Shown here piece by piece: positions 1-64,000 of a DNA stretch of 64,000 bases. The stretch is from sequence record OZ196285.1; one strand, written 5' to 3'. Made by a program: the position numbers and the translations under genes. The notes beneath the pieces are model-generated. The model had not been told where the DNA came from and searched no databases. It saw nothing but the letters and a program-made list of their open reading frames with translations. Position 1 is the stretch's first letter. Each line of letters starts with the position of its first letter.

Positions 1-80
1 AACTTTAAGTTTAACAGAGTTGACATTGACGCTATGATGTATTTGTCAACTCGACAACTCACAACTAAAAGGTCTACTAC

Positions 81-794
81 ATGGGCAAGAAAAAACCTTC
101 AGAAGATCCTCGTAACTCACAAAAAGTTGAATTACTTTCTTTCAATCAAGAGCAATACGCAAGCGCGATTGAAGAGGAAGTCAAAGAAGATGGCTCAGGC
201 GCATTCGTCTTTGCAATCGGTTCGGCTGGTACGGGTAAAACATGGTTAGCGACAACATTGGGTGCTGATTTATATTCAATGTTCGCGTACAATCAATTCT
301 TGATCTTGAAGCCAACACTTTCGTGTGGTGAAGAACTTGGCTATTTGCCGGGTACTCTTGAAGAGAAAATGGAACCGTGGATTCAAACAGTCACGCAGCC
401 GTTGAAAGACCGTCTGGGTGCTGACAAGTTCAAATGTGATTGGAACAAGCGTATTCACGCAGAGCCTATTCAGTTCGTTCGTGGTAAAACGTTCGATAAC
501 TGTTTCATTGTAGTCGATGAAGCTCAAAACTTAACGAAGACTGAAATTGAAACTATCATGACTCGTATCGGTGAGAACACGAAAATGGTGTTCTGTGGCG
601 ACTTGAAACAAGACGACCACAAGCTAATCTACCGAACAGGCAAGAAAGAAATCAGCGGTCTAGCATGGATGGTGAACGAGATTCGTCGTCAGCAACGTGC
701 AGGTATTGAAATCATCGAATTCACTAAAGAAGATGTTGTTCGTTCAGGTGCTTGTAAAATGGCATTAGACATCATCGACACAGCAGGGGATTAA
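81..794 (+). CDS. phoH: PhoH-like ATPase
   Basis: Walker A GSAGTGKT, GYLPG..EEKM motif, FVRGKTF, Walker B VVDEAQN, GDLKQDD. Confidence 0.95.
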   Translation: MGKKKPSEDPRNSQKVELLSFNQEQYASAIEEEVKEDGSGAFVFAIGSAGTGKTWLATTLGADLYSMFAYNQFLILKPTLSCGEELGYLPGTLEEKMEPWIQTVTQPLKDRLGADKFKCDWNKRIHAEPIQFVRGKTFDNCFIVVDEAQNLTKTEIETIMTRIGENTKMVFCGDLKQDDHKLIYRTGKKEISGLAWMVNEIRRQQRAGIEIIEFTKEDVVRSGACKMALDIIDTAGD

Positions 795-1108
795 TGAAAA
801 CACTGATCAATAACAAGACAGTGAAGATCACAGACTCTGGCAACTTCAATAAGCTTGTCAGAGTCTGGTTCGATAAAGACGGCGTTGAAATTGTCGGTCT
901 ATCTCTCGATGAAGACGATATCGTCAACATCAAAGAGTACAAAAACTTGACCGTACCGGGCGGGGTACACACGCTCATTGCCAAAGCCGTCGAAGGCACT
1001 GTTTACACTTCAACAGTTCTAGGTCGTCTGATATTCAATCGGAAAGACGCATCATACAAGATGAAAGAAGACCGACATCGAATTCAGTTCACTGAGAATC
1101 TGAAATGA
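794..1108 (+). CDS. Hypothetical protein
   Basis: 104-aa ORF coupled to phoH by a TAATG overlap and followed by a terminator. Confidence 0.75.
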   Translation: MKTLINNKTVKITDSGNFNKLVRVWFDKDGVEIVGLSLDEDDIVNIKEYKNLTVPGGVHTLIAKAVEGTVYTSTVLGRLIFNRKDASYKMKEDRHRIQFTENLK

Positions 1109-1110
1109 TA

Positions 1111-1133
1111 AAAGCGCCTACGGGCGCTTTTTT
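1111..1133 (+). terminator. Rho-independent terminator
   Basis: AAAGCGCC-TACG-GGCGCTTT followed by a T run. Confidence 0.85.
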
Positions 1134-1134
1134 G

Positions 1135-1163
1135 TTTAGAACGAGCACTATATACACTATAAT
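1135..1163 (+). promoter_or_regulatory. Sigma70-like early promoter
   Basis: TTTAGA-17 bp-TATAAT upstream of ORF 1211. Confidence 0.65.
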
Positions 1164-1210
1164 GAAGAACGAGACTTCACAACAAAAGCCACAGAACATC
1201 GGGGAGTTGA

Positions 1211-1942
1211 ATGGAACGAACAGAAATCGTAATTCCGACGACTAGCGTTAGAAATGCGGGTTACGAGTTTGAAGTAATTGACACAAGCAAGCTAGATCAC
1301 TTTCATGTACGTTGCGTAACGAATACATTGTACGACAATCAGATTCAAGGTTCTAAACTAGACGGCTTTCGTGCCGAAATAACTTTAATGGACGCAGAAT
1401 CACTAATATTCTTGAACTCAATGAATCTTTATGCTAACTTTACTGAGTCGAACCGTGCAAATAATGGAATGAAGCGAATTAAGTCGGCTCGACATGATTA
1501 TTATCACTATTATCAACAACAAGAGGACTGGTTTAAAGGCATACTCAAACAACACAAGATTACAGTAAAATACCCCGGCGGAGAAACACGAAAGAAGCTT
1601 CCCAAGTTCTACACGTGTGGTCTGCGTTTGTCGAATGTAAGACGTTCGGCAGATAAAGCGTGCGCGATGCTCGTTCTCGACGAGTGCGGCAAGCCGTTGG
1701 TCTATGCTTTTGCAATCGGTAAACTTAGGTACGTTGTGGATGCTTATGATAGAACTATCAACGTTAACTGCCCTGCTCAAATAGGGAAAAGAACAGTTGA
1801 CGTAATCGAATGTTTAGATTACAATGACGGAGACGATTGGAATGACGAAAATGAGCTAGAAGAGACTCATAAAAAGATTGTTATTCCAGATGTATCCGAT
1901 TTAGACAAAGTATTAATGTCACTAGATGAAGAAGAGCTTTAA
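1211..1942 (+). CDS. Hypothetical protein
   Basis: 243-aa ORF with SD GGGGAG and an upstream promoter; no family recognised. Confidence 0.75.
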   Translation: MERTEIVIPTTSVRNAGYEFEVIDTSKLDHFHVRCVTNTLYDNQIQGSKLDGFRAEITLMDAESLIFLNSMNLYANFTESNRANNGMKRIKSARHDYYHYYQQQEDWFKGILKQHKITVKYPGGETRKKLPKFYTCGLRLSNVRRSADKACAMLVLDECGKPLVYAFAIGKLRYVVDAYDRTINVNCPAQIGKRTVDVIECLDYNDGDDWNDENELEETHKKIVIPDVSDLDKVLMSLDEEEL

Positions 1943-1946
1943 TTAT

Positions 1947-2255
1947 ATGATGAACGAACAGCCAGTAACAAACTACACCGATATGTCAGAACTAGCACTA
2001 GACATCGCAGCTTATGCTTCACTATTAGTAAAAATGGGTCACTGCGATTGCGTGACGAATCAAAAACTTTTCGTTGAAATGTGCAACGAAGCAGGCTTTA
2101 GAACAATTACAGGTAAAGAATTCAGTCAAATGTCATTCAGAAAGATGTTTTTCCGATTACCGAAACGAATCAAAGATGAAGTACGCAAGATTTTCGAATG
2201 GGGCGACAATGCACCAGGCGAATCTCTATTAGAATCAGTTTATAATGTACATTAA
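1947..2255 (+). CDS. asiA: AsiA-like anti-sigma70 factor
   Basis: ASLLVK..D.V.N...F....NE.G....G....Q.SFRK aligns by eye with T4 AsiA. Start moved from 1926 to ATG 1947. Converges on the holin-position gene as in T4. Confidence 0.8.
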   Translation: MMNEQPVTNYTDMSELALDIAAYASLLVKMGHCDCVTNQKLFVEMCNEAGFRTITGKEFSQMSFRKMFFRLPKRIKDEVRKIFEWGDNAPGESLLESVYNVH

Positions 2256-2263
2256 GAGGCAAC

Positions 2264-2557
2264 ATGAATTTCGAAAGAGCACTAGAAGCAATTAAAGACG
2301 GGCTGCGCGTGCAGCGTGAGGGTTGGAACGGTAAGGACATGTTTGTTGTTCAGATGCCGGCTCTATATCTGCCGCCATACAACACACAAGAACCCGGTCC
2401 TAAAGTGAACGACCGTACTGCTAAACACATCGGCGAAGATACGCCACTTGACTGTCAGCCGTATATCGCGTTGTTTACTCAAGACAAACTATGGCAACCT
2501 GGGTGGTTACCCTCTCAAGCAGATCTGTTTGCTGAAGACTGGGAAGTTTTAGATTAA
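2264..2557 (+). CDS. DUF2829 protein, Tad2-like (Thoeris anti-defence)
   Basis: MNF..AL..K.G..V.R.GWNGK.MF and GW.PSQ.D..AEDW motifs. Confidence 0.85.
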   Translation: MNFERALEAIKDGLRVQREGWNGKDMFVVQMPALYLPPYNTQEPGPKVNDRTAKHIGEDTPLDCQPYIALFTQDKLWQPGWLPSQADLFAEDWEVLD

Positions 2558-2559
2558 AA

Positions 2560-2599
2560 AAAAAGGCGTGAATCTGTAATATCAGGTTCACGCCTTTTT
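2560..2599. terminator. Bidirectional terminator
   Basis: A run, GGCGTGAA...TTCACGCC stem, T run; lies between convergent genes. Confidence 0.85.
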
Positions 2600-2612
2600 G
2601 TTGGTCACTACT

Positions 2613-3176
2613 TTACTGTTGGTCAGATAATTTCTCTACCCTAGCATCCAATTTTTCGATTTGCGCCTTTAGCATATCTGCTTCAGAACTCGTGAAACGG
2701 TCTTCGTTAACTGCGTCTAGGCGTGTGTTCACTCTCGCCAAGTCTGCTGCGAATTCACCGTCTTTCGCATTACGCGCATCGATTTTGATGCCTAATTCTC
2801 TCTGAGATTCATGCAGTGTGGCAATGTTGGCACGCAAACTTACGTCTGCTGCTGTAGTTGTCACACGAAGAGATTCAACACTTGTTTCTAGTTTGCCGTA
2901 TGAAGCAAGCAACTGATCTTGCTTATGTCCAATCGCTGCTTGTTGCCCTTCGAGTGAAATAAGCTGCTGCGCTTGCGTTGCATTGGTTAATTTAATGTCG
3001 CCAATCTCTTGCACGATTTTAGTGTTTAGCTCAATGGTGGTAGCGCCTTGGTCTTGTAAAACTACAAGAGCCTCTTGCATCCCACCATAGCTTGTCGCTA
3101 CACTCAATGAAGATATAGATAGAGGAATAAGAATCGTCCCTACAATTGCTAAAACGCCTTGCCAGAACTTTGTCAT
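2613..3176 (-). CDS. Membrane-anchored coiled-coil protein; candidate holin (T position) or i-spanin
   Basis: One N-terminal hydrophobic helix then a long coiled coil; own TATAAATA promoter; sits after the fibre genes and converges on asiA. Confidence 0.5.
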   Translation of the reverse strand: MTKFWQGVLAIVGTILIPLSISSLSVATSYGGMQEALVVLQDQGATTIELNTKIVQEIGDIKLTNATQAQQLISLEGQQAAIGHKQDQLLASYGKLETSVESLRVTTTAADVSLRANIATLHESQRELGIKIDARNAKDGEFAADLARVNTRLDAVNEDRFTSSEADMLKAQIEKLDARVEKLSDQQ

Positions 3177-3219
3177 AGTATTGGTTCCTATGTATTATTT
3201 ACTCTTATGTCTTCAAACG

Positions 3220-3227
3220 TATTTATA
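3220..3227 (-). promoter_or_regulatory. T4-type late promoter
   Basis: TATAAATA on the minus strand, overlapping the fibre stop codon. Confidence 0.75.
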
Positions 3228-6200
3228 AGCGGAAAAGTTTCTTCCACCACGGCTTTTTAAGCTCTTGTACTTCGTTCTGAAGCGTATTGACAGTTTCGTT
3301 AAGCTCTTTAATCGATTCGATTATAAGACCGCTTAGATTGCCGTACGCGACTGATTTGATGCCATCCGCGTCGTTATTATCGGCGCGAACCGCTTCAGGC
3401 AGAACTTTCTCAACTTCTTGAGCAATCACACCCGTTTCACGCGTTGTCTTGTCTTCGTGCAATGACAATTTCTTGTCGTAAACATACCCGCCAAGTTGCA
3501 TGATCTTCTCTAGTGGATTTTCGATGCGCTCGATGTTGCTTTTCAGGCGAATATCAGAGTAAGCAGTTACGTTGCCAGTTGCAGTAAAGTGCCCTGCATC
3601 ATCGAACGTAAATCGAGTCGTTGATCCGTCACGAACATACCAGTTACCAATACCGCTGTTCAAGTCAGTGTACATGTGAGAGCCATTACAGAAGAACTCG
3701 ACATCATCACTTGAACCGAAACGCATGATATCGTTATCAGCCAAATCGATTGCTGTACGAACACTCAACGTTCCATTAACCGTCATGCTACCAGTTATCG
3801 TACCGCCAGTTAGCGGTAAGTATCCCGCGCCTGACAGAGGAGCAAAACGCGCATCAGCTTCAGCTTCTGTGTAGTAACGACCATCATGTGTATGCGAATC
3901 GTTAGCAACTGCAACAGTGATCGAAGCGTTCGCTGAACCATCGAACAAGACTGAACCACTAGCATCACCTGCTAATGAAATCGTACGGGCTGTATTCAAC
4001 TTAGTTGCTGTTCCCGCATTTCCGTTCAGTGCACCTTGGAATGTGTTTGCTAACACCGTACCAGTAGACGCTTGAAATTTGAAACTAGAAGTGTCATACA
4101 AGGCGTTACTGTTGTTATGCCAAACTACAGGATAGAACGTAGATGACGTTGAGTTAGAAACAGTTACTTTGCTTGCAGCATCTAATATTCCAAGATATTT
4201 CGCACTCAGTGCAGTAGTACCCTCGTAAATCGAGTTCGCGTACAGTTGACTGAATCTCCATGTACTTGTACCTAGAGCACCCACCCCATTCGAATGTGGC
4301 AATAGGCCATCACTCGTTATACGCACATATGCAGTTGTTGAATTACTTCTACCGGTCATTTGACGATATGTACTTGAATCGTTAATGCCCATGTAATTGG
4401 TGTGCGCGTGACTATCGTTAGCAACAGTAACGGTCAGAGTTTTGTTAGCTGATCCGTCAATCGAAACTGAACCACTTACATCACCGTTAAGCGTGATCGT
4501 ACGAGCTGTTGTCCATTTATCAGCATTCGGATGATAGTTGTCTGCAAACAATCTTTCCCATGATGACCATGTCCCGTTATTTTGACCGCGAACATACCAA
4601 GCGTTGGTTCTCCAGTCACTTGCTTGCTGCGTCTGCCACGAAACACTATATGAGTTCGTTTGAATCGCGTGATCTTGTCCCGAAGGTGCGTTACTTGCAT
4701 CGGCTCCAAGATAACGAACTGAGAACCCGCCAACATCACCTACTGTGTCTGCGTTGACTGTTGATTTATCAGCCAAGAACGCATCAAATCTATCATGCGC
4801 GTGACTATCGTTAGCAACAGTAACGGTCAGAGTTTTATTAGCTGATCCGTCAATCGAAACTGAACCAGTCGCATCGCCACTTAACGTGATCGTACGAGCT
4901 GTTGTCCATTTATCAGCATTCGGATGATAGTTGTCTGCAAACACACGCTGTGTGTTGTTTGCATAAATCTCGCCCTCTGCATACGTTGCGTCGCGAGTAA
5001 CCCAGAAAGAACGTCGGTTGATAACATGACCAGTCGTATCACTCGCAGTTGAATGCAACACACTGAATGAATCATTATCGTCATTTGCAGAGATTACAAC
5101 CGCAGCATGACCGTTATCAGGGCCCCACAATGAAAGACAGTTGTTCGAACCTGGGATTAAACCATCGCCCGGGTTTGTGCTTCTGGTAATGTACGCGCCA
5201 GTATCGAATAGTAGCGAATTAACACCCAATATAAGCGAACCCGTCATTGTATCGCCTGATTTAGACACGTAGCGAGCGTTCGATTCTGCTTCTGTGTAGT
5301 AACGACCATCATGCGTGTGCGAATCGTTAGCAACAGTAACGGTCAGCGTTTTATTAGCTGATCCGTCAATCGAAACTGAACCACTTACATCACCGTTAAG
5401 CGTGATCGTACGAGCTGTTGTCCATTTATCAGCATTCGGATGATAGTTGTCTGCAAACACACGCTGTGTGTTGTTTGCATAAATGCTACCAGTCATGTAC
5501 ACGTTATTGCTTTCTCGTGCACCGCTCATTACAAGATGGTCGGCTCCCCCAGTTCTACGCCACAACTGCCAGTCGTTCACGTCACCATCATACTTCAAGA
5601 AAGCACCATGCTGTCCGCTATCTTCAGTCATACGCAATTCAGAATCGGTGTTTGCAGTTGCATTCAAGTGAAGTAATGAGTTTGCTTTAGTGATCGTCAG
5701 ATTACCCGTCATCGAATCACCAGACTTAGAAACGTATCCCGCACCATTAATAGGCGCGAATCGTGCATTAGCTTCTGCTTCTGTGTAGTAACGACCATCA
5801 TGAGTGTGCGAATCGTTCAGAACAACAACTTCTAGTGTTTCGTTTTCAGAACCATCGATTGAAACTGAACCAGTTGCATCGCCTGAAAGACTTAGTGTTC
5901 TTGCTGTTGTCCATCTATCCGCATTCGGATGGTATGTGTCGGTGAAGAACATGCGCCAGTCTGCCCATGTGCTTTCATCAGTCGCTACACGAGTGCCAAC
6001 GTTGCCGTTATCACCGAATGCGAATTGCAAACTACGACCACCACTCGATCCCTGCCATGCATCGAAGTTCATCACTCGGTGGTATGTGCCACCTCCATGA
6101 GTAAAGCCGTCAATCGTGTTGTACTTGAAGTGATACTCAACACCATCACCGTAGTCGCTTGGTAGATAATCAACACTTCGGCTATCTTTGCGCGGTAGAA

Positions 6201-7035
6201 CATCAGCTCCACCCGCCCCTTGACCAACTCTCATGTATCGAGTATCGTGCGTATGCGAATCGTTTACAACTGAAACGATCAGTGTTCGATTAGACGAACC
6301 ATCGATTGAAACTGAACCAGTCGCATCGCCACTTAACGTGATCGTACGAGCTGTTGTCCATTTATCAGCATTCGGATGATATGCATCGTGAAATACATCA
6401 TTGCCCTTGTACGTGATGCTCATCGCGTTCACGTCAAACGTCGAGCCATCACTACCGACACGAAATGCGTTGTCTGTTCGAACAACTGACGATCCGAAGT
6501 AAATACCGCTCGTGAAATCAAGCTGATCGTTGATTCTCAGCCATGCATCATATCCGCGCATAACAGTTTTATCGTTAATCGATAGATCATCGACGAACAA
6601 TTTAAACTCATTGCTGTACAGAGAAACACGCGTATTTGATGTACTACCTTCACGAAACGAAACGAACCCACCATCATTGACTAAAAACCAGTTTTGAGCA
6701 TTAGAGCCTGAGTTATCAGTCAGCGTTAGTCGTGGCGAGCTACCCTGTATTTCAATATCATTCGCAGCAACAGTCAATTTACCAGTCATCGTGTCACCAT
6801 CGCGCTTCATGTACCCCGATGGTACAGTATCAGCAAAACGCGTGTCTGCTTCTTCTCTGGTATATGCTGACGTACTGCCTCCGTTACCAAGCTCACTCGG
6901 TAACGGAGTGTCGTGTTCTGTGAAGATTTTATAGCCGCTGTAGCGAATTGTCTCGCCTTGTGTATCAAAGCGTAAATTCCCCCCATGCCATACTATGTTA
7001 CCGCCAATCGCAGTAGTTGACTTTAATTCTGCCAT
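3223..7035 (-). CDS. Long tail fibre with gp36-like N-terminus, six internal repeats and a C-terminal intramolecular chaperone (peptidase S74-like)
   Basis: N-terminus MAELKSTTAIGGNIVWHGGN resembles T4 gp36; repeated HPNADKWTTARTITL.GD..GSVSIDGS..NDSH.H; C-terminal YSDIRLKSNI...GVIAQEV...VAYGNL. Confidence 0.88.
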   Translation of the reverse strand: MAELKSTTAIGGNIVWHGGNLRFDTQGETIRYSGYKIFTEHDTPLPSELGNGGSTSAYTREEADTRFADTVPSGYMKRDGDTMTGKLTVAANDIEIQGSSPRLTLTDNSGSNAQNWFLVNDGGFVSFREGSTSNTRVSLYSNEFKLFVDDLSINDKTVMRGYDAWLRINDQLDFTSGIYFGSSVVRTDNAFRVGSDGSTFDVNAMSITYKGNDVFHDAYHPNADKWTTARTITLSGDATGSVSIDGSSNRTLIVSVVNDSHTHDTRYMRVGQGAGGADVLPRKDSRSVDYLPSDYGDGVEYHFKYNTIDGFTHGGGTYHRVMNFDAWQGSSGGRSLQFAFGDNGNVGTRVATDESTWADWRMFFTDTYHPNADRWTTARTLSLSGDATGSVSIDGSENETLEVVVLNDSHTHDGRYYTEAEANARFAPINGAGYVSKSGDSMTGNLTITKANSLLHLNATANTDSELRMTEDSGQHGAFLKYDGDVNDWQLWRRTGGADHLVMSGARESNNVYMTGSIYANNTQRVFADNYHPNADKWTTARTITLNGDVSGSVSIDGSANKTLTVTVANDSHTHDGRYYTEAESNARYVSKSGDTMTGSLILGVNSLLFDTGAYITRSTNPGDGLIPGSNNCLSLWGPDNGHAAVVISANDDNDSFSVLHSTASDTTGHVINRRSFWVTRDATYAEGEIYANNTQRVFADNYHPNADKWTTARTITLSGDATGSVSIDGSANKTLTVTVANDSHAHDRFDAFLADKSTVNADTVGDVGGFSVRYLGADASNAPSGQDHAIQTNSYSVSWQTQQASDWRTNAWYVRGQNNGTWSSWERLFADNYHPNADKWTTARTITLNGDVSGSVSIDGSANKTLTVTVANDSHAHTNYMGINDSSTYRQMTGRSNSTTAYVRITSDGLLPHSNGVGALGTSTWRFSQLYANSIYEGTTALSAKYLGILDAASKVTVSNSTSSTFYPVVWHNNSNALYDTSSFKFQASTGTVLANTFQGALNGNAGTATKLNTARTISLAGDASGSVLFDGSANASITVAVANDSHTHDGRYYTEAEADARFAPLSGAGYLPLTGGTITGSMTVNGTLSVRTAIDLADNDIMRFGSSDDVEFFCNGSHMYTDLNSGIGNWYVRDGSTTRFTFDDAGHFTATGNVTAYSDIRLKSNIERIENPLEKIMQLGGYVYDKKLSLHEDKTTRETGVIAQEVEKVLPEAVRADNNDADGIKSVAYGNLSGLIIESIKELNETVNTLQNEVQELKKPWWKKLFRL
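3501..3975. repeat. ~475-bp near-identical direct repeat, copy 1
   Basis: Matches 7372-7846 with few substitutions; encodes the fibre tip and start of the chaperone. Confidence 0.85.
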
Positions 7036-7064
7036 GTTTTTAATCTCATTTGTGCATTTACATG

Positions 7065-7071
7065 TATTTAG
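7065..7071 (-). promoter_or_regulatory. Late promoter variant CTAAATA
   Basis: About 30 nt upstream of the 7035 start; the same variant precedes several late genes. Confidence 0.65.
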
Positions 7072-7078
7072 CAGACAT

Positions 7079-7103
7079 AAAAAAAGCCCCGACGGGGCTT
7101 TTT
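7079..7103. terminator. Terminator after the 973-aa fibre
   Basis: AAAAAAAGCCCC-GAC-GGGGCTTTTT. Confidence 0.85.
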
Positions 7104-7105
7104 AG

Positions 7106-10027
7106 TTAATTAAACAGTTTACTGTATATTTTTTTGTACCACGGAGTTTCAAGTCGTTCAACTTTTTCATTAAGCTCCTTGATTGATTCTACTAACAAGC
7201 CAATCATGTTTCCGTAAGCTACAGATTTGATGCTATCGGGGTCGTTAGCGTCAACGTGTACCGCTTCAGGCAGAACTTTCTCAACTTCTTGAGCAATCAC
7301 ACCCGTTTCACGTCTCGTCTCGCTCTCGCTCATAGAACGCTTCTTATCGTACGTGTAGCCACTAAGCTGTTTGATCTTCTCTAGTGGATTTTCGATGCGC
7401 TCGATGTTGCTTTTCAGGCGAATATCAGAGTAAGCAGTTACGTTGCCAGTTGCAGTAAAGTGTCCTGCATCATCGAACGTAAATCGAGTTGTCGAACCGT
7501 CACGAACATACCAGTTACCGATGTCACTATTCAAGTCAGTGTACATGTGGGAGCCATTACAGAAGAACTCGACATCATCACTTGAACCGAAACGAAGAAT
7601 GTCATTATCTGCTAAGTCAATCGCAGTGCGAACACTCAACGTACCGTTCACCGTCATACTACCAGTTATCGTACCGCCAGTTAGCGATAAGTATCCCGCA
7701 CCGTTAATAGGTGCGAATCGTGCATCAGCTTCAGCTTCTGTGTAGTAACGACCATCATGTGTATGCGAATCGTTAGCAACTGCAACAGTGATCGAAGCGT
7801 TCGCTGAACCATCGAACGAGACTGAACCACTAGCATCACCTGCTAAACTGATTGTTCTTGCTGTTGCAAGCTTCGATGCGCTTGATGCGTTGCCAATGAA
7901 CGACGCTGCTGTTACCGATCCACGAAATTCCCAGTTGTTTGAGTTGTATTTGTTTCTAGCCGTCCAGTTATCATCAGAACCTGCTCGGTTAAACAGTGTG
8001 ATGTAGTCTGAGCCAGAGCCAGAGCCAGTCGGAGTACCGTCACCGTTGTACTCAAGACCACCACCATGAGTTGAAGACTGACCCACATAAATTCGACCAG
8101 TACCTTGCGACCCACCCATTGCTTGAATATTAGCCACGCCCGCATCGTCACAAATCACATTTAGTGTTGATGATGTGCCTGCATCGATAGTCATACTACC
8201 CGTCAGCGATCCACCCGTCAGCGGTAAGTATCCCGCACCATTAATAGGTGCGAATCGTGCATTAGCTTCTGCTTCTGTGTAGTAACGACCATCATGTGTA
8301 TGCGAATCGTTAGCAACTGCAACAGTCAAAGTCTTGTTCGCTGAACCATCAATTGAAACTGACCCACTAGCATCACCTGCTAAACTGATTGTTCTTGCTG
8401 TCGCCCATTTGCTTGCCGTCGTTGCGTTACCAGTCAATGCACCACTGAATTTTGTTGCAAAAACAGTCCCAGACGATCCTTCAAACTGAACACCAGTATG
8501 ACTATACATTAAGCCATTAACGTCAACAGTCATCGGGTATTTACCGCTGAACGTCGTTGTGATATCAACTCGATCTGCTAATGCTGCATGAGTTGCTTCG
8601 TTCACATCGACTGTGATACTCGCGTTAGCTGAACCGTCCCATGATACTGAGCCAGTTGCATCACCAGTAAGACTTAATGTTCTTGCAGTTGTCCATTTAT
8701 CAGCATTCGGGTGATAGTTGTCCATGAAAATACGCTGAGATGTTGCGTCGGACGTTGTATTACTCGTATTGTTTTTATACGCATAATGTAGTTTATCAAT
8801 GTTGCTAGTATCCGTCCATAATGAATGTCTGAACTTAGACCCCCCGTTATGACCCCACTGAATCCAGTTGATGAAATCATTACTAGGTGCCCCAGAAACA
8901 TTAGATGCCGACCCGGTTCTAAATTCGTCAGTTTGCGCGTTCCAGTCTGCGTTTAACGGGTCGATTCTAGTATGTAAGTGACTATCGTCTGCAACTACGA
9001 CATTGATACTTGCATTAGTTGATCCGTCAATCGAAACTGAACCACTAGCATCACCAGTAAGACTCAACGTTCTTGCAGTAGCCCATCGACTTGATGTTGA
9101 AGCATTACCACTTAATGCGCCGTATACCGTATTAATGTACGCACTACTAAACCTCCAAGAAGATGTACCCAAAACACTGCCACCAGAAGTGCCAGATTTA
9201 TAGGGAAGCAAACCGGATGCAGGTGTACAAATATAAGTATTTGCATTAGTCTTACCACGAATTTGATAATAAGACCCAGATGGGCTTAATGTATCACCCC
9301 GAGCATATCTAGTATCATGTGTATGGCTATCATTTGCAACTACAGTTGTAATCGTAGTAGTTTTATTCCCAGTGCCATCCACGCTCATTGATGCCGAACC
9401 CGTAACATCGCCCGTTAATGTAGTTGTTAATGTTCTCGCAGTCGTCCATTTATCAGCATTCGGGTGATAGTTGTCCGCAAACACGCGTTGCGTGCCACTT
9501 GCGTAGATGTTACCACCAACGACAATATGTAACGGGTGCGACGTTGAACTCGTGTCTTCGAAAAACAAGGCTTGACCCGACGTATTCGGCAGATTACCAT
9601 CAGTTATTTCGTGACGAATTCTCGCGTTCTGTGTTGAGTCGGATACGAAATTAATCGTTGCATCTATAGCTGTACTAGTCGATGTAAGCGACAAGAATGG
9701 AGAATTCCCGTATGCTTCAATTCCGTATTCAAGAACACGCAATTTGCTCCCTTTCAAGTCAAGAACGTTGCTTGAAGATGCATCGAAACGAGCGTCGTAA
9801 TCAGACGCGCCGCCTGAGATATGAAAGTCGATGTATCTACCGACTTCCATAACCCCGTTTGTTCCTATGACTGGAATCATTTCAGTATCTGGCGTTCCAT
9901 CAGTCCCGAAAAGACCGCCAGTCGCAACTACAGCACCGTTTAGCGTATTCAAGATCACATCGTTTAAAGACGTAACCCCTGTTACGTCTATACTACCGTA
10001 AACCGTAGTAGGGCCTAATTTAGCCAT
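7106..10027 (-). CDS. Distal tail fibre with five internal repeats and a C-terminal intramolecular chaperone
   Basis: Same repeat family and chaperone motifs as 3223-7035, but a different N-terminus. Confidence 0.88.
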   Translation of the reverse strand: MAKLGPTTVYGSIDVTGVTSLNDVILNTLNGAVVATGGLFGTDGTPDTEMIPVIGTNGVMEVGRYIDFHISGGASDYDARFDASSSNVLDLKGSKLRVLEYGIEAYGNSPFLSLTSTSTAIDATINFVSDSTQNARIRHEITDGNLPNTSGQALFFEDTSSTSHPLHIVVGGNIYASGTQRVFADNYHPNADKWTTARTLTTTLTGDVTGSASMSVDGTGNKTTTITTVVANDSHTHDTRYARGDTLSPSGSYYQIRGKTNANTYICTPASGLLPYKSGTSGGSVLGTSSWRFSSAYINTVYGALSGNASTSSRWATARTLSLTGDASGSVSIDGSTNASINVVVADDSHLHTRIDPLNADWNAQTDEFRTGSASNVSGAPSNDFINWIQWGHNGGSKFRHSLWTDTSNIDKLHYAYKNNTSNTTSDATSQRIFMDNYHPNADKWTTARTLSLTGDATGSVSWDGSANASITVDVNEATHAALADRVDITTTFSGKYPMTVDVNGLMYSHTGVQFEGSSGTVFATKFSGALTGNATTASKWATARTISLAGDASGSVSIDGSANKTLTVAVANDSHTHDGRYYTEAEANARFAPINGAGYLPLTGGSLTGSMTIDAGTSSTLNVICDDAGVANIQAMGGSQGTGRIYVGQSSTHGGGLEYNGDGTPTGSGSGSDYITLFNRAGSDDNWTARNKYNSNNWEFRGSVTAASFIGNASSASKLATARTISLAGDASGSVSFDGSANASITVAVANDSHTHDGRYYTEAEADARFAPINGAGYLSLTGGTITGSMTVNGTLSVRTAIDLADNDILRFGSSDDVEFFCNGSHMYTDLNSDIGNWYVRDGSTTRFTFDDAGHFTATGNVTAYSDIRLKSNIERIENPLEKIKQLSGYTYDKKRSMSESETRRETGVIAQEVEKVLPEAVHVDANDPDSIKSVAYGNMIGLLVESIKELNEKVERLETPWYKKIYSKLFN
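7372..7846. repeat. ~475-bp near-identical direct repeat, copy 2
   Basis: Matches 3501-3975. Confidence 0.85.
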
Positions 10028-10060
10028 ATATGTTTTCCCAATAAGTTATGTATAATGAGT

Positions 10061-10068
10061 TATTTATA
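10061..10068 (-). promoter_or_regulatory. T4-type late promoter
   Basis: TATAAATA upstream of 10027. Confidence 0.75.
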
Positions 10069-13000
10069 CCTCGTTGAACTCAAACGTGTTCGTAGACCCA
10101 TCAGATTTAATTCGCGTTGCATTGTTTTCATACTCACCTAGTGTGTTGTAACAACTGACAATAGGCGTATGTTCAGCGCCTGCACACAACTCGGCAATCG
10201 AGGGTTGAGTCCCATCCATCACATCAACTCGCGGTCTATGATAATTCTGAATCGTGTTCGCATCAGTAGAATAATACAAAAAGCTTCGATGTGTATTGCT
10301 CGTCGAGCCCGCCTTGCTGCGAAAGTTGGATGATATATTGCCAATCTTCTCGCCATTGACGTTGTATATGCCATAATCGGTATATGTGTTTGTGTCAGTC
10401 GTACCCGCTGCATACAAATAAGCAACGACTAAAAACCACTCGTTGCCATTTGGCAAATTACCAGACGATATAAAGTATGGGTTGGTATTTGCAGACCCAC
10501 TGAGATTTTCAGTATGCGACCCACTACACCCCAAATACCAACTACCGTTGCCCGTAACTTCTCGTTGAATCCAATTTGTATATCGATGATGCTTGGTAGA
10601 ATCAATCGCGACTGTCTGACCGTACCATCCACCATCACTACTGCTTGTCCCGCGAGTCATACCTTGCCATACAACATCATGGTCACCCCACGGATTTTTC
10701 TTTATAGTTATCAAATTCTCAATAGGATCAGATGTGCCGAATCCGCCATCATCACCGATAACCCACGTCGAATAGTCCAACAACGAAGGCTCAAAATTCG
10801 TTTCAATCAGCTCGCCTGCATGAACAACTCCGTCACGAGTAACACCCGTGTCGTGGTAGCCGCCGGTCACGAATCGCGAATTTGTGTAGTAAACAATCGA
10901 CCCGCTTTCGTTATATCGCCTTCCCTCTGCGAATTGAGACAGCAATTCACCGTTCTTGATGCCCATGAATCCCCACGTTCCGCGTGATGCAATTGCGTGA
11001 TCCTCAGTAACCCCAAAATACTTCAAGAATGTTTCTCTAAGTTGACCGTTCTGAGTCGTACTAGCATCACATCGAGCAGCAGTCATCAACCATCCATCTT
11101 CCATATTGTCCATTGCATGAATCAGCCAGTCAGCAGCTTCTTGAGCAGAGTCAGCGATATCATTTGCAGACGCAACATAAACAGTGCCGTCGAACTCATA
11201 ATACTGAGTAGTCGTGCCCGAATATGTATCCAACGAACCGTAGCCGCGCAACGTCATGCTTTCGTCGTAAATACAGAAGCTAATGCCGCGACTACTAGAC
11301 TGATAACCTTGCTTAACGCCATTGATAAACGTACCGGTATTTCCTGATGAGCTACTGCGAATTTCGATTTCTAAATCGCCATCGCTATCCCAACCCTCAA
11401 CGAACTCAGACGCACAAAAAACACCCGTTTCAACAACAGACGCTCGGACTCTAGACAAACGATTGATCTTCTCTGCTGATAGCTCTGACGCATATACTCG
11501 AACATCAGATACGTGACCCTCATTCATCTTGCGATATTCGTAGCTACCACTAGCACCCGCATCGTAATTGATCATTAGTCGATACGCAGCGCCCGGGTTG
11601 GTATTTACGTTCTCGCCAGTTCCTTCAAGAACGCCATCGACGTATGTTTTGTAAACGCCATCAGCGTACGACATTGCAAGGTGATGCCAAACGCCATCAG
11701 AGACTTGACTCGTGCCCGTTGCAACTTGCTTGTCTGTACCAGTCGAGCTATCACCATACAAATGACATGCTAGTACGCCCCCTTCGATTTGCATCGAATT
11801 TAGAACATTGTTACCGGTTCTACCACCAAACAATAAGAATACAGCCGAATCGGTAGTTTTTACCCACAACGAGCGAGTAAACGCAGGCAATGTTGCTAGA
11901 TAGTCGTTCTTGAACTTAATTGAGTTGAAATGTCCATCAGCAGACGGTCGAATGTAATAACCACTGGCACCAACTGCTGCATCAGAACTCCATCCAGCGG
12001 TTGTCGAATCAAGATACGCATCGTTGCCATACCCCGAACGGTCGTAGACCGCATCAGATTGTATGTCTTGTGGTTCACGTGCCAACGTATCAGACTGAAC
12101 AGCAACAGAACGAGCAAATTTGTACCAGTATGAATTCCCATCACTCGCACCCCCAATTCGCGATGTCAATTTCAAAATATCAGACGAATCAGTCGTGCGA
12201 TGTGACTGAAACATGTATCCTGTTTTCGTTATGAATTCTTTCGTTCCTGATTTGGTTCCGTCACCAACACCCTCATTTTGATACGAAATGAAGTACAAAT
12301 GATCGCGATATGAGGGATCATTTGTGGCGATCAATTCTACACCAAATGTATATGGTGTATCTGATTTCATATCAGTCACATTGAGCGAGTTCGTGTACCA
12401 GCTACCCACATCACCTGTCGTAGTTACAGTAAACGTACCATCGTCATTATTCACAACAGAATTGCGATAATGATTCCCACTAGCGTGTCCATCGCTCAGA
12501 TTCAATCCGAACAGTGGAGCACCGCTCAGATGAACAATTTTCGCGTCTAAAATTTCATCCAATTCGAGGTCTGTGATGCAATGATCGTAAATTCGAACAT
12601 CATTCATTTTTCCATTAGGGCGATAACTCGAACTCGAACTATTCGTTACAGACCAGTTGAACAACTCAAGATATTCTTCAGTATATGCAAACGACGAATA
12701 CGGCTGAGTTTTTTCGATTACCCCGTCAACGAGAAGTTCAAGTTTTGTGCCGTCATAACGATAAGTTAAGTGACGCCACGCCCCGCGCAAATCACTAGTT
12801 CCGTAATAAGCGTTGTATGTTCGACCTGTACCACTCCCCGTGCTACACCCTATGTAAATCTCGCTACTATTGGTTCGCTTCATTAACCCAAGGCATGGGT
12901 TCGAATTCGCGACGTGATTATGTAGAGTTACCAGCCCATTCGCAGTATTCGTATGAGCACTACCTCCACTATAGAACCACGCTGTCATTGTAAATTCTTT

Positions 13001-13192
13001 AGTAAGCAAGATCTTATTATCAGAACGGAGCAAATCTACGGTATTGTATGTAATTCTTTCATGACAACGACCGATTTTACCGCCAGTCGCTGAAGCGATA
13101 TTAGCCTCGCTCCCGACTAATGACAAGTGGTTTGCATTCCCACTTTTATCGTGTAAGTCCCCGTCTAGTGGGTACCATGCTATTAATGACAT
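10064..13192 (-). CDS. Tail-fibre-associated lectin: two LamG/ConA-like domains, an ILEI/GG-like domain and a C-terminal beta-sandwich
   Basis: AWYPLDGD..DKSGN, W.HL.......LYVDG and D.R.Y motifs twice; central RGI.F..YD...FDTY...WGF.GIKNG segment. Confidence 0.75.
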   Translation of the reverse strand: MSLIAWYPLDGDLHDKSGNANHLSLVGSEANIASATGGKIGRCHERITYNTVDLLRSDNKILLTKEFTMTAWFYSGGSAHTNTANGLVTLHNHVANSNPCLGLMKRTNSSEIYIGCSTGSGTGRTYNAYYGTSDLRGAWRHLTYRYDGTKLELLVDGVIEKTQPYSSFAYTEEYLELFNWSVTNSSSSSYRPNGKMNDVRIYDHCITDLELDEILDAKIVHLSGAPLFGLNLSDGHASGNHYRNSVVNNDDGTFTVTTTGDVGSWYTNSLNVTDMKSDTPYTFGVELIATNDPSYRDHLYFISYQNEGVGDGTKSGTKEFITKTGYMFQSHRTTDSSDILKLTSRIGGASDGNSYWYKFARSVAVQSDTLAREPQDIQSDAVYDRSGYGNDAYLDSTTAGWSSDAAVGASGYYIRPSADGHFNSIKFKNDYLATLPAFTRSLWVKTTDSAVFLLFGGRTGNNVLNSMQIEGGVLACHLYGDSSTGTDKQVATGTSQVSDGVWHHLAMSYADGVYKTYVDGVLEGTGENVNTNPGAAYRLMINYDAGASGSYEYRKMNEGHVSDVRVYASELSAEKINRLSRVRASVVETGVFCASEFVEGWDSDGDLEIEIRSSSSGNTGTFINGVKQGYQSSSRGISFCIYDESMTLRGYGSLDTYSGTTTQYYEFDGTVYVASANDIADSAQEAADWLIHAMDNMEDGWLMTAARCDASTTQNGQLRETFLKYFGVTEDHAIASRGTWGFMGIKNGELLSQFAEGRRYNESGSIVYYTNSRFVTGGYHDTGVTRDGVVHAGELIETNFEPSLLDYSTWVIGDDGGFGTSDPIENLITIKKNPWGDHDVVWQGMTRGTSSSDGGWYGQTVAIDSTKHHRYTNWIQREVTGNGSWYLGCSGSHTENLSGSANTNPYFISSGNLPNGNEWFLVVAYLYAAGTTDTNTYTDYGIYNVNGEKIGNISSNFRSKAGSTSNTHRSFLYYSTDANTIQNYHRPRVDVMDGTQPSIAELCAGAEHTPIVSCYNTLGEYENNATRIKSDGSTNTFEFNEV

Positions 13193-13203
13193 TGTTTACC
13201 GCC

Positions 13204-14844
13204 TTATGCGAAAATAAAATCGATTGATTTAGATGTCGAATTGTATTCAATCGTTGCAGCCCCATCGTCGAAGTTCATTTCAGAACGACCATCGTGTTGC
13301 ATAGGGCTGCCGTTGTATGTTACTGCGTCGGCTGAACTTGCACTCGTTGTTGAGTCAATACGCAGTGTGTTTTTAGAACCTGCGCCTGCACGCAACTCGA
13401 TTCCTTCAGTTGCACCAGTCCCGTCTAAGTCAGCTTGAATGATCACACTTGCGTTCGACTGCAACGTAGGTGATGAATTACCACCCATCAGATTCAAAAA
13501 GTATCCGATTGACGAACCAACGATAGAGTTAGTACCAATCGTCAAGTTACCAGTCATCGAATCACCAGTCGCATTCACATAACGGCTGTCTAGCTTCGAC
13601 GTGTAGTTACCCATGTGGATAAGATCGTGACCGTTGAACTCAACTCCGTTAATGTCCGTCCCTCCGCCGCGAACGCGCAACGTGTTCAGACCTGCTTTTA
13701 GATTTAAGTATCGTGTTGCTTCGTTATCATTAGAATCGGCTTCAATTGTGATATCACCGACCGATTGCATATCAATCGACGTGGTATTGAATTTCAGATT
13801 ATACGATGCATTCGAACCCTCAAGACCATGACCGACTTCAAACCGAATATCAGTGCCTTTCATGTCAAGGTCGCCTGCGGTAGTGAATTCCCAGTTGTCA
13901 CCACTCACTTTATTACCACGAAACGCAACTAATGAACTATCATCCCCATCCCCGATGTAAATCGTATCTGAGTATATGTATGTAGTCGGTGCGCCTGACT
14001 GAATGTAAAAATTACCGCCAGTGAATGCTGTTCGACCATCAGAGTCTGTATAGAAATACCCGTTGCCTTTATCGCCAAGATAAACTCTAGGCGCGACCAG
14101 CGCAGTGTCAGAACTCACGTCCCCGTCGAACGATGCTGCACCGTTGCCTAAATTAAATTCAATTCGCGATATATCAAGGTCGCGGTCGATGAATCGCAGC
14201 AGCTTAGAAACGCTGTAGTCAATACCTGCGATGTATGCAGAGTTTTGAAATTGCAATTCAGATGAGTAAGACGTACCATTATCTTGCAGAACTATGTCAT
14301 CAGTAAATATAACTTTACCAGAGAACGTGTTATCGCCATCAGTACCTGCATAACGCGAGTCAAGATACGTCGTATAGTTGCCAGTATGAAGCATTTTGCT
14401 CGTAGATGAACCGTCGTAATAATCGAAATTACCGTCATGATCGAATTTCCACGATTTATTCGAATTAGTCGATTGAATCATGAACTCATTGCCGTCAGTC
14501 CCTGACGTACTACCCAGATATGTCAAATTCCATGCATACGTAGAATTACCCATGCGAATCCACGCATCAGTGCCACCAAGAGTGTCGCCACTGCCATCAG
14601 ATACGCCACCATCAATTGACAACGCAAGTCCTGTTTTGTTTAGATGCAGCGGGCCGCTCATCGAATCGCCTGCGCGTTTAACAACAGATTCAGTCAAGCC
14701 GGTATGCGGGTCTGGTTTGTCGTTCTCAGTGTAAATTTTATAGCCGTCGTAACGAATCGAATCGCCCTGTGGATCGAAACGTAAATTCCCTCCGTGCCAT
14801 ACTATGTTACCGCCAATCGCGGTAGTTGACTTTAATTCTGCCAT
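13204..14844 (-). CDS. gp36-like proximal fibre or hinge connector
   Basis: First 24 aa identical to the 1270-aa fibre; GD.M.G.L motifs; C-terminal IEYNSTSKSIDFIFA. Confidence 0.8.
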   Translation of the reverse strand: MAELKSTTAIGGNIVWHGGNLRFDPQGDSIRYDGYKIYTENDKPDPHTGLTESVVKRAGDSMSGPLHLNKTGLALSIDGGVSDGSGDTLGGTDAWIRMGNSTYAWNLTYLGSTSGTDGNEFMIQSTNSNKSWKFDHDGNFDYYDGSSTSKMLHTGNYTTYLDSRYAGTDGDNTFSGKVIFTDDIVLQDNGTSYSSELQFQNSAYIAGIDYSVSKLLRFIDRDLDISRIEFNLGNGAASFDGDVSSDTALVAPRVYLGDKGNGYFYTDSDGRTAFTGGNFYIQSGAPTTYIYSDTIYIGDGDDSSLVAFRGNKVSGDNWEFTTAGDLDMKGTDIRFEVGHGLEGSNASYNLKFNTTSIDMQSVGDITIEADSNDNEATRYLNLKAGLNTLRVRGGGTDINGVEFNGHDLIHMGNYTSKLDSRYVNATGDSMTGNLTIGTNSIVGSSIGYFLNLMGGNSSPTLQSNASVIIQADLDGTGATEGIELRAGAGSKNTLRIDSTTSASSADAVTYNGSPMQHDGRSEMNFDDGAATIEYNSTSKSIDFIFA

Positions 14845-14883
14845 TGAAAAATTCCCAATTTATGAAAATAAGATATATGACAG

Positions 14884-14890
14884 TATTTAG
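14884..14890 (-). promoter_or_regulatory. Late promoter variant CTAAATA
   Basis: Upstream of 14844. Confidence 0.6.
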
Positions 14891-14898
14891 TATAGCCG

Positions 14899-14922
14899 AA
14901 AAAAAGGACGCCTTAGCGTCCT
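14899..14922 (-). terminator. Rho-independent terminator
   Basis: AGGACGC-loop-GCGTCCT followed by a T run on the minus strand. Confidence 0.75.
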
Positions 14923-15443
14923 TTAGTTTTTTTATATTTCGCTTTCTTATTCTTTCGATTAATCTTGCGAACTTCTTTTCGTTTAGCGATTTTATCAGCT
15001 CTTCGCACTGCATCGTAATCAGCAGCACAAGACGCTGCAAACGCATCAGGCTTGAATACAGGCTCCTGACCTACATAACCCAAGATCGTGCCCTTAGCTT
15101 CGTTATACGCAATGCTAGACTTATGTTTCGGGTCAGGATTGATATCGACGTGAACTTCAAAGCCACGAGGACCGCACATTGGCTTAACGCGCAACGCACA
15201 TTCACCTGCTTTGTAGACTTCATTCATTAGACGACTGCGAATACCGTCAGTCGCGTTCATGTATGCAGGTTCAGTTTCAACCATCTTGAAGACTTGAGCA
15301 CCTTTACTGCCTTCCAAGTGAATTATGATTACAGTCGCATAACTGATTAAATCACTCTTTCGCTTACTGTCACATCCGACATAAATCGTGCTGCTCGGGT
15401 GACTATTGCATATCGCTGTTTCTATTGCTTCCCAATCAAACAT
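14913..15443 (-). CDS. RNase H-like protein, YkuK/DUF458 family
   Basis: IYVGCDS, YATVI..H...GA, RLMNEV, EVHVDIN...KS and AASCAAD motifs; basic C-terminal tail. Confidence 0.85.
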   Translation of the reverse strand: MFDWEAIETAICNSHPSSTIYVGCDSKRKSDLISYATVIIIHLEGSKGAQVFKMVETEPAYMNATDGIRSRLMNEVYKAGECALRVKPMCGPRGFEVHVDINPDPKHKSSIAYNEAKGTILGYVGQEPVFKPDAFAASCAADYDAVRRADKIAKRKEVRKINRKNKKAKYKKTKGR

Positions 15444-15455
15444 TGTTCACCTCAC

Positions 15456-15478
15456 AAAAAAGGCGGCATGAAGCCGCC
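15456..15478 (-). terminator. Terminator between the DUF2828 and RNase H-like genes
   Basis: GGCGGC-TTCAT-GCCGCC-TTTTT on the minus strand. Confidence 0.7.
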
Positions 15479-15487
15479 CCATTCTAG

Positions 15488-16936
15488 TTATACTGCGTAC
15501 CGGTCGATACCAACAGTCTTCATCATGATCTTCACTGGCTCAAGCTCGCCATCAAGTAAAGAAGTCAGGATAGATGGACTACAACCCGACACAAGTGCCG
15601 TACCTGCCTCACCCGTTTTCACTGGTACGTTGTCTAGACGACCGCGAATGTTCCAGAACGCTAGTTGCGGCATTTCGTAGCCCGCTGCTGCGTATTGAGC
15701 TTTGATAGCATCAAAGTTTGTTTCTGTGCGGCTTGGCCAACCACCACCGCATTTCGCAGTGTTGAATTCCATGTCAGACATGATCAACATCTTCGTAGGC
15801 ATTTCAGATTGTGGCAAGTTTGCACGCTGCGCACGCTCCAATAGCACTTCGAAACACTTCTGAATATCAGTGCTCATGTTCTCACCAGAACGACGCATGT
15901 TAGCAAGACGCGTTGACAGTGTATCACCAACAAGCTTGTGGAAATGTGGATCGCCTGAGAACGAAATGAACTGATCTTTGAAGATACCTTCGTTACGTTC
16001 AGCTACGTAGACACCAAGAGACATCGCTACGTCCATACAAGTTGTAACAGTGCCCTGTGAATAGCAGCTACCTTGTTCTGAGTTAATCGCACAATTCATT
16101 GAGCCAGACACATCAACAACAGGGATGATGCGCTCGTCAGACCCTTCCATGTAATTCGGAAGTGCTTTCCATTGCTGATCTGCTACACGTGAATCGCCCA
16201 TTCGTACGCTGCGAACAACGTCGTAAGGGAAGACTGCACCTGCATTGATCTTAGCTTCGCCTTTCTCAAGCTTGTTGATGTACTCACCGTAGTTCTCAGC
16301 CGCGTTACGACCGAATGCTTTCTGATAACGCGCAGACGCTACAGATGGCAACTTACCGAAGTCGATCTCGTTCCAGTTCTGTGAACACATTTTCTGTTCA
16401 ACAGTGTCAGACAGCGTAGAAATGACCTTACGCCATTGCTTCGATGTCACGCCAAGCGCCTTGATAGTGCGCTTAAACACGATACCGTTTTTACTCTTCT
16501 CACGAGGGAACCACTTCGCAGCCAGTGCGTTTTTGCCGTTCACGATTGCATTTGCCCATAGAGCAATTGCATCAGACTCAAGAGGAGTACCGAACGCAGT
16601 CACTAAGTCATCGAAACGACCTAATTCTGGCACCTTGTGCATTACAGCACGTGCAACGTCAGGGTTTTTCGCGATAAGTTCAGCGAAAATGCGACGGAAA
16701 GTACCGCGCTCACCTGCACCACCGCGCACGTCGCGAGACCATAGCAAGATACGTGTTGCTAGTTCAGGGTTTTCACCGTATGCGCGATTGAACGCATGTA
16801 CTGAATCTTTGTTACCGCGCATTGCTGCTACAGTAAAGAACAAGTTCAGACACTCGTTACCCGAAGTGCTGTGTGTAATTGCACCGTTTGCTGTACGTGC
16901 GTCGTTTGTGCTCATTGCGTTCATAAATGCTGACAT
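15488..16936 (-). CDS. DUF2828 TROVE-like/vWA protein (Ro60-related RNA-binding protein)
   Basis: T.NGA..H..S, RDVRGGAGER, GRFDDL, AAKW.PR and SVA..RY.KAF motifs; vWA MIDAS VVDVSGSM and MSDMEF. Start moved to 16936 (SD GAGGA). Confidence 0.9.
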   Translation of the reverse strand: MSAFMNAMSTNDARTANGAITHSTSGNECLNLFFTVAAMRGNKDSVHAFNRAYGENPELATRILLWSRDVRGGAGERGTFRRIFAELIAKNPDVARAVMHKVPELGRFDDLVTAFGTPLESDAIALWANAIVNGKNALAAKWFPREKSKNGIVFKRTIKALGVTSKQWRKVISTLSDTVEQKMCSQNWNEIDFGKLPSVASARYQKAFGRNAAENYGEYINKLEKGEAKINAGAVFPYDVVRSVRMGDSRVADQQWKALPNYMEGSDERIIPVVDVSGSMNCAINSEQGSCYSQGTVTTCMDVAMSLGVYVAERNEGIFKDQFISFSGDPHFHKLVGDTLSTRLANMRRSGENMSTDIQKCFEVLLERAQRANLPQSEMPTKMLIMSDMEFNTAKCGGGWPSRTETNFDAIKAQYAAAGYEMPQLAFWNIRGRLDNVPVKTGEAGTALVSGCSPSILTSLLDGELEPVKIMMKTVGIDRYAV

Positions 16937-16984
16937 TGTGTATTTCCTCTTAAATAATATGCTGTAAAATGTCTTATGCGTTGT

Positions 16985-17013
16985 ATTATACACACGTTTT
17001 TACGAGTGTAAAC
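16985..17013 (-). promoter_or_regulatory. Early promoter of the DUF2828 gene
   Basis: GTTTAC-17 bp-TATAAT, the T4 early consensus. Confidence 0.8.
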
Positions 17014-17035
17014 AACATTTTCAAGTTTTTTTTAA

Positions 17036-17356
17036 TTATCGCTGCATCGGATTTCTGCGAGTAAATGCCGTACCATTCTTGTGTACTTCGACAAGAATAT
17101 TACCTGCTGTACCGTAACTCGCACGAACAGTACGATACCCGTATTTCTCAAACCAATTGCGAATGATCGTCGCTCCACGCTTGTCTGTGTCAATTACATG
17201 AACTGGCACTTTGAACGTAATCGGAAACACCTGATTCGCTTCTACTGCTGCCATAAATTCAGTTTCACACTTTGACGTGTAGTGGTCGGTCAGTGTTTTA
17301 CGCTCATCAGCAATGCGCGTTTCGATTGCATCTTGAAGTTTGGTATATTCAATCAT
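17036..17356 (-). CDS. Hypothetical protein
   Basis: 106-aa ORF in a tightly packed minus-strand run. Confidence 0.7.
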   Translation of the reverse strand: MIEYTKLQDAIETRIADERKTLTDHYTSKCETEFMAAVEANQVFPITFKVPVHVIDTDKRGATIIRNWFEKYGYRTVRASYGTAGNILVEVHKNGTAFTRRNPMQR

Positions 17357-17361
17357 GGTGA

Positions 17362-17685
17362 TTATCCATTATTCTCGCGAATTAACAGAGTCACGTATGA
17401 GAATGATACCGCGTTGTATTCACGATAATCTGCGTCATGGCGACCGAATTCAGCGTCGAAGTTAAAAAATCCCTCATCACGAAGCACTTCATGAATAAGT
17501 GTCATGTATTCCGAACACGCATCGCTTTGTGAGTCAAGTGTAATTTGCATTTTCAAAGGGAATCGATATCCCTTTGACGAGTCAATCAAATCTGCAATCG
17601 ATTTGCGTAGCTTGACTGTGAAGTCAGTTGCACGCTGAGAACGATTGTCTTTGACTTTCGAAACTAAGTTGTCATATAAACTCAT
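17362..17685 (-). CDS. Hypothetical protein
   Basis: 107-aa ORF, coupled overlap with its neighbour. Confidence 0.7.
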   Translation of the reverse strand: MSLYDNLVSKVKDNRSQRATDFTVKLRKSIADLIDSSKGYRFPLKMQITLDSQSDACSEYMTLIHEVLRDEGFFNFDAEFGRHDADYREYNAVSFSYVTLLIRENNG

Positions 17686-17978
17686 GATTGTACCTTAGGC
17701 AGCATTGAAACTGTCAGTTTAGGTTCGTTAAGACGACCGCGAAATTTCACAAGCATTCGGTGACTGAAGTCGTCGGGATGCTCTTCAAGATGGGCTGCAA
17801 ACTCCCACAGACGACAGTCGTTGCGCATTGCTCGACCGATAGTGTGATGATAAGCTGATAAGTCAGTCTCATCATTCAGAAACTGCTCACGCGCTTCTGG
17901 TGGGCTATTTTCCCAAAGTCCCTTCAACCAACGCTGACAGTGTGCAGCTAGAATATGTTTCACTAGAAATGTTTTCAC
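17682..17978 (-). CDS. Hypothetical protein
   Basis: 98-aa ORF with ATGA overlaps. Confidence 0.7.
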   Translation of the reverse strand: MKTFLVKHILAAHCQRWLKGLWENSPPEAREQFLNDETDLSAYHHTIGRAMRNDCRLWEFAAHLEEHPDDFSHRMLVKFRGRLNEPKLTVSMLPKVQS

Positions 17979-18346
17979 ATGTAATCCTTAATGTCACCAA
18001 CAAAATGACGAATGCATGAGCTATCAAGTCGAGGACGCGTGTCTTCTTCTGCAATAGCAGGTAAAATGTATTGATCATTAAAAGGCTGACCACTTGCCTT
18101 TGCGATTTCGAGCGCATCACCGCGATTGAAATACTCACCGCAGAAATTCACAAACCCCTGCCCGCGATCACCGAGTTCACTTCGATGTCGAATCGTACAA
18201 CCAAGCTCTTTAAGAGTCTTGATTATAGGCGACATGTTTCTACCAAAGTGACAGCTATCAACGACGACGAGATCTTTCACTGTACCGTCAGGGTACGTTA
18301 CTTCAATCGCGTTCGCAGCAGCAGAGATTACATTAATATGTTCCAT
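17975..18346 (-). CDS. Conserved phage hypothetical protein
   Basis: ISAAAN...QGFVNFCGEYF.R..A..IA...GQ pattern is common in phage proteins; function unknown. Confidence 0.7.
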   Translation of the reverse strand: MEHINVISAAANAIEVTYPDGTVKDLVVVDSCHFGRNMSPIIKTLKELGCTIRHRSELGDRGQGFVNFCGEYFNRGDALEIAKASGQPFNDQYILPAIAEEDTRPRLDSSCIRHFVGDIKDYM

Positions 18347-18347
18347 A

Positions 18348-18680
18348 CTATCTCCGTGTAAAAATTGAGCCTAACTGACTATACTTGTTGCTGTGTAGCA
18401 ACATTTGTTTCATTCGAGCGAGTGCAACTGAATTGCTCGTCACTAGAACGATAGTTTTTGGAAAGTTACCGTGGTCGATAGCATAACTTAAAATATCATA
18501 ACCTTCACCATCGTAAGTTCCCAAGTCGTTGTCCATGAACAGAGTGATGTCAGTCAAGTTCGTGAACTTAACGTATTTCATCCCATCTTCGAACGTTCGA
18601 ATCGTGAGTTTTTCGTCATCGAGAACGTGATCAGCAGTCATCTTGTTGATATCACGCAAATCATCGATTAGCACGTACAT
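18348..18680 (-). CDS. Cyclic-phosphate-processing receiver (cREC-like) domain protein
   Basis: LIDDLR, MDNDLG...GYD and VTSN motifs. Confidence 0.7.
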   Translation of the reverse strand: MYVLIDDLRDINKMTADHVLDDEKLTIRTFEDGMKYVKFTNLTDITLFMDNDLGTYDGEGYDILSYAIDHGNFPKTIVLVTSNSVALARMKQMLLHSNKYSQLGSIFTRR

Positions 18681-18946
18681 ACATCAATCTCCACGGCATG
18701 TAAGTCTACAAGCCAATAAGTTAAATCATAAGCAGAAGCTAAAGTCGGAGTATACGAAATCCAATAATGCATGTTATTAGACATCGATTCTAGATAGAAC
18801 ACTGCTTCGTCAGCAGACACGCGATAGATGAATTCTGAATTCATGTACGCATCAACAACTTTAGTACGAGGATCGATGATAACATCGAACCCAGCTTGCG
18901 TAAACAAGCTTGCAATTGTCTCGTGTTCAGTCAGAAGTAATGACAT
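18668..18946 (-). CDS. Hypothetical protein
   Basis: Start moved to MSLLL at 18946 (SD GAGA). Confidence 0.6.
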   Translation of the reverse strand: MSLLLTEHETIASLFTQAGFDVIIDPRTKVVDAYMNSEFIYRVSADEAVFYLESMSNNMHYWISYTPTLASAYDLTYWLVDLHAVEIDVCTC

Positions 18947-19007
18947 TTTCGTTTCTCTCGTTCGCTTCGATAAATACAAATATACAGATACAGTAAGGAC
19001 TTGTCAA

Positions 19008-19385
19008 ATGAAAGATGAAAAAATCTCAAACTTTTGTGAATACCTAGAAGAGAGTTGGGTTGAACGTAAGTGGAAAGAGTTTAAAGATGGCGGCGAACAG
19101 CGCACGTTGAAAAGCTTAGGTAAGAAAATGACCAAGCTCAGTAAGACGATGAAGCAAGCTGAGAGCAACGAGAACCGCAAAAGATACGAAGCAGCAGAAA
19201 TGAACTTCAAGAAGATACGAATGGACGCTACTCACGCGCTGCGTACAGCCCAGAAAGTGTCGAAAGGAAAGAACATGAGCGTTGATATGTATGAGGCGCT
19301 TAAAGTCATTGAGAGTGAGCTACAGAGCTGGATTCAATATGCCAACGATGGTTTATTGAGATTAATGACGAATCAGTTAATTTAA
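19008..19385 (+). CDS. Late-expressed basic helical protein; possible internal head protein
   Basis: GATAAATA at 18969, SD AAGGA, N-terminal F.EYLEES; start moved from 18828. Confidence 0.6.
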   Translation: MKDEKISNFCEYLEESWVERKWKEFKDGGEQRTLKSLGKKMTKLSKTMKQAESNENRKRYEAAEMNFKKIRMDATHALRTAQKVSKGKNMSVDMYEALKVIESELQSWIQYANDGLLRLMTNQLI

Positions 19386-19388
19386 ACC

Positions 19389-19415
19389 AAAAAAGCCCGC
19401 ATTGAGCGGGCTTTT
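19389..19415. terminator. Bidirectional terminator
   Basis: AAAAAAGCCCGC-ATTGA-GCGGGCTTTT between convergent ORFs. Confidence 0.85.
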
Positions 19416-19418
19416 GTT

Positions 19419-19658
19419 TTAATGGTTATGGCGTAACTTGCGATTGATCGTTTGATCTACAACCGTGGAGTACATTAAATGTTCTTTATAATATTTCTCA
19501 TCAACTCGATTGCATTGGAATTGTCGAAAGTCTTTGCGCAGTCTCGCAATGAATTTATTCAGTGCTTTGCGTACTTGGCAAACTTCGTTTAGTTCCATGC
19601 CTTTTAGCGTATCTTCAGAAAGTATTTCCATGATTGTTACCTCTAGGTTATTAGACAT
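19419..19658 (-). CDS. Hypothetical protein
   Basis: 79-aa ORF ending at a terminator. Confidence 0.55.
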   Translation of the reverse strand: MSNNLEVTIMEILSEDTLKGMELNEVCQVRKALNKFIARLRKDFRQFQCNRVDEKYYKEHLMYSTVVDQTINRKLRHNH

Positions 19659-19727
19659 AAAGGCGGGGTCAGGACTCGAACCTAACGTGTAACCATTCCC
19701 ACCACCGAGAAAGTTACACCATGCTGA

Positions 19728-19943
19728 CTAGTAAGCCATGCTTTGAAGACGTTTCATTCGTTCTTTAAGCTCAAGATCTTCAAGATCTACCGCTTCGACT
19801 TTCACTTCTTCTGTATCAGGCTTTTCATCTTGTTTTGATTTGAGACCGATATTGTCCCACAATGGACTATTACGCCAGTTGTCGTTATAGCCATTGCCAA
19901 CGCCTCGACCTTGCCTTGCGTGTGATTTATTTGCTTGACTCAT
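19728..19943 (-). CDS. Hypothetical protein
   Basis: 71-aa ORF with a TAATG overlap. Confidence 0.65.
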   Translation of the reverse strand: MSQANKSHARQGRGVGNGYNDNWRNSPLWDNIGLKSKQDEKPDTEEVKVEAVDLEDLELKERMKRLQSMAY

Positions 19944-20170
19944 TATTCGTTTGACTTCTTCGTAACTTGTGAAGCAACAGCAGCAGTTGCACCCGCAGCA
20001 GCGACTTTAGCACCAGTCTTAGCAGCTTTACCCGCTTTCTTAGCACCAGATTTCACGCGATCAGACATTGAACGCTTTTTCTTTTCAGGCTTCTTCTTGT
20101 CATCGGAAGGCTTTTCGTTTTTCTCTTCTTCTAACTGCCCCATGAATTGATCAAATGTTTTGTCACTCAT
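19943..20170 (-). CDS. Lys/Ala-rich basic protein; candidate internal head protein
   Basis: MSDKTFDQFMGQLEE N-terminus; CTAAATA promoter at 20202-20208. Confidence 0.6.
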   Translation of the reverse strand: MSDKTFDQFMGQLEEEKNEKPSDDKKKPEKKKRSMSDRVKSGAKKAGKAAKTGAKVAAAGATAAVASQVTKKSNE

Positions 20171-20204
20171 TGTGAGTTTCTCCATTGTGTGTGTATGAGT
20201 GTAT

Positions 20205-20582
20205 TTAGAATAACTTTTCTGTTACCACTAACTCAAGTTCAGAACTCATTCGAGTTTGAGTTGGGTTCATCAAAATTTCATCAATAGAGAATCGAGCACG
20301 CTTATTTGACATGTTCAATGACATATCAAGCCAACGGTCGCGATTTTCATCAGTACCGAACCAACGACGCTGACCGCGAAGCTGTGGGCTGCTACGCTGC
20401 GAGAAGTCATTGACGATAGAATACACGTATCGACCGTGAATAACGATAGCAGACAAGTGTGTAGTCGTCTTAACGACATTCTTAACGATAGTATCAGAAT
20501 GACGCAACTCAAATAGAACAGTCGCGTCGGGCATCTTAGAAATGCGTGCAATTTTGGCAGGTGAAACGAATTTCTCAAACAT
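20205..20582 (-). CDS. Hypothetical protein
   Basis: 125-aa ORF with SD GAGGA. Confidence 0.7.
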   Translation of the reverse strand: MFEKFVSPAKIARISKMPDATVLFELRHSDTIVKNVVKTTTHLSAIVIHGRYVYSIVNDFSQRSSPQLRGQRRWFGTDENRDRWLDMSLNMSNKRARFSIDEILMNPTQTRMSSELELVVTEKLF

Positions 20583-20647
20583 GATTTATTCCTCTTTTGT
20601 TTTACTCAGCATCGCACATTACGACAGTTTTGTAAACCACAAAAACA

Positions 20648-20670
20648 AAAAAGCCCCAATTAAGGGGCTT
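20648..20670 (-). terminator. Terminator ending the tRNA/ncRNA transcript
   Basis: AAGCCCC-TTAATT-GGGGCTTTTTT on the minus strand. Confidence 0.85.
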
Positions 20671-20685
20671 ATTCGTGCAATAATC

Positions 20686-20877
20686 AGACATTCGTGAACA
20701 GTTTTAAAGTCTTTCGCATAAATCACATTTGACTTTCATGTTTAACGATACATGAATCCCTAACGACGAATCGTCAGTCGTGCCTTCGAGCGTATTGCTT
20801 TAAATCACCGAGAAAGCGGCTATGCGTTGCTCTATTCTTTTAAGTAAGTTTTGTTAGTTGGTTGCAGTACAATGTCT
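20686..20877 (-). ncRNA. ~190-nt structured RNA carrying the CWGCAA motif (element A)
   Basis: Closing helix AGACATT/AATGTCT, then GTA-CTGCAA; internal hairpins TTCATG/CATGAA, AAAGTC/GACTTT and GACGATTCGTC; no ORF. Confidence 0.6.
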
Positions 20878-20887
20878 TTTGCAAAAT

Positions 20888-20976
20888 TGGCGGAAGCACT
20901 GGGAGTCGAACCCAGAGAACGCTATTAACGTCCGACACCTTAGCAGGGTGCTGTCATACCATTAGACCATGCTTCC
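20888..20976 (-). tRNA. tRNA-Ser(GCT)
   Basis: Cloverleaf, long variable arm, G73, CCA. Confidence 0.95.
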
Positions 20977-20982
20977 GTAATG

Positions 20983-21059
20983 TGGTGCTCAACCCGAGAT
21001 TCGAACTCGGACGTTCTAGTGTTTGAAACTAGTGACTCTGCCAATTGGCCTAGTTGAGC
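20983..21059 (-). tRNA. tRNA-Leu(CAA), short variable loop
   Basis: Cloverleaf, loop TTCAAAC, CCA. Confidence 0.9.
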
Positions 21060-21065
21060 GATGTT

Positions 21066-21142
21066 TGGTACGCGTGGGCGGATTCGAACCGCCATCCCTG
21101 AGATTTTAAGCCTCATGCCTCTGCCAATTGGACCACACGCGC
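21066..21142 (-). tRNA. tRNA-Leu(TAA), short variable loop
   Basis: Cloverleaf, loop CTTAAAA, CCA. Confidence 0.92.
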
Positions 21143-21144
21143 AT

Positions 21145-21218
21145 TGGAGCTCGTACAGAGAATCGAACTCTGACCGTGAGATTTGCAATCTCCCATACTA
21201 CCGTTATACGATACGAGC
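21145..21218 (-). tRNA. tRNA-Cys(GCA)
   Basis: Cloverleaf, U73, CCA. Confidence 0.93.
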
Positions 21219-21233
21219 ATTAAAAATGTACTT

Positions 21234-21310
21234 TGGGGTGACCGACGGGGATCGAACCCGCATCTTCCGGAATCACAACCCGGAGGTATTTCCACTTCAC
21301 CCACAGCCAC
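21234..21310 (-). tRNA. tRNA-His(GTG)
   Basis: Cloverleaf, C73, CCA; base -1 is T. Confidence 0.93.
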
Positions 21311-21402
21311 ACCAAAGTACACTTCGGGACATATAACGTCTGTCAACCGGACTCATTTACGTGGGTCATTCGAGCAAAGCACAACTTTGCTAGTAAGTTT
21401 TC

Positions 21403-21630
21403 TTAACTGAGATAAATTCTATCAGGAGAGAGTTCGCGATTAAACATTTTTCTAAAGAAAATTGCAACGTCATCACTAGTGATATTCGACTCGATTTGTT
21501 GTGCAAGCTCAAGCACTTTAACGCGCTTATAGCCTTTACGCCAACAATCAAACATCAATCGATCCATTTGCTTCAATTTCTCGACTTGGTTCGAGTGAAC
21601 ATACTCGTGGGTTTCTAATAGCGAACTCAT
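21403..21630 (-). CDS. Hypothetical protein
   Basis: 75-aa ORF between tRNAs with a GAGA SD. Confidence 0.55.
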   Translation of the reverse strand: MSSLLETHEYVHSNQVEKLKQMDRLMFDCWRKGYKRVKVLELAQQIESNITSDDVAIFFRKMFNRELSPDRIYLS

Positions 21631-21650
21631 AATAAAAATCTCATAATAAA

Positions 21651-21724
21651 TGGTGTTCCCTAGTGGAGTTGAACCACTGACTCCTCTTTGTAAGAGAGGC
21701 GTATTCCCGTTATACTAAGGGAGC
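21651..21724 (-). tRNA. tRNA-Val(TAC)
   Basis: Cloverleaf, one acceptor-stem mismatch, CCA. Confidence 0.9.
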
Positions 21725-21729
21725 AGATT

Positions 21730-21805
21730 TGGAACGCGTAACGAGATTCGAACTCGTACTCTCGGTTTGGAAGACCGCAGTGCTACCGTTAAACACCATA
21801 CGCGC
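21730..21805 (-). tRNA. tRNA-Gly(TCC)
   Basis: Cloverleaf, U73, CCA. Confidence 0.93.
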
Positions 21806-21967
21806 ATTGTAAGTTAGTCAGACGCATTGAACAAGTCTTGAATTGCTTTCAAGTTGGTCAACTCTACTTCAAGTGTTCTTATAAAGAACGGGTTGGTCTC
21901 TATTGAGAGACGATATTCAACATCGCGAATAAATCGACCGATGTTGCCCTTGCTTAGTGTAAAGTAG

Positions 21968-22081
21968 TCATGCTTCTTTCTCTTCGTTTGAGGTTAGTAT
22001 TAGATGAACTTGTTCGTAAACTTCTTGCTCAATCAGCCATTGTTCGTAAACGTAGTCTGCATACAAAAGTGTTTCGTACAT
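21968..22081 (-). CDS. 37-aa acidic small protein (not in the ORF track)
   Basis: SD AGGTGA; MYETLLYADYVYEQWLIEQEVYEQVHLILTSNEEKEA. Confidence 0.45.
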   Translation of the reverse strand: MYETLLYADYVYEQWLIEQEVYEQVHLILTSNEEKEA

Positions 22082-22101
22082 ACTTCACCTATTTTAAAAT
22101 G

Positions 22102-22178
22102 TGGTGGTGACTCTGAGGTTCGAACTCAGTACCAGCGGCGTATGAAACCACGACTTTACCATCATAAGCTAAGTCACC
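22102..22178 (-). tRNA. tRNA-Met(CAT), elongator-like
   Basis: Cloverleaf, loop TTCATAC, CCA. Confidence 0.85.
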
Positions 22179-22321
22179 AAAGACGATATTTCTCATTTAA
22201 TCTGCACACGGGCTAGACACCATATTTTAATGGTCTGAGTGAAGAACCTCTGCACAACAATCCCGATCTAATTGCGTTATGTGGTGACTGTCACGAGGAA
22301 TCGTATCTTCAAATTAGTATC

Positions 22322-22530
22322 AGGCAATCGCGAAATGTTTTATCGTCTTTTGCATAAATCGCTATTGACTATCTTGTGTATTCTGTACAAGAACATATCA
22401 CATTTTCGCAAGTGAGGCTATCATATCATCACTGATATGCACGTCTTGTAATGCTTGAAGTGACACGTTTCCGCTCACCCGCACCAAGAGCCATCTTTGA
22501 GTTAGAAAGATTAGTTGCAGTACATTGCCT
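22322..22530 (-). ncRNA. ~210-nt multi-hairpin RNA carrying the CWGCAA motif (element B)
   Basis: Closing helix AGGCAAT/ATTGCCT, then GTA-CTGCAAC as in element A; at least five internal hairpins. Confidence 0.6.
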
Positions 22531-22573
22531 AGCGCACGTTTTAGCCGAAGCAAACGTGAACTCTAATTATGTG

Positions 22574-22649
22574 TGGCACGCCATATAAGATTCGAACTTA
22601 TAACCCCGAATTTAGAAGATTCGTGCTCTTCCAATTGAGCTAATAGCGC
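22574..22649 (-). tRNA. tRNA-Arg(TCT)
   Basis: Cloverleaf, CCA. Confidence 0.93.
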
Positions 22650-22726
22650 ATCATTAAGAATCGAACCATAAGATCTTGTGACACGATGGTAGTAAAGAGA
22701 GTGTCTATCTCATGTGTTCGAAAATT

Positions 22727-22801
22727 TGGTGGACCGTAAGGGACTCGAACCCTTAACTCCGCCTTGCAAGGGCAGTGTATTCCCACTTATACTAACAGCC
22801 C
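22727..22801 (-). tRNA. tRNA-Ala(TGC)
   Basis: Cloverleaf, G3:U70, CCA. Confidence 0.95.
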
Positions 22802-22807
22802 AAATTG

Positions 22808-23017
22808 TTATAACTTGACGACGTTAATAACTCTCCAAGAGAACAATCCGTCAAGATCTTCTGCCGACTCACCTGTACATGCAGAGAGTTCAGCAACAAC
22901 TTTCGCCTCGATTTCATCGACGCTTAGTGAATCATCTACGATATACGCTTCTTCGTTGTTATTACCACCGAACGCGCCATTAAAATCGTATTCACACCAT
23001 ACAGAAATGAATTTCAT
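22808..23017 (-). CDS. Acidic hypothetical protein
   Basis: Start moved to MKFISVW, because the longer ORF overlaps tRNA-Thr. Confidence 0.6.
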   Translation of the reverse strand: MKFISVWCEYDFNGAFGGNNNEEAYIVDDSLSVDEIEAKVVAELSACTGESAEDLDGLFSWRVINVVKL

Positions 23018-23041
23018 TATATATTCCAAAGTTGTAAAAAA

Positions 23042-23116
23042 TGGTGCACCCACTCAGACTCGAACTGAGATAGTCGGATTACAAAACCGATATAATTGCC
23101 TTTATATTATGGGTGC
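23042..23116 (-). tRNA. tRNA-Thr(TGT)
   Basis: Cloverleaf, CCA. Confidence 0.9.
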
Positions 23117-23119
23117 GTT

Positions 23120-23233
23120 ACTGAGTGTCGTTTATACCGCGTCTCCAAGACCTGAGCTACCAACTCAGCGTGAGATTCGAACTCACAACGTTTCTTGTAT
23201 CGAAAGAATTTAAAATTGCTGTAAACACTCAAT
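23120..23233 (-). ncRNA. Circularly permuted tRNA-mimic RNA (YrlA-like) with CAGCAA (element C)
   Basis: 9-bp closing helix ATTGAGTGT/ACACTCAGT, TTA-CAGCAA, canonical T arm GTGAG-TTCGAAT-CTCAC, then CTGAG/CTCAG and GTCT/AGAC hairpins; no anticodon arm and no CCA. Confidence 0.7.
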
Positions 23234-23239
23234 GGTATC

Positions 23240-23314
23240 TGGAAGGGCTAACAGGATTTGAACCCGTACTCCGAAAGTCAAAGTTTCGTATGCTACCAGT
23301 TACATCATAGCCCT
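23240..23314 (-). tRNA. tRNA-Gln(TTG)
   Basis: Cloverleaf, CCA. Confidence 0.92.
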
Positions 23315-23318
23315 ATTG

Positions 23319-23512
23319 TTTGTCAAGACATCTTACACGACGGCGTAAGTGAACGTTCTAATGGTTAGTTCAGAATCCACGTCATAATATTGATGCTATA
23401 TTCGCGCCACTATCTGCTGATAGATATGTTATGCATCATCTATGCAGACTCTTCTTGCGCTGTAAATTGCCTTCTTATGATATGAGACTGTCACTTCTCA
23501 AATCACGACAAA
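23319..23512 (-). ncRNA. ~195-nt multi-hairpin spacer RNA
   Basis: Closing TTTGTC/GACAAA plus four or more short hairpins; no ORF. Confidence 0.45.
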
Positions 23513-23513
23513 T

Positions 23514-23588
23514 TGGCGGTCCCGAAGGGAATCGAACCCTCATCTCAGCATAGACAGTGCAGCATAATTGCCATTATACGACGAGACC
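23514..23588 (-). tRNA. tRNA-Asp(GTC)
   Basis: Cloverleaf, G73, CCA. Confidence 0.93.
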
Positions 23589-23603
23589 TTTAAATTAAGT
23601 ACA

Positions 23604-23664
23604 GTAATCGTTTTAGTTTTTTTTCAAATAAAAAAAAATTTTAGTTTGTTTGCAGAATGATTAC
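23604..23664 (-). ncRNA. Minimal CWGCAA-motif hairpin (element D)
   Basis: GTAATC/GATTAC helix, ATT-CTGCAAAC, apical T8/A8 hairpin. Confidence 0.5.
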
Positions 23665-23671
23665 TTAAATC

Positions 23672-23747
23672 TGGCAGGGACGCTCAGACTCGAACTGAGA
23701 CCAACGGATTTGGAATCCGTCATGCTAGCCATTAACACCACATCCCT
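23672..23747 (-). tRNA. tRNA-Trp(CCA)
   Basis: Cloverleaf, CCA. Confidence 0.93.
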
Positions 23748-23756
23748 AAAATAAAT

Positions 23757-23830
23757 TGGTAGCCCCAAGCAGACTCGAACTGCTAACTAGCGATTATCGG
23801 TCGCACGTTTTACCTTTAAACTATGGAGCT
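23757..23830 (-). tRNA. tRNA-Ile(GAT)
   Basis: Cloverleaf; loop CCGATAA has C33. Confidence 0.88.
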
Positions 23831-23894
23831 AGAGTGTGCTCGAAAGCACACAATGTTAATCGGTTAAGTGACTAGCTCGACCAATGTAACATGC

Positions 23895-23987
23895 TGGAGG
23901 AAAGTAACAGAGTCGAACTGTCACCACGCTACTAACGCAGTGGGCTGGTTTTCAAGACCAGTTGCGAACCACATCGCCCTACCTTCC
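23895..23987 (-). tRNA. tRNA-Ser(TGA)
   Basis: Cloverleaf, long variable arm, CCA. Confidence 0.9.
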
Positions 23988-24001
23988 ATTCAATGAGTTG
24001 T

Positions 24002-24265
24002 CTACTTGTTACGACCCCACATTGTTTTATCAAATTGACTGAGATACTTTTCAACCGCTGCAACTTGTGCTGAAGAAACAACCCACTCATTATCGCGTGA
24101 TTTTGTTTCGGCAGGTGAGCGTAGTCTAGCTCCAAGCTTCTGCATAGCGTTTCTATGCTTCTCTCTGTCCATCGAACCAGATACTAATGATCCAGATACA
24201 CCGTATACAACTTCATCAGAAGCAGACTCGGCGATGAACGCGTCGAATGTTTTTAGTTCTTTCAT
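24002..24265 (-). CDS. Candidate internal head protein
   Basis: LKTFDAFIAES resembles the T4 capsid-targeting sequence; CTAAATA at 24291-24297. Confidence 0.6.
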   Translation of the reverse strand: MKELKTFDAFIAESASDEVVYGVSGSLVSGSMDREKHRNAMQKLGARLRSPAETKSRDNEWVVSSAQVAAVEKYLSQFDKTMWGRNK

Positions 24266-24305
24266 TGTAGTTTTCTCTTATGTAAAACTATATTTAGAAC
24301 GAATT

Positions 24306-24382
24306 TGGATGCGTGAGAGTGGATTCGAACCACTGACCTCCGGCTTATGAGACCGACGAGCTGACCGCTGCTCTACTCCGCA
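24306..24382 (-). tRNA. tRNA-Met(CAT), initiator-like body
   Basis: D arm and variable loop resemble tRNA-fMet; one bulged base in the acceptor stem; CCA. Confidence 0.8.
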
Positions 24383-24387
24383 ATTGT

Positions 24388-24582
24388 TTATTTGCTGAAC
24401 TGAACTATACAAGTATCTGATTGATACACTAGTGTGCCAGTTGCTTCCGCGTCTATCTGAACGATACAGCCGTTAGCCCCATCTTCACCGCGTGATGCTA
24501 CATCTTTTACTGAAATACCGCTTGCACAAGCTGTTAGAGATAGTGCAAGTAAAGCTGCCATTATAGCTTTCATGATGCTCAC
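24388..24582 (-). CDS. Small lipoprotein
   Basis: Signal peptide with lipobox LSLTAC; 64 aa. Confidence 0.7.
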   Translation of the reverse strand: MSIMKAIMAALLALSLTACASGISVKDVASRGEDGANGCIVQIDAEATGTLVYQSDTCIVQFSK

Positions 24583-24589
24583 CTTAATT

Positions 24590-24674
24590 TGGTGGGCGAT
24601 AGAGGAATCGAACCTCTCTTCCCGTTAGGGACACGGGGTTACAGCCCGCTACTCCACCTTGGAGCATATCGCCC
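24590..24674 (-). tRNA. tRNA-Tyr(GTA)
   Basis: Cloverleaf with variable arm, CCA. Confidence 0.93.
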
Positions 24675-24680
24675 AGGAAT

Positions 24681-24754
24681 TGGTACTCCGTACGAGGATC
24701 GAACTCGTTCCCTGATCTTGAAAGGATCATGACCTACCATTAGTCCAACGGAGC
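24681..24754 (-). tRNA. tRNA-Glu(TTC)
   Basis: Cloverleaf, CCA. Confidence 0.93.
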
Positions 24755-24884
24755 ATTGAAAAAATATTTGTTAGCAAACTAGCAAGTTATTTGACATAAT
24801 CATTTAACGGGCCCAGCTAGTAGGCTAACAGATACTCTTTCAAGAATCTAGAGATAGTTTAGCGACTTCTCAACGGTCGAAATA

Positions 24885-24959
24885 TGGTGGGTCCACAGAG
24901 ACTCGAACTCTGACAGAATGGTTAAAAGCCACATATGCTACCAATTACATCATAGACCC
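24885..24959 (-). tRNA. tRNA-Lys(TTT)
   Basis: Cloverleaf, CCA. Confidence 0.92.
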
Positions 24960-24965
24960 AGAATA

Positions 24966-25040
24966 TGGTGCACCCTCTCGGAATCGAACCGAGCACTGTG
25001 GGACTTCACTCCACCGCTTTTCCTGATAAGCTAAGGGTAC
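24966..25040 (-). tRNA. tRNA-Phe(GAA)
   Basis: Cloverleaf, atypical loop GTGAAGT, CCA. Confidence 0.82.
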
Positions 25041-25048
25041 ATCTAATT

Positions 25049-25123
25049 TGGCGCCTCATGTAAGATTCGAACTTACGACTCCCGAGTTAACAGCTCGGCA
25101 CTCTACCACTGAGTTAATGAGGC
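25049..25123 (-). tRNA. tRNA-Asn(GTT)
   Basis: Cloverleaf, G73, CCA. Confidence 0.95.
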
Positions 25124-25500
25124 ATATTCTTTTGCAAGGCGTGTTCTTCTCGATGACAGTTAGAGCAAAGCATTATACACTTCTCTAATTCAGCTTCAAT
25201 CAATTCCCAACGCATAGTATTGCCGTTCGAGATACCGAAGTCTTTGCCACCGGGTTCTACGTGATGAAACTCAAGAGCATCAATACATCTATCGTAGCCA
25301 CACCGTTCACAACAACCGCCCTTCGATTCAACCGCCCGCAACTTAGTGCGTCGTCGATAAGAAACGACTGCTTTCTTATTCTTTTCTTTACGTTCTTCAT
25401 CGCTGTACAGTCGTCTATGTTTTCCCATATACAGACCGCCACATTTGCGACTACAGAATTTATTAAGTGCATCAGCACCACAATTTAAACATTTGTTCAT
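25114..25500 (-). CDS. HNH endonuclease, free-standing homing endonuclease-like
   Basis: CxxC zinc fingers, CERCG...LEFHH...C..LCSNCHREEH. Confidence 0.9.
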   Translation of the reverse strand: MNKCLNCGADALNKFCSRKCGGLYMGKHRRLYSDEERKEKNKKAVVSYRRRTKLRAVESKGGCCERCGYDRCIDALEFHHVEPGGKDFGISNGNTMRWELIEAELEKCIMLCSNCHREEHALQKNMPH

Positions 25501-25633
25501 GAGTTACCCCTTTATTAAAAAGAAAGTAGCTCAAGGCATGAGATTTCGATCCGCCACATTCGTAAGTGAATGACTCTGTTACAGTGTTGATTAAGTTCTC
25601 GCGTTACTGAGAATCACAACACTGTCTTTAATT

Positions 25634-25710
25634 TGGTACGCAGAGAGAGATTCGAACTCTCAACTCACAGTTTCTAAAACTGCCGGCTCTGCCAATTGGC
25701 CTACCTGCGC
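25634..25710 (-). tRNA. tRNA-Leu(TAG), short variable loop
   Basis: Cloverleaf, CCA. Confidence 0.92.
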
Positions 25711-25740
25711 ATTATTCTTGTTTAGAACTTTCGTTCTTAC

Positions 25741-25933
25741 ATTGTACATGATGTTTTCATCGTTGTAAACATCTTTTTTGAAAAACTTTTCGTTCGTTTT
25801 TGAACGTTTAACTGCTTTTCTCTATTGTACATGATGTTTTCGTTGAAGTAAACATCTTTTTTAATTTATTTTGAAGAACTTAACGTTTTTGTTTCTATGC
25901 GTTAATTCTAACATCGCTCAGACAAGTGTTAAA
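25741..25933 (-). promoter_or_regulatory. Three tandem sigma70-like promoters
   Basis: TTTACA-17-TACAAT (25741-25769), TTTACT-17-TACAAT (25824-25852) and TTTAAC-17-TAGAAT (25905-25933), each with an upstream AAAAAGATG. Confidence 0.85.
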
Positions 25934-26010
25934 CATCTTTTTAGAAAAGATTTCGTTAAATTCTATCATCACGACAGTAGATAACGAGACACGGTCCTAA
26001 GCGTATCGTT

Positions 26011-26086
26011 TGGCATCCCACAGAAGATTCGAACTTCTAACCTGCGCCTTCGTAGGACGCTGCTCTTCCAATTGAGCTAGTGGGAC
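26011..26086 (-). tRNA. tRNA-Arg(ACG)
   Basis: Cloverleaf, CCA. Confidence 0.95.
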
Positions 26087-26094
26087 ATTAATAA

Positions 26095-26169
26095 TGGTCG
26101 GAGTAGAAGAATTCGAATCTTCACCGCTCGGCCCCAAACCGACTATGCTGCCATTAACACCATACTCCG
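26095..26169 (-). tRNA. tRNA-Pro(TGG)
   Basis: Cloverleaf, C1:G72, CCA. Confidence 0.93.
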
Positions 26170-26210
26170 AAAACACTTGACAACTAATGGGTTGTGATTG
26201 TCTAGTGCGT

Positions 26211-26256
26211 TTATTTGTTTATCATACTCTGTAAACAAAGTGTGTTAAACAAATAA
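26211..26256 (-). promoter_or_regulatory. Promoter flanked by an 11-bp inverted repeat
   Basis: TTTAAC-17-TATGAT inside TTATTTGTTTA...TAAACAAATAA. Confidence 0.6.
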
Positions 26257-26276
26257 TTTCTTTTTCTTTCGCCCAT

Positions 26277-26301
26277 AAAAAAGGACGCTATCTGCGTCCT
26301 C
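26277..26301 (-). terminator. Rho-independent terminator
   Basis: AGGACGC-AGATA-GCGTCCT followed by a T run. Confidence 0.75.
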
Positions 26302-26560
26302 AAGTATACTTCTATGTTATACTATCGGACTACGTTTGTGGATCCCATTTTTGTTCAATGCTCGGATTTGACAGATACACCGCGCCTGTTCGCATAAAAT
26401 CATTGCGTAAAGCTTTAGGTGAATGTGAAATCGAATGTGGCATCAATTGGGTCTCTTTTAACGAAAATTTTAATAAGTTTTTTTTATTCTACAATTGTAC
26501 TTATAAGAGTAAAATCAAGGTTTCGGGCTTTTTTCGCAAAAAACCCGAAAAAATTACAAT

Positions 26561-26800
26561 TTATTTTTTAAAGTGTTCACGCTTGCTGCATTCAGCAAGA
26601 ATTTCATTGTCATAATGATTCTTCAGTTGCTTGAATTTAGCGTGCTGATCAGACGTTAGCTCGTTCTCATCACGTAGGTTCTTCAAGAACCCTAGAGGTT
26701 TACGAAACGACTTGCGATACTCGTCTAGACGCTTGTCAGTTAGACCTACAAGCTGCTTTGGAGTTAGCAACGTTTTATTGATGTCGAATTTATTACTCAT
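26561..26800 (-). CDS. Hypothetical basic protein
   Basis: 79 aa, SD GAGAGG. Confidence 0.7.
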   Translation of the reverse strand: MSNKFDINKTLLTPKQLVGLTDKRLDEYRKSFRKPLGFLKNLRDENELTSDQHAKFKQLKNHYDNEILAECSKREHFKK

Positions 26801-26826
26801 GTGTAACCTCTCATTGTTATAAATGG

Positions 26827-26979
26827 CATAGTTTGCTTTTGCAGTGCACCGTCCCGTTTCTCAATTACTCTGCTCTACAGACGTTAGCTGCTTGATTAAC
26901 AATTGCAGTCGCATTTGGTATAACATGTCGCCATCATCTTCCAGATGAATCTAGCGTATGCACTCAAAAGCAAACTATG
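26827..26979 (-). ncRNA. 153-nt RNA closed by a 21-bp helix with one bulge
   Basis: CATAGTTTGCTTTTG/CAAAAGCAAACTATG is a perfect 15-bp pair, extended by AGTGCA/TGCACT. Confidence 0.55.
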
Positions 26980-26987
26980 TAAAAAAA

Positions 26988-27467
26988 TTATGTTCTAGTG
27001 ATTGTAAACTTACCTTGTCGTTTACCGACGTATTCAAACCCTAGTTGTTCGATGCTCGACTTCATGTTCTTGCTATTCAAAATAGCGTTGTACAATCGAT
27101 CTAGACGCGAATCAAACCCACTGAATACAATCTCATTAATGGTAGGCTTAAACTTGATATATTCAATCGTGACGTACATCACAGAGCCCAACACAGGCGC
27201 TGCGTTATTAGTGCTAACACGTTCTACATTGTAATCATTCCAGTCAGTGCTCTTTATAGAAGAAGCACCAAACACGATTTCATATGAATCACCGTTTCCG
27301 TTTAATGGCGAGGCGCCCCACATGTAGTAGTGACCACCGACTTCAAAATATGTGGTGTCCATTTCGGGATGCATTCTAAATTGCATGTTACTCATATCAG
27401 CATCAGCACCGTATGAAGTAACAGCAGGTCTAATAGATTCAGATAAAAATTGTTCTAATGTTTTCAT
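26988..27467 (-). CDS. Candidate internal head protein
   Basis: MKTLEQFLSES N-terminus; GATAAATA at 27489-27496. Confidence 0.65.
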   Translation of the reverse strand: MKTLEQFLSESIRPAVTSYGADADMSNMQFRMHPEMDTTYFEVGGHYYMWGASPLNGNGDSYEIVFGASSIKSTDWNDYNVERVSTNNAAPVLGSVMYVTIEYIKFKPTINEIVFSGFDSRLDRLYNAILNSKNMKSSIEQLGFEYVGKRQGKFTITRT

Positions 27468-27491
27468 TGAAAACTCCGATTAAACACATAT

Positions 27492-28010
27492 TTATCTAAG
27501 GCTGAACTGCAAGTTGCGCCAATCCCAAGAACTATTGCCTTTGCGATTGTGCCATGCGTGCCAGTCTATTTTAATGGGACAGTTCTTCGAACCGACACGA
27601 GCGTAGAAACGTTCGTATGTGTCAGTCTCTCTAGCCTGCTCTCTAAGCAACTTTTGACGTTCATTGATATAATCACTGCACGCTTTGTTATAGTCTGCCC
27701 TAGAGAACTTGTGTTGCTTACTGCGTTGCGTGCTGAATTTCATATTCAGATAAGGTCGAATCACATTGACGTGAGTACGTGACCATCGCATACTGAAGCT
27801 TTCTTCAGTCTGTCCTAGAATTTCACCAGTCTTCTTGTTGCGTGACAAAAGCACCCAACAGCGTTCACGAGTATAATCAGCCCGTGACATCACATTTACA
27901 GATTCAGTATGACGCATGTTATACAAGCGTCGTACGTCTGAACGAACCCCGGGACTCATTTTGTCTCTAGTCTCACGGTCAAATGCATGTGCAAATCGCA
28001 ATAGTTTCAT
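27492..28010 (-). CDS. Arg-rich hypothetical protein
   Basis: Start moved to MKLLRF at 28010 (SD GAGGA); the longer ORF runs into an ncRNA. Confidence 0.65.
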   Translation of the reverse strand: MKLLRFAHAFDRETRDKMSPGVRSDVRRLYNMRHTESVNVMSRADYTRERCWVLLSRNKKTGEILGQTEESFSMRWSRTHVNVIRPYLNMKFSTQRSKQHKFSRADYNKACSDYINERQKLLREQARETDTYERFYARVGSKNCPIKIDWHAWHNRKGNSSWDWRNLQFSLR

Positions 28011-28023
28011 GATATTTTCCTCT

Positions 28024-28267
28024 TGTCGCCGCCCTGTGGAATCGAACCACTTCAAACACAACACATCATCAACCCGATAAGAGTTTCGAAAGTCAGAGCC
28101 TACCAGCATGTCAGATCTTGAGCTTTTTTTATTGCATCAGAGAAATTCGACTCCCTCTGATCTTTTTCTTATTACTCGCCCGAGTGATTCGCAACGGAAG
28201 TCAGTAATTAATTGACGACTGAAGTAATGTTCGGGAAACACTGCGTATTGTACACCGAGTAGGCGGC
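28024..28267 (-). ncRNA. ~240-nt RNA closed by a tRNA-like acceptor stem and T arm
   Basis: 5' GCCGCCT pairs with 3' GGGCGGC after GTGG-TTCGATT-CCAC; several internal hairpins; dedicated promoter. Confidence 0.6.
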
Positions 28268-28289
28268 ATAATGTTAATTTCTAGACACG

Positions 28290-28318
28290 AGCTTAACGCT
28301 TTTTTTAATGTCTGTCAA
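28290..28318 (-). promoter_or_regulatory. Sigma70 promoter
   Basis: TTGACA-17-TAAGCT just upstream of the 240-nt RNA. Confidence 0.75.
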
Positions 28319-28341
28319 CGTTTATTTTCACTTTTTTAATA

Positions 28342-28419
28342 TGGTGACCCTCGCGGGACTCGAACCCAGCTATCTTTCGGTTATGAGCCGACTGCTTTTA
28401 CCTGTTAAGCTAAAGGGCC
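28342..28419 (-). tRNA. tRNA-Ile2(CAT), lysidine type (alternatively Met)
   Basis: GGCCCTT acceptor and CTCATAA loop as in ileX-type tRNAs; CCA. Confidence 0.8.
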
Positions 28420-28420
28420 A

Positions 28421-28783
28421 TTATGATAACCACTTACCGACTTTAGCCGCGAAGATTGTCGATTCTTCATTTATCAGTGCAGTGCTCTTGATTTGATGAA
28501 ACGCATCTTGTTGATGCATCTGATCAAGCTTGTGAGCGCACTTGGCTAAGTCTTTAATCGTTTTCATTATTTCTTCTGTATCGAGTTGAGACGTTAAGGG
28601 ATGATGCACTAGATCGTCTAGCACAGCTTCTATCTGCCCGTAACAGCCCATACCGATGAAGTTAACAATAAGTCGATACTTCATTTCAACAGAGAACGAA
28701 CAATGCTTTCTCAGATTGCGTTTTACAACTTCACAACGAGTCAAGCATACATCTAGTTCTGTCTTAATTGCGTCAAACGGCAT
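28421..28783 (-). CDS. Hypothetical protein
   Basis: 120 aa, SD AGGTGA. Confidence 0.65.
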   Translation of the reverse strand: MPFDAIKTELDVCLTRCEVVKRNLRKHCSFSVEMKYRLIVNFIGMGCYGQIEAVLDDLVHHPLTSQLDTEEIMKTIKDLAKCAHKLDQMHQQDAFHQIKSTALINEESTIFAAKVGKWLS

Positions 28784-28800
28784 ATTGTCACCTTTTTAAA

Positions 28801-28923
28801 TGGTGGAGAGTAGTGGATTCGAACCACTGACCTAAAGACCCATTCGTTTTAATGTTTGCAGCATGAATGCTTTACAGAATTCTTTTAACATTCTTTTGCT
28901 CTACCAAACTGAGCTAACTCTCC
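28801..28923 (-). ncRNA. 123-nt tRNA-like RNA with an expanded anticodon domain carrying CTGCAA (element E)
   Basis: Perfect acceptor GGAGAGT/ACTCTCC-A-CCA, canonical D and T arms, AAAGA/TCTTT stem enclosing about 53 nt. Confidence 0.8.
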
Positions 28924-28935
28924 AGAAAAAACACA

Positions 28936-29057
28936 TTGATGCGGGTGCAGGATTCGAACCTGCGTCACGATCTTATGAATGATATGCGATTTGATTGCTG
29001 AATACAAGTTTGTCAACTTGCGTTTGCTACGTGTGCTAACCACTACACCAACCCGCA
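28936..29057 (-). ncRNA. 122-nt tRNA-like RNA with an expanded anticodon domain carrying CAGCAA (element F)
   Basis: TGCGGGT/ACCCGCA acceptor, D-like arm, T arm GCAGG-TTCGAAT-CCTGC; ends CAA rather than CCA. Confidence 0.8.
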
Positions 29058-29100
29058 TCAATGTGTTCTTGTGATGCTACGAATCAACGTAGCATCCGAA

Positions 29101-29233
29101 CCTGTTTTATATTGCCTTAGCTAACTAACATAATCTGAAATCATGCGCTTTAATATAGGGAGGCGTCCCCATTCGCACAGTTAGCATAGAAAAGCTATAC
29201 ACCCATTCTTCTATCATGTCCAAGGCAAACAGG
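29101..29233 (-). ncRNA. ~130-nt nested-helix RNA
   Basis: Nested pairs CCTGTT/AACAGG, TGCCTT/AAGGCA, GCTAACT/AGTTAGC and TGCG/CGCA. Confidence 0.45.
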
Positions 29234-29301
29234 ACTATGAAAACGAGTGCGAGAAAATAGACAATCAAATTGCATTACCTCGCTAATTTATGAAAGCACA
29301 T

Positions 29302-29423
29302 TGGTCGAGTGTACTAGAATCGAACTAGTCCCACGATCTCCTAATGATATGCTAAATTGGTTGCTGAATACAAGCTTGTCAACTTGCGTTATGCTACGTG
29401 TGCTGCCACTACACCAACACTCG
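29302..29423 (-). ncRNA. 122-nt tRNA-like RNA, paralogue of element F (element G)
   Basis: CGAGTGT/ACACTCG-A-CCA, T arm ACTAG-TTCGATT-CTAGT; insert nearly identical to element F. Confidence 0.8.
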
Positions 29424-29440
29424 ACCAATATGCTTTCTAT

Positions 29441-29591
29441 TTCTTTTAAATGTGCGCTACTTGCACGACGACTGAGCGAATCTTAACTCAGCTAGTTTTT
29501 GTTCGATGTGTCCGCGGCTAAGCTTCTCACCTGCTTGTCAGAACTTACCTGACCCCATGTATTCATTGCGTCTAGCGCACATTTAAAAGAA
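29441..29591 (-). ncRNA. ~113-nt structured RNA inside a perfect 19-bp inverted repeat
   Basis: TTCTTTTAAATGTGCGCTA/TAGCGCACATTTAAAAGAA; inner GTCAG/CTGAC and CTGAG/CTCAG hairpins. Confidence 0.6.
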
Positions 29592-29604
29592 TTCTTATCT
29601 TCAG

Positions 29605-29826
29605 TAAAGAGCAGAAACGATAAGACTAGTCTGTTTATTCAAGAGTGTTCATCTTCAAGAAGAGGCGAAAACGATGAACTTAGTTCGCTTAATCAACTGT
29701 GTTAATCTTAGCAGCATTTTCGCTGAAGTCAAACACTTTTCAAATTTCTTTCATCGAATCAAGAGTTTGTGTTGCTATCTCTCGACTCGATGAAATACAT
29801 TCTACAGGCTTTTGAACGTAAGTCAA
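29605..29826 (-). promoter_or_regulatory. rrn-like leader with tandem promoters and boxA
   Basis: TTGACT-16-TAGAAT (29799-29826), TTGACT-16-TAAGAT (29705-29732), hairpins, then TGCTCTTTA (29605-29613). Confidence 0.65.
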
Positions 29827-29844
29827 ACACTTTTTTCAATCTTT

Positions 29845-30117
29845 TTACGATTGAATGATAATGCCGCTTTCCGTCTCACCGCGCTCTAGTGCTGCATGTT
29901 TAATTTGCAACTGAGAGACTGCGTGCTGAAGCTCAGTGATCGTCTGGTCATATAGCTTCATGTTGCTTTGCATGTGTTTGATTTGATCGCTCTGCAAACC
30001 CATGATGTACGTTAGTAGAATGATGCTCTCATTATCTTCAAGAGATTCGGGAGCTTTATTGTACTTGTCTAGTACGCTTTGCAGTGTGACACCGCCAAGA
30101 TTAGTTTCATCAGCCAT
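29845..30117 (-). CDS. Hypothetical coiled-coil protein
   Basis: 90 aa, overlaps the end of 57B. Confidence 0.7.
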   Translation of the reverse strand: MADETNLGGVTLQSVLDKYNKAPESLEDNESIILLTYIMGLQSDQIKHMQSNMKLYDQTITELQHAVSQLQIKHAALERGETESGIIIQS

Positions 30118-30565
30118 TGTCTTCCGTCCACCTTAGGTCTAGTGGTTCGACGTATTCATCGACTAAGCGAATTTCAGCGTCTACTTGTAAAGGAGTGATT
30201 GCATCATCATACGATAGTGTGACGTGCGGTGAGTAGTCAGGGTAGTCGTGAGTACCGCCGATAGAGATAAGATCGTCGTGACGTTCTGTAAGCTCAGGAC
30301 AAACAAGTTTTGCAACGACTGCAAACTTACCGTCCTGAGTTTTCCAACAATCAATATAAGTCACTTTAGCAACGAACACTGTATCAACAGTAGGTACGTC
30401 AACTTGTTTGCGGCTGTATAGAGTTGTTACGTGAAACTTCTCAGGGTCTAAAGGGTTTTCTAGACGAAGAGTTGTTTGCAAGCGAACTAACTCTTGCTTA
30501 CTCGCTTCGTCTAGTTTGATACCAACGTACGTTCCCTGACTTTCAAGGAACGTAGATAGTTTCAT
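30110..30565 (-). CDS. 57B: gp57B 2H-phosphoesterase (Acb1-like)
   Basis: Two HxT motifs (FHVTTLYS, PHVTLSY); position after 57A. Confidence 0.9.
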   Translation of the reverse strand: MKLSTFLESQGTYVGIKLDEASKQELVRLQTTLRLENPLDPEKFHVTTLYSRKQVDVPTVDTVFVAKVTYIDCWKTQDGKFAVVAKLVCPELTERHDDLISIGGTHDYPDYSPHVTLSYDDAITPLQVDAEIRLVDEYVEPLDLRWTEDNG

Positions 30566-30834
30566 TATTCTGCTTCTTCTTCTGTAGTTTCAGCAGGGCG
30601 TTCAGCCTTGCCAGTTAGAATCGCGATTTCGTCAACGTAATTTTGAAGCGAACCTGCTTTCTCTTGATCGAAATCTAGAAGTTGTGCTAGTACACCAACG
30701 AACTGACCGAATGATTGACGTTCAGCAGAAAGTGCTTCTTGTGTGTCGAACTGACGTACTTTCAGATCTTTTACTTGACCTTGTAGCTGTTCGATTACTT
30801 GTTCTGGAGTTGCTTGTTGTGACATGTTATTCAC
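30565..30834 (-). CDS. 57A: gp57A tail-fibre chaperone
   Basis: Coiled coil, LK.R.FD..E motif, synteny between 1 and 57B. Confidence 0.8.
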   Translation of the reverse strand: MNNMSQQATPEQVIEQLQGQVKDLKVRQFDTQEALSAERQSFGQFVGVLAQLLDFDQEKAGSLQNYVDEIAILTGKAERPAETTEEEAE

Positions 30835-31474
30835 CTATAGTTAAATTGTCGATTTGTTCATAAAGCTCTTCAAGTGAGCCGTTATTGTCTATTTGAACTG
30901 CGGTCTTAATATGACCAAGTTCTGTGTCGCTAATGTGATTTGATGCAAGCGAACCGTTTCGGTTAACTTGAAGCATCGTGCCACCAAGCTCATATACTAA
31001 ATTCAATTCGTTTTCGAATCGCACATCAGTAATTATAAACGTTAAATCAGCGTTGTTAAACACCATTTCGTTATATTTGTTTCTAGCGTAATTAACCCAA
31101 TGTTGATCGTCGATTGAGCGTGCTACGTCAGTACCAGCCATTTGCAATAAGTCGCGAATGCTGAATAATCCGATGTGAGGCAACAAGCAGTAATATACGT
31201 AATGCCAGTCAGCGTCTACATTGGCGTATTCGCAACATTGCAATACGATTTCAATAGATTCATCAAGTGAGAAAGTCGGGACTTCTCTGTCAAAATTATC
31301 TTGCCCATCAATGTCTGCATACGAATATCCGTATTCTGCAAGCCCGATAAGCAACCCTTCTTTAATAGGATCAGCGAATTTGTAAATAAACGTCTGATCA
31401 CTATGAGTTTCTTTAATGGCATGTGCTACGGTGTCTTTGCCCGAGCGTTTTTGTCCATTTATTCCTATAATCAT
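30827..31474 (-). CDS. 1: gp1 deoxynucleoside monophosphate kinase
   Basis: IIGING.KRSGKDT, FADPIK, R.LLQ..GT, ITDVRF.NE and HISD motifs. Confidence 0.95.
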   Translation of the reverse strand: MIIGINGQKRSGKDTVAHAIKETHSDQTFIYKFADPIKEGLLIGLAEYGYSYADIDGQDNFDREVPTFSLDESIEIVLQCCEYANVDADWHYVYYCLLPHIGLFSIRDLLQMAGTDVARSIDDQHWVNYARNKYNEMVFNNADLTFIITDVRFENELNLVYELGGTMLQVNRNGSLASNHISDTELGHIKTAVQIDNNGSLEELYEQIDNLTIGE

Positions 31475-31506
31475 AATGATACCAGTTGTGTGTTGTTCAT
31501 AACGTA

Positions 31507-31535
31507 ATTATAGACGGAAAGCAGGTGATTCTAAA
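31507..31535 (-). promoter_or_regulatory. Early promoter
   Basis: TTTAGA-17-TATAAT. Confidence 0.7.
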
Positions 31536-31557
31536 CAATATGGCAATGCGTCGCTCA

Positions 31558-31621
31558 TTTCTCTAATATCTCTAATTTCCCTAATACCCCTAAGTGTACT
31601 AATACTACTAAGATGATGCGG
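31558..31621. repeat. Six tandem 9-bp iteron-like units plus GATGATGCGG, copy 1
   Basis: Units end in CTAA at 9-bp period; an inverted copy lies at 57561-57624. Confidence 0.85.
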
Positions 31622-31683
31622 TTTTTTCGAGCCAAGGCTCTCCAACCGACACCAGTCAAATCCTGCCGCTATCGCTCAGTCCT

Positions 31684-31705
31684 AAAAAAGCCCCTATTCG
31701 GGGCT
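31684..31705 (-). terminator. Terminator after gene 3
   Basis: AGCCCC-GAATA-GGGGCT followed by a T run on the minus strand. Confidence 0.8.
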
Positions 31706-31714
31706 ATTATTGAG

Positions 31715-32248
31715 CTAGGGAGTTATCGGACTTATAATAACTTCAGTTCCATCGACTTTATGAACCATTTCAAAGTAAGCATATTCGAAATCAACATCGC
31801 AGGTAACTGCTTCAACATCACCTGCTTCTGTGTAGTTCCATTCAACAGCACTTAGACTCTTAGGGAATGCGTTGATGAATCGATATGTTGCTACGATATG
31901 TTCCTTGTTATTGTCTAGTACATGCAGCAACAACGTAACTGGTACAATGCCATCACTTGTACTTGCACCTGTTGGGTTGTTCATTGTTATCATCCAACGA
32001 TACAACTCAGCATATGCTTTCATGTCTTCATCGACTAGAAATTGAATCGATAGGTCGTCGTAACTTGTACCTGAACCTGCAACGTTGTTGTTTGCTAGTT
32101 TAGCGTACTTCGGACCTCGATTGATACTTGCTACTTCCATATTGACACCAGGGATAGTGGCAGTTTGAATCTGCCACACGAACGTACCCGTTGCGTTGTT
32201 ATCTGGTACATCAATACGGAAATTGCTTTTCGTAGTAATGTTTTTCAT
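31715..32248 (-). CDS. 3: gp3 tail tube terminator
   Basis: Q.A.IPG, YDDLSI.FLVDED...Y.ELY.W and V.F.Y..F motifs. Confidence 0.9.
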   Translation of the reverse strand: MKNITTKSNFRIDVPDNNATGTFVWQIQTATIPGVNMEVASINRGPKYAKLANNNVAGSGTSYDDLSIQFLVDEDMKAYAELYRWMITMNNPTGASTSDGIVPVTLLLHVLDNNKEHIVATYRFINAFPKSLSAVEWNYTEAGDVEAVTCDVDFEYAYFEMVHKVDGTEVIISPITP

Positions 32249-34206
32249 TAGTTGACTGACCCTCTTCCGGTTTCTTTAGCTGAACCACCAGTTGATAGCG
32301 GTGAAGTAAAGTTAGTTGTTGCTTGAGAAACATTGTTCACTGCTTGATTCACCATTGTGTTACCAACAGTCGCTGCTTGTTGAGCAGCTTTGAACGCAGC
32401 ATCGCGAACAGCCATAGCTTCTAGAAGTGCTGCATTCGAGATTGTTTTCGCCCCCTCGATGCCTTCGGCAATCATTCGCTGACGTTCAGCTTGTAATGCT
32501 GCTGCTTCTGCTTGCTGTTTCTTCTCAAGTTCCATGTCAAGGAATCGATTTAATCCCTCGGTTGAATCTGCTAAACTCTTCACTGGGTTACGAAGTGTAT
32601 CAGTTACGCTCTTCGCACCGTCTATAATCGCTTGTCCTGCAACGTTAGCCCCATCAACGATTGCATCCCCAGCTTTGCCTAGATAATCAGTTTCGTAGCG
32701 TGCAGACATTCTAGCTTTCGTTGTTGCTTCGTCGGAATCGATACGCTTGCGCTCTTTCGAAAGTGTTTTCTCGTCTAACCAGTCAGGAACATCAATACCA
32801 GGGATGTAGTCGATAACGCTACCGATCACTTCTTTGATGTTTAACATCATGTTGTCAACTGCTAACATAAGCAACTTGAACGAATCGGGAATACTCATCC
32901 AACTAGCGATGATACCATTAATAGCATCGACATACATACTGAATGCTTTCTGTACGAAGGCAGTAATCTTGTCAAAACCTGCTACGATTCCATCAATTGC
33001 ACCCTCTGGTACTGCGTCCTTGATCTCATCACCGACTAAGCCAAACCAGTTGCCGATGCCGTTTAGAGTATCAGTAAACCACTGTGACACTAAGCTGAAT
33101 AATAACTGACGTTTTTCGGGGTCTGAGAATATCGATTTCAGAGTGCCGAAGATACGGTCGATTTCTTCTTCGAAGATTTTATAGATACCGTAACCTGCAA
33201 GCATTGCAGTTAGAGCAACAGGGTTCATCATGATCGCTACCATGCGACCTAGACCCAAGAATGCTTGTTTTACAACTACCCACATCCAACTTTTAATCGT
33301 TCCGCTCATATCATACGCGAGTTTCTGAACGATATTACCTGTCCCTTGAGTCAATTTACCGAATCCTAATAGAATCGACGATGCAATTCTACCTAATTTG
33401 CCAAATTTCGCTGCTGCTTGAGCCGCTGTGGCCATAGTTGCACTAAACGTCATGATCTTTCCGCCTAACAATGCTAGACCGATACCGACGTATTGAAACA
33501 GTTTCGCAATCCATCCTAACTGCTTGCCAGTCAAGTGATTCGCGATACGCTTCAAGCTGCTCGCCTGATCACGTTGAACTTTCATGTTCATTTTGTAGCG
33601 ATGTAGTTCTGTTTTACGGTCACGCGCACGCGTAACAGTTTCGTATGCGAAGATCTTCTTATACAGTGAGCTTATAAAGCCCACTGTAAGCGGCGAGTTG
33701 TTACCCGCACCCGATGTCAAGAACGAGTTTAAATCGTCTGACGAGTTCTTCTGCATCCCAATAAGCCGCTTCATATCATTGACTCTGAAAATCAGACGTT
33801 CGAACCAACGATTAAAGCCCTCCTGCATACGCATGAAGCCCATTTGTGCAGTTAATTTGGCTTCTTGAATGCCGCGTTCGATACGCGACAAGTGACCTTT
33901 AAAGTCTAATGTTGTTTTGATCACATCAGTCAATGAAATGATCGACGCTCTTAGCTTATTAGACCCTTGTTGGAAATTCTCACCGATGCGCTGAAACAAT
34001 GTTTTTTGCTGAATCGTTTGTTTCTCGTTCACTCTGAACACTGATTTCATCGTGTCTAGAAGCGACGATGTTGTTAGATCAATGTTGCCGACGTGACGAG
34101 CCACACGCTGCATCGTGTAAATTTCGGGTCTATCTTCTTGTTGAAGAATCATGTGATCTAATCTTCCGATTATCTCATTAATCTTCTTCGTGTTATCAGC
34201 CGACAT
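32248..34206 (-). CDS. 29: gp29-like tape measure or baseplate hub protein
   Basis: 652 aa, helical with hydrophobic stretches, located next to 51, 26 and 54; assigned by synteny. Confidence 0.55.
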   Translation of the reverse strand: MSADNTKKINEIIGRLDHMILQQEDRPEIYTMQRVARHVGNIDLTTSSLLDTMKSVFRVNEKQTIQQKTLFQRIGENFQQGSNKLRASIISLTDVIKTTLDFKGHLSRIERGIQEAKLTAQMGFMRMQEGFNRWFERLIFRVNDMKRLIGMQKNSSDDLNSFLTSGAGNNSPLTVGFISSLYKKIFAYETVTRARDRKTELHRYKMNMKVQRDQASSLKRIANHLTGKQLGWIAKLFQYVGIGLALLGGKIMTFSATMATAAQAAAKFGKLGRIASSILLGFGKLTQGTGNIVQKLAYDMSGTIKSWMWVVVKQAFLGLGRMVAIMMNPVALTAMLAGYGIYKIFEEEIDRIFGTLKSIFSDPEKRQLLFSLVSQWFTDTLNGIGNWFGLVGDEIKDAVPEGAIDGIVAGFDKITAFVQKAFSMYVDAINGIIASWMSIPDSFKLLMLAVDNMMLNIKEVIGSVIDYIPGIDVPDWLDEKTLSKERKRIDSDEATTKARMSARYETDYLGKAGDAIVDGANVAGQAIIDGAKSVTDTLRNPVKSLADSTEGLNRFLDMELEKKQQAEAAALQAERQRMIAEGIEGAKTISNAALLEAMAVRDAAFKAAQQAATVGNTMVNQAVNNVSQATTNFTSPLSTGGSAKETGRGSVN

Positions 34207-34373
34207 TATGAATTTTCCTTATTCTTTTCTTGAATATGATGGATTAATTGGGCGGCGTAAATGTCGCGCTCGAATAGAATCATAGTTTCTAAATCGTAAA
34301 GAGAAAAATTGCCATGAGTTACCATGGCAAAGTTTTCTTTGTAATACTCTTCTAGCGAGTATCTACCGAGCAT
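34206..34373 (-). CDS. 51: gp51-like baseplate hub assembly protein (55 aa, not in the ORF track)
   Basis: SLEEYYKENFAMVTHGNFSLYDLETMILFERDIY matches the short gp51 family pattern; coupled overlaps on both sides. Confidence 0.8.
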   Translation of the reverse strand: MLGRYSLEEYYKENFAMVTHGNFSLYDLETMILFERDIYAAQLIHHIQEKNKENS

Positions 34374-35218
34374 TAAACGAAAAAATCTTCAATCCCTTTC
34401 AGGGTTACTTTCTCGTGGTTACCACATTTAGGACACTTAACATCAATGTGCGTAGTCAAACGCGGTACATTATCGACGAACTTCTGCACTTTCGAGAATG
34501 CGTTCGTGTCAAGCTCACCCATGATGTCAATTAGCTTGCCTTGTTCTGCAAGTTCCTGCTTCGTGTACACTGTTTCGCCTACGTGAACTTCGTGAATCGC
34601 AGCAACTGCAATGTTGAACAACCCCTGAGGTTCATTCGGGTTGTTATCTTCGTAAACCTTGATGTGCGGGTGTTGAAGAGAGATAATTACTTGACTATTC
34701 ACCTTGATTAGAGTCTCACCTTTGAACTCAGGCACATATGCTTTATTCAAGTCTATGTGTGTGGTGATCTTTTCGCCACATAGAGACTTGTCTGGTGCGA
34801 ATACTTTCTCGATTGCTTCTTCATCAGTTTGATTGACGATTTCGGCAAACAGATCGTCGGCAGATTTTTCAAGCTCGGCTTCTTCTTCAGCAGATAGATG
34901 TTCTTCCGAGTCTGTTTTCTCTGCACAGCAGTTGTATTCTGCTTGAATTTCAGTAACGCCATTGCTGTTCATATACATGTGCATGAACAAGAACTCAGCG
35001 TCACCGACAGTCAGATCTTCCATTTTAATATCAGATACGATACAGTTCGACAGTGCTTGCTCGATTGCATCGATCTTTTCATCAGATTCATTGGCTATTA
35101 GTAACGCTTTGTGCTCTTTTGCAAGCATTGCGCGAAGTTTCACTTCTTCACCAGTTGAAGGCAGTTTTACAGAATATTGTGGCGCAGCTAGTACGTTAAT
35201 ATCGAATGTTTTAGTCAT
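34373..35218 (-). CDS. 26: gp26 baseplate hub subunit
   Basis: Y.VKLPSTG..VK.R....KE.K.LL.A and C-terminal CPKC...L.G...FF. Confidence 0.85.
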   Translation of the reverse strand: MTKTFDINVLAAPQYSVKLPSTGEEVKLRAMLAKEHKALLIANESDEKIDAIEQALSNCIVSDIKMEDLTVGDAEFLFMHMYMNSNGVTEIQAEYNCCAEKTDSEEHLSAEEEAELEKSADDLFAEIVNQTDEEAIEKVFAPDKSLCGEKITTHIDLNKAYVPEFKGETLIKVNSQVIISLQHPHIKVYEDNNPNEPQGLFNIAVAAIHEVHVGETVYTKQELAEQGKLIDIMGELDTNAFSKVQKFVDNVPRLTTHIDVKCPKCGNHEKVTLKGIEDFFV

Positions 35219-35228
35219 TATGTTTACC

Positions 35229-35969
35229 TTATAAAAGACCAGTAAGAGCTTCAGTGCTCGTATTATAAATGCTGTTGAATCCAGTTTCGTGTGCTTGTTC
35301 TATACCAAGAGCACCTGAAACTTTGTCTTTGATATCTTCGGATATATAAGTCGCAGATTCATACACGAATTCGACTTCAAATTCGGCAATAGCGTTGTTG
35401 TTTTCGTAGCCTAGCTGAACTCCACCTACTCGCGTAGGGAATGCGTTCTTCAAGCTCGTCATTGTAACCATTTGTGTGTTGCGGTCGTATGTGTAAATCT
35501 CGATTGTACGTACGTAGTTCGCGGCAAAGCCAACTTGTGCGCTTGAATTCGTATAGATTTGTTTGAACCAACCGAGCATCATTTTTCGCTCGGGGTGTTT
35601 CGGTGACAAATACATCGTCATCGTGACCGGCTCGTCAGTTTTCGCTTTCACGATATGAGACGGTGCTCGGCGAGTTTTATCAACGTCTGTTTCGTACGAT
35701 GAACCCGGGATGTTCACAGATTTAACCATCATCCCGATGTTGCGTTCATACTCAAACCCCGAACCAAACAGATCCATCGTTGACATCATCGCGTCTTCTA
35801 CGCCAATGCCCTTTACTGTATCGGTTGCTGCGTTGTAAATAGTCTCGCCTGTATTCGCTACTTGCTTCGCTGTGTCTTGCAGCGATGCGAAACGCACCGC
35901 GTACAAATTTGGACGAGCTAAATCGTTCTTAGTGATTTGTGCTAAGAACTTTTTAACATCAACTGTCAT
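35229..35969 (-). CDS. 54: gp54 baseplate tail-tube initiator
   Basis: DLARPNLY.V, SVNIPG, AFP..VG...L.YE and F.V.F.Y motifs. Confidence 0.85.
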   Translation of the reverse strand: MTVDVKKFLAQITKNDLARPNLYAVRFASLQDTAKQVANTGETIYNAATDTVKGIGVEDAMMSTMDLFGSGFEYERNIGMMVKSVNIPGSSYETDVDKTRRAPSHIVKAKTDEPVTMTMYLSPKHPERKMMLGWFKQIYTNSSAQVGFAANYVRTIEIYTYDRNTQMVTMTSLKNAFPTRVGGVQLGYENNNAIAEFEVEFVYESATYISEDIKDKVSGALGIEQAHETGFNSIYNTSTEALTGLL

Positions 35970-35971
35970 GT

Positions 35972-36571
35972 TTATCTCCTACGTCTGTAACGATCATCGT
36001 AAGCACGAACAGCAGAAATATTACGACCATTTTTAGCAACGAATTGCTGAAGTGGCATGTGAATAACATTGAACCAGTCATGAGGCTTCACTTCTTCAAG
36101 GGAGCCTTTTATTCGCTTCATGATGTACAATTTCACCATGTGCTTACTGAATTTAATGTTCCTCACTCGACCCCAATCGACGATTAGGCGCGTAGAGTTA
36201 CTAACTGTTTTTGTGTTTGAGAATTTAATTAACGTCGTTAAAAATTTCTCACGATCTTTCGGTGGTATATAGTGTAAGTTCAGTCCGAGCATATAGCCCT
36301 TGCTTTGACCTAAACAGATAATGCATGGGAACTTATCCCAATACGGCAGTTCTGCTTTGCCTTTCGCGTCGTATGCAAATACATACATGTTGCCTTTATG
36401 GGGAACTTGAACCTTTTTGCTTCGAATAGCATTGCTAACACGCTGCTTGAACCAAGAGATCGACTTTCGCTGATTCTTCGCGACTGGCTGACGACCTAGC
36501 TCGTGCATTTGAGCTTTAAAGCTCTGTAGCAAGCTTTCTTTTTTATTCGGTGTTCTGTCTACTTTTGCCAT
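35972..36571 (-). CDS. 2: gp2 DNA end protector
   Basis: Y.F.YDAK.K..LPYWDKFP and GLNLHYIPP motifs. Confidence 0.95.
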   Translation of the reverse strand: MAKVDRTPNKKESLLQSFKAQMHELGRQPVAKNQRKSISWFKQRVSNAIRSKKVQVPHKGNMYVFAYDAKGKAELPYWDKFPCIICLGQSKGYMLGLNLHYIPPKDREKFLTTLIKFSNTKTVSNSTRLIVDWGRVRNIKFSKHMVKLYIMKRIKGSLEEVKPHDWFNVIHMPLQQFVAKNGRNISAVRAYDDRYRRRR

Positions 36572-37026
36572 TAGATTCTAAGCCCTATCAACTTTCTCAA
36601 CCCATGCTCAGTCAAAACTTTGAACGACCATCCCTTCTGCTTTGCGTATTTAATAGCAGCTTCCCACTTGTCTTGATTGACTTGATATGTGTAAACGTCG
36701 TGTAATAGTCGTTTCTTCGCTTTCTCAGTCATTCTCTGAGGTTTTTCGGGTGGTCTTGTTTCTTTGTGTGGTTTGATTTCAAAAATGAACTCGCGACCGT
36801 CTGAGAATTTCACAAAAAAGTCCATGAAATATCTTCTCTTCTTGCCGCCATCCGCTTTGCTAACGTACGGGATTACAATTTCTTCGCTGTTCCATCGAAC
36901 TACGTGTGGGTTGTTGTCGCACCAACGCATGAACGAAAGCTCCCATGAGCTTCGATATTCTATCTTCTGATAGTTACCTTTATACTTCGATTTATTCGTC
37001 GGGACGAATTTTCCAGAATATGCCAT
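36571..37026 (-). CDS. 4: gp4 head completion protein
   Basis: MAYSGKF.P.N..KY.G, YRSSWE, IPY and EIKP motifs. Confidence 0.95.
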   Translation of the reverse strand: MAYSGKFVPTNKSKYKGNYQKIEYRSSWELSFMRWCDNNPHVVRWNSEEIVIPYVSKADGGKKRRYFMDFFVKFSDGREFIFEIKPHKETRPPEKPQRMTEKAKKRLLHDVYTYQVNQDKWEAAIKYAKQKGWSFKVLTEHGLRKLIGLRI

Positions 37027-37044
37027 AAAACGTCTCCTTTCTTA

Positions 37045-37067
37045 TATTTAGTGTCGCGTCTAAATAC
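37045..37067. promoter_or_regulatory. Back-to-back late promoters for genes 4 and 48
   Basis: CTAAATA on both strands. Confidence 0.65.
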
Positions 37068-37093
37068 GTGTATATTACTAATCGGAGAATAAC

Positions 37094-38236
37094 ATGGGAC
37101 TATTTGGCTATATAGGGCTAGACGGAGGTCAAAGCGACACACTAGACAGAGTGTTAGCAATGGACAACTCGGGTGGTCTTGACTCAACAACAACAACAGA
37201 AATCACGGATACTGATCAAGGACGGGACGCACAATCGAAACAAATGGTCGCGTTAACATACCCACTGAATCTAGGTGTTGCTAGTGGACATCCGAACTTT
37301 TTCATATTTCGGGCGTATGATATGGCGAGTACGACGAAACAACATTACACGGACATGCGAAGCTCATTTACCGCTCAGACAAAAGAGAGTGAAACTGCTA
37401 CTGAAATTCCACAGGAATTGATGGCGACTATCGCGCTATATGCACCGAATCTAGTTGAGGAGGTGTCTCATGAATTTGATAAAACGCCGACCTCTGTTAT
37501 GTCAGATTTTCTTGCTGATATGGCGAAGGTTCCTGGCGCAGAATCAGTTCAAGAGGGTGTTAATTTAGCAGGCAAGGCAGCAAAGACAGGTGCAGGCGCG
37601 ACAGTCGCGCAATTTCAGCGTTCATTCATTCAAAACAACGCTGCGGCTCAGTTGAAGAAAGACAGTAAAGTCGTAACGGATAACGTGACCGTGTCCGCGT
37701 ATAAAGGTACAGCTCAACGTACTCAGACAGTTGTATATATTTTTCATCCGAAATCACTAGCAGAGCTGAAAGAAGTCGGTAATATCATCAAGACATTTTA
37801 CAGTCTATCATTACCAGTGAAAACATCGATGGATAGTGATTTTGTAGGTGCTGACGCACTGGGATCTGCGGGATCTGCGGGATTTGGTAAGTATGCAACT
37901 ATGCTGAAAACGCCACCAGTTTGGATGATCGAAGAAGTTACTGACAGTAGCGCACCGCGTTACACTCCTCGATTTGTGTTCGGTCCGGCCGGTATCACAA
38001 ACGTTAAGTTGAACAGAACACCCGACCAATACTGGCGTACGTTTAGAGGGACATCAGGCGATTCGTCAGGGATTGAACTTGAGATTACGTTTACAGAACT
38101 TATTCCGCTTGATCGTGACATGTACAACCGTGACATTAGCAGTTATACACAAGGGTATCAAGATAACACAGTGAGTGCTTCGGGCGACAGTACGGGTTCT
38201 GCATCTATAATTGACGACATTACGGGGATTTTCTAA
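37094..38236 (+). CDS. 48: gp48 baseplate tail-tube cap
   Basis: RTQ...Y.F.PKS..EL, PPVW.I, FGPA.IT....RTPD and LE.TF.E motifs. Confidence 0.85.
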   Translation: MGLFGYIGLDGGQSDTLDRVLAMDNSGGLDSTTTTEITDTDQGRDAQSKQMVALTYPLNLGVASGHPNFFIFRAYDMASTTKQHYTDMRSSFTAQTKESETATEIPQELMATIALYAPNLVEEVSHEFDKTPTSVMSDFLADMAKVPGAESVQEGVNLAGKAAKTGAGATVAQFQRSFIQNNAAAQLKKDSKVVTDNVTVSAYKGTAQRTQTVVYIFHPKSLAELKEVGNIIKTFYSLSLPVKTSMDSDFVGADALGSAGSAGFGKYATMLKTPPVWMIEEVTDSSAPRYTPRFVFGPAGITNVKLNRTPDQYWRTFRGTSGDSSGIELEITFTELIPLDRDMYNRDISSYTQGYQDNTVSASGDSTGSASIIDDITGIF

Positions 38237-38814
38237 TGATTTTTTCTATATTTGAACGCGTCGAATATGAGGGGGTTGCTACGGCTGATATTTTCAAGAA
38301 CTTGAATTATTACCACAAGCAACTAGCCGATGATTACGACATAATTCAATACAAAATAAGGGGCGATTATCGCCCCGAACAAATAGCATATGAACTGTAC
38401 GGCGATACATCGCTATACTGGATGATTATGCTGTTCAATGAACGCGTAGATCCGTTTTACGATTGGGTTCAGCCCAATGAAACAGTGTCTGAAAATTCAG
38501 AATATCGATATCAGTGGATTGGCGGTAATGACCAAGTACATCATCACATCGACGAGCAAGGTCGATGGTGGTATGATATGACAGAAGACCCAGATAATCC
38601 ACGCAATTGGTACAACAATTTCGACTTCATTAACAACGCGCCGGAAGAGGGACAAGAAGATCATCGTGAGCTACTTTATCACGGTGTTATGATCCCTGTG
38701 TCAGTTGATGAGTTCGAATTTGATAAAAATGAGGGTTATCGTGTGATTAACGTCATTGCACAAGATGATGTTGCGACATACGTTAGCTCGTTTATGAGAT
38801 TAGCAGGGGTATAA
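38236..38814 (+). CDS. 53: gp53 baseplate wedge subunit
   Basis: RPEQIAYELYGD..LYW.I...N...DPFYDW. Confidence 0.92.
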   Translation: MIFSIFERVEYEGVATADIFKNLNYYHKQLADDYDIIQYKIRGDYRPEQIAYELYGDTSLYWMIMLFNERVDPFYDWVQPNETVSENSEYRYQWIGGNDQVHHHIDEQGRWWYDMTEDPDNPRNWYNNFDFINNAPEEGQEDHRELLYHGVMIPVSVDEFEFDKNEGYRVINVIAQDDVATYVSSFMRLAGV

Positions 38815-38815
38815 C

Positions 38816-40087
38816 ATGTTTGAAATGCGCTCGGCTAACCCGGTAGAAAACTTCGTGGTTAGCCAAATCACCATTCGTGGCGTTAATTACTCTGCGGCTG
38901 TTGAAAACGAAATTACGCACTTGGAAGTATATGAGTCGCTTGACGGTTTGACTTCGGGTGTTGTGATGTTCACTGATACAGCGGGCATCGCTGATACAGT
39001 TCGAATGAACGGCTTCGAAGCAGTAGATCTTGAGTTCGCATCGTTCGTGGGGGCGCAAGCGAACAAAGTTTATCGCAAGTCGTTTCGATGTACTGGTATT
39101 TCACGTAGTCCGTCGAGAACTGGTGGATTTGAGACTGTAATGGTTCGTTTCACTAATAACTTGCTGACACTGAACGACTACAAGAAGCGCCCGTATGTGT
39201 TTAAGAAGACGAGTATATCGAACATCATCAAAGCAATTCTAGATGGAATGGGTGATGAAGCACAAGTATATGACCTTGAGCCTAGCTTGTATCAACGAGA
39301 TTTCGTGACTCACATCACGAAACCGTTCGACACGATCAAAAGCATTGTGAATCACGCAAGCACCGATGTTTCGAACTCATGTAAGTTTGTGTTCTATGAA
39401 GATCGTGACGGTTTGAAACTAAAGTCACTCGGAACCCTGCGTGCTCAAGAGTACGATTATATCATTCGCAAAGGTGCCGATACCGGAGACGGTAAATGGA
39501 CATCAGGTAAAGGCACTACTATCACGGCACTTCGCGTGATGGTAAAAGAACAATCTGATATGAAGCGCATTCGTAGTGGCATATATGGCTCGCGTACGTA
39601 TGCGCACAGTTTAATCAACAAAAAGCTAACAACTAGTGATGTTCGTAGAAACGATTATATCGCAAACGTCGGGATTTTGAATGATGTTGCTCACTTGTAC
39701 ACTAGCGAAGACGTTATGGCGAGCGAAGTTCCTGATAATGAGCAGCCGCTAAACAGTATTCAGCTTGTTTCGCATGACGGTTTTTACGAGAAAGACACAA
39801 ATCACCCGTTGGGGTCGATACATGGCGTCGGTCTTATGGAAGATACATACATTAATGCAAAGCGAATCGTAGTTGAAATTCCTGGTAATACGAATATCAC
39901 AGTTGGTGAAGTTGTTTACATGGACTTTAAATCGGTTACTGGTGACAATCACGCGAGTATGGATGCATCTGGTAGATGGCTCGTGCATGAAGTCAAGCAT
40001 CGCGTTGAATCGAATAAATTCGTCACGACTCTTGAGTTGGCTAATGATTCGTCTGTTGACATCGCAATCGCGGGGAGCAAAAAATAA
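38816..40087 (+). CDS. 27: gp27 baseplate hub subunit
   Basis: Precedes gp5; FYEDRDG and IPGN...TVG motifs. Confidence 0.75.
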   Translation: MFEMRSANPVENFVVSQITIRGVNYSAAVENEITHLEVYESLDGLTSGVVMFTDTAGIADTVRMNGFEAVDLEFASFVGAQANKVYRKSFRCTGISRSPSRTGGFETVMVRFTNNLLTLNDYKKRPYVFKKTSISNIIKAILDGMGDEAQVYDLEPSLYQRDFVTHITKPFDTIKSIVNHASTDVSNSCKFVFYEDRDGLKLKSLGTLRAQEYDYIIRKGADTGDGKWTSGKGTTITALRVMVKEQSDMKRIRSGIYGSRTYAHSLINKKLTTSDVRRNDYIANVGILNDVAHLYTSEDVMASEVPDNEQPLNSIQLVSHDGFYEKDTNHPLGSIHGVGLMEDTYINAKRIVVEIPGNTNITVGEVVYMDFKSVTGDNHASMDASGRWLVHEVKHRVESNKFVTTLELANDSSVDIAIAGSKK

Positions 40088-41352
40088 TGTTTATGGGATT
40101 AGATGGATTTGAGTGGTGGACTGGCGTAGTTGAAGATCGCACGTCTGACCCTCTCAAGTTAGGTAGAATTAAGGTGCGAATGATCGGTTTGCACCCCGAG
40201 AAAAAGAACTCAGAGCAGGGTATCAAAACTGAAGAATTGTTGTGGGTTTTTCCCATGCAGTCTTTCGAAAACGCTGGTATGAATGGGATAGGACAGACTC
40301 CGCTAGGAGTAGTTGAGGGAACGTGGCTTGTCGGCTTCTTCAGAGACAAATTGCATCAAGATGCTGTTGCAATGGGCGTATTACCCGGGATTCCGGGTGA
40401 AGTCGCCAACGGATCTCGTGGATTCAATGATCCGAATGAGAAATATCCGTTATCTGATAAGCTCAATGAGCCAGATACGAATCGCCTTGCACGCAACGAC
40501 GTTTCATCAGACGAATACGATGAACAAGCAGCAGTAGACGCGTTTGAGCGCGGTGATACTGATTATGTTCATCGACCGCACGCAGTTATTGCAGCTAAAC
40601 GCGCTTTAGACGAGATTGAAATCCCGACAGCGGGATATAATGCTGCTGGTGCGCTCTATGACGAGCCTAGTACCCCGTATAACGCGCAGTATCCGTTCAA
40701 TCACGTTCATGAAAGTGAATGTGGGCATATCAGCGAAATCGACGACACGCCCGATACAGAGCGTTTGCACACGTATCATAAAAGCGGCACATTTGAAGAG
40801 ATTCACCCTGACGGTACGCGAGTTGTTCGAATCATCGGTGATGACTTTGAAGTTGTCAAACGCAATCAGAACTTGTACGTGAAAGGTAACTTGAATGTGA
40901 CCGTTGTCGGTGATGCGACGTTCTATTGTCAGCAAAACGTTACTCAACAAATCGACGGTAACTTGAAGCAGCATGTGAAAGGCAATGTTGATCAGCACGT
41001 CGAAATGAATGTAACGCAAACGGTTGACGAGAACGTTGTTCAGACAGTGCATGGGAATGTTACTCAAGAGATTGATGGTGATGTATCGCAAACGGTTCAT
41101 CAGAACGTCACACAGACTGTTGACGGTAACGTTAATCAAAATGTGGGTGGCAGCGTTCAAAGCACGGTTACAGGGGATTACACGCAACATATCAGCGGTA
41201 ATTACACAATAACAGTCGGCGGTTCGATGTCAGAGAGTGTGAGTTCGTCTTATTCTCGTTCAGCTTCGTCTATTTCAGACGATGGTGGTGGCGCGACATT
41301 GAATCTTGCAGGTGCAGCAGCACTAGACGGTTCAACAGTGAGCTTGGGTTAA
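40087..41352 (+). CDS. 5: gp5 central spike without a lysozyme domain
   Basis: OB fold (WW.GVVEDR.DPLKLGR), YP.NHV.ESE.GH, C-terminal V.G beta-helix repeats. Confidence 0.93.
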   Translation: MFMGLDGFEWWTGVVEDRTSDPLKLGRIKVRMIGLHPEKKNSEQGIKTEELLWVFPMQSFENAGMNGIGQTPLGVVEGTWLVGFFRDKLHQDAVAMGVLPGIPGEVANGSRGFNDPNEKYPLSDKLNEPDTNRLARNDVSSDEYDEQAAVDAFERGDTDYVHRPHAVIAAKRALDEIEIPTAGYNAAGALYDEPSTPYNAQYPFNHVHESECGHISEIDDTPDTERLHTYHKSGTFEEIHPDGTRVVRIIGDDFEVVKRNQNLYVKGNLNVTVVGDATFYCQQNVTQQIDGNLKQHVKGNVDQHVEMNVTQTVDENVVQTVHGNVTQEIDGDVSQTVHQNVTQTVDGNVNQNVGGSVQSTVTGDYTQHISGNYTITVGGSMSESVSSSYSRSASSISDDGGGATLNLAGAAALDGSTVSLG

Positions 41353-41353
41353 T

Positions 41354-41836
41354 ATGGCTAGTATTCTTCCGCTTTTGCTAGAAGAAACGCCAGAGGCAGA
41401 GAGCGTAGATGTTACGTTCTCTGCTGTTCTCGAAGAGGGCGAGACGTTAGACAGCATTAGCATTACATCACACAGAGAAAACACGGGAATTACTGTGTCA
41501 GGCGCGAGATTTCATGGTCAGTACGTTGATTCGTTCGACTTGGGTCCGAATGGCTTGTTATATCGCGATACGCGAGACAACAGTTATCACAGCGTCGGTG
41601 GCTTTGACGAGCTACCCGAGAATCCCGTTAACGGCCACGTGTATCGATTCGAAGCACCTAGTCCATTAACGACAGATTACGATTACACGGTAACTTTAAA
41701 TTACACGTACGAAGATCCGCTTGTACCGGGAATGCCTGAAGAGCTTGAAATAATCGAGACGTTCACTCAAACAGTGAAAGGTAAATGGGACGCATGGGGT
41801 CAACAGCTACGTGATTACATAGCAGCAGGGAACTAA
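41354..41836 (+). CDS. gp5.1-like protein
   Basis: Synteny between 5 and the PAAR gene. Confidence 0.55.
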   Translation: MASILPLLLEETPEAESVDVTFSAVLEEGETLDSISITSHRENTGITVSGARFHGQYVDSFDLGPNGLLYRDTRDNSYHSVGGFDELPENPVNGHVYRFEAPSPLTTDYDYTVTLNYTYEDPLVPGMPEELEIIETFTQTVKGKWDAWGQQLRDYIAAGN

Positions 41837-41837
41837 T

Positions 41838-42134
41838 ATGCCAGCAATAGCAAGATCAGGTGACCCGACAACAGGTCATGCAACATACCCACCAACGACT
41901 GTAGTGGGTGGTAGTCCAAAAGTATCAGCTCAAGGGATTGGGGTTTTGTCAGAAGCGAATTTGATTCACGTTACGCATTGTAACACAGTCAAACCGCACG
42001 ATTGCCACGCAGGTAGCGCAGCAACGTTCAGTGATAAAGTGTTTATCGAAGGAAGCCCCGCAGTTCGCATAGGGGATATGCTAACTTGCGGAGATACTGT
42101 AGCAGGTGGTGCAGGTAAAGTCGTTAGTGCTTAA
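41838..42134 (+). CDS. 5.4: gp5.4 PAAR spike-tip protein
   Basis: PAIAR.GD...GH, VFIEG.PAVRIGD...CGD. Confidence 0.92.
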   Translation: MPAIARSGDPTTGHATYPPTTVVGGSPKVSAQGIGVLSEANLIHVTHCNTVKPHDCHAGSAATFSDKVFIEGSPAVRIGDMLTCGDTVAGGAGKVVSA

Positions 42135-42484
42135 AGATCGTTATGTTCTTTAATCTTCGCGTTATCAGACACGCTTGTATCAACGAATTCAGGCTCGAAC
42201 GAGTTGTCTTTCGCGATTGGTAACACTAATATTGTGTCTTGTGGTACTTGATATTGACCGATGTCGTTTTTAACTTCAGTAATAACAGGTCGCGTGATTG
42301 GCGAAGTGATCACTTTGTATGCGCTGAACACGATAGTCAGTACGATTACTGCTAGTGATACACGACCATATGGGAATTTCAGTTCGAATTTACACAGTTT
42401 CGCGATGAATGCCATCAGAAACATGATTAGAAATACGATTACAGCAGCGCCTACAACAGGCAAGATAGGGAGTAAGAATTCCAT
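42131..42484 (-). CDS. Two-TM membrane protein
   Basis: Two hydrophobic helices; start moved to MEFLL (SD AAGGA). Confidence 0.7.
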   Translation of the reverse strand: MEFLLPILPVVGAAVIVFLIMFLMAFIAKLCKFELKFPYGRVSLAVIVLTIVFSAYKVITSPITRPVITEVKNDIGQYQVPQDTILVLPIAKDNSFEPEFVDTSVSDNAKIKEHNDL

Positions 42485-42539
42485 GATATTTTCCTTATTT
42501 AAAAAGGGCGACATAATGCCGCCCTTTTTGATTAGATGA

Positions 42540-43418
42540 TTACTTGTTAATCGGAGAGTTAATCGCGATTTCGTCAAGCATTGCAGTTGGTACGAACACT
42601 TTGTTGTTACCTTGAGCCATTAGGCGTAGAGTTTTTTGCTCTTCAAGGAAGCGAACGTTTTTGTTCATTAGCTTGTCAGCAACAAGTTTTTTCGTTTCAG
42701 CTTCGTACAGTTCGATGTCACGCTCTTTCTTTGACACTTCTTCACGTGTTGTGATTTTAAGTAAGTCAAGTTTACGCTGTGCATTAACCGTATCTTCTTG
42801 TTGACGACGTTCCGCAGACTTGATTTGTGCGTCTGTGATTGTCTTCGGGTACACTACATCAGTCACACCAACAACTTTAAGAACGAACGGTGTTGAAGCA
42901 AGTTCTTTGTTAAGTCGTTTCATTACGTATGCGTTCAGTGCTTCACGTGTACTTGCAACTTCACTGATTGAATATTCCGCGATAATCGACGGGATAATCG
43001 TATTCAGTTTAGCTTTTGCGTAACGTTTGAACACGTCAGCTTGTTCAATCACACCTAGCTGATCAGCTTGAGCGCGGAACGGCACTTTAGTGAAGACGAA
43101 GTTTTGCTTCGCAGGGTTAAGAGCCATCGTCATTTCGATGTTGTAATCGAGCATCAGCTCATCTTTCGGCATGAACGTACTGAACTTCATTGAGTAGAAC
43201 TGGTCAGATACATCAAGAAGAACTAGACGATCTGGGTAGCGCCATGCCCAATCAAGACGAAACTTAGAAGGGCCACGCGGAGTTGCATTTGCATCGAAGC
43301 CATCTTTCGTCTGAATCTTACCGACATAACCAGTCGGGATTTCAGCAGGTGTGCCACAGCCTACAAGTGCTAGACCTAGTGCAGCTACTGACATCAATTT
43401 AGCGATTTTCTTAATCAT
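42540..43418 (-). CDS. SPFH/band-7 family lipoprotein
   Basis: Lipobox LVGC, V..GYVG motif, SPFH-like core and coiled-coil tail. Confidence 0.8.
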   Translation of the reverse strand: MIKKIAKLMSVAALGLALVGCGTPAEIPTGYVGKIQTKDGFDANATPRGPSKFRLDWAWRYPDRLVLLDVSDQFYSMKFSTFMPKDELMLDYNIEMTMALNPAKQNFVFTKVPFRAQADQLGVIEQADVFKRYAKAKLNTIIPSIIAEYSISEVASTREALNAYVMKRLNKELASTPFVLKVVGVTDVVYPKTITDAQIKSAERRQQEDTVNAQRKLDLLKITTREEVSKKERDIELYEAETKKLVADKLMNKNVRFLEEQKTLRLMAQGNNKVFVPTAMLDEIAINSPINK

Positions 43419-43484
43419 GTATTACTCTCTTAGTTGTGATTGATATTGCTATCATTGTGTGCGCTTCGTTGCGCTGAGGAGTAC

Positions 43485-43529
43485 ATAGTAGGGCTAATCG
43501 TCGTGACTGTCAACAATTTTATATAAATA
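43485..43529. promoter_or_regulatory. Divergent early (minus) and late (plus) promoters
   Basis: Minus strand TTGACA-17-TACTAT (43485-43513); plus strand TATAAATA (43522-43529). Confidence 0.8.
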
Positions 43530-43550
43530 AATTCAAAATAGGGAGAAAAT

Positions 43551-43970
43551 ATGGCTATCGCAGAGTTGAACACGCTGAAACCAGGGAAATATTACTACAG
43601 TGATGTCCCCGCAAACTTCGGCAAAAGTGTTGTAAACAATGACTTGAGCGCATCATATGACTTGAACGCAGTACAAGAATCTATATTGGGCATCGTGAGC
43701 ACAAACAAAGGTGAGCGCCCGTTCAACCCCGAATTCGGGTGTGACATCAGCAATCAGCTTTTCGAGAATATTTCACCTGCTAGTGCGTTTTCAATCAAAT
43801 ACAGTATCGAAAACGCAATAAGCAAATGGGAGCCGCGTGTAATCATACGCAACGTTGAGGTATTGCCTCTGTATGATAGAAACACGTATCAAGTGACGAT
43901 TAAGTATCACTTGAAAACAAATCTTGATCGTTTGTTCGCAACAACAACGATACTAGCGAATAAAAACTAG
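43551..43970 (+). CDS. 25: gp25 baseplate wedge subunit
   Basis: YSD, T.KGERPF.PEFGC and WEPRV motifs. Confidence 0.95.
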   Translation: MAIAELNTLKPGKYYYSDVPANFGKSVVNNDLSASYDLNAVQESILGIVSTNKGERPFNPEFGCDISNQLFENISPASAFSIKYSIENAISKWEPRVIIRNVEVLPLYDRNTYQVTIKYHLKTNLDRLFATTTILANKN

Positions 43971-43973
43971 TAG

Positions 43974-43999
43974 AAGCCCGCCAACGAGCGGGCTTTTTT
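43974..43999 (+). terminator. Terminator after gene 25
   Basis: AAGCCCGC-CAACGA-GCGGGCTTTTTT. Confidence 0.85.
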
Positions 44000-44054
44000 G
44001 TGCATTAAATATAAGAAACGAATTATACAAAATTTCTACTACAGGGGAATACAC

Positions 44055-46013
44055 ATGACAACTAACTCGAATTTGCCTGTTAGTTCTGGGTCTTTTGAGA
44101 CAATCAAACAAGATCTAATTCAGTACCTTAAAGGTCAAGATGAGTTCAAGGACTATGACTTCAAAGGTTCGCGACTAAACGTTCTAACAGATTTGCTTGC
44201 GTACAACACAATGTACATGCAGCACTATTCAAACGCAGCGTTGTACGAAGGGTTCATGCGAACTGCTCAACAACACAGCAGCGTTGTACAACACGCGCAG
44301 GATATGGGTTACGCACCGAGTTCTTTGTCGGCTTCTACTCATACAATCGGTATTAAAGCATATCACGCGGCAAACCCAGTTGAAATTACACTAGGTACAG
44401 GCACGCGATTCAGTGCAGACGTTGATAACATCGACCACTACAGCTACATCGTATGGGAACCTCATATTCTGATTGGTGCGAAAGAAGATGCACTTGACCC
44501 TAATAGCCCGCTAGTATATCAAGATCAGATTGATGTTGTTCAAGGTACGCTTGGTCGTTACGAAGTTGTCTTCACTGAAACAACAGCAATCACAATTAAA
44601 GACCCGGACTTAGATAGAAACTACGTTCGAGTGTTCGTCGATGATGCAGAATGGATCAACTGGACGAATAAATCAATCATCAACGTTTCAGGGGGTTCGA
44701 ATGTGTTCTACTTGCGTGAGACTGTTGATGGTTACACTGAAGTTTATTTTGGTGAAGGCGAACTGACAGATTTTACAGAGACAGCAGGAGCATATGACCC
44801 AAGTTACATCGGCGGTTTACGCCCGGTTAATGGTCAGCGTGTTCGTGTTCAATATGTAAAGACATCAGGCGAAGTCGCTAACGGTTCGAAGAACTTCACA
44901 TGGGCAGATGATATCCCGAACTTCCAACTCGATGACAAGAATATTGACGACAACCCGAATGACGATGAAAACTTCGTTGGTTCGATTGGTGGTGGTGGCG
45001 CTGAAGGCACTGAGCGTATTCGTGAGCTTGCCCCTGTGTTTCGTGAATCGCAACGTCGTTGTGTAACGAAACTCGATTATGAGACGTTTGTTTCTCAGAA
45101 GTTTGGTAACATTGTTCAGGCGGTTCAAGCATTCGGGGGTACTGATAAGCCAGGTTACGTGTTCATCGCTATCAAGCCGAAAACGGGGCTTACGTTGCCG
45201 CAAGTTGCGAGAACTGATATCGAAGATTATCTTAGTGAGTTCAACATAGTGACAATCACACCGAAAGTTGTTGACCCTGATTACTTATACGTGAATCACA
45301 ATCTACGCGTTAACTACCGTATCGGCTCGCTGTCAGAAGGCGCCGATTACTTGAAAGCGAAAATCATCGACGCGATCAGTGATTACTACTACAACGAAGT
45401 TGAGATTTTCAACGCATCGTTTCATGTATCGAAAATGCTAGGATATGTCGATGCTGCACACTCTGCGATTCTAGGTTCTCGATGTGACATTGAACTTGTT
45501 CGTGAATTGACGAACTTCAGCCAGACTCCGATGAGTGGATATAGTTTCTTGAATCCGGTTACATCTCGTTCTGTATTGTCAGGAGACGTTGAATACATTC
45601 CGGGAGGGTATAACGTGCATGTCACATCGACTGAGAATCGAACCGCTCCTACTGAAGAGAATATAGGCGAGCTGTTACTAGGCCCATTTGCATCAGGCGA
45701 TATCACGGATCCTATTGACCCCGTGACGGGATTACCGACGACTGAATACACGCCTAACGACTTTGATCGCGTTGTGATTGATGATCGCAGTCTGTACTAC
45801 AAGATTGGGTCAGTTAACTACGAAACTGGATTCATGGAATACAGCTTCAGTAACTTAGGCGTAGATACAGCAGATTGGGATGTTGTTGGCAACTTAGTCG
45901 TAACAGCAACGCCAACACGTGCGAACATTTATACCGATGACGGTAGTTTAATTGTGTACGAAAACGAATTGCGTCCACAATATACAAATATTGAATTAGA
46001 AGGCATTGCTTAA
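44055..46013 (+). CDS. 6: gp6 baseplate wedge subunit
   Basis: F.DYDF.GS.LNVL.DLLAYNT and Q.RCVT..DY motifs; start moved to 44055 (SD GGGGA). Confidence 0.95.
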   Translation: MTTNSNLPVSSGSFETIKQDLIQYLKGQDEFKDYDFKGSRLNVLTDLLAYNTMYMQHYSNAALYEGFMRTAQQHSSVVQHAQDMGYAPSSLSASTHTIGIKAYHAANPVEITLGTGTRFSADVDNIDHYSYIVWEPHILIGAKEDALDPNSPLVYQDQIDVVQGTLGRYEVVFTETTAITIKDPDLDRNYVRVFVDDAEWINWTNKSIINVSGGSNVFYLRETVDGYTEVYFGEGELTDFTETAGAYDPSYIGGLRPVNGQRVRVQYVKTSGEVANGSKNFTWADDIPNFQLDDKNIDDNPNDDENFVGSIGGGGAEGTERIRELAPVFRESQRRCVTKLDYETFVSQKFGNIVQAVQAFGGTDKPGYVFIAIKPKTGLTLPQVARTDIEDYLSEFNIVTITPKVVDPDYLYVNHNLRVNYRIGSLSEGADYLKAKIIDAISDYYYNEVEIFNASFHVSKMLGYVDAAHSAILGSRCDIELVRELTNFSQTPMSGYSFLNPVTSRSVLSGDVEYIPGGYNVHVTSTENRTAPTEENIGELLLGPFASGDITDPIDPVTGLPTTEYTPNDFDRVVIDDRSLYYKIGSVNYETGFMEYSFSNLGVDTADWDVVGNLVVTATPTRANIYTDDGSLIVYENELRPQYTNIELEGIA

Positions 46014-49000
46014 TGACAACTTTACAAGCACCACCAATTATGGGCGTGTACATTGATAAGTTATCGCGTAATTACGTTGACTTGTCATGGGATGCAGTTG
46101 GTGACAATTTTAGATATGAAATTCACGTTCGCTCGGCTGGCTCATACGAAAACGTGCTGCTTGAGTCGTATCAACCACTTTACCCAAACCCGTATACAGG
46201 CGAAGTTCGTCTGTATGCTCAAATCAATGCATCGGTGCGCTACTATCAGTGGCGCGTTCGTGCAGTTTACAAAGATTTTGAGCCGGGTGAGTGGACGTCG
46301 TCTGACATAGGATACACATCAGAAACGAACGAATACGAGATCGAAACACAATCTCAGTTCACCGTTGCGAACTCATTTATCGAAGCTCGACTGAATGACG
46401 ATAACGAATCCTACTTAAATGCTCGAAATCCTCTCCAGGCTACGCTTGTGCGTCCAGGCTATGAATTTGACTCGGACATGTTTAACGTCGATTCAGCAGC
46501 ATACTGGTTCGTTACAAATCCAGGATTCAGCGCAAATTATGGGCATATTCCTACAGTTTGTCAATCAAATTCTCGCGTAATTCCATCAGTAATTGACGAT
46601 GTGATTTACGCATTCGAGCGTTGGCAAGAAGTTTGTAAGGTCTCGAACGATGGCGGGCAGACATGGCAGACATATCGAGCAACAAACTCGCGCCTAGGAA
46701 ACCCTGTTTATGATTGCATCTGTAAGCAGTCTGAGACGTTTAGTTATCTACTAGGGTACGATTACCTCATTCAGGGCGTTGCGTCGTCTGACGTTGATTA
46801 CTCGCACGATAACGGAACGGAATACTCGCATGCCTCAGTAGACTTGACGTTCGATAAGCTAGATTTCGATTTAGGTTTTGGTTTTGAAGTTGAGCGTTTC
46901 AAAGATCTTGCGGTTTTACCACCCCAAGTGCGCCATAAGGCAGATGCGTTTGGAGTTGATAACGTGATGACGGTTGTCACGTCAGGAAACACATGCGTTT
47001 GGCACAATAACAGAATCCCTAACATATTTGACAATGTTAGTTCAGATCTTTACGGATCGCGCATCTTCGAAACAATCGGTGAATTGAACAACGAGCCAAT
47101 GTATTCTGAATCTTACGTCGTGTGTAATGACGATATGCGACCTGATTTCGACGAAACAACTGCTGACGTTGTAGTGAAAAAGATTCAATACTTTGACGAC
47201 CCAGAAAAAGGGATCGATTATCAAGACGGTAGCATGTATGCGCTTGTTCTAGGTGAATGGGTTCATGACGAAAATGGGAATCGTGTTGGCGTGAGCGATG
47301 ATAGTGAGATTCGCGGTATATATCGCATGAGTCGCACTCCAGTTATGAACGGTGATGTTGTTGTTAGTTACACCGATGTTGAATGGAGCCGCGTATACGG
47401 AAACATTGAACCAGAGCGCGATCTAATCAACGAGCGAACCAACATTTCTCGTGATAATGAACATCTAATCGTAGGGCATGATTTAACCAGAGCATACGGT
47501 GAAGATGGCGACGCAGAGTACGACAATCGTCAAGAGTCGAGCGGAGCCCCTGGCAACTATCACTCTGAGGCTGGCGATCATTATGGTACAATCGATGACG
47601 TTACACTAGTTCAGGACAATGCTGAAGTATCAGAAGCTGTTCGAATGTTCAGTAAGCCATACTACACAACAAATGTCAAACCAATGTCGCAAATAATTGC
47701 AACGAAAGACGGCGAGACGTGGGCGTATAAACCACAAGATTACTACGGGAACGCGAACTTCAACTGGATGGAGCGTGCGCAGACGCGAGATTGGAAATCA
47801 TGGTCAAATGAGATCATGTATTACAAGAAAGAGTCTCTATTCCGACGTGATTTTGATGACACTACAGACGAACGTTGGAGCGAATCGCTAAATGAAGGCT
47901 CATATGTGTTCGAAGCGCCAGATCTAGACATATTCGGATTTAATGGGTACTGTGCAGGTGCATTAATTCACACTGCACACGATAACAAAGTAGTCGGTTA
48001 CTACAAGTTCACGTATCGAGTATCGAACAACGCGTCGATTGAATGGTCGCCAAAACGAACTGCGGTGACAGGTGCATTGACAAACTATACACCAGTTACG
48101 ATTGAAGAGCCCGTAGGTGACCCGACAACGATGATCGACCCGACAATTACCCCGTTGGTATACAAAATGATGCCTGAAAACTATCTAGATTCATCAGGAG
48201 AGTACAAGGCATTCGTGAAGCACTATCTTGATTTCGTCAGTAAAGGTAACGGCACAGCGTACAACAAGCTGTATAACTTGATGAACAGCAAGAACCCGCT
48301 TGACGACCATTACACGGAATACTTACATAAGCTTGTATACGAGCGCAACCGCATCATTGAGCCAGAGAAGCGCGACGCAGTTGTGAAATTCTTCTTGGCG
48401 AGACGTGCGGATTTCTATAGTACGAAGGGTATTCTTGATTCGTACAAGTTTCTGTTCAAGTTGCTGTACAACGAAGACGTTGACGTTGAGATTGAATCCC
48501 TGAACACATTTGAGTATGCGATTACAGTTGCATCAAATGACGTAACCGAAGACATCGTAGGCAAGCGCATATACAATGATCACGGTCAAGCTGACGTAAC
48601 ATATATTGAGCGCGAATACATCGATGGACGCAGACATTGGAAGCTGACGCTGAACAACCTTATTGGTGAGTTCACAGCAGGGGATGACATTTCCATCAAC
48701 GACTTCGATTTCGAAGGAATTGCACTATCTGGTGTGAAAGGTGTTCGAATCGATTATGACTCAAACGAATACACAGACAGAAGTAAATCATATTACGTTA
48801 TGAAACTTCGTTCTGAATTGCAATTGAGTCAGTATCGCGATGATGTGATTCGTTTCGTACACCCAATCGGTTTCGGGTTTGTTGGTATCACTATGCTGAC
48901 GATTCTAGTAAATCAGGGTGTTTCTGTTGCGCATCATGAAACAATCGTTGACTCATATCGTTCAGTTCGTTACGACAACGGTATTGGTTTGAGCTACACA

Positions 49001-49507
49001 GAAGAAACGAGTCTTTTAGACAACGTCGATGAACGTCAATACAACGATTTCAACGAGTTGATCTTAAAGCCGCATCCACATTACGGGGAATCTCCGATTG
49101 ATAATGCAATACAAGACAGACTCACAAACGTTCAGGGCGTGACAGAGACTGAATACAACGACTATTGGGCAAATGACCGTCACATCGCACATGATGAATA
49201 TCGTGCTGTTGATGAGCAACGATACATTGAAATTGATACTGGCAATCCTGACGATGCGTTCGGAGGAAAACAGCGTGTTCTAAATCCCGATTACAACCCA
49301 TGCGCTAAGATCCAAGCAGCAGATATAAATGATTCGCTTGCATGGGGATTGACTCCGTATGAACGTGCGCCTGGATTCATGTTTGATATGTCATCAGCAT
49401 CATTAAGTATTAGTGATATGTACGAAGACTTGAACAATCGATTGAAAGATAACGTAGGTAATCCGTACGACCCAGAAGAGCCAACACAGAAAAATATAGG
49501 TGAATAA
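46013..49507 (+). CDS. 7: gp7 baseplate wedge initiator
   Basis: 1164 aa after gp6; FY..KG...SY.FLFKLLYNEDV and FVHPIGF motifs. Confidence 0.92.
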   Translation: MTTLQAPPIMGVYIDKLSRNYVDLSWDAVGDNFRYEIHVRSAGSYENVLLESYQPLYPNPYTGEVRLYAQINASVRYYQWRVRAVYKDFEPGEWTSSDIGYTSETNEYEIETQSQFTVANSFIEARLNDDNESYLNARNPLQATLVRPGYEFDSDMFNVDSAAYWFVTNPGFSANYGHIPTVCQSNSRVIPSVIDDVIYAFERWQEVCKVSNDGGQTWQTYRATNSRLGNPVYDCICKQSETFSYLLGYDYLIQGVASSDVDYSHDNGTEYSHASVDLTFDKLDFDLGFGFEVERFKDLAVLPPQVRHKADAFGVDNVMTVVTSGNTCVWHNNRIPNIFDNVSSDLYGSRIFETIGELNNEPMYSESYVVCNDDMRPDFDETTADVVVKKIQYFDDPEKGIDYQDGSMYALVLGEWVHDENGNRVGVSDDSEIRGIYRMSRTPVMNGDVVVSYTDVEWSRVYGNIEPERDLINERTNISRDNEHLIVGHDLTRAYGEDGDAEYDNRQESSGAPGNYHSEAGDHYGTIDDVTLVQDNAEVSEAVRMFSKPYYTTNVKPMSQIIATKDGETWAYKPQDYYGNANFNWMERAQTRDWKSWSNEIMYYKKESLFRRDFDDTTDERWSESLNEGSYVFEAPDLDIFGFNGYCAGALIHTAHDNKVVGYYKFTYRVSNNASIEWSPKRTAVTGALTNYTPVTIEEPVGDPTTMIDPTITPLVYKMMPENYLDSSGEYKAFVKHYLDFVSKGNGTAYNKLYNLMNSKNPLDDHYTEYLHKLVYERNRIIEPEKRDAVVKFFLARRADFYSTKGILDSYKFLFKLLYNEDVDVEIESLNTFEYAITVASNDVTEDIVGKRIYNDHGQADVTYIEREYIDGRRHWKLTLNNLIGEFTAGDDISINDFDFEGIALSGVKGVRIDYDSNEYTDRSKSYYVMKLRSELQLSQYRDDVIRFVHPIGFGFVGITMLTILVNQGVSVAHHETIVDSYRSVRYDNGIGLSYTEETSLLDNVDERQYNDFNELILKPHPHYGESPIDNAIQDRLTNVQGVTETEYNDYWANDRHIAHDEYRAVDEQRYIEIDTGNPDDAFGGKQRVLNPDYNPCAKIQAADINDSLAWGLTPYERAPGFMFDMSSASLSISDMYEDLNNRLKDNVGNPYDPEEPTQKNIGE

Positions 49508-50531
49508 CGTGGCAAAAATCTACAGATCCGCAATCACGACTGAATATCGTGTAAACAACTTGATGAATTTTTACGAGAATATCGGGGATGATTCTGACCA
49601 CAACACGATTTATCTCATGTTTGGACGAAACACGCCCTGGTCTGACCGCGAAGATGAAATAAACTTCGCGCCCCCTTACCCGAATGACTCAGCAGACGGT
49701 AAAGCCGATGTATGGGCTCGTTCTCTAGGCATGATTAAGATTCCTAAGTCTCAGTTGCGCCCAGTTCTTGTGCGCAAGGATTGGGGCGACCCTGACTTGA
49801 ACAACTCACTGCGATTTACATTTGGTGACATAGTAACTGTAAACACAATGTCAATTAACTCGCATCCAAGTGCGTTGAACGGCTATATGGTTTATCGCTG
49901 TGTCGATATCCCAGAAACAGATGCATACAACGCGAATATTCGCGGCACGTGTTCAATACCCACCATCACAAACAAAAGTGATTGTGTTGCAGTCGGTGGA
50001 GAATGGACAGCCCCTAGTTCACCTGGCAACCAAGAGAACATCCCTCATGGTACCGGTAACGCGATTGATACAGGCGATGGGTATGTGTGGGAATACCTGT
50101 ACACGATTCCCCCATCTGAAGTTCTGACGAACGTTACGCGTGAATACATCGTATGCCCATTCCCAGACGAGGTCATAAATGATCGTAAATCATGGGGATT
50201 AGATCAGAACATCATTTTCAATGCCGAAACGGACGAAACAATTTACAGTGTAGGTGTAGTCAACTTGCGTTTCAGGGCTAAACTGTCGGGTAGCGACTTC
50301 ATTCACTTATTCGGACCTGGTAATCAAGGATATCGTCAAGTGAGTCTGGTTCAAAATCCATTGCTGATACGCGAAGAAGGCGCGACCGTCGATATAAAGG
50401 CGACAGAATCGCTGTACAATCCTCATGAAATTCAGGAAGGGACAGGTCAGATAATTTACATGGAGAATCGTCAGCCGATTCGCAAAACGTTAGACCAAGT
50501 AGAAGAGTTCAACCTGATCTACACATTCTAA
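49500..50531 (+). CDS. 8: gp8 baseplate wedge subunit
   Basis: YL.FGR..PW, PPYP.D, GDGYVWEYLY.IP and YMENR.PI motifs. Confidence 0.95.
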   Translation: MNNVAKIYRSAITTEYRVNNLMNFYENIGDDSDHNTIYLMFGRNTPWSDREDEINFAPPYPNDSADGKADVWARSLGMIKIPKSQLRPVLVRKDWGDPDLNNSLRFTFGDIVTVNTMSINSHPSALNGYMVYRCVDIPETDAYNANIRGTCSIPTITNKSDCVAVGGEWTAPSSPGNQENIPHGTGNAIDTGDGYVWEYLYTIPPSEVLTNVTREYIVCPFPDEVINDRKSWGLDQNIIFNAETDETIYSVGVVNLRFRAKLSGSDFIHLFGPGNQGYRQVSLVQNPLLIREEGATVDIKATESLYNPHEIQEGTGQIIYMENRQPIRKTLDQVEEFNLIYTF

Positions 50532-50588
50532 TAAATACAACAAACACTCATCGGGCTTGATTGTCAAGCCCTATTTGGAGATTTAAAG

Positions 50589-51545
50589 ATGGGAAGATCA
50601 AGATTAGAAACTGGTACCGCGGGGTCGGTCGGTACGGGCGATACGATTCACAACGGTGGTAATAAATTGCGTGATAACTCAGATGAGTTCTATCACATGT
50701 TTGCAGACTTCGAGTTAACAGAAGCAGGAGAGGGTTATATCCCCTCGTACAACGATTCTTTTCCTCGACCACATGCAGACGGCTACTGGCAACGTATTCC
50801 ACCAAGTTCAACAGCAGGTGGTTCAGGTGGCGCGAATGCTACGAACTTACTGTCATCAATTATCACGGGCGGGAAGTATGATATAGATACATCATCGCTA
50901 GGTGGTGGCGCAATGATGACGCTGAATTTGCCGAAAATTGGTACTTCAGCAGGTCAAGCGAAACGCGGCGAGGTTATTTCGTTTCAGAACACGACAGCGA
51001 CATTAGACACTAATCCAATGGTGCTTAGTTCAGCGTCAGGTGATGCGATTGTCGGTGCAACTGAATTGAACGGCACGCACATAATCCGTACGAATTATGC
51101 ACGCGTTTCGTGTGTTGTTATCGACGACGGTACTGGTATTGCTGGCACTCCTCAATGGGGTATCAAGATTGAGCCGATTATGGGAGATTTCGGGTCACCT
51201 GTTAACGATACAATTTACACTATTCCGAATACAGCAACAGAGACAATTCCTCTGTTCGACACACTTTCATATGCCGCAGTGAAATTGATGGTTTATTCTG
51301 AGAATAGCGATCCTGCTCAGGGTGGTATCGTGACTCGACGTTCAACGTCTGAAATACTACTGCTAAATAACATTACAAACGCATACATTGATGAATACTC
51401 TGTTATCAACACAGACCGAGACTTCGGTAACCTTGCACAGATCGTGCCGCGCATCGAAGATGGCATAGTATACCTCGACATCACATCAAACGATGATAAT
51501 GTATCAATATCGATTAAATCAATCGAAACTATCAGATTATCGTAA
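50589..51545 (+). CDS. 9: gp9 long-tail-fibre connector
   Basis: G....GTGD..H.GG.KL..N N-terminus; synteny. Confidence 0.88.
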   Translation: MGRSRLETGTAGSVGTGDTIHNGGNKLRDNSDEFYHMFADFELTEAGEGYIPSYNDSFPRPHADGYWQRIPPSSTAGGSGGANATNLLSSIITGGKYDIDTSSLGGGAMMTLNLPKIGTSAGQAKRGEVISFQNTTATLDTNPMVLSSASGDAIVGATELNGTHIIRTNYARVSCVVIDDGTGIAGTPQWGIKIEPIMGDFGSPVNDTIYTIPNTATETIPLFDTLSYAAVKLMVYSENSDPAQGGIVTRRSTSEILLLNNITNAYIDEYSVINTDRDFGNLAQIVPRIEDGIVYLDITSNDDNVSISIKSIETIRLS

Positions 51546-51554
51546 GGGACACAA

Positions 51555-53801
51555 ATGAAACAGACGATCAATGTCGGACAAGTTGTCGATGATGGTACCG
51601 GTGACTACCTAAGACAAGGTGGCATCAAGACTCGCGACAACTTTGATGAAATTTATAGTCATCTAGGCGACGGTAGTAAAATTTTTGCTGCCGGGGCGTG
51701 GCGCAACTGGAGATTTGCGTCAACATACCTAAACGGTGACACGACATACAACGAAGCAAATGCAGAAAACTACTTCGACGCTGACGGCAATGGTCAAGGC
51801 CCAGAGCTGCACGTAGACTTCGGCGAATCATGGACAATCGACACATCGCTAGGTGCCGTTAATGTTCATCTAGTCGGCGGGGTAGAAGAAGCTGATTATG
51901 GTAAAGCTATTCGTCTTCGCGATGTGAAAGGTACATGGGACCGTTTCATCGTAACCGTGTACCCTAATCAACGAGATTCAATCAAGCGAGTTGCAACTAC
52001 ATTAAATCGTGAATTGGGTACTGGCGCAGAATTTAAGAATGCTTATCAAGACCTTGAGCTAGTATTCACACCGCCTCGACACTGGGAATACGTAGCACAG
52101 AAATATGTAACTGGACTGACGTTCGGTGATGTGCCTAGTGTTCTCAGACGCGCTTTAATCGCTCGCCAAAAACAACGCGATTTCAATATGTCACTTGAGT
52201 TAGGTGGCGGTGTTTACAATCAAGCAGCAGTCGAAGTTTATCGACGCGGTAACTTGATGTATTACGGTAACGAACTGAATGACATGTCAGATTACGGGTC
52301 AGTGCCATTACATACGGTGGATGCATGGATCCCTTCGAATCCCGACACGTATTTCGTTGGCGATCTAGTACGCGGCGATTCTTCATCCGGACTTGATGAC
52401 CGCGTATGGCAATGTATTGTAGAGCATAACGCAATCGGCGCATGGGAAACATCCAAATGGGCTGAATTTGCTGAATTCCCTGATTATGACGACCACACAA
52501 CATCAACACTATACGAAACTGGTGTAATTGTAACGCAAGAACATGATGGATTCTCTCAGACGTTTGAGTGTCAACAATCTCACACATCTTCGAGTACATA
52601 CACTGACTTGACTACTGATAGTCGATGGAAGCAGCTTACTAATGACGATTTGGCGCCTTTGGATGGCAAGACGATTCGTTTAAGATTAGGTGCTAATAAT
52701 GGCGATCCTGTTGCTATGGTCACGTACTTGAGTGACGTTTCAAGCTTTCGTAGCAGCTACGTGCTGAAGTCGATTAAAGTGGTTGACGAAAATAACCACG
52801 GTGTTGCTGAAACCCCAGGTTCTGTTGTTAAAAAAGATTTCGTGCCTGGTATGACACTAAATCTTGTCGATTTCGGTATGCCTAGCTACACGCAGTTTAA
52901 CACTGAAACGCTTGAGCTGCTGTTGAACGGAACTCAAATGACGCGTGCGAACACCGCAGGTCAAGGCGATAGCGAGAATGGCGGGGATTACGATTACGAT
53001 TACGTTCAAGACGCTGACGGGCTATGGAATACGTTTGTGTTTTCAGAAGCACTTGCCGATAGTGATATCGTGACAATTCGATGGTATGATAACGTAATCG
53101 GCACACTTTTGTCGTGGGATGAGGGTGACGACAACTTACAAACTCGAACACGTGAGCTTTTTGTTTCTCGCGACGACTGGGCAGACATTAGACGCAATAA
53201 CAAGATTCTGTATACTGATACTGACAACCCATCCGCGGCTGTCACTGAAGTTTTGCCAGAGCTAGAAACGTTTGCACCGGGCGGAACGCTTACATCATTG
53301 ATGGAAAGTATATTCCCTATTGGCTCGATTTACACGAACGCGAACAACCCGAACAACCCAGCCGATTACATGGGCTTTGGTAAGTGGGTTCGATACGCAG
53401 AAGGCAAGACGATTGTCGGCTGGAACCCAGAAGATGACGGTAGTTTTCATCGAAACAACAACAACGAAAATATCACTCAGGCGGGTGGTACCGGTGGTTC
53501 GATTGGTGTTACGTTGACACAATTAAACATTCCAGAACTAATAAGTACAACAAACCCAAATCATTCAAACGACTCAGAGCGCGATATCAGTAATATCACT
53601 GAGCAATATAGCTTAGTCGCTCGTGCTGCAACGTCTGGCGGCGACATCAACTTGAATGGTTGTTTAGGTGACCCTGATAACACGGCGCCACTTGCGTATT
53701 ACGCAGAAGAGCCGATCAAAGTGAATCACGGTCAAATTGCTCAGGCAGTTGACGTAACTCAGCCGTACATCACTGCATATACGTGGATAAGGACTGCATA
53801 A
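51555..53801 (+). CDS. 10: gp10 baseplate wedge or pin, with an insertion
   Basis: MKQ.IN.G.VVDDGTGDYLR.GG.K and C-terminal FPIGSIY.N..NPNNP. Confidence 0.93.
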   Translation: MKQTINVGQVVDDGTGDYLRQGGIKTRDNFDEIYSHLGDGSKIFAAGAWRNWRFASTYLNGDTTYNEANAENYFDADGNGQGPELHVDFGESWTIDTSLGAVNVHLVGGVEEADYGKAIRLRDVKGTWDRFIVTVYPNQRDSIKRVATTLNRELGTGAEFKNAYQDLELVFTPPRHWEYVAQKYVTGLTFGDVPSVLRRALIARQKQRDFNMSLELGGGVYNQAAVEVYRRGNLMYYGNELNDMSDYGSVPLHTVDAWIPSNPDTYFVGDLVRGDSSSGLDDRVWQCIVEHNAIGAWETSKWAEFAEFPDYDDHTTSTLYETGVIVTQEHDGFSQTFECQQSHTSSSTYTDLTTDSRWKQLTNDDLAPLDGKTIRLRLGANNGDPVAMVTYLSDVSSFRSSYVLKSIKVVDENNHGVAETPGSVVKKDFVPGMTLNLVDFGMPSYTQFNTETLELLLNGTQMTRANTAGQGDSENGGDYDYDYVQDADGLWNTFVFSEALADSDIVTIRWYDNVIGTLLSWDEGDDNLQTRTRELFVSRDDWADIRRNNKILYTDTDNPSAAVTEVLPELETFAPGGTLTSLMESIFPIGSIYTNANNPNNPADYMGFGKWVRYAEGKTIVGWNPEDDGSFHRNNNNENITQAGGTGGSIGVTLTQLNIPELISTTNPNHSNDSERDISNITEQYSLVARAATSGGDINLNGCLGDPDNTAPLAYYAEEPIKVNHGQIAQAVDVTQPYITAYTWIRTA

Positions 53802-54487
53802 TGACAAGTAAAGCAAGACATTCATCACGAGTATGGACGAATGATTCGCGCTTGAAGATTTTCGACCAAGATGCTATCAGCGACTCGGGTTTATACCCGG
53901 GTGGTCGTTATAACTTTCAAGGTGCGATTTTGGGGGATTCTACCGTAGATGAAATCGAAAACGGAGCATGGAATCCCAACGCACAGTCTGCAATTATGCA
54001 ACTCGCGATGGCAGCGATTTTGCCAATCGGAAGTGTACTACTATCGACTGACGAATCAAACCCATTCAACTCGGCTCAATTTAACGAAACTATATCATAC
54101 ACAGGAACGGCTGCCGTAGACAATATCAGCCTGTATGGTGTATCAGTATCGCTATTGCCAGGCGATTCAGACAACGACATCGCAGAGAAAGTATTCATTT
54201 CGTTGTTAGAGTCAGGGTTGTTTGATATGGACCCTACTGATCACGTACCGCCGTCGAACACGTTTGTGTTGAAGCATCGTAGTTCAAGACCGCATAATAC
54301 GTCGTATACGTCAACATACGCTGACATATTAGATCCACTAGGGGAAAGTACAGGCATACAAGCAAAAAGCGTCGTAGCGGGTGAATCGAGCGGCGAAACG
54401 AGCTTAGGTTACGGACAGTGGGAGTTGTATTACACCGACACCACAAACTTCCCTACAAACATGTATTACTACAGAAGGATTGGCTAA
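53801..54487 (+). CDS. 11: gp11 short-tail-fibre connector
   Basis: Synteny, TAATG overlaps, G.W....YY..RI C-terminus. Confidence 0.8.
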   Translation: MTSKARHSSRVWTNDSRLKIFDQDAISDSGLYPGGRYNFQGAILGDSTVDEIENGAWNPNAQSAIMQLAMAAILPIGSVLLSTDESNPFNSAQFNETISYTGTAAVDNISLYGVSVSLLPGDSDNDIAEKVFISLLESGLFDMDPTDHVPPSNTFVLKHRSSRPHNTSYTSTYADILDPLGESTGIQAKSVVAGESSGETSLGYGQWELYYTDTTNFPTNMYYYRRIG

Positions 54488-56028
54488 TGAGTGGAACAAA
54501 CATATTCACGCACGCAAGTGATGAGGCGAAATATGTTTACCTACAGCCGTTCACGTCGCCCGGTTCAGCATTTGAATCTGGCGGCGATGTTCAAGACATC
54601 ATCGAGCAGATCGATATCAATGCGCTTTTGCCTCTACCACCCCTGCCATTCGCAAGTGAAGATGAGCAAGGCTCTGTTCAGTATGCAACACAATCTCAGG
54701 CAACTGAACTTGATGACGTGCTACTGGTTATCACGCCACACAGTCTAAATGGCGTAGATGTGTTCGTATCTCCCTCGAATGATGTGCAATTAGGTAACGT
54801 GAAAGAGGTGTCATTCGGTGATTTGACTCGAACGACCGCGAGTTCGACCGCCGAAGATATTGTTTCATATCGTCGTTTTAATGACATGATGACAACACGA
54901 AACGCCCTTGATGATGACGGGTCAGTTCAATCATCGGGGTTTGCAGAATTTGCAACTGTTGATGAAGCACTCGCGTACAATCCGTCGAGGGTTATATCCC
55001 CTATGCGAACGTGGAATTTAATCAAGAATGAAATTCCAAACCCATGGTGGCAAGCAACCGAAGAAATTTTAGGCATTTTACGAACCGTTAGTCCGCGAGA
55101 TTCATTGCAGTCAGATAAGACAATCGCGATAAGCGTACATGGTATCAATAATGTGCTTGCGTCTGCGTCAAAGCGAGGCGCGTTCAAAACGCCATCAAGC
55201 AACATACCACGCGATTCACTAGACGCGAATGAATACGCGATTACGCCATCGACAATTTCAAACATCGTTGCTAATGAGAATGAAGTAGGTTTCTTTGAGT
55301 TGCCATCATCGTTCGTAGATGATTCATCAAAGGCGGTTAGTGCATCACAAGGGTATACTCTGAATCAGAAACTTGGCCCTGACGGTGGTACGATTACAGG
55401 TACATTGAACAGCGACAATTTTGTAGCAAGAACAACACAACGCGTCAAACAAACGACTAGTAGCGGCGGCTATTATTATACAGATGTATCAGAAGAACGC
55501 GATCTATATCCGGACGAACAACTTGACCAACGAGTTGGCTTGAATGGTAGGCCAGTAGGCAGCATTTTCCACACGACAAAAACAACCAACCCGAATACGT
55601 ATTTTGGCGGAACATGGTATAGAATCGGCTCAGGGCGAACTATGGTCGGAGAAGGTACAGGTAACGATTACAACAGAAAGCGTTACTTCTCGTCTGGATC
55701 ACAGGGTGGTGAAGTAAAGACGAGATTATATGAATCTCATTTACCTGCGCACAAACATGCGAGTTGGGGTGAACGATATTCGACTACAAGCGGGGCATGT
55801 GTACGTTATCAGGTAGTACGAAGTCCTTACGGTTCGACGTATCAGTGTAAAGAATACGCAACAGCGAGTTACTGGAGATTCGGCAAAACGGGAAGTCGAA
55901 ATCATGCTGGCATGGGATCGACAGACAGAGACAATTACATGTACTACACGTCACCTGTTGGCGGAAACGGCTATCATGAAAACATGATGCCATATTACTC
56001 AGTTTATATATGGAGAAGAGTGAAATGA
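54487..56028 (+). CDS. 12: gp12-like short tail fibre, copy 1
   Basis: H.SDEAKYV N-terminus, ASE...G...AT repeats, PVGSIF collar-like domain; start moved to 54487. Confidence 0.8.
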   Translation: MSGTNIFTHASDEAKYVYLQPFTSPGSAFESGGDVQDIIEQIDINALLPLPPLPFASEDEQGSVQYATQSQATELDDVLLVITPHSLNGVDVFVSPSNDVQLGNVKEVSFGDLTRTTASSTAEDIVSYRRFNDMMTTRNALDDDGSVQSSGFAEFATVDEALAYNPSRVISPMRTWNLIKNEIPNPWWQATEEILGILRTVSPRDSLQSDKTIAISVHGINNVLASASKRGAFKTPSSNIPRDSLDANEYAITPSTISNIVANENEVGFFELPSSFVDDSSKAVSASQGYTLNQKLGPDGGTITGTLNSDNFVARTTQRVKQTTSSGGYYYTDVSEERDLYPDEQLDQRVGLNGRPVGSIFHTTKTTNPNTYFGGTWYRIGSGRTMVGEGTGNDYNRKRYFSSGSQGGEVKTRLYESHLPAHKHASWGERYSTTSGACVRYQVVRSPYGSTYQCKEYATASYWRFGKTGSRNHAGMGSTDRDNYMYYTSPVGGNGYHENMMPYYSVYIWRRVK

Positions 56029-57449
56029 CAACTAAAGGTACTCAAATATTCGACCATATTATCGATGATGCAGGTACAGTCATTGTTGAGATCGAAGGTA
56101 CTGCGTTCGAATATCAGACGGGCGGGAATACGGATTTACAGTCGTGCTTGGAGGCAATTCAGTCACACGCAACAGACCCTATCCCTGATTACCCAATCGC
56201 GAGTGAATCAGTTTCTGGTATAACATACCTGACTAACGATACAACAGTATTAGACCCGAGCAATGAATCTAGTGCAGTTACGCCAAGCTCATTGAATCAT
56301 TGGATGAATGAACATGCGACCGCAACTGAAGTTCAGTTCGGCTTCGTCAAATTAATCAATGAGAATACAATTGACACGGTAGACCCGACTGCATCAGTCG
56401 AAGAAGCGCAGAAACACGCGTTCACGCTACGAATGTTCAATTACGCTATAGACACTCGCTTTTATGCGTCAGAGTCTGCTCCGGGCGCTGTGCGTCTCGC
56501 TACGCAGGCACAAGCAACAACTACTGGTTCATTATCGACTACAGTCGCGATGACCCCTCAACGCGTTAAGCAAATGCTAGATGTGTGGGCGAATACGACA
56601 GCATCAGACGCGAGTGAGAGTACGAAGGGATTGATACGTCTTGCGAACGGGGCTGAAGTGAATAGCGAAGCTGCGAGTGAAAACAATCTGGCTATTTCAC
56701 CGTATCGTTTCAACGAACGAACGGCATCTACGACGCGAAAGGCAGGATTCATGCTGCCAACTCAGAGTGTTGCGAACGCGAGAACATCGAATGATCATGC
56801 AGTAACGGTAGGGACGCTAGATTTGTTTAGCGCGAACTCGTCTCGTGTTGGCGTTGCTAAACTAGTAAACAACTTGACAACGAATGATTCATCACAAGCA
56901 CTGAGTGCAGCGATGGGATTCAAGTTGAACAACGAGAAGATCGGTGCGCCTGGTGGTACTGTTAGCGGAACATTGAAAATCAACAACATGCAATCGGTTG
57001 ACGGTACTCAGTTAATGTCTAATGGTATAATCGAGTCACGTGCAATGCTGAACATGTATCCAGTCGGTGCGATCTACATGAGTCTAGTGTCAACGTCACC
57101 TGCAACATTGTTTGGTGGCGGTTGGTCTAGAATTGCCCAAGGCAGAGTGTTAGTATCAGAGGGTTCGTATGGCGGCAGAACCTTCAATGTTCGTTCTACT
57201 GGTGGTGAGTATGCAGTAACGTTGACCGAATCGACAATTCCGAGTCATAAACACGCAGGATGGGGTGAGGCGTACAACGGTAACGGCATTGGTTTCGGCG
57301 TCGCTACACAATACGGGCGTAATAATCCAGGTTCACGAAAGACCGATAGCGATAACTACTTATATTACACATCGCCGGTTGGTGGGAGCCAAGCTCATAA
57401 TAACATACAGCCTTACTACACTGTATACATGTGGGAAAGAACTTATTAA
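56025..57449 (+). CDS. 12: gp12-like short tail fibre, copy 2
   Basis: H..DDAGTV, ATE...G.V.LAT repeats, YPVGAIY domain; start at 56025 (ATGA overlap). Confidence 0.85.
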   Translation: MTTKGTQIFDHIIDDAGTVIVEIEGTAFEYQTGGNTDLQSCLEAIQSHATDPIPDYPIASESVSGITYLTNDTTVLDPSNESSAVTPSSLNHWMNEHATATEVQFGFVKLINENTIDTVDPTASVEEAQKHAFTLRMFNYAIDTRFYASESAPGAVRLATQAQATTTGSLSTTVAMTPQRVKQMLDVWANTTASDASESTKGLIRLANGAEVNSEAASENNLAISPYRFNERTASTTRKAGFMLPTQSVANARTSNDHAVTVGTLDLFSANSSRVGVAKLVNNLTTNDSSQALSAAMGFKLNNEKIGAPGGTVSGTLKINNMQSVDGTQLMSNGIIESRAMLNMYPVGAIYMSLVSTSPATLFGGGWSRIAQGRVLVSEGSYGGRTFNVRSTGGEYAVTLTESTIPSHKHAGWGEAYNGNGIGFGVATQYGRNNPGSRKTDSDNYLYYTSPVGGSQAHNNIQPYYTVYMWERTY

Positions 57450-57485
57450 AGACACGTATATTGTATCTTGAAATACGTTGATAAT

Positions 57486-57513
57486 AAACGAGTGATACTA
57501 GTATCACTCGTTT
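57486..57513 (+). terminator. Perfect 28-bp palindrome; likely terminator after gene 12
   Basis: AAACGAGTGATACTAGTATCACTCGTTT followed by further Ts. Confidence 0.65.
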
Positions 57514-57560
57514 TTGTATCCCTGAATACCAAGCGAAATGAATCGAGAGGCGGAAAAATT

Positions 57561-57624
57561 CCGCATCATCTTAGTAGAATTAGTACACTTAGTGATATTA
57601 GAGATATTAGAGATATTAGTATAA
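57561..57624. repeat. CCGCATCATC plus six tandem 9-bp TTAG units, copy 2 (inverted)
   Basis: Reverse complement of the 31558-31621 array. Confidence 0.85.
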
Positions 57625-57632
57625 TATCCTTG

Positions 57633-57661
57633 TTTAATCTCAGAACGTTCACTGCTAGTAT
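57633..57661 (+). promoter_or_regulatory. Early-type promoter next to the array
   Basis: TTTAAT-17-TAGTAT. Confidence 0.5.
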
Positions 57662-57748
57662 AGACACATAAAGATAAACCCTCCTTGATCCTTTGTATTG
57701 CTATAAATAGTAGTAAGCTATGTTCATTTACAATACAAGGGAACAAAC

Positions 57749-59434
57749 ATGACAATTCAAAAGCCTATCATTGAAGAGCTTAGATATGTAAATGGTCAAC
57801 CAGATCCTGCTCAACGTCCCGATCAAACTCGTATCAATTGGGCGAAGAACGGAGAAAGCATTAACGGTGCATCTGGTGACACGACTTCCGACGGCGTTCT
57901 TAACCGAGCACCTGTTGAAATTCAAGAAAACGTATTAAACTCTCATCACAACACAAAAGCACAGCAAGTAACAATCGAAACCCTAGTTGATACTGTTAAC
58001 GAGCTAACCGGTGGCGAAGATGCCGACTTGGGCACTCGTATTTCAACGAATGAGTATGATATTGAAGTTCTTCAGACGCAAACTACGAATATTATCGCAG
58101 ATGTTGGGACCCCGTCGAACTCAGATACACTTGCGACTGGTTTACATCGAACTACCGAAGATATTATATCGGACGTTGGTGTGCGTAACCCACAAGACAT
58201 GCCAAACGACGTTGAGAACAACGACACTGTGCGCAAAGATTTGTATTTCATCAAGCGACGTATCGGTAATGATCGTAACTATGATGTTAACGGAAATCTA
58301 GTACCTGATACCGTACCAACCGGCATGAAATATCAGATTGACGAACTGTACAATCGTGTTGCGACTGTTAATCAGGAGATTGGGGAAGATAGTCAACCGT
58401 CAACGATCAATGGTCGCATTTCAGAACTTGAGCAGAATTCACAAGCCGGTTCGGTTGCTGAAATACGTAATGAGTTAGGTGATTCAGAAGATGCAGTCGA
58501 GGGTCGTACCGTTTACTTGCGTCTTGATGACATCGAAAGTGCTCAGGCTGACATTGTGATAGATGTTACTTCTATTGAAACTACGATTACTGCTCCTGAT
58601 ACGGGATTGATGTCTCGTGTGCAAGTTATTGAAGGCGAGCAAATCACATCGAACGCGCAACTTGACGCAAACACTCTGACAATCTCTAGCGTGTCGTCAG
58701 ACATCGGAGATTATTCACTAGGTGATTCATATAATGGATCGATGAAAGCTCGTCTGAGTACGCACAGCGACGATTTATCGGCATTGTGGACTCGTATCGG
58801 CACTACTGACGACGTGACGGGTTCTATCGGTGAGCGTGTCAAACTTCTAGAGAACTCACTGGGTGATACTAACAGTCCTGTTGAATTTACCGCGTGGTTT
58901 GATATTCAAAGCAACGCAGCAGATATTCTTCAGCTTCAACAAGATTTAGCAACAGTAACACCGTTGGCAACTGCATTCGTTGCCCCTGAAACCATCGAAT
59001 CTCGCATTGACACTCTTGAAGGGAATCGTGCGTATGCACTGCTTTCATCAGAGACGCCAGAAAATATCAGTTTGACGACATCGTTTCAGAACGTTGCTGA
59101 TATAGTTGACGAAGAGCTTGAGCTTGACGGATACACGTTCGTTAATGGTGCAATCGTTCGCGGTAGTGGTTCAACTCAGACAAATATGACAATCGCGTGG
59201 GTTCTATACGAGCCGGCCGACCACGAGCATATTGTGACCGTGCGTGTTGAAGTTACTCACCCTGATACAACTGTTGAAATCGATGATTACACTCGCAAGC
59301 TTCGTGGCTTGACTGTTACTCCGATTGCGATTAGTCATACGGTTAATTTAGTTGAGGGTAGTGAAATTCGAGTTCATATCGTGTCTGATAGTGTAAGTGA
59401 TGTCGAACACGATTCTTTATTCATTCGACTATAA
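57749..59434 (+). CDS. wac: Fibritin (whisker)
   Basis: L.YV.G.P...Q..I.W.KNGE...GA...G.LNR N-terminus, long coiled coils; TATAAATA upstream. Confidence 0.92.
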   Translation: MTIQKPIIEELRYVNGQPDPAQRPDQTRINWAKNGESINGASGDTTSDGVLNRAPVEIQENVLNSHHNTKAQQVTIETLVDTVNELTGGEDADLGTRISTNEYDIEVLQTQTTNIIADVGTPSNSDTLATGLHRTTEDIISDVGVRNPQDMPNDVENNDTVRKDLYFIKRRIGNDRNYDVNGNLVPDTVPTGMKYQIDELYNRVATVNQEIGEDSQPSTINGRISELEQNSQAGSVAEIRNELGDSEDAVEGRTVYLRLDDIESAQADIVIDVTSIETTITAPDTGLMSRVQVIEGEQITSNAQLDANTLTISSVSSDIGDYSLGDSYNGSMKARLSTHSDDLSALWTRIGTTDDVTGSIGERVKLLENSLGDTNSPVEFTAWFDIQSNAADILQLQQDLATVTPLATAFVAPETIESRIDTLEGNRAYALLSSETPENISLTTSFQNVADIVDEELELDGYTFVNGAIVRGSGSTQTNMTIAWVLYEPADHEHIVTVRVEVTHPDTTVEIDDYTRKLRGLTVTPIAISHTVNLVEGSEIRVHIVSDSVSDVEHDSLFIRL

Positions 59435-59444
59435 GGGGTAGTGT

Positions 59445-60374
59445 ATGAACACGTATAACGCAACATCACCACGTGAAATGAAAGACTTGATATTGAGACG
59501 ATTAGGTGCACCAATTGTCAATGTGGAAGTAACTGAAGATCAAGTATACGATTGTATTTCTCGTGCGCTTGAGTTGTTTATTGAGTATCACCCAGATGGT
59601 GTTAACAAGACGTATTCTATCATCACTCTTTCCGAGGAACAAGCAGCATCGGGGATTATTCAGATGGATATCCCGGCTCAAGCTGTGACCAAGATTCTTC
59701 GTGGTGAAAGCACGTTCTGGACTATGGATGGTAATGCAACTTACTCATGGTTCAGTGACTTTCTGACAGGTCTTGCGGGTGGTTCGATGGGCAACGGGTC
59801 GTGTAATTCGTATCATGGTGGTATGATGAGTGGTTCGAGCGGCTTGAGTGACTACTGGAACTTGATGAGCTACAAAAACACGATGATGGATATTCTATCT
59901 CCTGAATACGACTACTGGTACAACTCAGTGAGTAAAACGTTGAAGTTAAACGCGAACTTACAAGTAGGCGAGATCGTCGTTGTAGAGGCGTTCGTTTCAA
60001 CAGCATTGCTAGTGCAAGAATCAGGTACTGGTATCATTGGCAATAAAGCAGCGGAAATAGGATCTTATGAGGACGTGACATCACAGCAACTGTTCGACGA
60101 CCCGTACAGTATTCTTCGTCAGAACAACACGATTGGTAACCCTAATCAATATGCAGAGCAAAACGCGTATTCTGTTCGTTGGGTGAAAGACATGGCAACT
60201 GCATTTACGAAGCAGATGAACGGCATTGTTCTTAAAAAGCACCAGGGGTTACAACTACCAGGTGGTATTACAGTTGACGGTAAAGAGATTTACGAAGAGG
60301 CAGTGGTTGAAATCGAGCGTCTTCGCGAAGAGTTAATGTCACTAACACAGCCACTCGGCGTATACATAGGGTGA
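59445..60374 (+). CDS. 13: gp13 neck protein
   Basis: P.ELK..ILRRLGAP.VNVEVT.DQ and LPGG.T.DG motifs. Confidence 0.95.
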   Translation: MNTYNATSPREMKDLILRRLGAPIVNVEVTEDQVYDCISRALELFIEYHPDGVNKTYSIITLSEEQAASGIIQMDIPAQAVTKILRGESTFWTMDGNATYSWFSDFLTGLAGGSMGNGSCNSYHGGMMSGSSGLSDYWNLMSYKNTMMDILSPEYDYWYNSVSKTLKLNANLQVGEIVVVEAFVSTALLVQESGTGIIGNKAAEIGSYEDVTSQQLFDDPYSILRQNNTIGNPNQYAEQNAYSVRWVKDMATAFTKQMNGIVLKKHQGLQLPGGITVDGKEIYEEAVVEIERLREELMSLTQPLGVYIG

Positions 60375-60379
60375 TTTAG

Positions 60380-61201
60380 ATGAGTGCATATGACCGAAAT
60401 TCGGGTGGTATGTTCGCGAAGTTGGAAAATCAAAAAGGGTTTGATAAGATCTATGATGAACATCTTGTCAACCCTTATTTCAATTGGGTGAACAATCAGA
60501 ACGAACAAAGTTTGTCCGACATGTTAGTTGCTGAAGCAATTATCAACCGTGGTGTTGAGAGTGTTTACATTCGACGTGACATGGACAATGTTGATTTGAT
60601 ATTCGGCGAAGACCCGTTGAGTTATTTTCACAGAAACTTTCGTATGGCTCTATATGTTGAGTCGTTTGAGGGGTGGGATGGTGATAATGACTGGTTCAGC
60701 AAATTTGGGTATCAAGTCAACGATGAAATGAGCGTGTGTGTGAATCCGAAGCTGTTCGCACAGCAGGGTGATGGTCAGGGACCTTTGATGGGCGATTTGA
60801 TCTATTTTCCTCTGGCAAACAGCTTATTCGAAATTACGTGGGTTGAGAAAGAAGACCCGTGGTATATGAATGGCGCCTTACCAATGCGTAAACTTAAAAT
60901 GCAGAAATTCGTTTACTCTGGTGAAGAAATTAAACTTGAACGCCCTGACTCTGTTGTCGATTCTATTGCTGACATTATGAGCTTTGGTGAGGACACCGAC
61001 GAAATGATCGATATTGACAAGATAAATGCACTTGACGGGCGATGGGACATTGGTATCACGCAAGGCGAAGAAATGGAGCAAATCGATTCTGAAGTCGACG
61101 AGTTCTACGAGGGCGAACAAGTTGTGCCTAATGGTAGTGAAATTCAGCCTACGTCACCGCCAGTTGGGTTCAACGTAGACAATCGAAATCCGTTCGATTA
61201 A
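60380..61201 (+). CDS. 14: gp14 neck protein
   Basis: LVNPYFN, LVAEAI..RG, FSKFG and GDLIYFP motifs. Confidence 0.95.
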   Translation: MSAYDRNSGGMFAKLENQKGFDKIYDEHLVNPYFNWVNNQNEQSLSDMLVAEAIINRGVESVYIRRDMDNVDLIFGEDPLSYFHRNFRMALYVESFEGWDGDNDWFSKFGYQVNDEMSVCVNPKLFAQQGDGQGPLMGDLIYFPLANSLFEITWVEKEDPWYMNGALPMRKLKMQKFVYSGEEIKLERPDSVVDSIADIMSFGEDTDEMIDIDKINALDGRWDIGITQGEEMEQIDSEVDEFYEGEQVVPNGSEIQPTSPPVGFNVDNRNPFD

Positions 61202-61212
61202 GGGGAATCTAA

Positions 61213-62775
61213 GTGAAAGGTTATTTCTATCACAGCTCGATTCGAAAGTACGTTCTATTGATGGGCAATCTTTTCTCTAGTATATACGTCGCACGCGGCG
61301 AAGACCAGTATAGAAAAGTTCCCATTACTGTGAGTTCAAAGGAGCAGTTTGTCGCTGCTCTTAACTCCCAAGAGCTAAACGGTGACGGCATGGTCGCTAA
61401 TGTTTCGACTATGCTGCCTCGAATTGGACTGGACATGGTGTCTTGTACGTATGACTCGACACGCAAGACAAACGTATCAAATCGTAAACTGTCTCAAGAT
61501 TACACAGCAGATCGCCCCGCGCAAAATCGCTTGTTTAACCCTGTGCCTTACGACTTTGAATTCGAAGTAAGCATTTATACACGTCATCAAGACGATGCTT
61601 TTCAAATTATAGAACAGATACTACCGTACTTTCAGCCTGCTTTCAACACGATGATTAAAGAGTTGAATGAGAATGAAGTAGTCGTGGATAAGCGCGACAT
61701 TCCAATCATTCTTGAATCGGCGGTACCGGAAACAACATTTGAGGGTGAAGGAGGAGAGACTCGCCATATTGAATGGACACTGAACATGCGCCTGAAAGGC
61801 TGGCTTTACCCGCCAACGAATGCTCAGTTCGGTGAAATTAGAACGATATACTTGAACTTTCAAGACGAAGAAACCGACGTTATTCACGCTGAACGTGAAC
61901 CTGTTAGTCGTCTTCACGACCTGGCATGGTCAATTCGTTCATCTATTGGTATCACGAACGAAGTCAATTGGCGTTCATCTATCGACCTTCTATCTAGTAT
62001 GACGTGGAATAAACGCGAGTCTATTGTTGAAGCATCAGAACTAGATTGGTGGATTCGCCCTCAAATTGCAACTGAGACTGAAATTTCTTCAATGATACGT
62101 GGTGCATTGTCTAAACAACATGTTATCTCGTGGGATGAAGCTGCTCAAGTTGAATCTAGCTATGAGTTTGACTGGTCGACGCAATATCCAATTGAATCGG
62201 GCGCTGAATTTGAGTGGTCTACACAATACCCAATTGACAACGACACTGATATTGATTGGTCAACGTTAGGTTCGGTTGAATCTGATACTGAGATTGTGTG
62301 GAATCAACGTGAGATTGTACTTGGTGCGTCACAGGCTCGTTGGGACATTCGTAACGCGATAAGCGGCGATTCGAATATCGATTGGGGTGCTCAAACTTCG
62401 ATTGAATCAGACGTTGCGTTCGATTGGACTGGATTGACTGTTATTTCAACGTCAACAGACATCAAGTGGAACAAACGTATGACTACGATTGGTGATACGC
62501 AAGTTGTATGGGGAACGTACGAGCCTGTTACATACGATACTGACATCAGTTGGGGTATTTCGCCAGCGGTTGAGGCTGATACTGAACTTGAATGGCACAA
62601 ACGTACAGACCTATCAAATGATACTCAAATGGCATGGCATATTCGCGAATCTGTTGCATACGACACTGACATCAACTGGGGGTCGTTAGCTGTTGACTCA
62701 ACGCTCGCCCTGTCATGGGCAACATTGCCAACAGCAGAAGTCGGTACCGACGTGTCATGGGGTTCAGACGTTTAA
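61213..62775 (+). CDS. 15: gp15 tail sheath terminator with a C-terminal Trp-repeat extension
   Basis: YFYHSSIRKY..LMG.LF, LPRI, EQILPYFQP and GWLYPP motifs, then about 20 repeats of 14 aa. Confidence 0.92.
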   Translation: MKGYFYHSSIRKYVLLMGNLFSSIYVARGEDQYRKVPITVSSKEQFVAALNSQELNGDGMVANVSTMLPRIGLDMVSCTYDSTRKTNVSNRKLSQDYTADRPAQNRLFNPVPYDFEFEVSIYTRHQDDAFQIIEQILPYFQPAFNTMIKELNENEVVVDKRDIPIILESAVPETTFEGEGGETRHIEWTLNMRLKGWLYPPTNAQFGEIRTIYLNFQDEETDVIHAEREPVSRLHDLAWSIRSSIGITNEVNWRSSIDLLSSMTWNKRESIVEASELDWWIRPQIATETEISSMIRGALSKQHVISWDEAAQVESSYEFDWSTQYPIESGAEFEWSTQYPIDNDTDIDWSTLGSVESDTEIVWNQREIVLGASQARWDIRNAISGDSNIDWGAQTSIESDVAFDWTGLTVISTSTDIKWNKRMTTIGDTQVVWGTYEPVTYDTDISWGISPAVEADTELEWHKRTDLSNDTQMAWHIRESVAYDTDINWGSLAVDSTLALSWATLPTAEVGTDVSWGSDV

Positions 62776-62832
62776 CATAAATGGTGGTCTTCTAAATAAG
62801 AAGACCATCCCTTTTTTATTTGGAGAAATGAA

Positions 62833-63381
62833 ATGCCTATTTTATCAGGTGATTTGAAATTCAAGAAAAGTCTGCACGAAGTTGCAGCAGGCGTAGACAA
62901 TGGCAACACACATGATCTGGCAGTAAGTTCACTGGGTCTAGGTGTTTCGACTGACGAATTAACGTCGGGTCTACTTCACGATCTTTTCGATGCTGTACCA
63001 TCGTCAGAAGCAAGTGCAGGTCGTGTGGAATACCGCTGCATTTACGTAGAGAACGATCACGCATCACTAACGCTTTACGATTCAAAGATTTTCATCAGTA
63101 GCAATACAGATTCATCAGGTACAACTATCGAAATCGGTGTTGACCCTGTATCTGTAAACGGTGAAGACTCATTGATTGCACTTGTGGATGAAGTTGATTC
63201 TTCAAACTTGCTTTCGTCAGTTGTATGGTCTACAAGCCCGACGTTCGATAACGGTTTGAGTCTTGGCAACTTAGCTGCGGGTGAGCAGCGTGCGGTTTGG
63301 ATTCGTAGAACAATCAACTCAGCAACTGTAGCGACTGCTGAAACTGCGACGCTTGCATTGCGAGGCGATACAGACGCTTAA
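62833..63381 (+). CDS. Hypothetical beta-sandwich virion protein
   Basis: 182 aa between 15 and 16; EYRCIYV.N and L.LG.L.AGE..AVWIRR motifs; CTAAATA upstream. Confidence 0.7.
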   Translation: MPILSGDLKFKKSLHEVAAGVDNGNTHDLAVSSLGLGVSTDELTSGLLHDLFDAVPSSEASAGRVEYRCIYVENDHASLTLYDSKIFISSNTDSSGTTIEIGVDPVSVNGEDSLIALVDEVDSSNLLSSVVWSTSPTFDNGLSLGNLAAGEQRAVWIRRTINSATVATAETATLALRGDTDA

Positions 63382-63492
63382 TGTGTCACTAACACGCTGT
63401 GTGCAGCTCGTACGCAGCGTGTTTCTATTTTATTGAGTATTTGTACTCAGATATTGTGATGAACGCTTACAGTGCGTTCTAGAGAGGAATGT

Positions 63493-64000
63493 ATGGACGA
63501 AGAACTTGTACGCCAGATGATGGCGTTGACAAATGTTGATGATCTAGGTATCCCGGGTGCAATTGAAGCGCCAGAGCCCGAAGAATTTCAGCCACCGGTG
63601 ATTAAAGAAGTAACGAGTAATCCGGGCGAACGTGTCAAAGATCTAGAGTCTGATTATGCAACAGTGCGTGATAACGCTCACTTCCAACAACAACTATTGC
63701 GTATGGCAGCAATGAAAGCGTTCGAAAACGCTAACATGTCAGACGCACCGAGAATGATGGAGGTGTTTGCAACGTTGATGACTCAGATGACCAACAACAA
63801 CAAACAGATTCTTGATATTCAGAAGCAGATGAAAGACATCACTCAGCAAGAAATTGCAACTGCGCAAGGGACTGGTAGTGGTACTGTTCAATCGATTAAT
63901 GCTGAAACGGCTGTATTTGTTGGTAATGCTCGTGATTTGTTAAATGATGTCGGTTCACGACAGGAGTATTTGCGCGAGAAACGAGAGAAAGAGGTAATCG
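63493..64000 (+). CDS. 16: gp16 terminase small subunit (runs off the window end)
   Basis: SNP..R..DLE.DY..VR.N.HFQQQ, PR..EVFATLM and VF.G motifs; open to the end of the window, so absent from the ORF track. Confidence 0.92.
   Translation, partial: MDEELVRQMMALTNVDDLGIPGAIEAPEPEEFQPPVIKEVTSNPGERVKDLESDYATVRDNAHFQQQLLRMAAMKAFENANMSDAPRMMEVFATLMTQMTNNNKQILDIQKQMKDITQQEIATAQGTGSGTVQSINAETAVFVGNARDLLNDVGSRQEYLREKREKEVI

Follow-up and report, generated by a model that had tools for sequence, protein, structure and literature searches.

Vibrio phage F86 probably encodes two paralogous distal halves of a T4-type long tail fibre, both built into virions and one of them a jointed chain of three proteins, a reading to which we assign a probability of about 0.6. 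The sequences, their conservation and the selection acting on them, the layout of promoters and terminators, the domain folds and the presence of orthologues in virions are shown by the analysis; docking on gp35, the order within the chain and the monomeric state of its connector are what we infer.

In the proposed arrangement, an adaptor common to both routes would dock, by homology with T4 gp36, on an enlarged 892-aa gp35-like hinge. Route B would be a single 1270-aa polypeptide comprising the adaptor, a shaft of gp36-type repeats, a tip and a self-cleaving S74 chaperone. Route A would begin with a 546-aa protein, consisting of the adaptor and a short shaft and ending in ...EYNSxxxSIDFIFA; its C-terminal plug would be taken up by a probably monomeric, lectin-like connector of 1042 aa that starts MSLIAWYPL, and this in turn would carry a 973-aa fibre (start MAKLGPTT..G) with tip and chaperone as in B. 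Each route would be made in every infection from a late-type promoter behind a terminator, with no genetic switch. Particles would thus carry two fibre geometries with nearly one tip in F86, and the three lectin-like domains of route A could bind surface glycans.

Gene layout, promoters and terminators

The window analysed here, 64,000 nt in length, is the right end of the genome of F86 (OZ196285.1), a T4-like phage and Schizotequatrovirus outgroup. It holds the four open reading frames of 546, 1042, 973 and 1270 aa, all on the minus strand (Table 1). Direct repeats are abundant throughout the genes of this region. Genes 34 and 35, correctly placed outside the window by the original prediction, were found at record positions 22,035-28,393 of OZ196285.1, about 145 kb from the distal fibre genes.

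Table 1. Features of the distal fibre region of F86 (window positions)
Feature	Position	Strand	Description
Gene A (546 aa)	13204..14844	-	gp36-type N-terminal adaptor (aa 1-~70), shaft, C-terminal plug ...IEYNSTSKSIDFIFA
Connector or 'hub' (1042 aa)	10064..13192	-	two LamG, alpha/beta middle domain, CBM-like jelly roll
Gene T (973 aa)	7106..10027	-	N-terminal peptide MAKLGPTTVYGSIDVTG, gp36-type repeats, distal tip, S74 chaperone
Gene B (1270 aa)	3223..7035	-	adaptor, five PF03903 repeat stretches, tip, S74 chaperone
Adaptor-coding DNA of gene A	14718..14844	-	direct-repeat family D9, 86% nt identity to 6909-7035
Tip and chaperone segment of B	3294..3975	-	in common with T segment 7165-7846
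Tip and chaperone segment of T	7165..7846	-	counterpart of B segment 3294-3975
Late-promoter-like box CTAAATAC before gene A	14883..14890	-	just 3' of terminator hairpin
Terminator hairpin upstream of gene A	about 14897-14924	-	
Late promoter box TATAAATA before gene T	10061..10068	-	overlaps connector stop codon
Intrinsic terminator hairpin after gene T	7081..7103	-	10-bp stem, T run
Late-promoter-like box CTAAATAC before gene B	7064..7071	-	

Gene B had been predicted to have its own late promoter behind a terminator. The terminator is there; the promoter can be called late-promoter-like, as its box agrees with the T4 consensus TATAAATA at 6 of 8 positions. Across the window, CTAAATAC shows no enrichment, with 4 occurrences against 1.8 expected. 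Relatives have CATAAATA where F86 has CTAAATAC before B. Gene A has a terminator and a box, also with 6/8 consensus positions, arranged as for B, a layout that the original prediction had left unmentioned. In F86, 6E35.1a, ValKK3 and nt-1 alike, A and B are each preceded by a terminator and, after it, an (A/T)TAAATA box. The box before gene T is a canonical T4-type late box, with an ATAAATA core at the matching position in 6E35.1a and ValKK3. Both routes, having late-type promoters of their own, are expected in every infection. The further suggestion that the fibres could be switchable found no support: inverted repeats, such as flank the alternative fibre 3' parts in the Mu G and P1 C segment switches, are absent from positions 2500-15500 at lengths of 25 nt or more, and all the genes lie on one strand with promoter-like boxes of their own. 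We rejected an invertible or phase-variable switch for want of inverted repeats in this interval.

A gp36-type adaptor shared by A and B

Residues 1-24 of A and B are identical (MAELKSTTAIGGNIVWHGGNLRFD), as had been noticed at the outset, and the whole F86 genome has only two copies of this adaptor motif, one in each gene. Their likeness to gp36 is also confirmed. The N-termini of A and B match phrog_1425 (gp36 'hinge connector distal') at E 3e-14 and 1.5e-10, respectively, the match on A spanning aa 1-148, and tblastn searches with them retrieve the N-termini of annotated gp36 genes from T-even-type phages in their hundreds, with 36-53% identity across 44-69 aa. T6 gp36 is 42% identical to the adaptor over 45 aa (alignment A3, with 14 invariant columns when T6 gp36 is included), and the pattern of the gp36 docking segment (MA.LK....GG..W H.GN...) is found in both A and B. 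Sequence searches of the PDB, run with A, the connector, the gp35-like protein and a profile of the adaptor, yielded no useful match and no gp35 or gp36 structure.

The DNA encoding the adaptor differs between A and B at 5 synonymous and 0 non-synonymous positions over 72 nt in F86, and at 11 synonymous and 0 non-synonymous positions in 6E35.1a; within individual genomes, pS between the two copies is 0.33-0.58, and 0-3 of 27 residues differ. Because synonymous sites have diverged and the residues are nearly unchanged, the two N-termini are best read as old paralogues under strong purifying selection for one shared partner, and the diverged synonymous sites rule out recent gene conversion as the source of their identity in the family. 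In F86, with a pS of 0.33 and K5 in either copy, conversion may have contributed to a limited degree. KVP40-type phages are classic broad-host-range vibriophages and figure in aquaculture phage work. The A and B paralogues are kept in 4/4 phages of the KVP40 group studied in detail, a comparison set made up of relatives of KVP40, and this retention, together with the purifying selection on the adaptor, upholds the proposal of two distal routes with a common gp36-type attachment end.

The putative docking partner (P0006) is encoded outside the window, directly downstream of gp34. Its residues 347-528 match phrog_1154 (gp35; E 1.2e-12) and residues 350-690 align with T6 gp35 at 23% identity; at 892 aa, versus 371 aa in T6, it has extra blocks (aa 1-345 and 690-892) around the gp35 core. 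We rejected the idea that an extra hinge domain explains the presence of two fibres. Neither the LPCS28 nor the T6 gp35 has a match to the CBM-like domain, and Cronobacter phage LPCS28 has two gp36-type fibres together with a 501-aa gp35 lacking it, so the domain is not required for two fibres.

Published virion proteomics of a relative, 6E35.1a, bears on whether both routes reach the particle. All four orthologues are listed in its virions (PMC12028318, Table S4), so that the refuting outcome named beforehand, a single gp36-like protein in virions with the other unexpressed, did not occur. Spectral counts in two replicates were 259/365 for B, 50/60 for T, 52/52 for the connector, 49/77 for A, 70/140 for the gp35-like protein and 134/235 for gp34, numbers that are semi-quantitative, refer to 6E35.1a rather than F86 and are inflated for B by its internal repeats. 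Taken per kDa and against gp34, the counts put A, T and B at about 0.7-0.8, 0.6-0.9 and 2.1-2.6, respectively. The connector, whose count per kDa is at most about half that of A or T, departs in the direction expected of a monomer joining trimers, though short of 1:3. The same paper (ISME J 2025) places the orthologues among seven candidate receptor-binding proteins of Schizotequatrovirus, in a recombination hotspot of the genus, and reports that F86 adsorption uses OmpK; in the part of it available to us, the OmpK-binding protein is not assigned, with no reliable model obtained, and the same genes are treated with no description of a shared adaptor, two routes or a connector chain. Nor did the literature searched contain a description of a distal fibre of three proteins with a lectin-like connector.

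The connector and the two distal ends

The shaft of A belongs to no Pfam family, but the protein matches phrog_23453 at E 3e-141, and its C-terminal plug contains SIDF.F, invariant in 7 homologues. The connector gene begins 11 nt past gene A and has no promoter of its own. Its product contains two LamG stretches (Pfam PF13385, E 2.8e-28), and a structure model (pLDDT 80 overall, >90 for aa 1-222) resolves LamG domains at aa 1-222 and aa 420-576, an alpha/beta middle domain and a CBM-like jelly roll at aa 780-1010; the C-terminal domain is modelled at pLDDT 88 and resembles CBM4/16/61-type folds with Z 10-11. Foldseek returned LamG and neurexin-type matches, and the likeness of the full model to clostridial neurotoxin binding domains and neurexins was set aside as generic to jelly rolls (query TM about 0.15).

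The domain at the C-terminus of the connector is homologous to the extension that the gp35-like hinge carries at its own C-terminus (hhalign 91.5%, E 8e-7; 65.6% with single sequences); this common domain is a generic CBM-like jelly roll and may bind sugars instead of fibres. The C-terminal strand of gp34 (T6 ...KTVKFEWVE; F86 ...VLEFTFGHAI) resembles the plug of A-type segments. As wholes, A and gp34, like the connector and the gp35-like protein, gave nothing significant in BLASTP. A match of phrog_972 to A (aa 314-445, E 2e-7) was discarded as evidence on docking because it sits in a shaft module that is absent from F86 gp34.

The serial order of route A is supported by phage nt-1 and by more distant genomes. 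The connector occurs in single copy, as part of the four-gene module, in 31 Vibrio phage records, and route A consists of three proteins in F86 and 30 other records; 6E35.1a and ValKK3 have the full module. Phage nt-1 lacks a connector homologue and instead carries a pair of gp36+37 fusion genes; in one of them an A-type adaptor, with 73-88% identity over aa 1-77, is fused straight to a T-type body and chaperone. Contig L022, whose connector is 34% identical, shows the same succession of junctions: ...EYNSATDSIDFIFA*, then MSLI..., then MARLGSTTILGS. In another contig, the gene for a 751-aa protein is followed by one for a LamG protein and then by an S74 fibre gene. In the distant metagenomic phage contig L023, three pairs of fibre segment and LamG connector follow one another, with like junction peptides and an S74 fibre last, and these serial pairs support A, connector and T as one jointed fibre. 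The chain of 546-aa protein, connector and 973-aa protein put forward originally therefore draws support from junction peptides in distant contigs and from the nt-1 fusion.

At the distal end, B has five stretches of PF03903 repeats (E 6e-54) and matches phrog_11011 with a score of 1118, and T has gp36-type repeats of the form YHPNADKWTTART...NDSHTHD. A relationship between the N-terminus of T and that of gp36 was rejected as not significant (hhalign probability 7% over 11 columns). Intermediates in L022 and L023 hint at a continuum from T-type to gp36-type N-termini. Both proteins end in a Peptidase_S74 domain (PF13884; aa 867-924 of T, E 6e-19; aa 1160-1217 of B, E 4e-17) with the cleavage motif (Y)SD.R.K, here YSDIRLK, at T 866 and B 1159 and predicted cleavage before S867 and S1160, respectively. 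In F86, the final 140 aa ahead of this site are 95.7% identical between B and T, and the tip and chaperone segments align without gaps at 86.4% nt identity; the 139 codons ahead of the cleavage site give dN 0.026 and dS 0.38. The original prediction had not noticed this common distal tip. Elsewhere the two tips are 39% identical (6E35.1a) or have no similarity (nt-1). The wider host range that had been suggested is thus doubtful for F86 itself, because its tips are nearly identical.

Alternative arrangements and known systems

Branched fibres, in which each hinge would bear both halves and all six long fibres would fork, with A-connector-T as one arm and B as the other, are less likely than a mixture of fibres but a serious alternative. 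The additional N- and C-terminal blocks of the hinge speak for them, as does the per-kDa sum of A, T and B over gp34 in the 6E35.1a table (PMC12028318), which is far above the 1:1 expected for one half per gp34 trimer; spectral counts, however, are not stoichiometry, and repeat peptides inflate the count of B. Branching has a precedent in the T5-like phages DT57C and DT571/2 (as cited in PMC9569957), but LPCS28 manages two fibres with a gp35 that lacks the extra CBM-like domain, and identical adaptors suit competition for a single site no less than occupation of two.

That the connector is no joint at all seems improbable. The 546-aa protein would then be a stand-alone distal stub, the connector and the 973-aa fibre would sit on the baseplate, collar or whiskers, and the gene order would reflect co-regulation. 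Generic sugar-binding folds in the connector, the canonical late promoter of T and an N-terminus of T that is not significantly gp36-like agree with this, but it leaves aside the recurrence of the fibre-connector-fibre order and the three terminal peptides in very distant contigs, three times in L023, the joint loss in nt-1 of the connector and the body of A, with the A adaptor fused to a T-type fibre, and the start of the connector gene 11 nt after A with no promoter of its own. We give very little credence to redundancy, that is, to routes equivalent in F86, one a recombination reservoir and one alone mattering for infection: the 95.7% identity of the tips, the genus-wide recombination hotspot (PMC12028318) and the wealth of direct repeats would suit it, yet purifying selection on both shared ends at dS about 0.4 means that both genes were long kept functional, both orthologues are abundant in the 6E35.1a virions listed in that paper, and the tips differ in relatives.

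The preferred reading, of two distal halves with one of them jointed, departs from the T4/T6 fibre (gp34-gp35-gp36-gp37) in several respects. Both systems have gp34, a gp35 homologue, PF03903 repeats and the gp36-homologous N-terminal 45 aa. T4 and T6, however, have one gp36, F86 two gp36-type proteins; gp36 of T4 is a separate protein of about 220 aa (216 aa in T6) whose C-terminus joins gp37, whereas A has 546 aa and B is a fusion that includes the gp37 part; T4 has no lectin-like connector, whereas F86 has one after A; and folding that depends on gp38 and gp57A there is replaced by S74 chaperone tips in F86, which also differs in its long gp35 and in the distance of genes 34 and 35 from the distal genes. 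A member of Mylasvirus, Vibrio phage nt-1, shares the genomic position, the A/B adaptor paralogues, the terminator and promoter layout and a conserved downstream 190-aa membrane protein. Its two fibre genes are adjacent and both carry the label 'gp36+37 fusion long tail fiber distal subunit'; its route A is one 1187-aa polypeptide, and its two tips are unrelated.

We tentatively suggest that LamG connectors form a widespread, undescribed class of 'joint' proteins that would string trimeric segments together through three terminal peptides, generalizing the gp34-gp35-gp36 hinge to a modular set of parts for fibres with several joints or with branches. The peptides would be, at a similarly cautious level, ...YN....ID.xF at the C-terminus of a segment, MSLxxW.PL on the connector and MAxL..T...G on the next segment. 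If so, F86 has one joint and L023 three in series, and the common adaptor lets the two F86 assemblies compete for or share one hinge; the conserved junction peptides suggest that the T4 hinge may exemplify a connector system of wider occurrence. The junction peptides would offer a simple sequence rule for predicting fibre-protein partners in unannotated phage genomes, and two distal half-fibres on one adaptor type can guide the choice of gene-deletion combinations for finding the receptor-binding parts, with both F86 routes having nearly one tip and one of them adding a three-domain lectin-like joint.

Two fibre proteins with different distal parts per virion also occur in the T5-like phages DT57C and DT571/2 (LtfA/LtfB) and in Shigella phage Sf14, which belong to other phage families, differ in attachment chemistry and have neither a gp36-type adaptor nor a LamG connector. 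Both proteins of the branched lateral fibres of DT57C and DT571/2 are said to have S74-type C-terminal chaperones, and Sf14 reportedly carries two long tail fibres.

Two fibre routes on one gp36-type adaptor

The proteins A and B of Vibrio phage F86 begin with the same gp36-type N-terminus, hereafter the adaptor. Our analysis confirms and extends what the original prediction observed of this shared end, from which two fibre routes would start: route A, consisting of A, a LamG-containing connector and the protein T, and route B, consisting of B alone. The first 24 residues are identical, similarity runs to around residue 45, and the F86 genome contains only these two copies. Their proposed likeness to gp36 also holds: the N-terminus matches phrog_1425 (E values of 3e-14 and 1.5e-10), tblastn with the adaptor reaches annotated gp36 genes throughout the T-even-like phages at their N-terminal ends, and an alignment that includes T6 gp36 has 14 invariant columns and 42% identity to it over 45 aa.

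Features of the F86 fibre module and compared loci. Coordinates are those of the window unless marked; window position 1 is position 164,384 of record OZ196285.1 (228,383 bp), to which megablast aligns window 3223–14844 with 100% identity. Counts are virion spectral counts of the 6E35.1a orthologue in two replicates, from PMC12028318.
Feature	Coordinates	Strand	Length	Counts	Remarks
A	13204–14844	-	546 aa	49 / 77	
Connector	10064–13192	-	1042 aa	52 / 52	
T	7106–10027	-	973 aa	50 / 60	
B	3223–7035	-	1270 aa	259 / 365	
Membrane and coiled-coil protein	2613–3176	-	187 aa		directly after B
TATAAATA box of the 187-aa gene	3220–3227				canonical
Direct-repeat units in B and T	3770–9520		138–177 nt		9 and more diverged units, spacing 393–537 nt
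Genes 5′ of the fibre module	14913–16993		176 and 501 aa		DUF458-type; Ro60-like DUF2828
gp34	record 24722–28393		1223 aa	134 / 235	
gp35 homologue	record 22035–24713 (L017:1501–4176)		892 aa	70 / 140	T6: 371 aa
L023 fibre array	1452–12819 of contig				phage; ENA ERZ27234999, k141_1219833
LPCS28 tandem distal fibres	6389–11292 of OM638103.1 (L025)		851 and 763 aa		Nanhuvirus

Within a genome, the first 27 codons of A and B differ at 0–3 residues with pS of 0.33–0.58, and in most comparisons of synonymous sites orthologues are closer than paralogues, F86 B being an exception. Because synonymous sites have diverged while residues are nearly unchanged, A and B are old paralogues whose identity is held by purifying selection, as would be expected if both adaptors must fit one partner. 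We infer that the adaptor docks on gp35. Genes 34 and 35, correctly described as absent from the window, are adjacent at record 22,035–28,393.

Pfam scans identified an S74 chaperone (a C-terminal chaperone with predicted self-cleavage) in both B and T, together with PF03903 (gp36) repeats in five stretches of B and two of T; the connector has two LamG domains, and A matched no family. Of the terminator and late promoter assigned to B, the terminator is clear and the promoter box, CTAAATAC, agrees with TATAAATA at 6 of 8 positions. Exactly this arrangement also precedes A, and canonical TATAAATA boxes precede T and the 187-aa gene, signals that the original prediction had missed. In each of the four phages compared (F86 and the related Vibrio phages 6E35.1a, ValKK3 and nt-1), a terminator and (A/T)TAAATA lie before A and again before B.

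The four genes occur in identical order in 6E35.1a and ValKK3, and 31 Vibrio phage records contain the connector, always in one copy. The same locus of nt-1 has two genes labelled ‘gp36+37 fusion’ in GenBank, which shows that these fusions were already known to annotators; the first places an A-type adaptor (73–88% identity to A proteins, aa 1–77) on a T-type repeat body and chaperone. A search of nt-1 for a connector homologue found none. Paired gp36-type distal fibres also exist outside vibriophages, since Cronobacter phage LPCS28 encodes gp34, gp35 and then two fibres with near-identical gp36-type N-termini (MALLKSGSTVGGNLIWHQG...), the second gene having a terminator and TATAAATA 5′ of its start. 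A 60-nt direct repeat lies 5′ of the first.

PMC12028318, a 2025 study of Schizotequatrovirus phages with F86 as their outgroup, names these proteins among candidate RBPs and as components of the virion. Full-text literature searches turned up no account of the shared adaptor, of two alternative routes or of the connector chain.

Route A as a proposed serial chain, and the enlarged hinge

Four lines of evidence support A–connector–T as a serial chain, an order that we infer. The connector starts 11 nt past A without a promoter of its own. Unlike in F86, the A body, connector and T N-terminus are all missing together in nt-1. In the distant metagenomic contig L022, the junction peptides are kept though the connector is only 34% identical: the preceding fibre ends ...EYNSATDSIDFIFA, the connector begins MSLI... 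and the next fibre begins MARLGSTTILGS. Finally, contig L023, whose genes are readable only if TAG is translated as glutamine (TAG=Q), alternates three short fibre segments with three LamG connectors and ends in an S74 fibre. All its segments start MA(Q/L)L(K/N)... (the two middle ones MA(Q/L)LKST.V.GNL), all those followed by a connector end in ...(Q)Y(N/D)....(I/V)(D/E/K)..F, and all connectors start MSL..WLP. In a further contig, a 751-aa protein is followed by a LamG protein and then by an S74 fibre.

Compared with the gp36 type (MAELKSTTAIGGN) and with the T type (MAKLGPTTVYGSI), the L023 N-termini are intermediate; direct profile comparison of these two types gave no significant similarity. 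The gp34 C-termini (T6 ...KTVKFEWVE; F86 ...VLEFTFGHAI) look like plugs, the conserved C-terminal peptides of A-type segments, and the T6 gp35 end ...EFREV resembles the F86 connector end ...EFNEV. We regard these short sequence likenesses as leads.

A full HMMER scan with the connector, cut off at E 0.001, returned 3,927 relatives. The N-terminal LamG domain almost always keeps its N-terminal position; the C-terminal domain (aa 780–1010) is shuffled into many architectures. The AlphaFold model of the connector has four domains (pLDDT 80), and the C-terminal domain modelled alone (pLDDT 88) is a predicted CBM-like jelly roll matching CBM4, CBM16 and CBM61 at Z 10–11, as well as phage baseplate and fibre proteins. 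These predicted folds are consistent with the earlier label of lectin hub.

In the F86 gp35 homologue, extra blocks flank both sides of a T6-gp35-like core (aa 350–690). The N-terminal block (345 aa) has a weak CBM_4_9 match and the C-terminal block (200 aa) is CBM-like. By hhalign, the connector C-terminal domain is homologous to aa 716–872 of this hinge (91.5%, E 8e-7 when profiles are compared; 65.6% when a single sequence is used), and the CBM-like domain was not found in gp35 of T6 or LPCS28. Near its C-terminus, F86 gp34 carries one gp36-type repeat (WETARTVTFSGDLTGSVSFDGSSNVTASVQVNNNSHAH) at a site where the gp34 family profile has another module; that module is present in A (aa 314–445).

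Shared tip, virion presence and recombination

The C-terminal 250 aa of B, as had gone unnoticed, are common to T, the DNA being 86.4% identical over 682 gapless nt. Over the 139 codons that lead up to the predicted S74 cleavage site (YSDIRLK), dN is 0.026 and dS 0.38, and protein identity over the 140 aa ahead of it is 95.7%. Because both of its ends are shared, B amounts to A’s adaptor and T’s tip on a different shaft. Elsewhere the tips of the two routes diverge, with 39% identity in 6E35.1a and no relationship in nt-1. F86, whose two routes end in one tip, is therefore unusual. The near-identical tips weaken the proposal that the routes widen host range, which is doubtful for F86.

According to PMC12028318 (Table S4), virions of 6E35.1a contain all four orthologues, gp34 and the gp35-like protein. 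Both gp36-like proteins, rather than a single one, are thus present in this relative. The core of the interpretation, namely that one adaptor serves two routes and that both routes are structural, is right. Normalized per kDa, A and T are about as abundant as gp34, the connector reaches about half of A and T or less, and B reaches 2–2.6 times gp34, in counts that are semi-quantitative and include repeated peptides within B. They cannot separate mixed from branched fibres.

Switchable fibres, also proposed, are unsupported: the fibre region is rich in direct repeats (gp36-type units, the shared adaptor and the shared tip), and no inverted repeat of at least 25 nt was found there. The direct repeats are consistent with the recombination hotspot reported for the region in PMC12028318, for which the repeat units of B and T are likely substrates; they would permit deletions and swaps without reversible switching.

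The 187-aa protein (phrog_15749, function unknown) combines a transmembrane helix at its N-terminus with a long coiled coil, and its gene is conserved at the same place in 6E35.1a and nt-1. It is probably non-structural, since its 6E35.1a orthologue had only 2 spectral counts in virions, and could be holin-like or a fibre-assembly factor, its position matching T4 genes 38 and t.

Follow-up and report, generated by a model that had tools for sequence, protein, structure and literature searches.

A 64,000-nt stretch of the Vibrio phage record OZ196285.1 (hereafter the window) probably carries a phage ribonucleoprotein system that is built like Ro60 and its Y RNAs but from different families. The protein component would be the product of a DUF2828/DUF7788 gene, and the RNA components at least the seven noncoding elements A to G of the tRNA region, which share a single module: a helix, a 3-nt spacer and the hexamer C(A/U)GCAA, or CWGCAA (Table 1). 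For the DUF2828 family, neither an RNA partner nor a motif that it recognises had been known before.

Table 1. Features of the proposed system in the window. Positions of module parts are given 5' to 3' on the minus strand.
Feature	Coordinates	Strand	Helix strands; spacer	Hexamer (position)	Position of partner strand or hairpin	Description
DUF2828/DUF7788 gene	15488..16936	-				482 aa; ATG at 16936
DUF2828 promoter and 5' leader with module	16932..17012	-	AGACATT/AATGTC; TTA	CAGCAT (16964-16959)	5' strand 16974-16968; 3' strand 16937-16932	From sequence and promoter scan; -35 TTTACA from 17012, -10 TATAAT to 16985; Shine-Dalgarno 16950-16946
Intrinsic terminator-like hairpin	20646..20670	-				Directly 3' of RNA A
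RNA A	20684..20877	-	AGACATT/AATGTCT; GTA	CTGCAA (20867-20862)	20692-20686	About 190 nt; last gene of tRNA cluster
RNA B	22320..22530	-	AGGCAAT/ATTGCCT; GTA	CTGCAA (22520-22515)	22328-22322	About 210 nt
RNA C	23120..23231	-	TGAGTGT/ACACTCA; TTA	CAGCAA (23221-23216)	23128-23122	About 112 nt
RNA D	23601..23665	-	AGTAATC/GATTACT; ATT	CTGCAA (23655-23650)	23609-23603	About 63 nt; minimal form
RNA E	28801..28923	-	7-bp hairpin, 4-nt loop; ATG	CTGCAA (28861-28856)	28882-28865	tRNA-like chimera; acceptor, D and T arms
RNA F	28936..29057	-	GCAAGTT-GACA-AACTTGT; ATT	CAGCAA (29000-28995)	Core 29020-29005	tRNA-like chimera
RNA G	29302..29423	-	7-bp hairpin, 4-nt loop; ATT	CAGCAA (29366-29361)	Core 29386-29371	tRNA-like chimera; paralogue of F

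A predicted Ro60-like protein outside the TROVE family

The initial annotation described the DUF2828 protein as Ro60-like, and its modelled fold agrees. An AlphaFold model built with an alignment (pLDDT 81) was compared with the PDB by Foldseek; all seven matches at E <= 0.001 were Ro60 structures, aligned over the whole length (E 1.5e-7 to 1.8e-5, TM 0.46-0.61, 517-583 columns). The protein is accordingly modelled as helical repeats arranged in a ring, which a vWA domain completes, as in Ro60. Five residues, D275, S277, S279, T356 and D388, are invariant among 51 homologues and, judging by their DxSxS...T...D pattern, would form the MIDAS-type metal site of that domain. By sequence, the protein stands outside the TROVE family. 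Pfam assigns it domains PF11443 and PF25043 and finds no TROVE domain (PF05731); in a profile search of PDB sequences, TROVE proteins come up no better than E 0.28, along 39 residues. The product corresponds to PHROG 850, "RNA-binding protein", and its ATG is the start shared with homologues. DUF2828 is common, with tblastn matches in 711 of 50,697 phage records and thousands of metagenome proteins recovered by protein search.

One module in several RNA bodies

All seven minus-strand elements carry a 7-bp helix, 3 nt and then CWGCAA where the initial annotation had placed them, so the shared motif that it described is borne out in every case. Its impression that the seven look unrelated is not, because A and B are paralogues of one another, as are F and G. 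Closer definition of the module adds that the second pair of the helix is almost always G-C, that the middle base of the spacer is T, and that the base just past the 3' helix strand is G.

The hexamer pattern exceeds chance. On the RNA strand of the tRNA region, 7 of 11 CWGCAA hexamers stand in the helix context, as against none of 4 on the opposite strand and 4 of 99 on both strands of the remaining window. Across 80 DUF2828 loci, CAGCAA ranks first of 120 permuted hexamers when the gene strand is searched for a helix, 3 nt and the hexamer. Its score there is 125, where the median is 21 and the runner-up reaches 72; searching the opposite strand gives it an ordinary 40. It had also been claimed that helix sequences vary while pairing is kept, and this is upheld by compensatory changes in relatives: five Vibrio phages and the Aeromonas phage phiAS5 retain the module with such changes in its helix.

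The elements differ in the bodies that present the module. In the two longest, A and B, it closes the RNA as a terminal helix, which RNAalifold predicts across 10 A/B homologues with compensatory changes included; in four relatives the helix of B becomes AGACAAT/ATTGTCT, itself a compensatory change. The hairpin that directly follows RNA A marks the end of the tRNA/RNA transcription unit. RNA C likewise has a terminal helix, and in its body a hairpin resembling a T arm precedes one resembling a D arm, which makes it a permuted tRNA mimic with a YrlA-like layout. RNA D reduces the design to helix, spacer, hexamer, an A/U-rich loop and a 3' GT. It scores 47 bits with R1, a covariance model of the small RNA form, and in KVP40 its helix reads AGCAATC/GATTGCT, again by compensatory change.

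RNAs E, F and G are built differently, in that acceptor, D and T arms are present and the module occupies the anticodon-arm position. In place of an anticodon arm of 5 bp with a 7-nt loop, they have about 50 nt with a hairpin and CWGCAA. Their helix forms locally, as a hairpin of 7 bp with 4 nt in the loop, immediately 5' of the spacer and hexamer, and this settles the doubt, in F and G, over the pairing partner of CTTGT. RNA E passes the threshold of the Rfam tRNA model (RF00005) with 57.6 bits over 120 nt, its structure is supported by covariation among relatives, and its homologue in KVP40 is annotated as tRNA-Pseudo-4. The hairpin of F covaries among relatives, with CGGCAA in place of its hexamer in KVP40, nt-1 and phiAS5, and relatives of G have three different hairpin sequences, all paired. 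The earlier notion of tRNA-shaped scaffolds therefore holds for several carriers, namely C and E, F and G. ARAGORN calls none of E, F and G as a tRNA. This, together with the annotation of tRNA-Pseudo-3, -4 and -5 in KVP40, is what would be expected of decaying tRNA genes with chance hexamers, a reading that we regard as extremely improbable because the hexamer is constant across genera in which the inserted hairpin covaries, the hexamer-permutation and strand controls disagree with it, and the conservation data contradict it.

Linkage to DUF2828 across genomes

Co-occurrence of a covariance model with DUF2828 loci had been set beforehand as the check on this association, and the outcome was positive in viral and in bacterial/MAG sequences alike. 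At E <= 0.1, R1 gave 86 matches in 80 viral DUF2828 loci, about 60 of which had at least one, and every match lay on the gene strand, with none on the other. In 42 GTDB (bacterial/MAG) loci, which are independent of R1 training, 57 matches fell in 33 loci, again all on the gene strand; for the most part these are no more than 600 nt from the gene, and the complementary stem differs from one to the next. Of the viral and GTDB matches together, most lie a few hundred nt or less from the gene. As the training stems of R1 were chosen for complementarity, its pair counts are circular, and evidence for the helix is accordingly drawn only from independent matches, BLAST-found homologues and RNAalifold runs. 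A simpler regular-expression scan, for an exactly paired terminal stem of 7 bp with 3 nt and CWGCAA, placed the start of the nearest element 25-66 nt past the gene end in 20 of the 80 viral loci; in 40 it lay no farther than about 420 nt away.

The arrangement recurs in distant lineages. For instance, two elements flank the DUF2828 gene in Listeria LMTA-94, Campylobacter CP30A and Mycobacterium phage Gardann, and an element adjoins it in Aeromonas and Felix-O1-like phages as well. Felixounavirus AYO145A has four elements, and Bas63 three to four, between tRNA genes just downstream of the DUF2828 gene. Elsewhere, tandem arrays of two to four elements sit beside DUF2828 in contigs without nearby tRNAs; the seven copies in the window lie 4-14 kb from the gene. 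Since this protein-RNA pairing recurs in very different phages and in bacterial contigs, it points to a widespread and undescribed RNA-protein particle composed of DUF2828 and the small RNAs.

A copy of the module in the DUF2828 leader

The leader of the DUF2828 mRNA carries the module as well. Downstream of a promoter with 11 of 12 matches in the promoter scan, the leader reads as stem strand, TTA and a hexamer with one change, CAGCAT, and the 3' stem strand overlaps the ATG. An equivalent leader with CAGCAA is found in KVP40, ValKK3, nt-1 and K566, and mini-elements adjoin the ribosome site in three other loci (L028, L041 and L043). By itself the stem is weak (-2.9 kcal/mol). As the module encloses the ribosome site and start codon, this arrangement suggests autoregulation, and we propose that the DUF2828 protein limits its own translation through the leader. 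The leader copy adds indirect evidence that the DUF2828 protein reads the motif.

Proposed mechanism and the identity of the reader

We infer that the DUF2828 protein binds the module directly. Its ring would read the 7-bp helix with G-C as second pair, the 3-nt spacer with its central U, the single-stranded C(A/U)GCAA and the G past the 3' strand of the helix. The RNAs that carry it are D, which is minimal at some 60 nt, A and B, each some 200 nt long, C, a permuted tRNA mimic, and the tRNA-like E, F and G, which have it in the anticodon-arm position. Because A to G are embedded in tRNA-cluster transcripts, they may be released by ordinary tRNA-end processing. The variable RNA bodies could then serve as adaptors, as in Y RNAs, that direct the ring, by tethering or gating it, to enzymes that bind tRNA or degrade RNA, or to a protein of host defence, and a role in anti-defence or RNA turnover may follow.

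It is conceivable that the RNAs are real and tied to DUF2828 but are read by another protein, such as a host RNA chaperone, an RRM-type protein or a processing nuclease, with DUF2828 acting on or alongside them. Two observations lend this some weight. The sole experimentally proven direct binder of the similar Dictyostelium Class I RNAs is an RRM protein, Rnp1A, and Bas63 gp130, a DUF2828 protein with 42% identity to that of the Vibrio phage over its full length, acts against the Ppl defence when supplied alone. The latter comes from a preprint reporting that gp130 counters Ppl, that gp130 alone, in trans, relieved it, and that the protein resembles Ro60; anti-Ppl activity may consequently not need the phage RNAs. 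We nevertheless judge another reader unlikely. No other gene travels with the RNA: a YkuK-like PF04308 gene is present in only 2 of the 80 viral DUF2828 loci, and cREC, 57B and three small ORFs in none. The same counts tell against the suggestion that the system works with the YkuK-like nuclease and cREC, neighbours that do not accompany DUF2828 in other lineages. With hosts as diverse as Vibrio, Mycobacterium, Listeria and Campylobacter, a single shared host reader is less likely, and the module in the leader makes most sense if the product of DUF2828 is what reads it.

A second possibility is that the module is a cis-acting signal only, serving the processing or stability of tRNA-cluster transcripts and DUF2828 mRNA with no trans-acting particle. 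The position of elements between tRNAs or in DUF2828 5' or 3' untranslated regions fits this idea, but we consider it quite improbable, given that the module is grafted into complete tRNA-like bodies and a T/D-arm mimic, and given both the arrays remote from tRNAs and the distance of the seven copies here from the gene.

Relation to known systems

The favoured reading, a DUF2828 ring with module-bearing RNAs, invites comparison with Ro60/Y RNA, including YrlA of bacteria and phages and the Ro60-Yrl system of Thermus phage phiLo. Shared features are the ring of helical repeats with vWA/MIDAS, a terminal 5'/3' stem beside a short conserved single-stranded motif, RNA genes that adjoin the protein gene in many lineages, and tRNA mimicry with T and D arms in some RNAs, in that order in C. 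Other features differ. The protein here belongs to the DUF2828/DUF7788 sequence family rather than TROVE, and where the Ro60 site is GNCGAA/CGAA, the DUF2828-linked motif is CWGCAA after a 3-nt spacer; the phage RNAs do not have the Y RNA GNCGAA motif near the 5' end. Moreover, the phage system has many RNAs per genome, a module that also occurs as a closed hairpin at the anticodon position of otherwise complete tRNA-like RNAs, and a copy in the DUF2828 gene's own leader. The Rfam YrlA model (RF02553) matched none of A to G, its only match (29.1 bits against a gathering score of 69) spanning the F/E junction.

Within the DUF2828 family, Bas63 provides a close parallel: its gp130 gene is immediately followed by a tRNA cluster in which the same elements occur. 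No RNA motif had previously been defined for that system. The preprint guessed that a few of the annotated tRNA genes may be Y RNAs, whereas the candidates here are unannotated elements between tRNAs. The stable RNAs C and D of T4 (species 1 and 2), cited initially as a precedent, are also small, stable and of unassigned function; they close a T4-type tRNA cluster, and the 3' portion of some resembles a T arm. They differ in the missing module: the T4 tRNA region contains no CWGCAA and no R1 match, so rnaC and rnaD set no precedent for a DUF2828-linked RNA class. Among the DUF2828 tblastn matches listed, Escherichia, Salmonella and Shigella records are all 81-93 kb, and T4-sized Escherichia genomes do not appear.

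Unexpectedly, the phage small RNAs share their design with Dictyostelium Class I RNAs (RF01414), orphans since 2004 that are held to occur in Dictyostelia alone. The two kinds of RNA measure about 42-65 nt and have a 6-7-bp terminal stem, variable but paired, with a conserved outer G-C pair, UUA-CAGCAA directly after the 5' strand, an A-rich variable loop, a 3' end of the form C-U-G(U), and longer variants with inserts. RNA D aligns end to end with the RF01414 model, its 29.1 bits falling short of the 41.5 set as gathering score, and the model found no match in 14 other loci. The G lies 9 nt from CAGCAA in phages but 10 nt in Dictyostelium, and the eukaryotic genes have their own promoters. 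The partial dictyostelid proteome text in the supplement of the paper concerned holds nothing on DUF2828. We tentatively entertain, at a little under an even chance, that the phage and bacterial DUF2828 RNAs and the Class I RNAs are one class with a DUF2828-family protein as the missing partner, a particle spanning phages, bacteria, giant viruses and eukaryotes that would amount to a second, parallel Ro/Y-RNA world.

Implications

For the DUF2828 family, one member of which is reported to defeat a bacterial defence system, these results would supply a protein-RNA pair open to testing and an RNA family that is well delimited and can be searched for by a simple signature. They would also explain why KVP40-type phages have long "tRNA pseudogenes" and why gaps in the tRNA clusters of phages are left unannotated, and would add a likely autoregulatory leader on the DUF2828 mRNA. 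Should the Dictyostelium link prove true, an orphan class of eukaryotic noncoding RNA would gain not only a candidate protein partner but also an evolutionary origin.

Seven RNA elements share a compensated module

The window is identical in sequence to Vibrio phage F86 (OZ196285.1), a KVP40-type phage of the T4 family, whose 25–27 tRNA genes, interspersed with small ORFs and non-coding stretches, occupy the minus strand at ~20.6–29.5 kb. All seven non-coding elements that the initial annotation had placed there (A–G) were located as proposed (see table). In A–D, C(A/T)GCAA sits 3 nt past the 5′ strand of a 7-bp helix whose partner strand lies 46–192 nt downstream, and the helix therefore joins both ends of the element; in E–G, the 7 bp form a local hairpin closed by a 4-nt loop, and the hexamer again comes after 3 nt. 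Such a helix context accompanies 7 of the 11 CWGCAA copies on the RNA strand of the tRNA region versus none of the four on the opposite strand, and 4 of 99 in the rest of the window. A is a paralogue of B, and F of G; E reaches 57.6 bits as a tRNA, yet is 120 nt long.

BLAST recovered every element in Vibrio phages D481, K566, KVP40, nt-1, and ValKK3. Hexamer and spacing are constant among these relatives while the helices change with compensation: AGGCAAT/ATTGCCT becomes AGACAAT/ATTGTCT in B, AGTAATC/GATTACT becomes AGCAATC/GATTGCT in D, and the G hairpin exists in three different versions, all paired. RNAalifold, run without being told of the helices, predicted the terminal helix of A/B, and, for E/F/G and the KVP40 genes ‘tRNA-Pseudo-3/4/5’, the hairpin together with acceptor, D, and T arms; E–G are therefore tRNA bodies in which the module replaces the anticodon arm. 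For C, the predicted terminal helix encloses a T-arm-like and then a D-arm-like hairpin: C is a permuted version of the E–G type, opening at the module's helix. Both element types are also present, with unrelated helix sequences, in Aeromonas phage phiAS5, where DUF2828 is 47% identical.

One tRNA-like gene of F86 (Rfam 53.5 bits), missed by ARAGORN, has a bulged acceptor stem and a loop that reads as a CAU anticodon; a CAGCAA 10 nt upstream lacks the canonical setting of a 7-bp helix and 3 nt. In KVP40 ‘tRNA-Pseudo-3’ and ‘Pseudo-5’ the hexamer varies, reading CAGCAC and CTGCAT. In phiAS5, a 118-nt tRNA-like gene with a pair of T-arm-like hairpins lacks the CWGCAA module, and lies ~150 nt from a module-bearing tRNA-like gene.

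Coordinates of features in F86 and in compared DUF2828-bearing loci (L numbers)
Feature	Genome or locus	Coordinates	Strand	Position
Element A	F86	20686-20877	minus	
Element B	F86	22322-22530	minus	
Element C	F86	23120-23233	minus	
Element D	F86	23604-23664	minus	
Element E	F86	28801-28923	minus	
Element F	F86	28936-29057	minus	
Element G	F86	29302-29423	minus	
tRNA-like gene, CAU loop	F86	24310-24381	minus	
CAGCAA near that gene	F86	24397-24392	minus	
PF04308 RNase-H-like gene	F86	14913-15443	minus	downstream of tRNA region
DUF2828/DUF7788 gene	F86	15488-16936	minus	downstream of tRNA region
Near-consensus DUF2828 promoter	F86	17012-16985	minus	
cREC-domain gene	F86	18348-18680	minus	downstream of tRNA region
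57B-like gene	F86	30110-30565	minus	just upstream of tRNA/RNA region
Eighth element type	L002 (KVP40)	18299-18387		
Eighth element type	L004	17137-17225		
Eighth element type	L003	20693-20781		
tRNA-like gene, 118 nt	L006 (phiAS5)	23760-23877		
Module-bearing tRNA-like gene	L006 (phiAS5)	24028-24145		
DUF2828 match	L047 (uncultivated phage contig)	4337-5755		
tmRNA	L047 (uncultivated phage contig)	8605-9054		
RtcB-type ligase and DUF1768 genes	L133 (Listeria phage LMTA-94)	6849-8881		
Homing-endonuclease gene	L001 (D481)	7835-8425		just upstream of DUF2828

The module accompanies DUF2828 genes

In Felixounavirus AYO145A, the DUF2828 gene lies directly upstream of a tRNA cluster, the first gaps of which hold four elements AGACC(AA/GT)-NNN-CAGCAA with 7-nt partners. 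When 120 permuted hexamers were scored for ‘helix + 3 nt + hexamer’ across 80 IMG/VR loci selected solely for encoding DUF2828, CAGCAA came out top on the gene strand (score 125 versus a median of 21) and was ordinary on the opposite strand. An element of ~55 nt begins 25–66 nt past the end of the DUF2828 gene in 20 of the 80, and within ~420 nt in 40.

The expectation of the initial annotation that motif and DUF2828 co-occur was borne out by R1, a covariance model of the small (~60-nt) form, whose matches lay exclusively on the gene strand in both the 80 viral and 42 independent GTDB loci. Built from 50 small elements and giving rough E-values, R1 made 86 matches at E ≤ 0.1 in the viral set, none on the opposite strand; its training stems were chosen for pairing, so pair counts in the alignment of small elements (A2) are circular and not used as evidence. 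In the 42 bacterial or MAG loci, which lie outside R1 training, 33 contained a total of 57 matches, mostly <600 nt from the gene and often tandem, each with its own complementary stem, N-U-N spacer, CAGCAA, and 3′ G. Where a GTDB locus gave no match, the contig mostly ends at the DUF2828 gene. Two elements flank the gene in each of Listeria phage LMTA-94, Campylobacter phage CP30A, and Mycobacterium phage Gardann. The negative control comprises one 8-kb T4 tRNA region including rnaC and rnaD, with neither CWGCAA nor an R1 match, and an argument from record size: among the matches listed, enterobacterial tblastn rows for DUF2828 all come from 81–93 kb genomes, none T4-sized.

A2 loops are A-rich (52% A) and hold 28 extra GCAA copies against 5.3 expected from shuffles, with at least one in 20 of the 50 elements and two or more in eight, a hint that binding sites recur or that each RNA takes more than one protein. 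KVP40, ValKK3, and nt-1 share an eighth element type, 89 nt long (AGCTTGC-ATA-CTGCAA ... GCAAGCT); R1 gave no match to this type in F86. In an uncultivated phage contig, a tmRNA (Rfam 75.4 bits) ~2.9 kb downstream of the DUF2828 match sits within a series of tRNAs and six elements bearing the module.

A Ro60-like fold outside TROVE

Sequence searches with the F86 protein returned only DUF2828/DUF7788 and PHROG 850 ‘RNA-binding protein’, and in PDB sequences, phmmer and profile searches picked up nothing beyond designed armadillo repeats and one insignificant TROVE match. An AlphaFold model using a 51-sequence alignment (pLDDT 81) was compared with the PDB by Foldseek: all seven hits at E ≤ 0.001 are Ro60 (Thermus phage phiLo, Xenopus, human), matching at full length with E-values of 1.5e-7 to 1.8e-5 and TM up to 0.61, and isolated vWA domains rank next. 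MIDAS-type residues are invariant in the alignment. The predicted fold is Ro60-like, but by sequence the protein lies outside TROVE. The best protein matches listed are all phage-like; DUF2828 genes have been reported from plants and giant-virus-like sequences.

A copy of the module in the DUF2828 leader

Weak R1 matches at the 5′ end of the DUF2828 gene led us to examine its leader. In F86, AGACATT-TTA-CAGCAT comes after the promoter; next are the Shine-Dalgarno sequence and AATGTC, a strand that pairs with AGACATT and overlaps the ATG. KVP40, ValKK3, nt-1, and K566 share this layout with the hexamer CAGCAA, and in three unrelated IMG/VR contigs a 34-nt mini-element abuts the ribosome site. 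The D481 leader is shortened to GGAGC-TTA-CAGCA-ATG, its hexamer abutting the start codon. The arrangement is that of classic translational autoregulation by an RNA-binding protein, and no other indirect evidence argues as well for the module being read by DUF2828 itself.

Neighboring genes

A partnership of DUF2828 with the YkuK-like (PF04308) nuclease and the cREC protein, also proposed in the initial annotation, did not hold up: PF04308 is present in 2 of the 80 viral DUF2828 loci, and the cREC protein, like the 57B-like protein and three small ORFs, in none. Such a team is therefore a trait of the F86 lineage at most. The 57B-like protein (PHROG 755 ‘RNA ligase’, 2H-phosphoesterase type) is encoded at the same position in T4 and KVP40. 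In LMTA-94, genes for an RtcB-type ‘tRNA-splicing ligase’ and DUF1768 lie 1.3–3.4 kb downstream of DUF2828, an RNA-repair neighborhood unlike that of the Vibrio phages, and in D481 a homing-endonuclease gene is inserted immediately upstream of DUF2828.

Comparison with known RNAs

At gathering thresholds, Rfam found tRNAs and one tmRNA, and nothing else, in the window and nine related loci. Below its gathering score, the Class I model aligns with RNA D end to end at 29.1 bits. Class I RNAs, from the Rfam consensus and published D. discoideum sequences, comprise a 6-bp stem, C, UUA, CAGCAA, an A-rich variable loop, the stem, and UG; the elements of phages and MAGs follow this Dictyostelium design save for a 1-nt register shift. 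In the literature, Class I RNAs are held to be unique to Dictyostelia and of unknown mechanism, and their sole known direct binder is an RRM protein. Our literature search found no paper connecting them to Ro60-like proteins or phages, and in the accessible part of the Dictyostelium proteome list in a 2021 paper's supplement, one unrelated vWA protein was the only match. Ro60 partner RNAs, some of them tRNA mimics, place GNCGAA/CGAA next to a terminal stem: they share the logic of the phage RNAs but belong to different families.

Several other readings were rejected. A tRNA-Cys anticodon-loop mimic (CUGCAAA) fails because half of the copies are CAGCAA without U33 and because there is no consistent closing stem. 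An archaeal-type bulge-helix-bulge intron in E–G is missing its second bulge and helix. A promoter or MotA box in the motif's reverse complement would be on the wrong strand, and the covarying helices show RNA-level selection. T4 rnaC and rnaD, without the motif, were rejected as homologues, and a sub-threshold YrlA match in the window is artefactual, produced by two tRNA-like genes lying side by side.

A proposed Ro60/Y-RNA-like particle

The system is most likely a Ro60/Y-RNA-like particle. In essence, RNAs excised from tRNA precursors would present the helix and CWGCAA module for binding by the ring protein, with the variable RNA body, whether minimal, large, or tRNA-shaped, serving as adaptor; through the leader copy, the protein may throttle its own translation. 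A possible role comes from Bas63 gp130, a Felixounavirus DUF2828 protein 42% identical to that of F86, with 3–4 R1 matches in its downstream tRNA cluster. A preprint reports that gp130 counters the bacterial defence system Ppl, points out its resemblance to Ro60, and guesses that Y RNAs are among the tRNA genes. In the same study gp130 was active when supplied alone, and the RNAs may therefore modulate anti-Ppl activity rather than enable it.

What the first reader, a model, noticed from the sequence alone, without database searches (positions are those of the whole stretch)
20686..20877. Element A: ~190-nt motif-bearing RNA at the end of the tRNA operon
It fills the gap between tRNA-Ser(GCT) and the operon terminator. 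A 7-bp helix closes it, followed by GTACTGCAAC, and at least three internal hairpins are visible. It shares 10 nt and its geometry with element B but is otherwise unrelated.
Basis: seen in the sequence. Interest (0 to 1): 0.65.

Follow-up and report, generated by a model that had tools for sequence, protein, structure and literature searches.

The report
Phage Y-like RNA with Ro60 handle
Element A is a real, conserved 192-nt structured non-coding RNA at the end of the tRNA operon of a KVP40-like Vibrio phage; it has a paralogue 1.6 kb upstream and carries a short "handle" that probably docks it onto the phage's own Ro60-like RNA-binding protein.

Summary
At window 20686-20877 (minus strand), between tRNA-Ser(GCT) and an intrinsic terminator, a 7-bp helix (AGACAUU/AAUGUCU) closes a 192-nt RNA that starts with GUACUGCAAC.

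The window is Vibrio phage F86. The element is conserved in about 50 KVP40-like vibriophages. It is not "otherwise unrelated" to element B (22322-22530). The two are paralogues that share a ~60-nt 3' domain, and both the closing helix and a 4-bp helix around a conserved 25-nt loop covary. Rfam has no match.

The terminal module is a 6-7 bp helix, then xUx, then C(A/U)GCAA, with the 3' strand followed by UG. It recurs in four RNAs of this tRNA array and in the 5' leader of a gene 3.75 kb away on the same strand. That gene encodes a DUF2828/DUF7788 protein whose predicted fold matches only Ro60/TROVE structures. Four distant phages with this protein also carry handle RNAs beside the gene or among their tRNAs (Aeh1, a fifth, has a single hit); T4 has neither.

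Best reading: a Y-RNA-like partner of a phage Ro60-like protein, with a clade-specific effector body. Binding and function are inferred, not shown. Earlier notes of this scan on the same genome had already flagged the handle/Ro60-like link; I retested it here.

The parts
20686..20877 (-). Element A, the whole RNA body from the 5' strand to the 3' strand of the closing helix (192 nt)
   Evidence: Sequence; conserved in 6E35.1a, K566, KVP40, VH7D, phi-ST2, V09, ValKK3, nt-1 and 1.081.O
20888..20976 (-). tRNA-Ser(GCT), immediately upstream; a 10-nt spacer (20878-20887) separates it from A
   Evidence: ARAGORN and Rfam
20871..20877 (-). P1 5' strand, AGACAUU
   Evidence: 100% paired in 18 family members; 3 of 7 pairs show changes on both sides
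20861..20870 (-). Unpaired handle motif GUA-CUGCAA-C (xUx + C(A/U/C)GCAA)
   Evidence: U, C and GCAA are invariant in the family
20788..20832 (-). A-specific domain: outer stem GAGC/GCUC enclosing the mini-hairpin GCCG-CUUUCU-CGGU (20807-20820)
   Evidence: Outer stem is GAGU/ACUC in 6E35.1a. The mini-hairpin middle pair is C-G in 3 and U-A in 6 of 9 sequences
20760..20777 (-). Hairpin CUGACGA-UUCG-UCGUUAG (UNCG tetraloop)
   Evidence: 6E35.1a/K566 have CUAUCAA-CUUG-UUGGUAG: two pairs changed on both sides, one on one side
20735..20756 (-). Last hairpin, UUCAUG-N10-CAUGAA, just 5' of AGUCAA
   Evidence: A hairpin at the same place has a different sequence in KVP40-type A and in all B copies
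20694..20734 (-). Shared 3' domain: AGUCAA (20729-20734), then helix Px GUGA (20723-20726) / UCAC (20694-20697) closing the conserved 25-nt loop UUUAUGCGAAAGACUUUAAAACUGU
   Evidence: Px is 100% paired; 2 of 4 pairs have three pair types each. Model R1 finds only A and B in the window
20686..20692 (-). P1 3' strand, AAUGUCU, followed by G
20651..20670 (-). Intrinsic terminator hairpin plus U tract, 15 nt after P1
   Evidence: The hairpin sits at the same position with a different, self-complementary sequence in 6E35.1a and KVP40
22322..22530 (-). Element B, paralogue of A, directly after tRNA-Arg(UCU); closing helix AGGCAAU/AUUGCCU
15488..16936 (-). Gene for the Ro60-like protein (482 aa; DUF2828 + DUF7788; MIDAS DxSxS)
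   Evidence: Pfam; invariant D-V-S-G-S-M; AF2 model and Foldseek; PHROG 850 'RNA-binding protein'
16932..16974 (-). 5' leader of that gene: AGACAUU-UUA-CAGCAU ... AAUGUC. This is the same helix sequence as A's P1, and its 3' strand contains the AUG start codon
   Evidence: Read directly; the same arrangement occurs in KVP40
23123..23230 (-). Another handle-bearing RNA in the tRNA array (GAGUGU-UUA-CAGCAA ... ACACUC-AG)
23604..23664 (-). Short (61-nt) handle-bearing RNA (GUAAUC-AUU-CUGCAA ... GAUUAC-UG)
   Evidence: sub-threshold Rfam RF01414 match, 29.1 bits

Best explanation
Element A is a non-coding RNA gene co-transcribed with the tRNAs of phage F86 and cut out of the operon transcript. It has two modules.

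(1) A terminal handle. This is a 6-7 bp helix formed by the two ends, followed on the 5' side by three nucleotides with a central U and the unpaired box C(A/U)GCAA. On the 3' side the helix is followed by UG. This handle is the predicted docking site for the phage's own Ro60-like ring protein (DUF2828/DUF7788, window 15488-16936). The same handle, with the same helix sequence as in A, lies over the start codon in that gene's leader. The protein would therefore also limit its own translation there.

(2) A structured body of about 170 nt. It holds several covarying hairpins and a 3' domain (AGUCAA plus a 4-bp helix closing a conserved 25-nt loop). That domain is shared only with paralogue B and is restricted to KVP40-like vibriophages.

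By analogy with Y RNAs, the body would act as the effector part. It would tether the protein to, or gate it against, another host or phage factor, for example an exoribonuclease or a defence protein.

Shown here: the RNA's conservation, the covariation, the paralogy with B, the handle family, the Ro60-like fold and the genomic co-occurrence. Inferred: processing, binding and the role of the body.
For: - Identity and conservation: the window is Vibrio phage F86. A is conserved at the same place in 6E35.1a and KVP40. Both A and B occur in all sampled KVP40-like phages.
- Covariation: P1 and Px are 100% paired in 18 sequences, with 3/7 and 2/4 pairs changed on both sides. No shuffle out of 500 reaches the observed score, and slid controls collapse to 22-45% paired. 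18 of 45 predicted pairs in B have compensatory changes.
- Handle specificity: a strict handle scan gives five hits in the 64-kb window, all on the minus strand between 16.8 and 23.7 kb. It gives none in about 75 kb of unrelated viral contigs.
- The protein: DUF2828+DUF7788. The AF2 model has pLDDT 79. The 12 best PDB matches (ranks 1-13) are all Ro60/TROVE over the full length, E 1e-8 to 2e-4, TM 0.45-0.58, including the Thermus phage phiLo Ro60.
- Co-occurrence: four distant phages with 42-50% identical proteins carry handle RNAs next to the gene or in the adjoining tRNA array (L022, L023, L024, Bas63); Aeh1, a fifth, has one strict hit in its tRNA array plus two scattered hits at background level. 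T4 has no homologue and no handle in its tRNA array.
- Leader mimic of A's own P1.
- Precedent: phiLo Ro60 binds two phage Y-like RNAs and host PNPase (PMC12135203). Bas63 gp130, a 42.5% identical homologue, counters the ppl defence and sits upstream of tRNAs (bioRxiv 10.1101/2024.10.10.617714).
- A lies 3.75 kb from the gene on the same strand, within the 4-kb same-strand rule used for bacterial Y RNAs (PMC4201824).
Against:
- The canonical Ro60-binding motifs (GGUCCGA; GNCGAAN0-1G) are absent from the handle, and there is no Rfam Y_RNA or YrlA match even at E<=10.
- The protein is only a structural relative of Ro60 (12-17% identity, TM about 0.5).
- Co-occurrence was checked in a handful of genomes, not statistically across the 710 phage records that carry the protein.
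- The leader helix has the same sequence in F86 and KVP40, so it gives no covariation. It is rearranged in the 6E35-like phage D491s.
- Nothing indicates what the body binds.
Confidence: 0.55

Rival explanations
1. A is a processed stable RNA that acts independently of the Ro60-like protein. It would be a functional analogue of the T4 rnaC/rnaD species. The terminal helix+box would then be a processing or stability determinant read by host RNases or another factor.
For: A and B have the same operon position as T4 rnaD/rnaC (after tRNA-Arg(UCU) and at the operon end). The handle lies at the exact ends, where maturation must occur. No binding data exist.
Against: T4 has no handle in its tRNA array and no DUF2828 protein. 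The handle tracks the protein gene in unrelated phages, even where no tRNAs are present (L022, L023). The handle copy in the protein's own leader is hard to explain as a processing signal.
Confidence: 0.2
2. A is a cis-acting leader (riboswitch or attenuator). Together with the terminator at 20670-20651 it would control read-through into the downstream ORF (20582-20205, 125 aa, PHROG 20301).
For: Its geometry is a large structured domain, then a terminator, then an RBS and ORF on the same strand.
Against: Paralogue B has the same conserved core but is followed by more non-coding sequence and tRNA-Met, not by a terminator plus ORF. The terminator stem does not overlap P1, and it changes sequence freely while the body is conserved. 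There is no Rfam riboswitch match.
Confidence: 0.06
3. A is a self-cleaving or otherwise catalytic RNA that helps to process the long tRNA operon transcript.
For: It has a multi-helix fold with stable tetraloops and highly conserved unpaired junction nucleotides. It sits between units that must be separated.
Against: There is no match to any ribozyme family in Rfam at E<=10. The similarities I recalled to the group I S element and to RNase P CR-I are short and were not backed by any model. The short handle RNAs (56-66 nt) share the conserved box but have no room for a catalytic core.
Confidence: 0.05
4. A is not a functional unit: merely a spacer, a DNA-level element or a mis-annotated small ORF (VPHF86_0291).
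For: MFE is no better than shuffles. The record annotates a 35-aa CDS at 20619-20726.
Against: Compensatory changes keep helices in the tRNA-strand orientation, including G-U pairs. The annotated ORF spans the terminator and is not kept in KVP40. A and B are kept in every relative sampled.
Confidence: 0.03

Closest known systems
Y RNAs / Y-like RNAs of Ro60 proteins (bacterial YrlA, Yrn1; Yrl1 and Yrl2 of Thermus phage phiLo)
   Same: Modular ncRNA whose 5' and 3' ends form a stem. It is encoded within 4 kb of, and on the same strand as, a Ro60-fold protein gene. It is embedded among or resembles tRNAs, and several paralogous RNAs occur per genome (PMC4201824, PMC12135203).
   Different: The docking motif differs: xUx-C(A/U)GCAA beside a plain helix, instead of a bulged helix with GGUCCGA or GNCGAA. 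A has no tRNA-like domain. A is much larger (192 nt; up to ~270 nt in relatives). The protein belongs to DUF2828/DUF7788, not Pfam TROVE. There is no Rfam match.
Bacteriophage T4 species 1 and 2 RNAs (rnaC, rnaD)
   Same: Small stable RNAs of unknown role inside the tRNA operon of a T4-like phage. rnaD directly follows tRNA-Arg(UCU), as B does, and rnaC ends the operon, as A does (PMC3014915).
   Different: No sequence or model similarity (best R1 hit in T4 is 17 bits, E 0.5, elsewhere in the genome). The T4 RNAs have tRNA-like 3' ends (GGUUCGAAUCC in rnaC) and no handle. T4 has no DUF2828 protein.
Class I RNAs of dictyostelid amoebae (Rfam RF01414)
   Same: A short stem joins the two ends. 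An unpaired conserved box sits directly 3' of the 5' stem strand (Rfam consensus CCUUACAGCAA, against GUACUGCAA in A). A 5' G pairs with a C that is followed by UG. The rest is variable (PMC7919456).
   Different: Class I RNAs are 42-65 nt, eukaryotic, and have their own promoter element. Their known binder is an RRM protein. A gives no RF01414 hit. Even the short phage handle RNAs score below the gathering threshold (29.1 and 21.4 against 41.5 bits).

Membership tests
Y RNA (partner RNA of a Ro60-fold protein) | Encoded close to (<=4 kb) and on the same strand as the Ro60 orthologue | tested here: met
   A at 20686-20877 (-); gene at 15488-16936 (-); 3.75 kb apart. Criterion from PMC4201824.
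Y RNA (partner RNA of a Ro60-fold protein) | Stem formed by the 5' and 3' ends of the RNA | tested here: met
   P1 is 7 bp, 100% paired in 18 sequences, with 3 covarying pairs.
Y RNA (partner RNA of a Ro60-fold protein) | Conserved Ro-binding sequence in that stem (GGUCCGA or GNCGAAN0-1G) | tested here: not met
   The handle is AGACAUU + GUACUGCAA. Only A-type copies have CACGAAUG/CUCGAAUG on the 3' side, and B copies lack it.
Y RNA (partner RNA of a Ro60-fold protein) | Match to the Rfam Y_RNA / YrlA models, or a tRNA-like domain | tested here: not met
   No such match at E<=10 in 20560-20900. ARAGORN finds nothing inside A.
Y RNA (partner RNA of a Ro60-fold protein) | Physical binding to the Ro60-like protein | not testable with these tools
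   Needs co-immunoprecipitation or a gel shift.
Phage 'handle' RNAs that accompany DUF2828 genes (undescribed family) | 6-7 bp terminal helix starting with G, then xUx, then C(A/U/C)GCAA; 3' strand ends in C followed by (U/A)G | tested here: met
   aaaGACATT GTACTGCAAC ... AATGTCtg. The same frame occurs in Bas63, L022-L024, Aeh1 and all KVP40-like phages.
Phage 'handle' RNAs that accompany DUF2828 genes (undescribed family) | Genome also encodes the DUF2828/DUF7788 protein; absent where the protein is absent | tested here: met
   F86, KVP40, Aeh1, Bas63 and L022-L024 have both. T4 has neither. The sample is small.
A/B-type RNA (this clade-specific family) | 3' domain: hairpin, AGUCAA, 4-bp helix around the loop UUNANGNNAAAGACNNNAAAACNNU, one nucleotide, then the P1 3' strand | tested here: met
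   R1 scores 74 bits, E 2e-14. Found twice in nt-1. Absent from Aeh1, Bas63 and T4.
Dictyostelium Class I RNA (RF01414) | Score at or above the Rfam gathering threshold; length 42-65 nt | tested here: not met
   No hit for A, and A is 192 nt. The short sister RNAs reach only 29.1 and 21.4 bits against 41.5.
T4 rnaC/rnaD | Sequence or structure homology to the T4 RNAs | tested here: not met
   No similarity by eye. R1 finds nothing in the T4 tRNA region.
Ro60/TROVE protein (for the proposed partner) | HEAT-repeat ring plus a vWA domain with a MIDAS DxSxS motif | tested here: met
   The model is helical to about residue 280, then alpha/beta. D294-V-S-G-S-M is invariant in 30 homologues. Full-length Foldseek matches go to Ro60 only. 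Pfam TROVE itself does not hit.

The most novel reading that the evidence does not exclude
A and B are effector RNAs of an undescribed, widespread phage ribonucleoprotein. A Ro60-fold DUF2828 protein would read a helix + xUx-CAGCAA handle, autoregulate through a handle copy in its own leader, and use different RNA bodies (from 56-nt minimal RNAs to the 190-270-nt A/B type) to redirect host RNA decay or to neutralise defence systems such as ppl. The same handle frame in Dictyostelium Class I RNAs would then point to a shared, still unknown protein-RNA recognition code.
Probability: 0.3. Interest if true: 0.85.

Novelty: new variant of a known kind. Interest (0 to 1): 0.66.

Why it matters
Phage-encoded Ro60 homologues have only just begun to be studied. 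One structure exists with two Y-like RNAs. One genetic hit shows that the Bas63 homologue counters a bacterial defence, and its RNA partners are only guessed at.

Element A and its relatives supply concrete, testable partner RNAs for a protein family found in at least 710 sequenced phages. They also define a simple recognition module that can be mutated.

The large A/B bodies are unannotated structured RNAs in a well-known phage group (KVP40), where gene callers currently place spurious small ORFs. They also show that the unexplained 'extra stable RNAs in the tRNA operon', known from T4 for fifty years, are a recurring feature of T4-like phages that comes in non-homologous forms.

Tried and rejected
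- Rfam at gathering and at E<=10 gave only tRNAs and terminator-like noise.
- T4 rnaC/rnaD homology: none.
- An IMG/VR scan with the 5' motif returned ten loci. Nine lacked the 3' block and are chance matches.
- An IMG/VR scan with the 3' block returned only KVP40 and VH7D.
- The metagenome scan with the 3' block returned two hits inside a ferredoxin-like ORF, which are chance matches.
- I recalled similarities of AAGAUAGUC to the group I S element and of GAAAGUC to RNase P CR-I. No model match backs either, so I dropped them.
- The pseudoknot AGUC/GAC is inconclusive: three pairs are invariant, one covaries and two are mostly unpaired.
- RNAalifold on three near-identical A sequences gave a long-range fold that conflicts with the covarying Px helix, so I did not use it. 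MAFFT misaligns the middle of A between F86-type and KVP40-type copies.
- MFE z-score is not significant.
- The KVP40 genome paper is not held.
- The literature on DUF2828 holds nothing relevant.
- I did not test whether dictyostelids encode a DUF2828 protein.

Full report
**What is there**

The window is Vibrio phage F86, a KVP40-like member of the Straboviridae (100% identity to OZ196285.1). A long tRNA array (25 ARAGORN calls, 26 Rfam tRNA matches) runs on the minus strand from about 28.4 kb down to 20.9 kb.

- The last tRNA, tRNA-Ser(GCT), ends at 20888.
- Ten nucleotides later the reported element starts: AGACAUU (20877-20871), then GUACUGCAAC (20870-20861).
- About 170 nt follow, and AAUGUCU (20692-20686) closes a 7-bp helix.
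- Fifteen nucleotides further on lies a terminator-like hairpin with a U tract (20670-20651).
- After that come an RBS and a 125-aa ORF of unknown function.

**Is it more than chance?**

Not by thermodynamics. The MFE of -38.8 kcal/mol has z = -0.33 against dinucleotide shuffles. A motif-anchored perfect 7-bp helix turns up about 6.6 times in a shuffled window. The evidence comes from relatives.

- The ~300-nt gap between tRNA-Ser(GCT) and the next ORF is kept in 6E35.1a and KVP40. Both ends of the element are nearly invariant, the middle carries insertions, and the terminator changes sequence while staying self-complementary.
- Indels of 1, 7 and more than 50 nt rule out a coding constraint.
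- The record's 35-aa CDS VPHF86_0291 (20619-20726) spans the terminator and is not kept in KVP40, so it is most likely spurious.

**Relation to element B**

Element B lies at 22322-22530 (-), directly after tRNA-Arg(UCU). It is not 'otherwise unrelated'.

- Besides the 10-mer, A and B share the block AGUCAA-N4-GAUUUAUGCRAAAGAC-NN-UAAAAC-NN-UUC-N-CG just before the closing helix.
- A 24-nt degenerate version of this block matches only these two places in the window, with none in 100 shuffles.
- Both elements are present, in the same syntenic positions, in 6E35.1a, K566, KVP40, VH7D, phi-ST2, V09, ValKK3, nt-1 and 1.081.O. In 1.081.O the A copy is a shortened variant that lacks the 3' block.
- BLAST finds the B-type block in 50 phage records, all vibriophages.

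**Structure**

I aligned 18 A and B copies (A7) and counted pairs for three candidate helices.

- The closing helix P1 is paired in every sequence, and three of its seven pairs change on both sides:
  - A-type: AGACAUU/AAUGUCU
  - B-type: AGACAAU/AUUGUCU
  - F86 B: AGGCAAU/AUUGCCU
  - 1.081.O B: AGAUAAU/AUUAUCU
- A second helix, Px, is also paired in every sequence. Its forms include GUGA/UCAC, GAGA/UCUC, CCGA/UCGG, GCGA/UCGC and GCGA/UCGU. Two of its four pairs show three pair types each.
- Px closes a 25-nt loop that is almost invariant. It is separated from the 3' strand of P1 by one nucleotide, so the two helices can stack.
- None of 500 column shuffles reaches the observed covariation score. 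Sliding the partners by 1-3 columns drops pairing from 92.5% to 22-45%.
- A possible pseudoknot between AGUC and the loop's GAC is inconclusive.
- Among ten B copies, 18 of 45 predicted pairs have compensatory changes, including a hairpin capped by a GNRA tetraloop.

In A itself three more helices have comparative support.

- The UUCG-capped hairpin (20777-20760) becomes CUAUCAA-CUUG-UUGGUAG in 6E35.1a and K566.
- The mini-hairpin GCCG/CGGU alternates with GCUG/CAGU.
- The outer stem GAGC/GCUC becomes GAGU/ACUC.

G-U pairs and the tetraloops fit only the tRNA strand.

**Distribution**

A covariance model of the shared 3' domain (R1) finds only A (74 bits) and B (91.6 bits) in the window. It finds both copies in nt-1, and nothing in Aeh1, Bas63 or T4. 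Pattern scans of IMG/VR and of JGI metagenomes add no further true members. The A/B body is thus specific to KVP40-like vibriophages.

**The handle and the protein**

After I had reached the paralogue and covariation result, notes from earlier runs of this scan on the same genome suggested two things. The helix+box might be shared by other RNAs, and it might be linked to a Ro60-like DUF2828 protein. I treated this as a lead and tested it.

(a) The protein.
- The ORF at 15488-16936 (-) matches Pfam DUF2828 and DUF7788 and PHROG 850 'RNA-binding protein'.
- An AlphaFold model built on 30 homologues has pLDDT 79.1 and pTM 0.78.
- Its 12 best PDB matches (ranks 1-13) are all Ro60/TROVE proteins aligned over the full length. 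They include the Thermus phage phiLo Ro60 and the frog, human and Deinococcus proteins (E 1.3e-8 to 2e-4, TM 0.45-0.58). vWA/MIDAS domains follow lower in the list.
- D-V-S-G-S-M, a MIDAS DxSxS motif, is invariant in the family.

(b) Handle specificity.
- I defined a strict handle as a 6-bp helix starting with G, then xUx, then C(A/C/U)GCA(A/U), with the 3' strand followed by (U/A)G.
- It occurs five times in the 64-kb window, all on the minus strand between 16.8 and 23.7 kb: A, B, two shorter RNAs (23123-23230, 23604-23664) and the leader of the protein gene.

(c) The leader.
- The leader reads AGACAUU-UUA-CAGCAU...AAGAGGAAAUACAC-AAUGUC.
- This is the same helix sequence as A's P1, and its 3' strand contains the AUG.
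- KVP40 has the same arrangement. The 6E35-like phage D491s, where a homing endonuclease gene sits upstream, has a rearranged version with CUUACAGCAAUG over the start codon.

(d) Co-occurrence.
- Three metagenomic phage contigs encode proteins about 50% identical. Each has handle RNAs in intergenic gaps on the gene's strand, and in two of them the RNA lies immediately downstream of the gene with no tRNAs nearby.
- Bas63 has four handle RNAs within 1.2 kb downstream of gene 130, inside its tRNA array.
- Aeh1 has one between two tRNAs.
- T4 has no homologue at E<=1. Its only two strict-handle hits in 169 kb lie far from the tRNA region.

**Context from papers**
- Bacterial Y RNAs are modular. 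Their terminal stem binds Ro60, they lie within 4 kb on the same strand, and they often mimic tRNAs (PMC4201824).
- The phiLo phage Ro60 binds two phage-encoded Y-like RNAs and assembles with host PNPase (PMC12135203).
- Bas63 gp130 is described as structurally Ro60-like and as the counter to the ppl defence. The authors guess that some neighbouring 'tRNAs' are its Y RNAs (bioRxiv 10.1101/2024.10.10.617714). bas63_0130 is 42.5% identical to the F86 protein.
- T4's RNAC and RNAD remain without a known role (PMC3014915).
- The Rfam consensus for Dictyostelium Class I RNAs is a 6-bp stem, CCUUACAGCAA, a variable region, the 3' stem strand and then UG. It gives sub-threshold matches to the short phage handle RNAs (29.1 and 21.4 bits against a gathering score of 41.5) and none to A. 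The defining features of that class are described in PMC7919456.

**Interpretation**

Shown: A is a conserved, structured, non-coding RNA gene. It is a paralogue of B and carries a terminal module that it shares with other RNAs of the array and with the leader of a Ro60-fold protein gene. This module and this protein travel together in distant phages.

Inferred: A is cut from the tRNA operon transcript. The protein binds the handle. The A/B body is an effector part, either a tether or a gate, possibly towards a host exoribonuclease or a defence protein. I put about 0.55 on this full reading.

The main rival is a stable RNA that works without the protein, with the handle serving as a maturation signal (0.2). 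Leader/riboswitch, ribozyme and 'no function' readings are each unlikely, for the reasons given under rivals.

A does not qualify as a canonical Y RNA. The known Ro-binding motifs, a tRNA-like domain and any model match are all absent. I therefore file it as a new variant of the Ro60/Y-RNA kind, not as a member of the YrlA family.

**Limits**
- There is no transcript or binding evidence.
- Co-occurrence was checked in a few genomes only.
- The middle of A is not reliably alignable between F86-type and KVP40-type copies.
- What the body binds is unknown.

Noticed in passing
window 16932-16974 (-): The leader of the Ro60-like gene carries a handle copy whose helix sequence is the same as element A's P1, and the start codon lies in the 3' strand. 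This looks like an autoregulatory operator. KVP40 has the same arrangement (L033:411-450).
   Followed up: partly
window 22179-22318 (-): The stretch between element B and tRNA-Met holds further blocks conserved between F86 and KVP40 (for example GGUUCNUCNCUCAGACCAU...AUGGUGUC.AGCCCGUGUGC.GAUUAAAUGAG). They have hairpin potential and could be another RNA or a promoter/processing region.
   Followed up: no
window 22540-22570 (-): A small hairpin with a UUCG tetraloop (GCUUCGGC) sits between tRNA-Arg(UCU) and element B. A similar GCUUCGGC hairpin sits there in KVP40, phi-ST2 and 1.081.O.
   Followed up: no
window 28804-28923 (-): An Rfam tRNA match (57.6 bits) is spread over 120 nt, so this is a tRNA gene with an insert of about 48 nt. 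ARAGORN does not call it.
   Followed up: no
window 24310-24381 (-): A tRNA found by Rfam (53.5 bits) but not by ARAGORN.
   Followed up: no
window 14913-15443 (-): A PF04308 RNaseH-like protein gene lies immediately downstream of the Ro60-like gene. KVP40 has the same pair (KVP40.0299/0300), so it could be a functional partner.
   Followed up: no
window 20619-20726 (-): The annotated CDS VPHF86_0291 (35 aa, GTG start) overlaps the 3' domain of element A and the terminator and is probably not a gene. Several other small 'hypothetical protein' CDS in the tRNA arrays of the OZ19xxxx records overlap tRNAs or these RNAs.
   Followed up: partly
L017:6246-6400 (+) (Vibrio phage 1.081.O): The A orthologue is shortened to about 150 nt. 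It keeps the handle (with a U-G pair) and the A-specific UAGCUGCUUUCUCAGCGAU hairpin, but has lost the AGUCAA/Px 3' domain.
   Followed up: partly
L034:350-480 (+) (Vibrio phage D491s): A homing endonuclease gene is inserted just upstream of the Ro60-like gene. The leader is rearranged so that the box CUUACAGCAAUG overlaps the start codon.
   Followed up: no
L025:7770-8602 (+) (Escherichia phage Bas63): Four unannotated handle RNAs (56-124 nt) lie among the tRNAs just downstream of gp130. All are framed by gaaGACC...GGUCugg. Two small reverse-strand CDS (bas63_0137/0138) overlap them and are probably spurious.
   Followed up: partly
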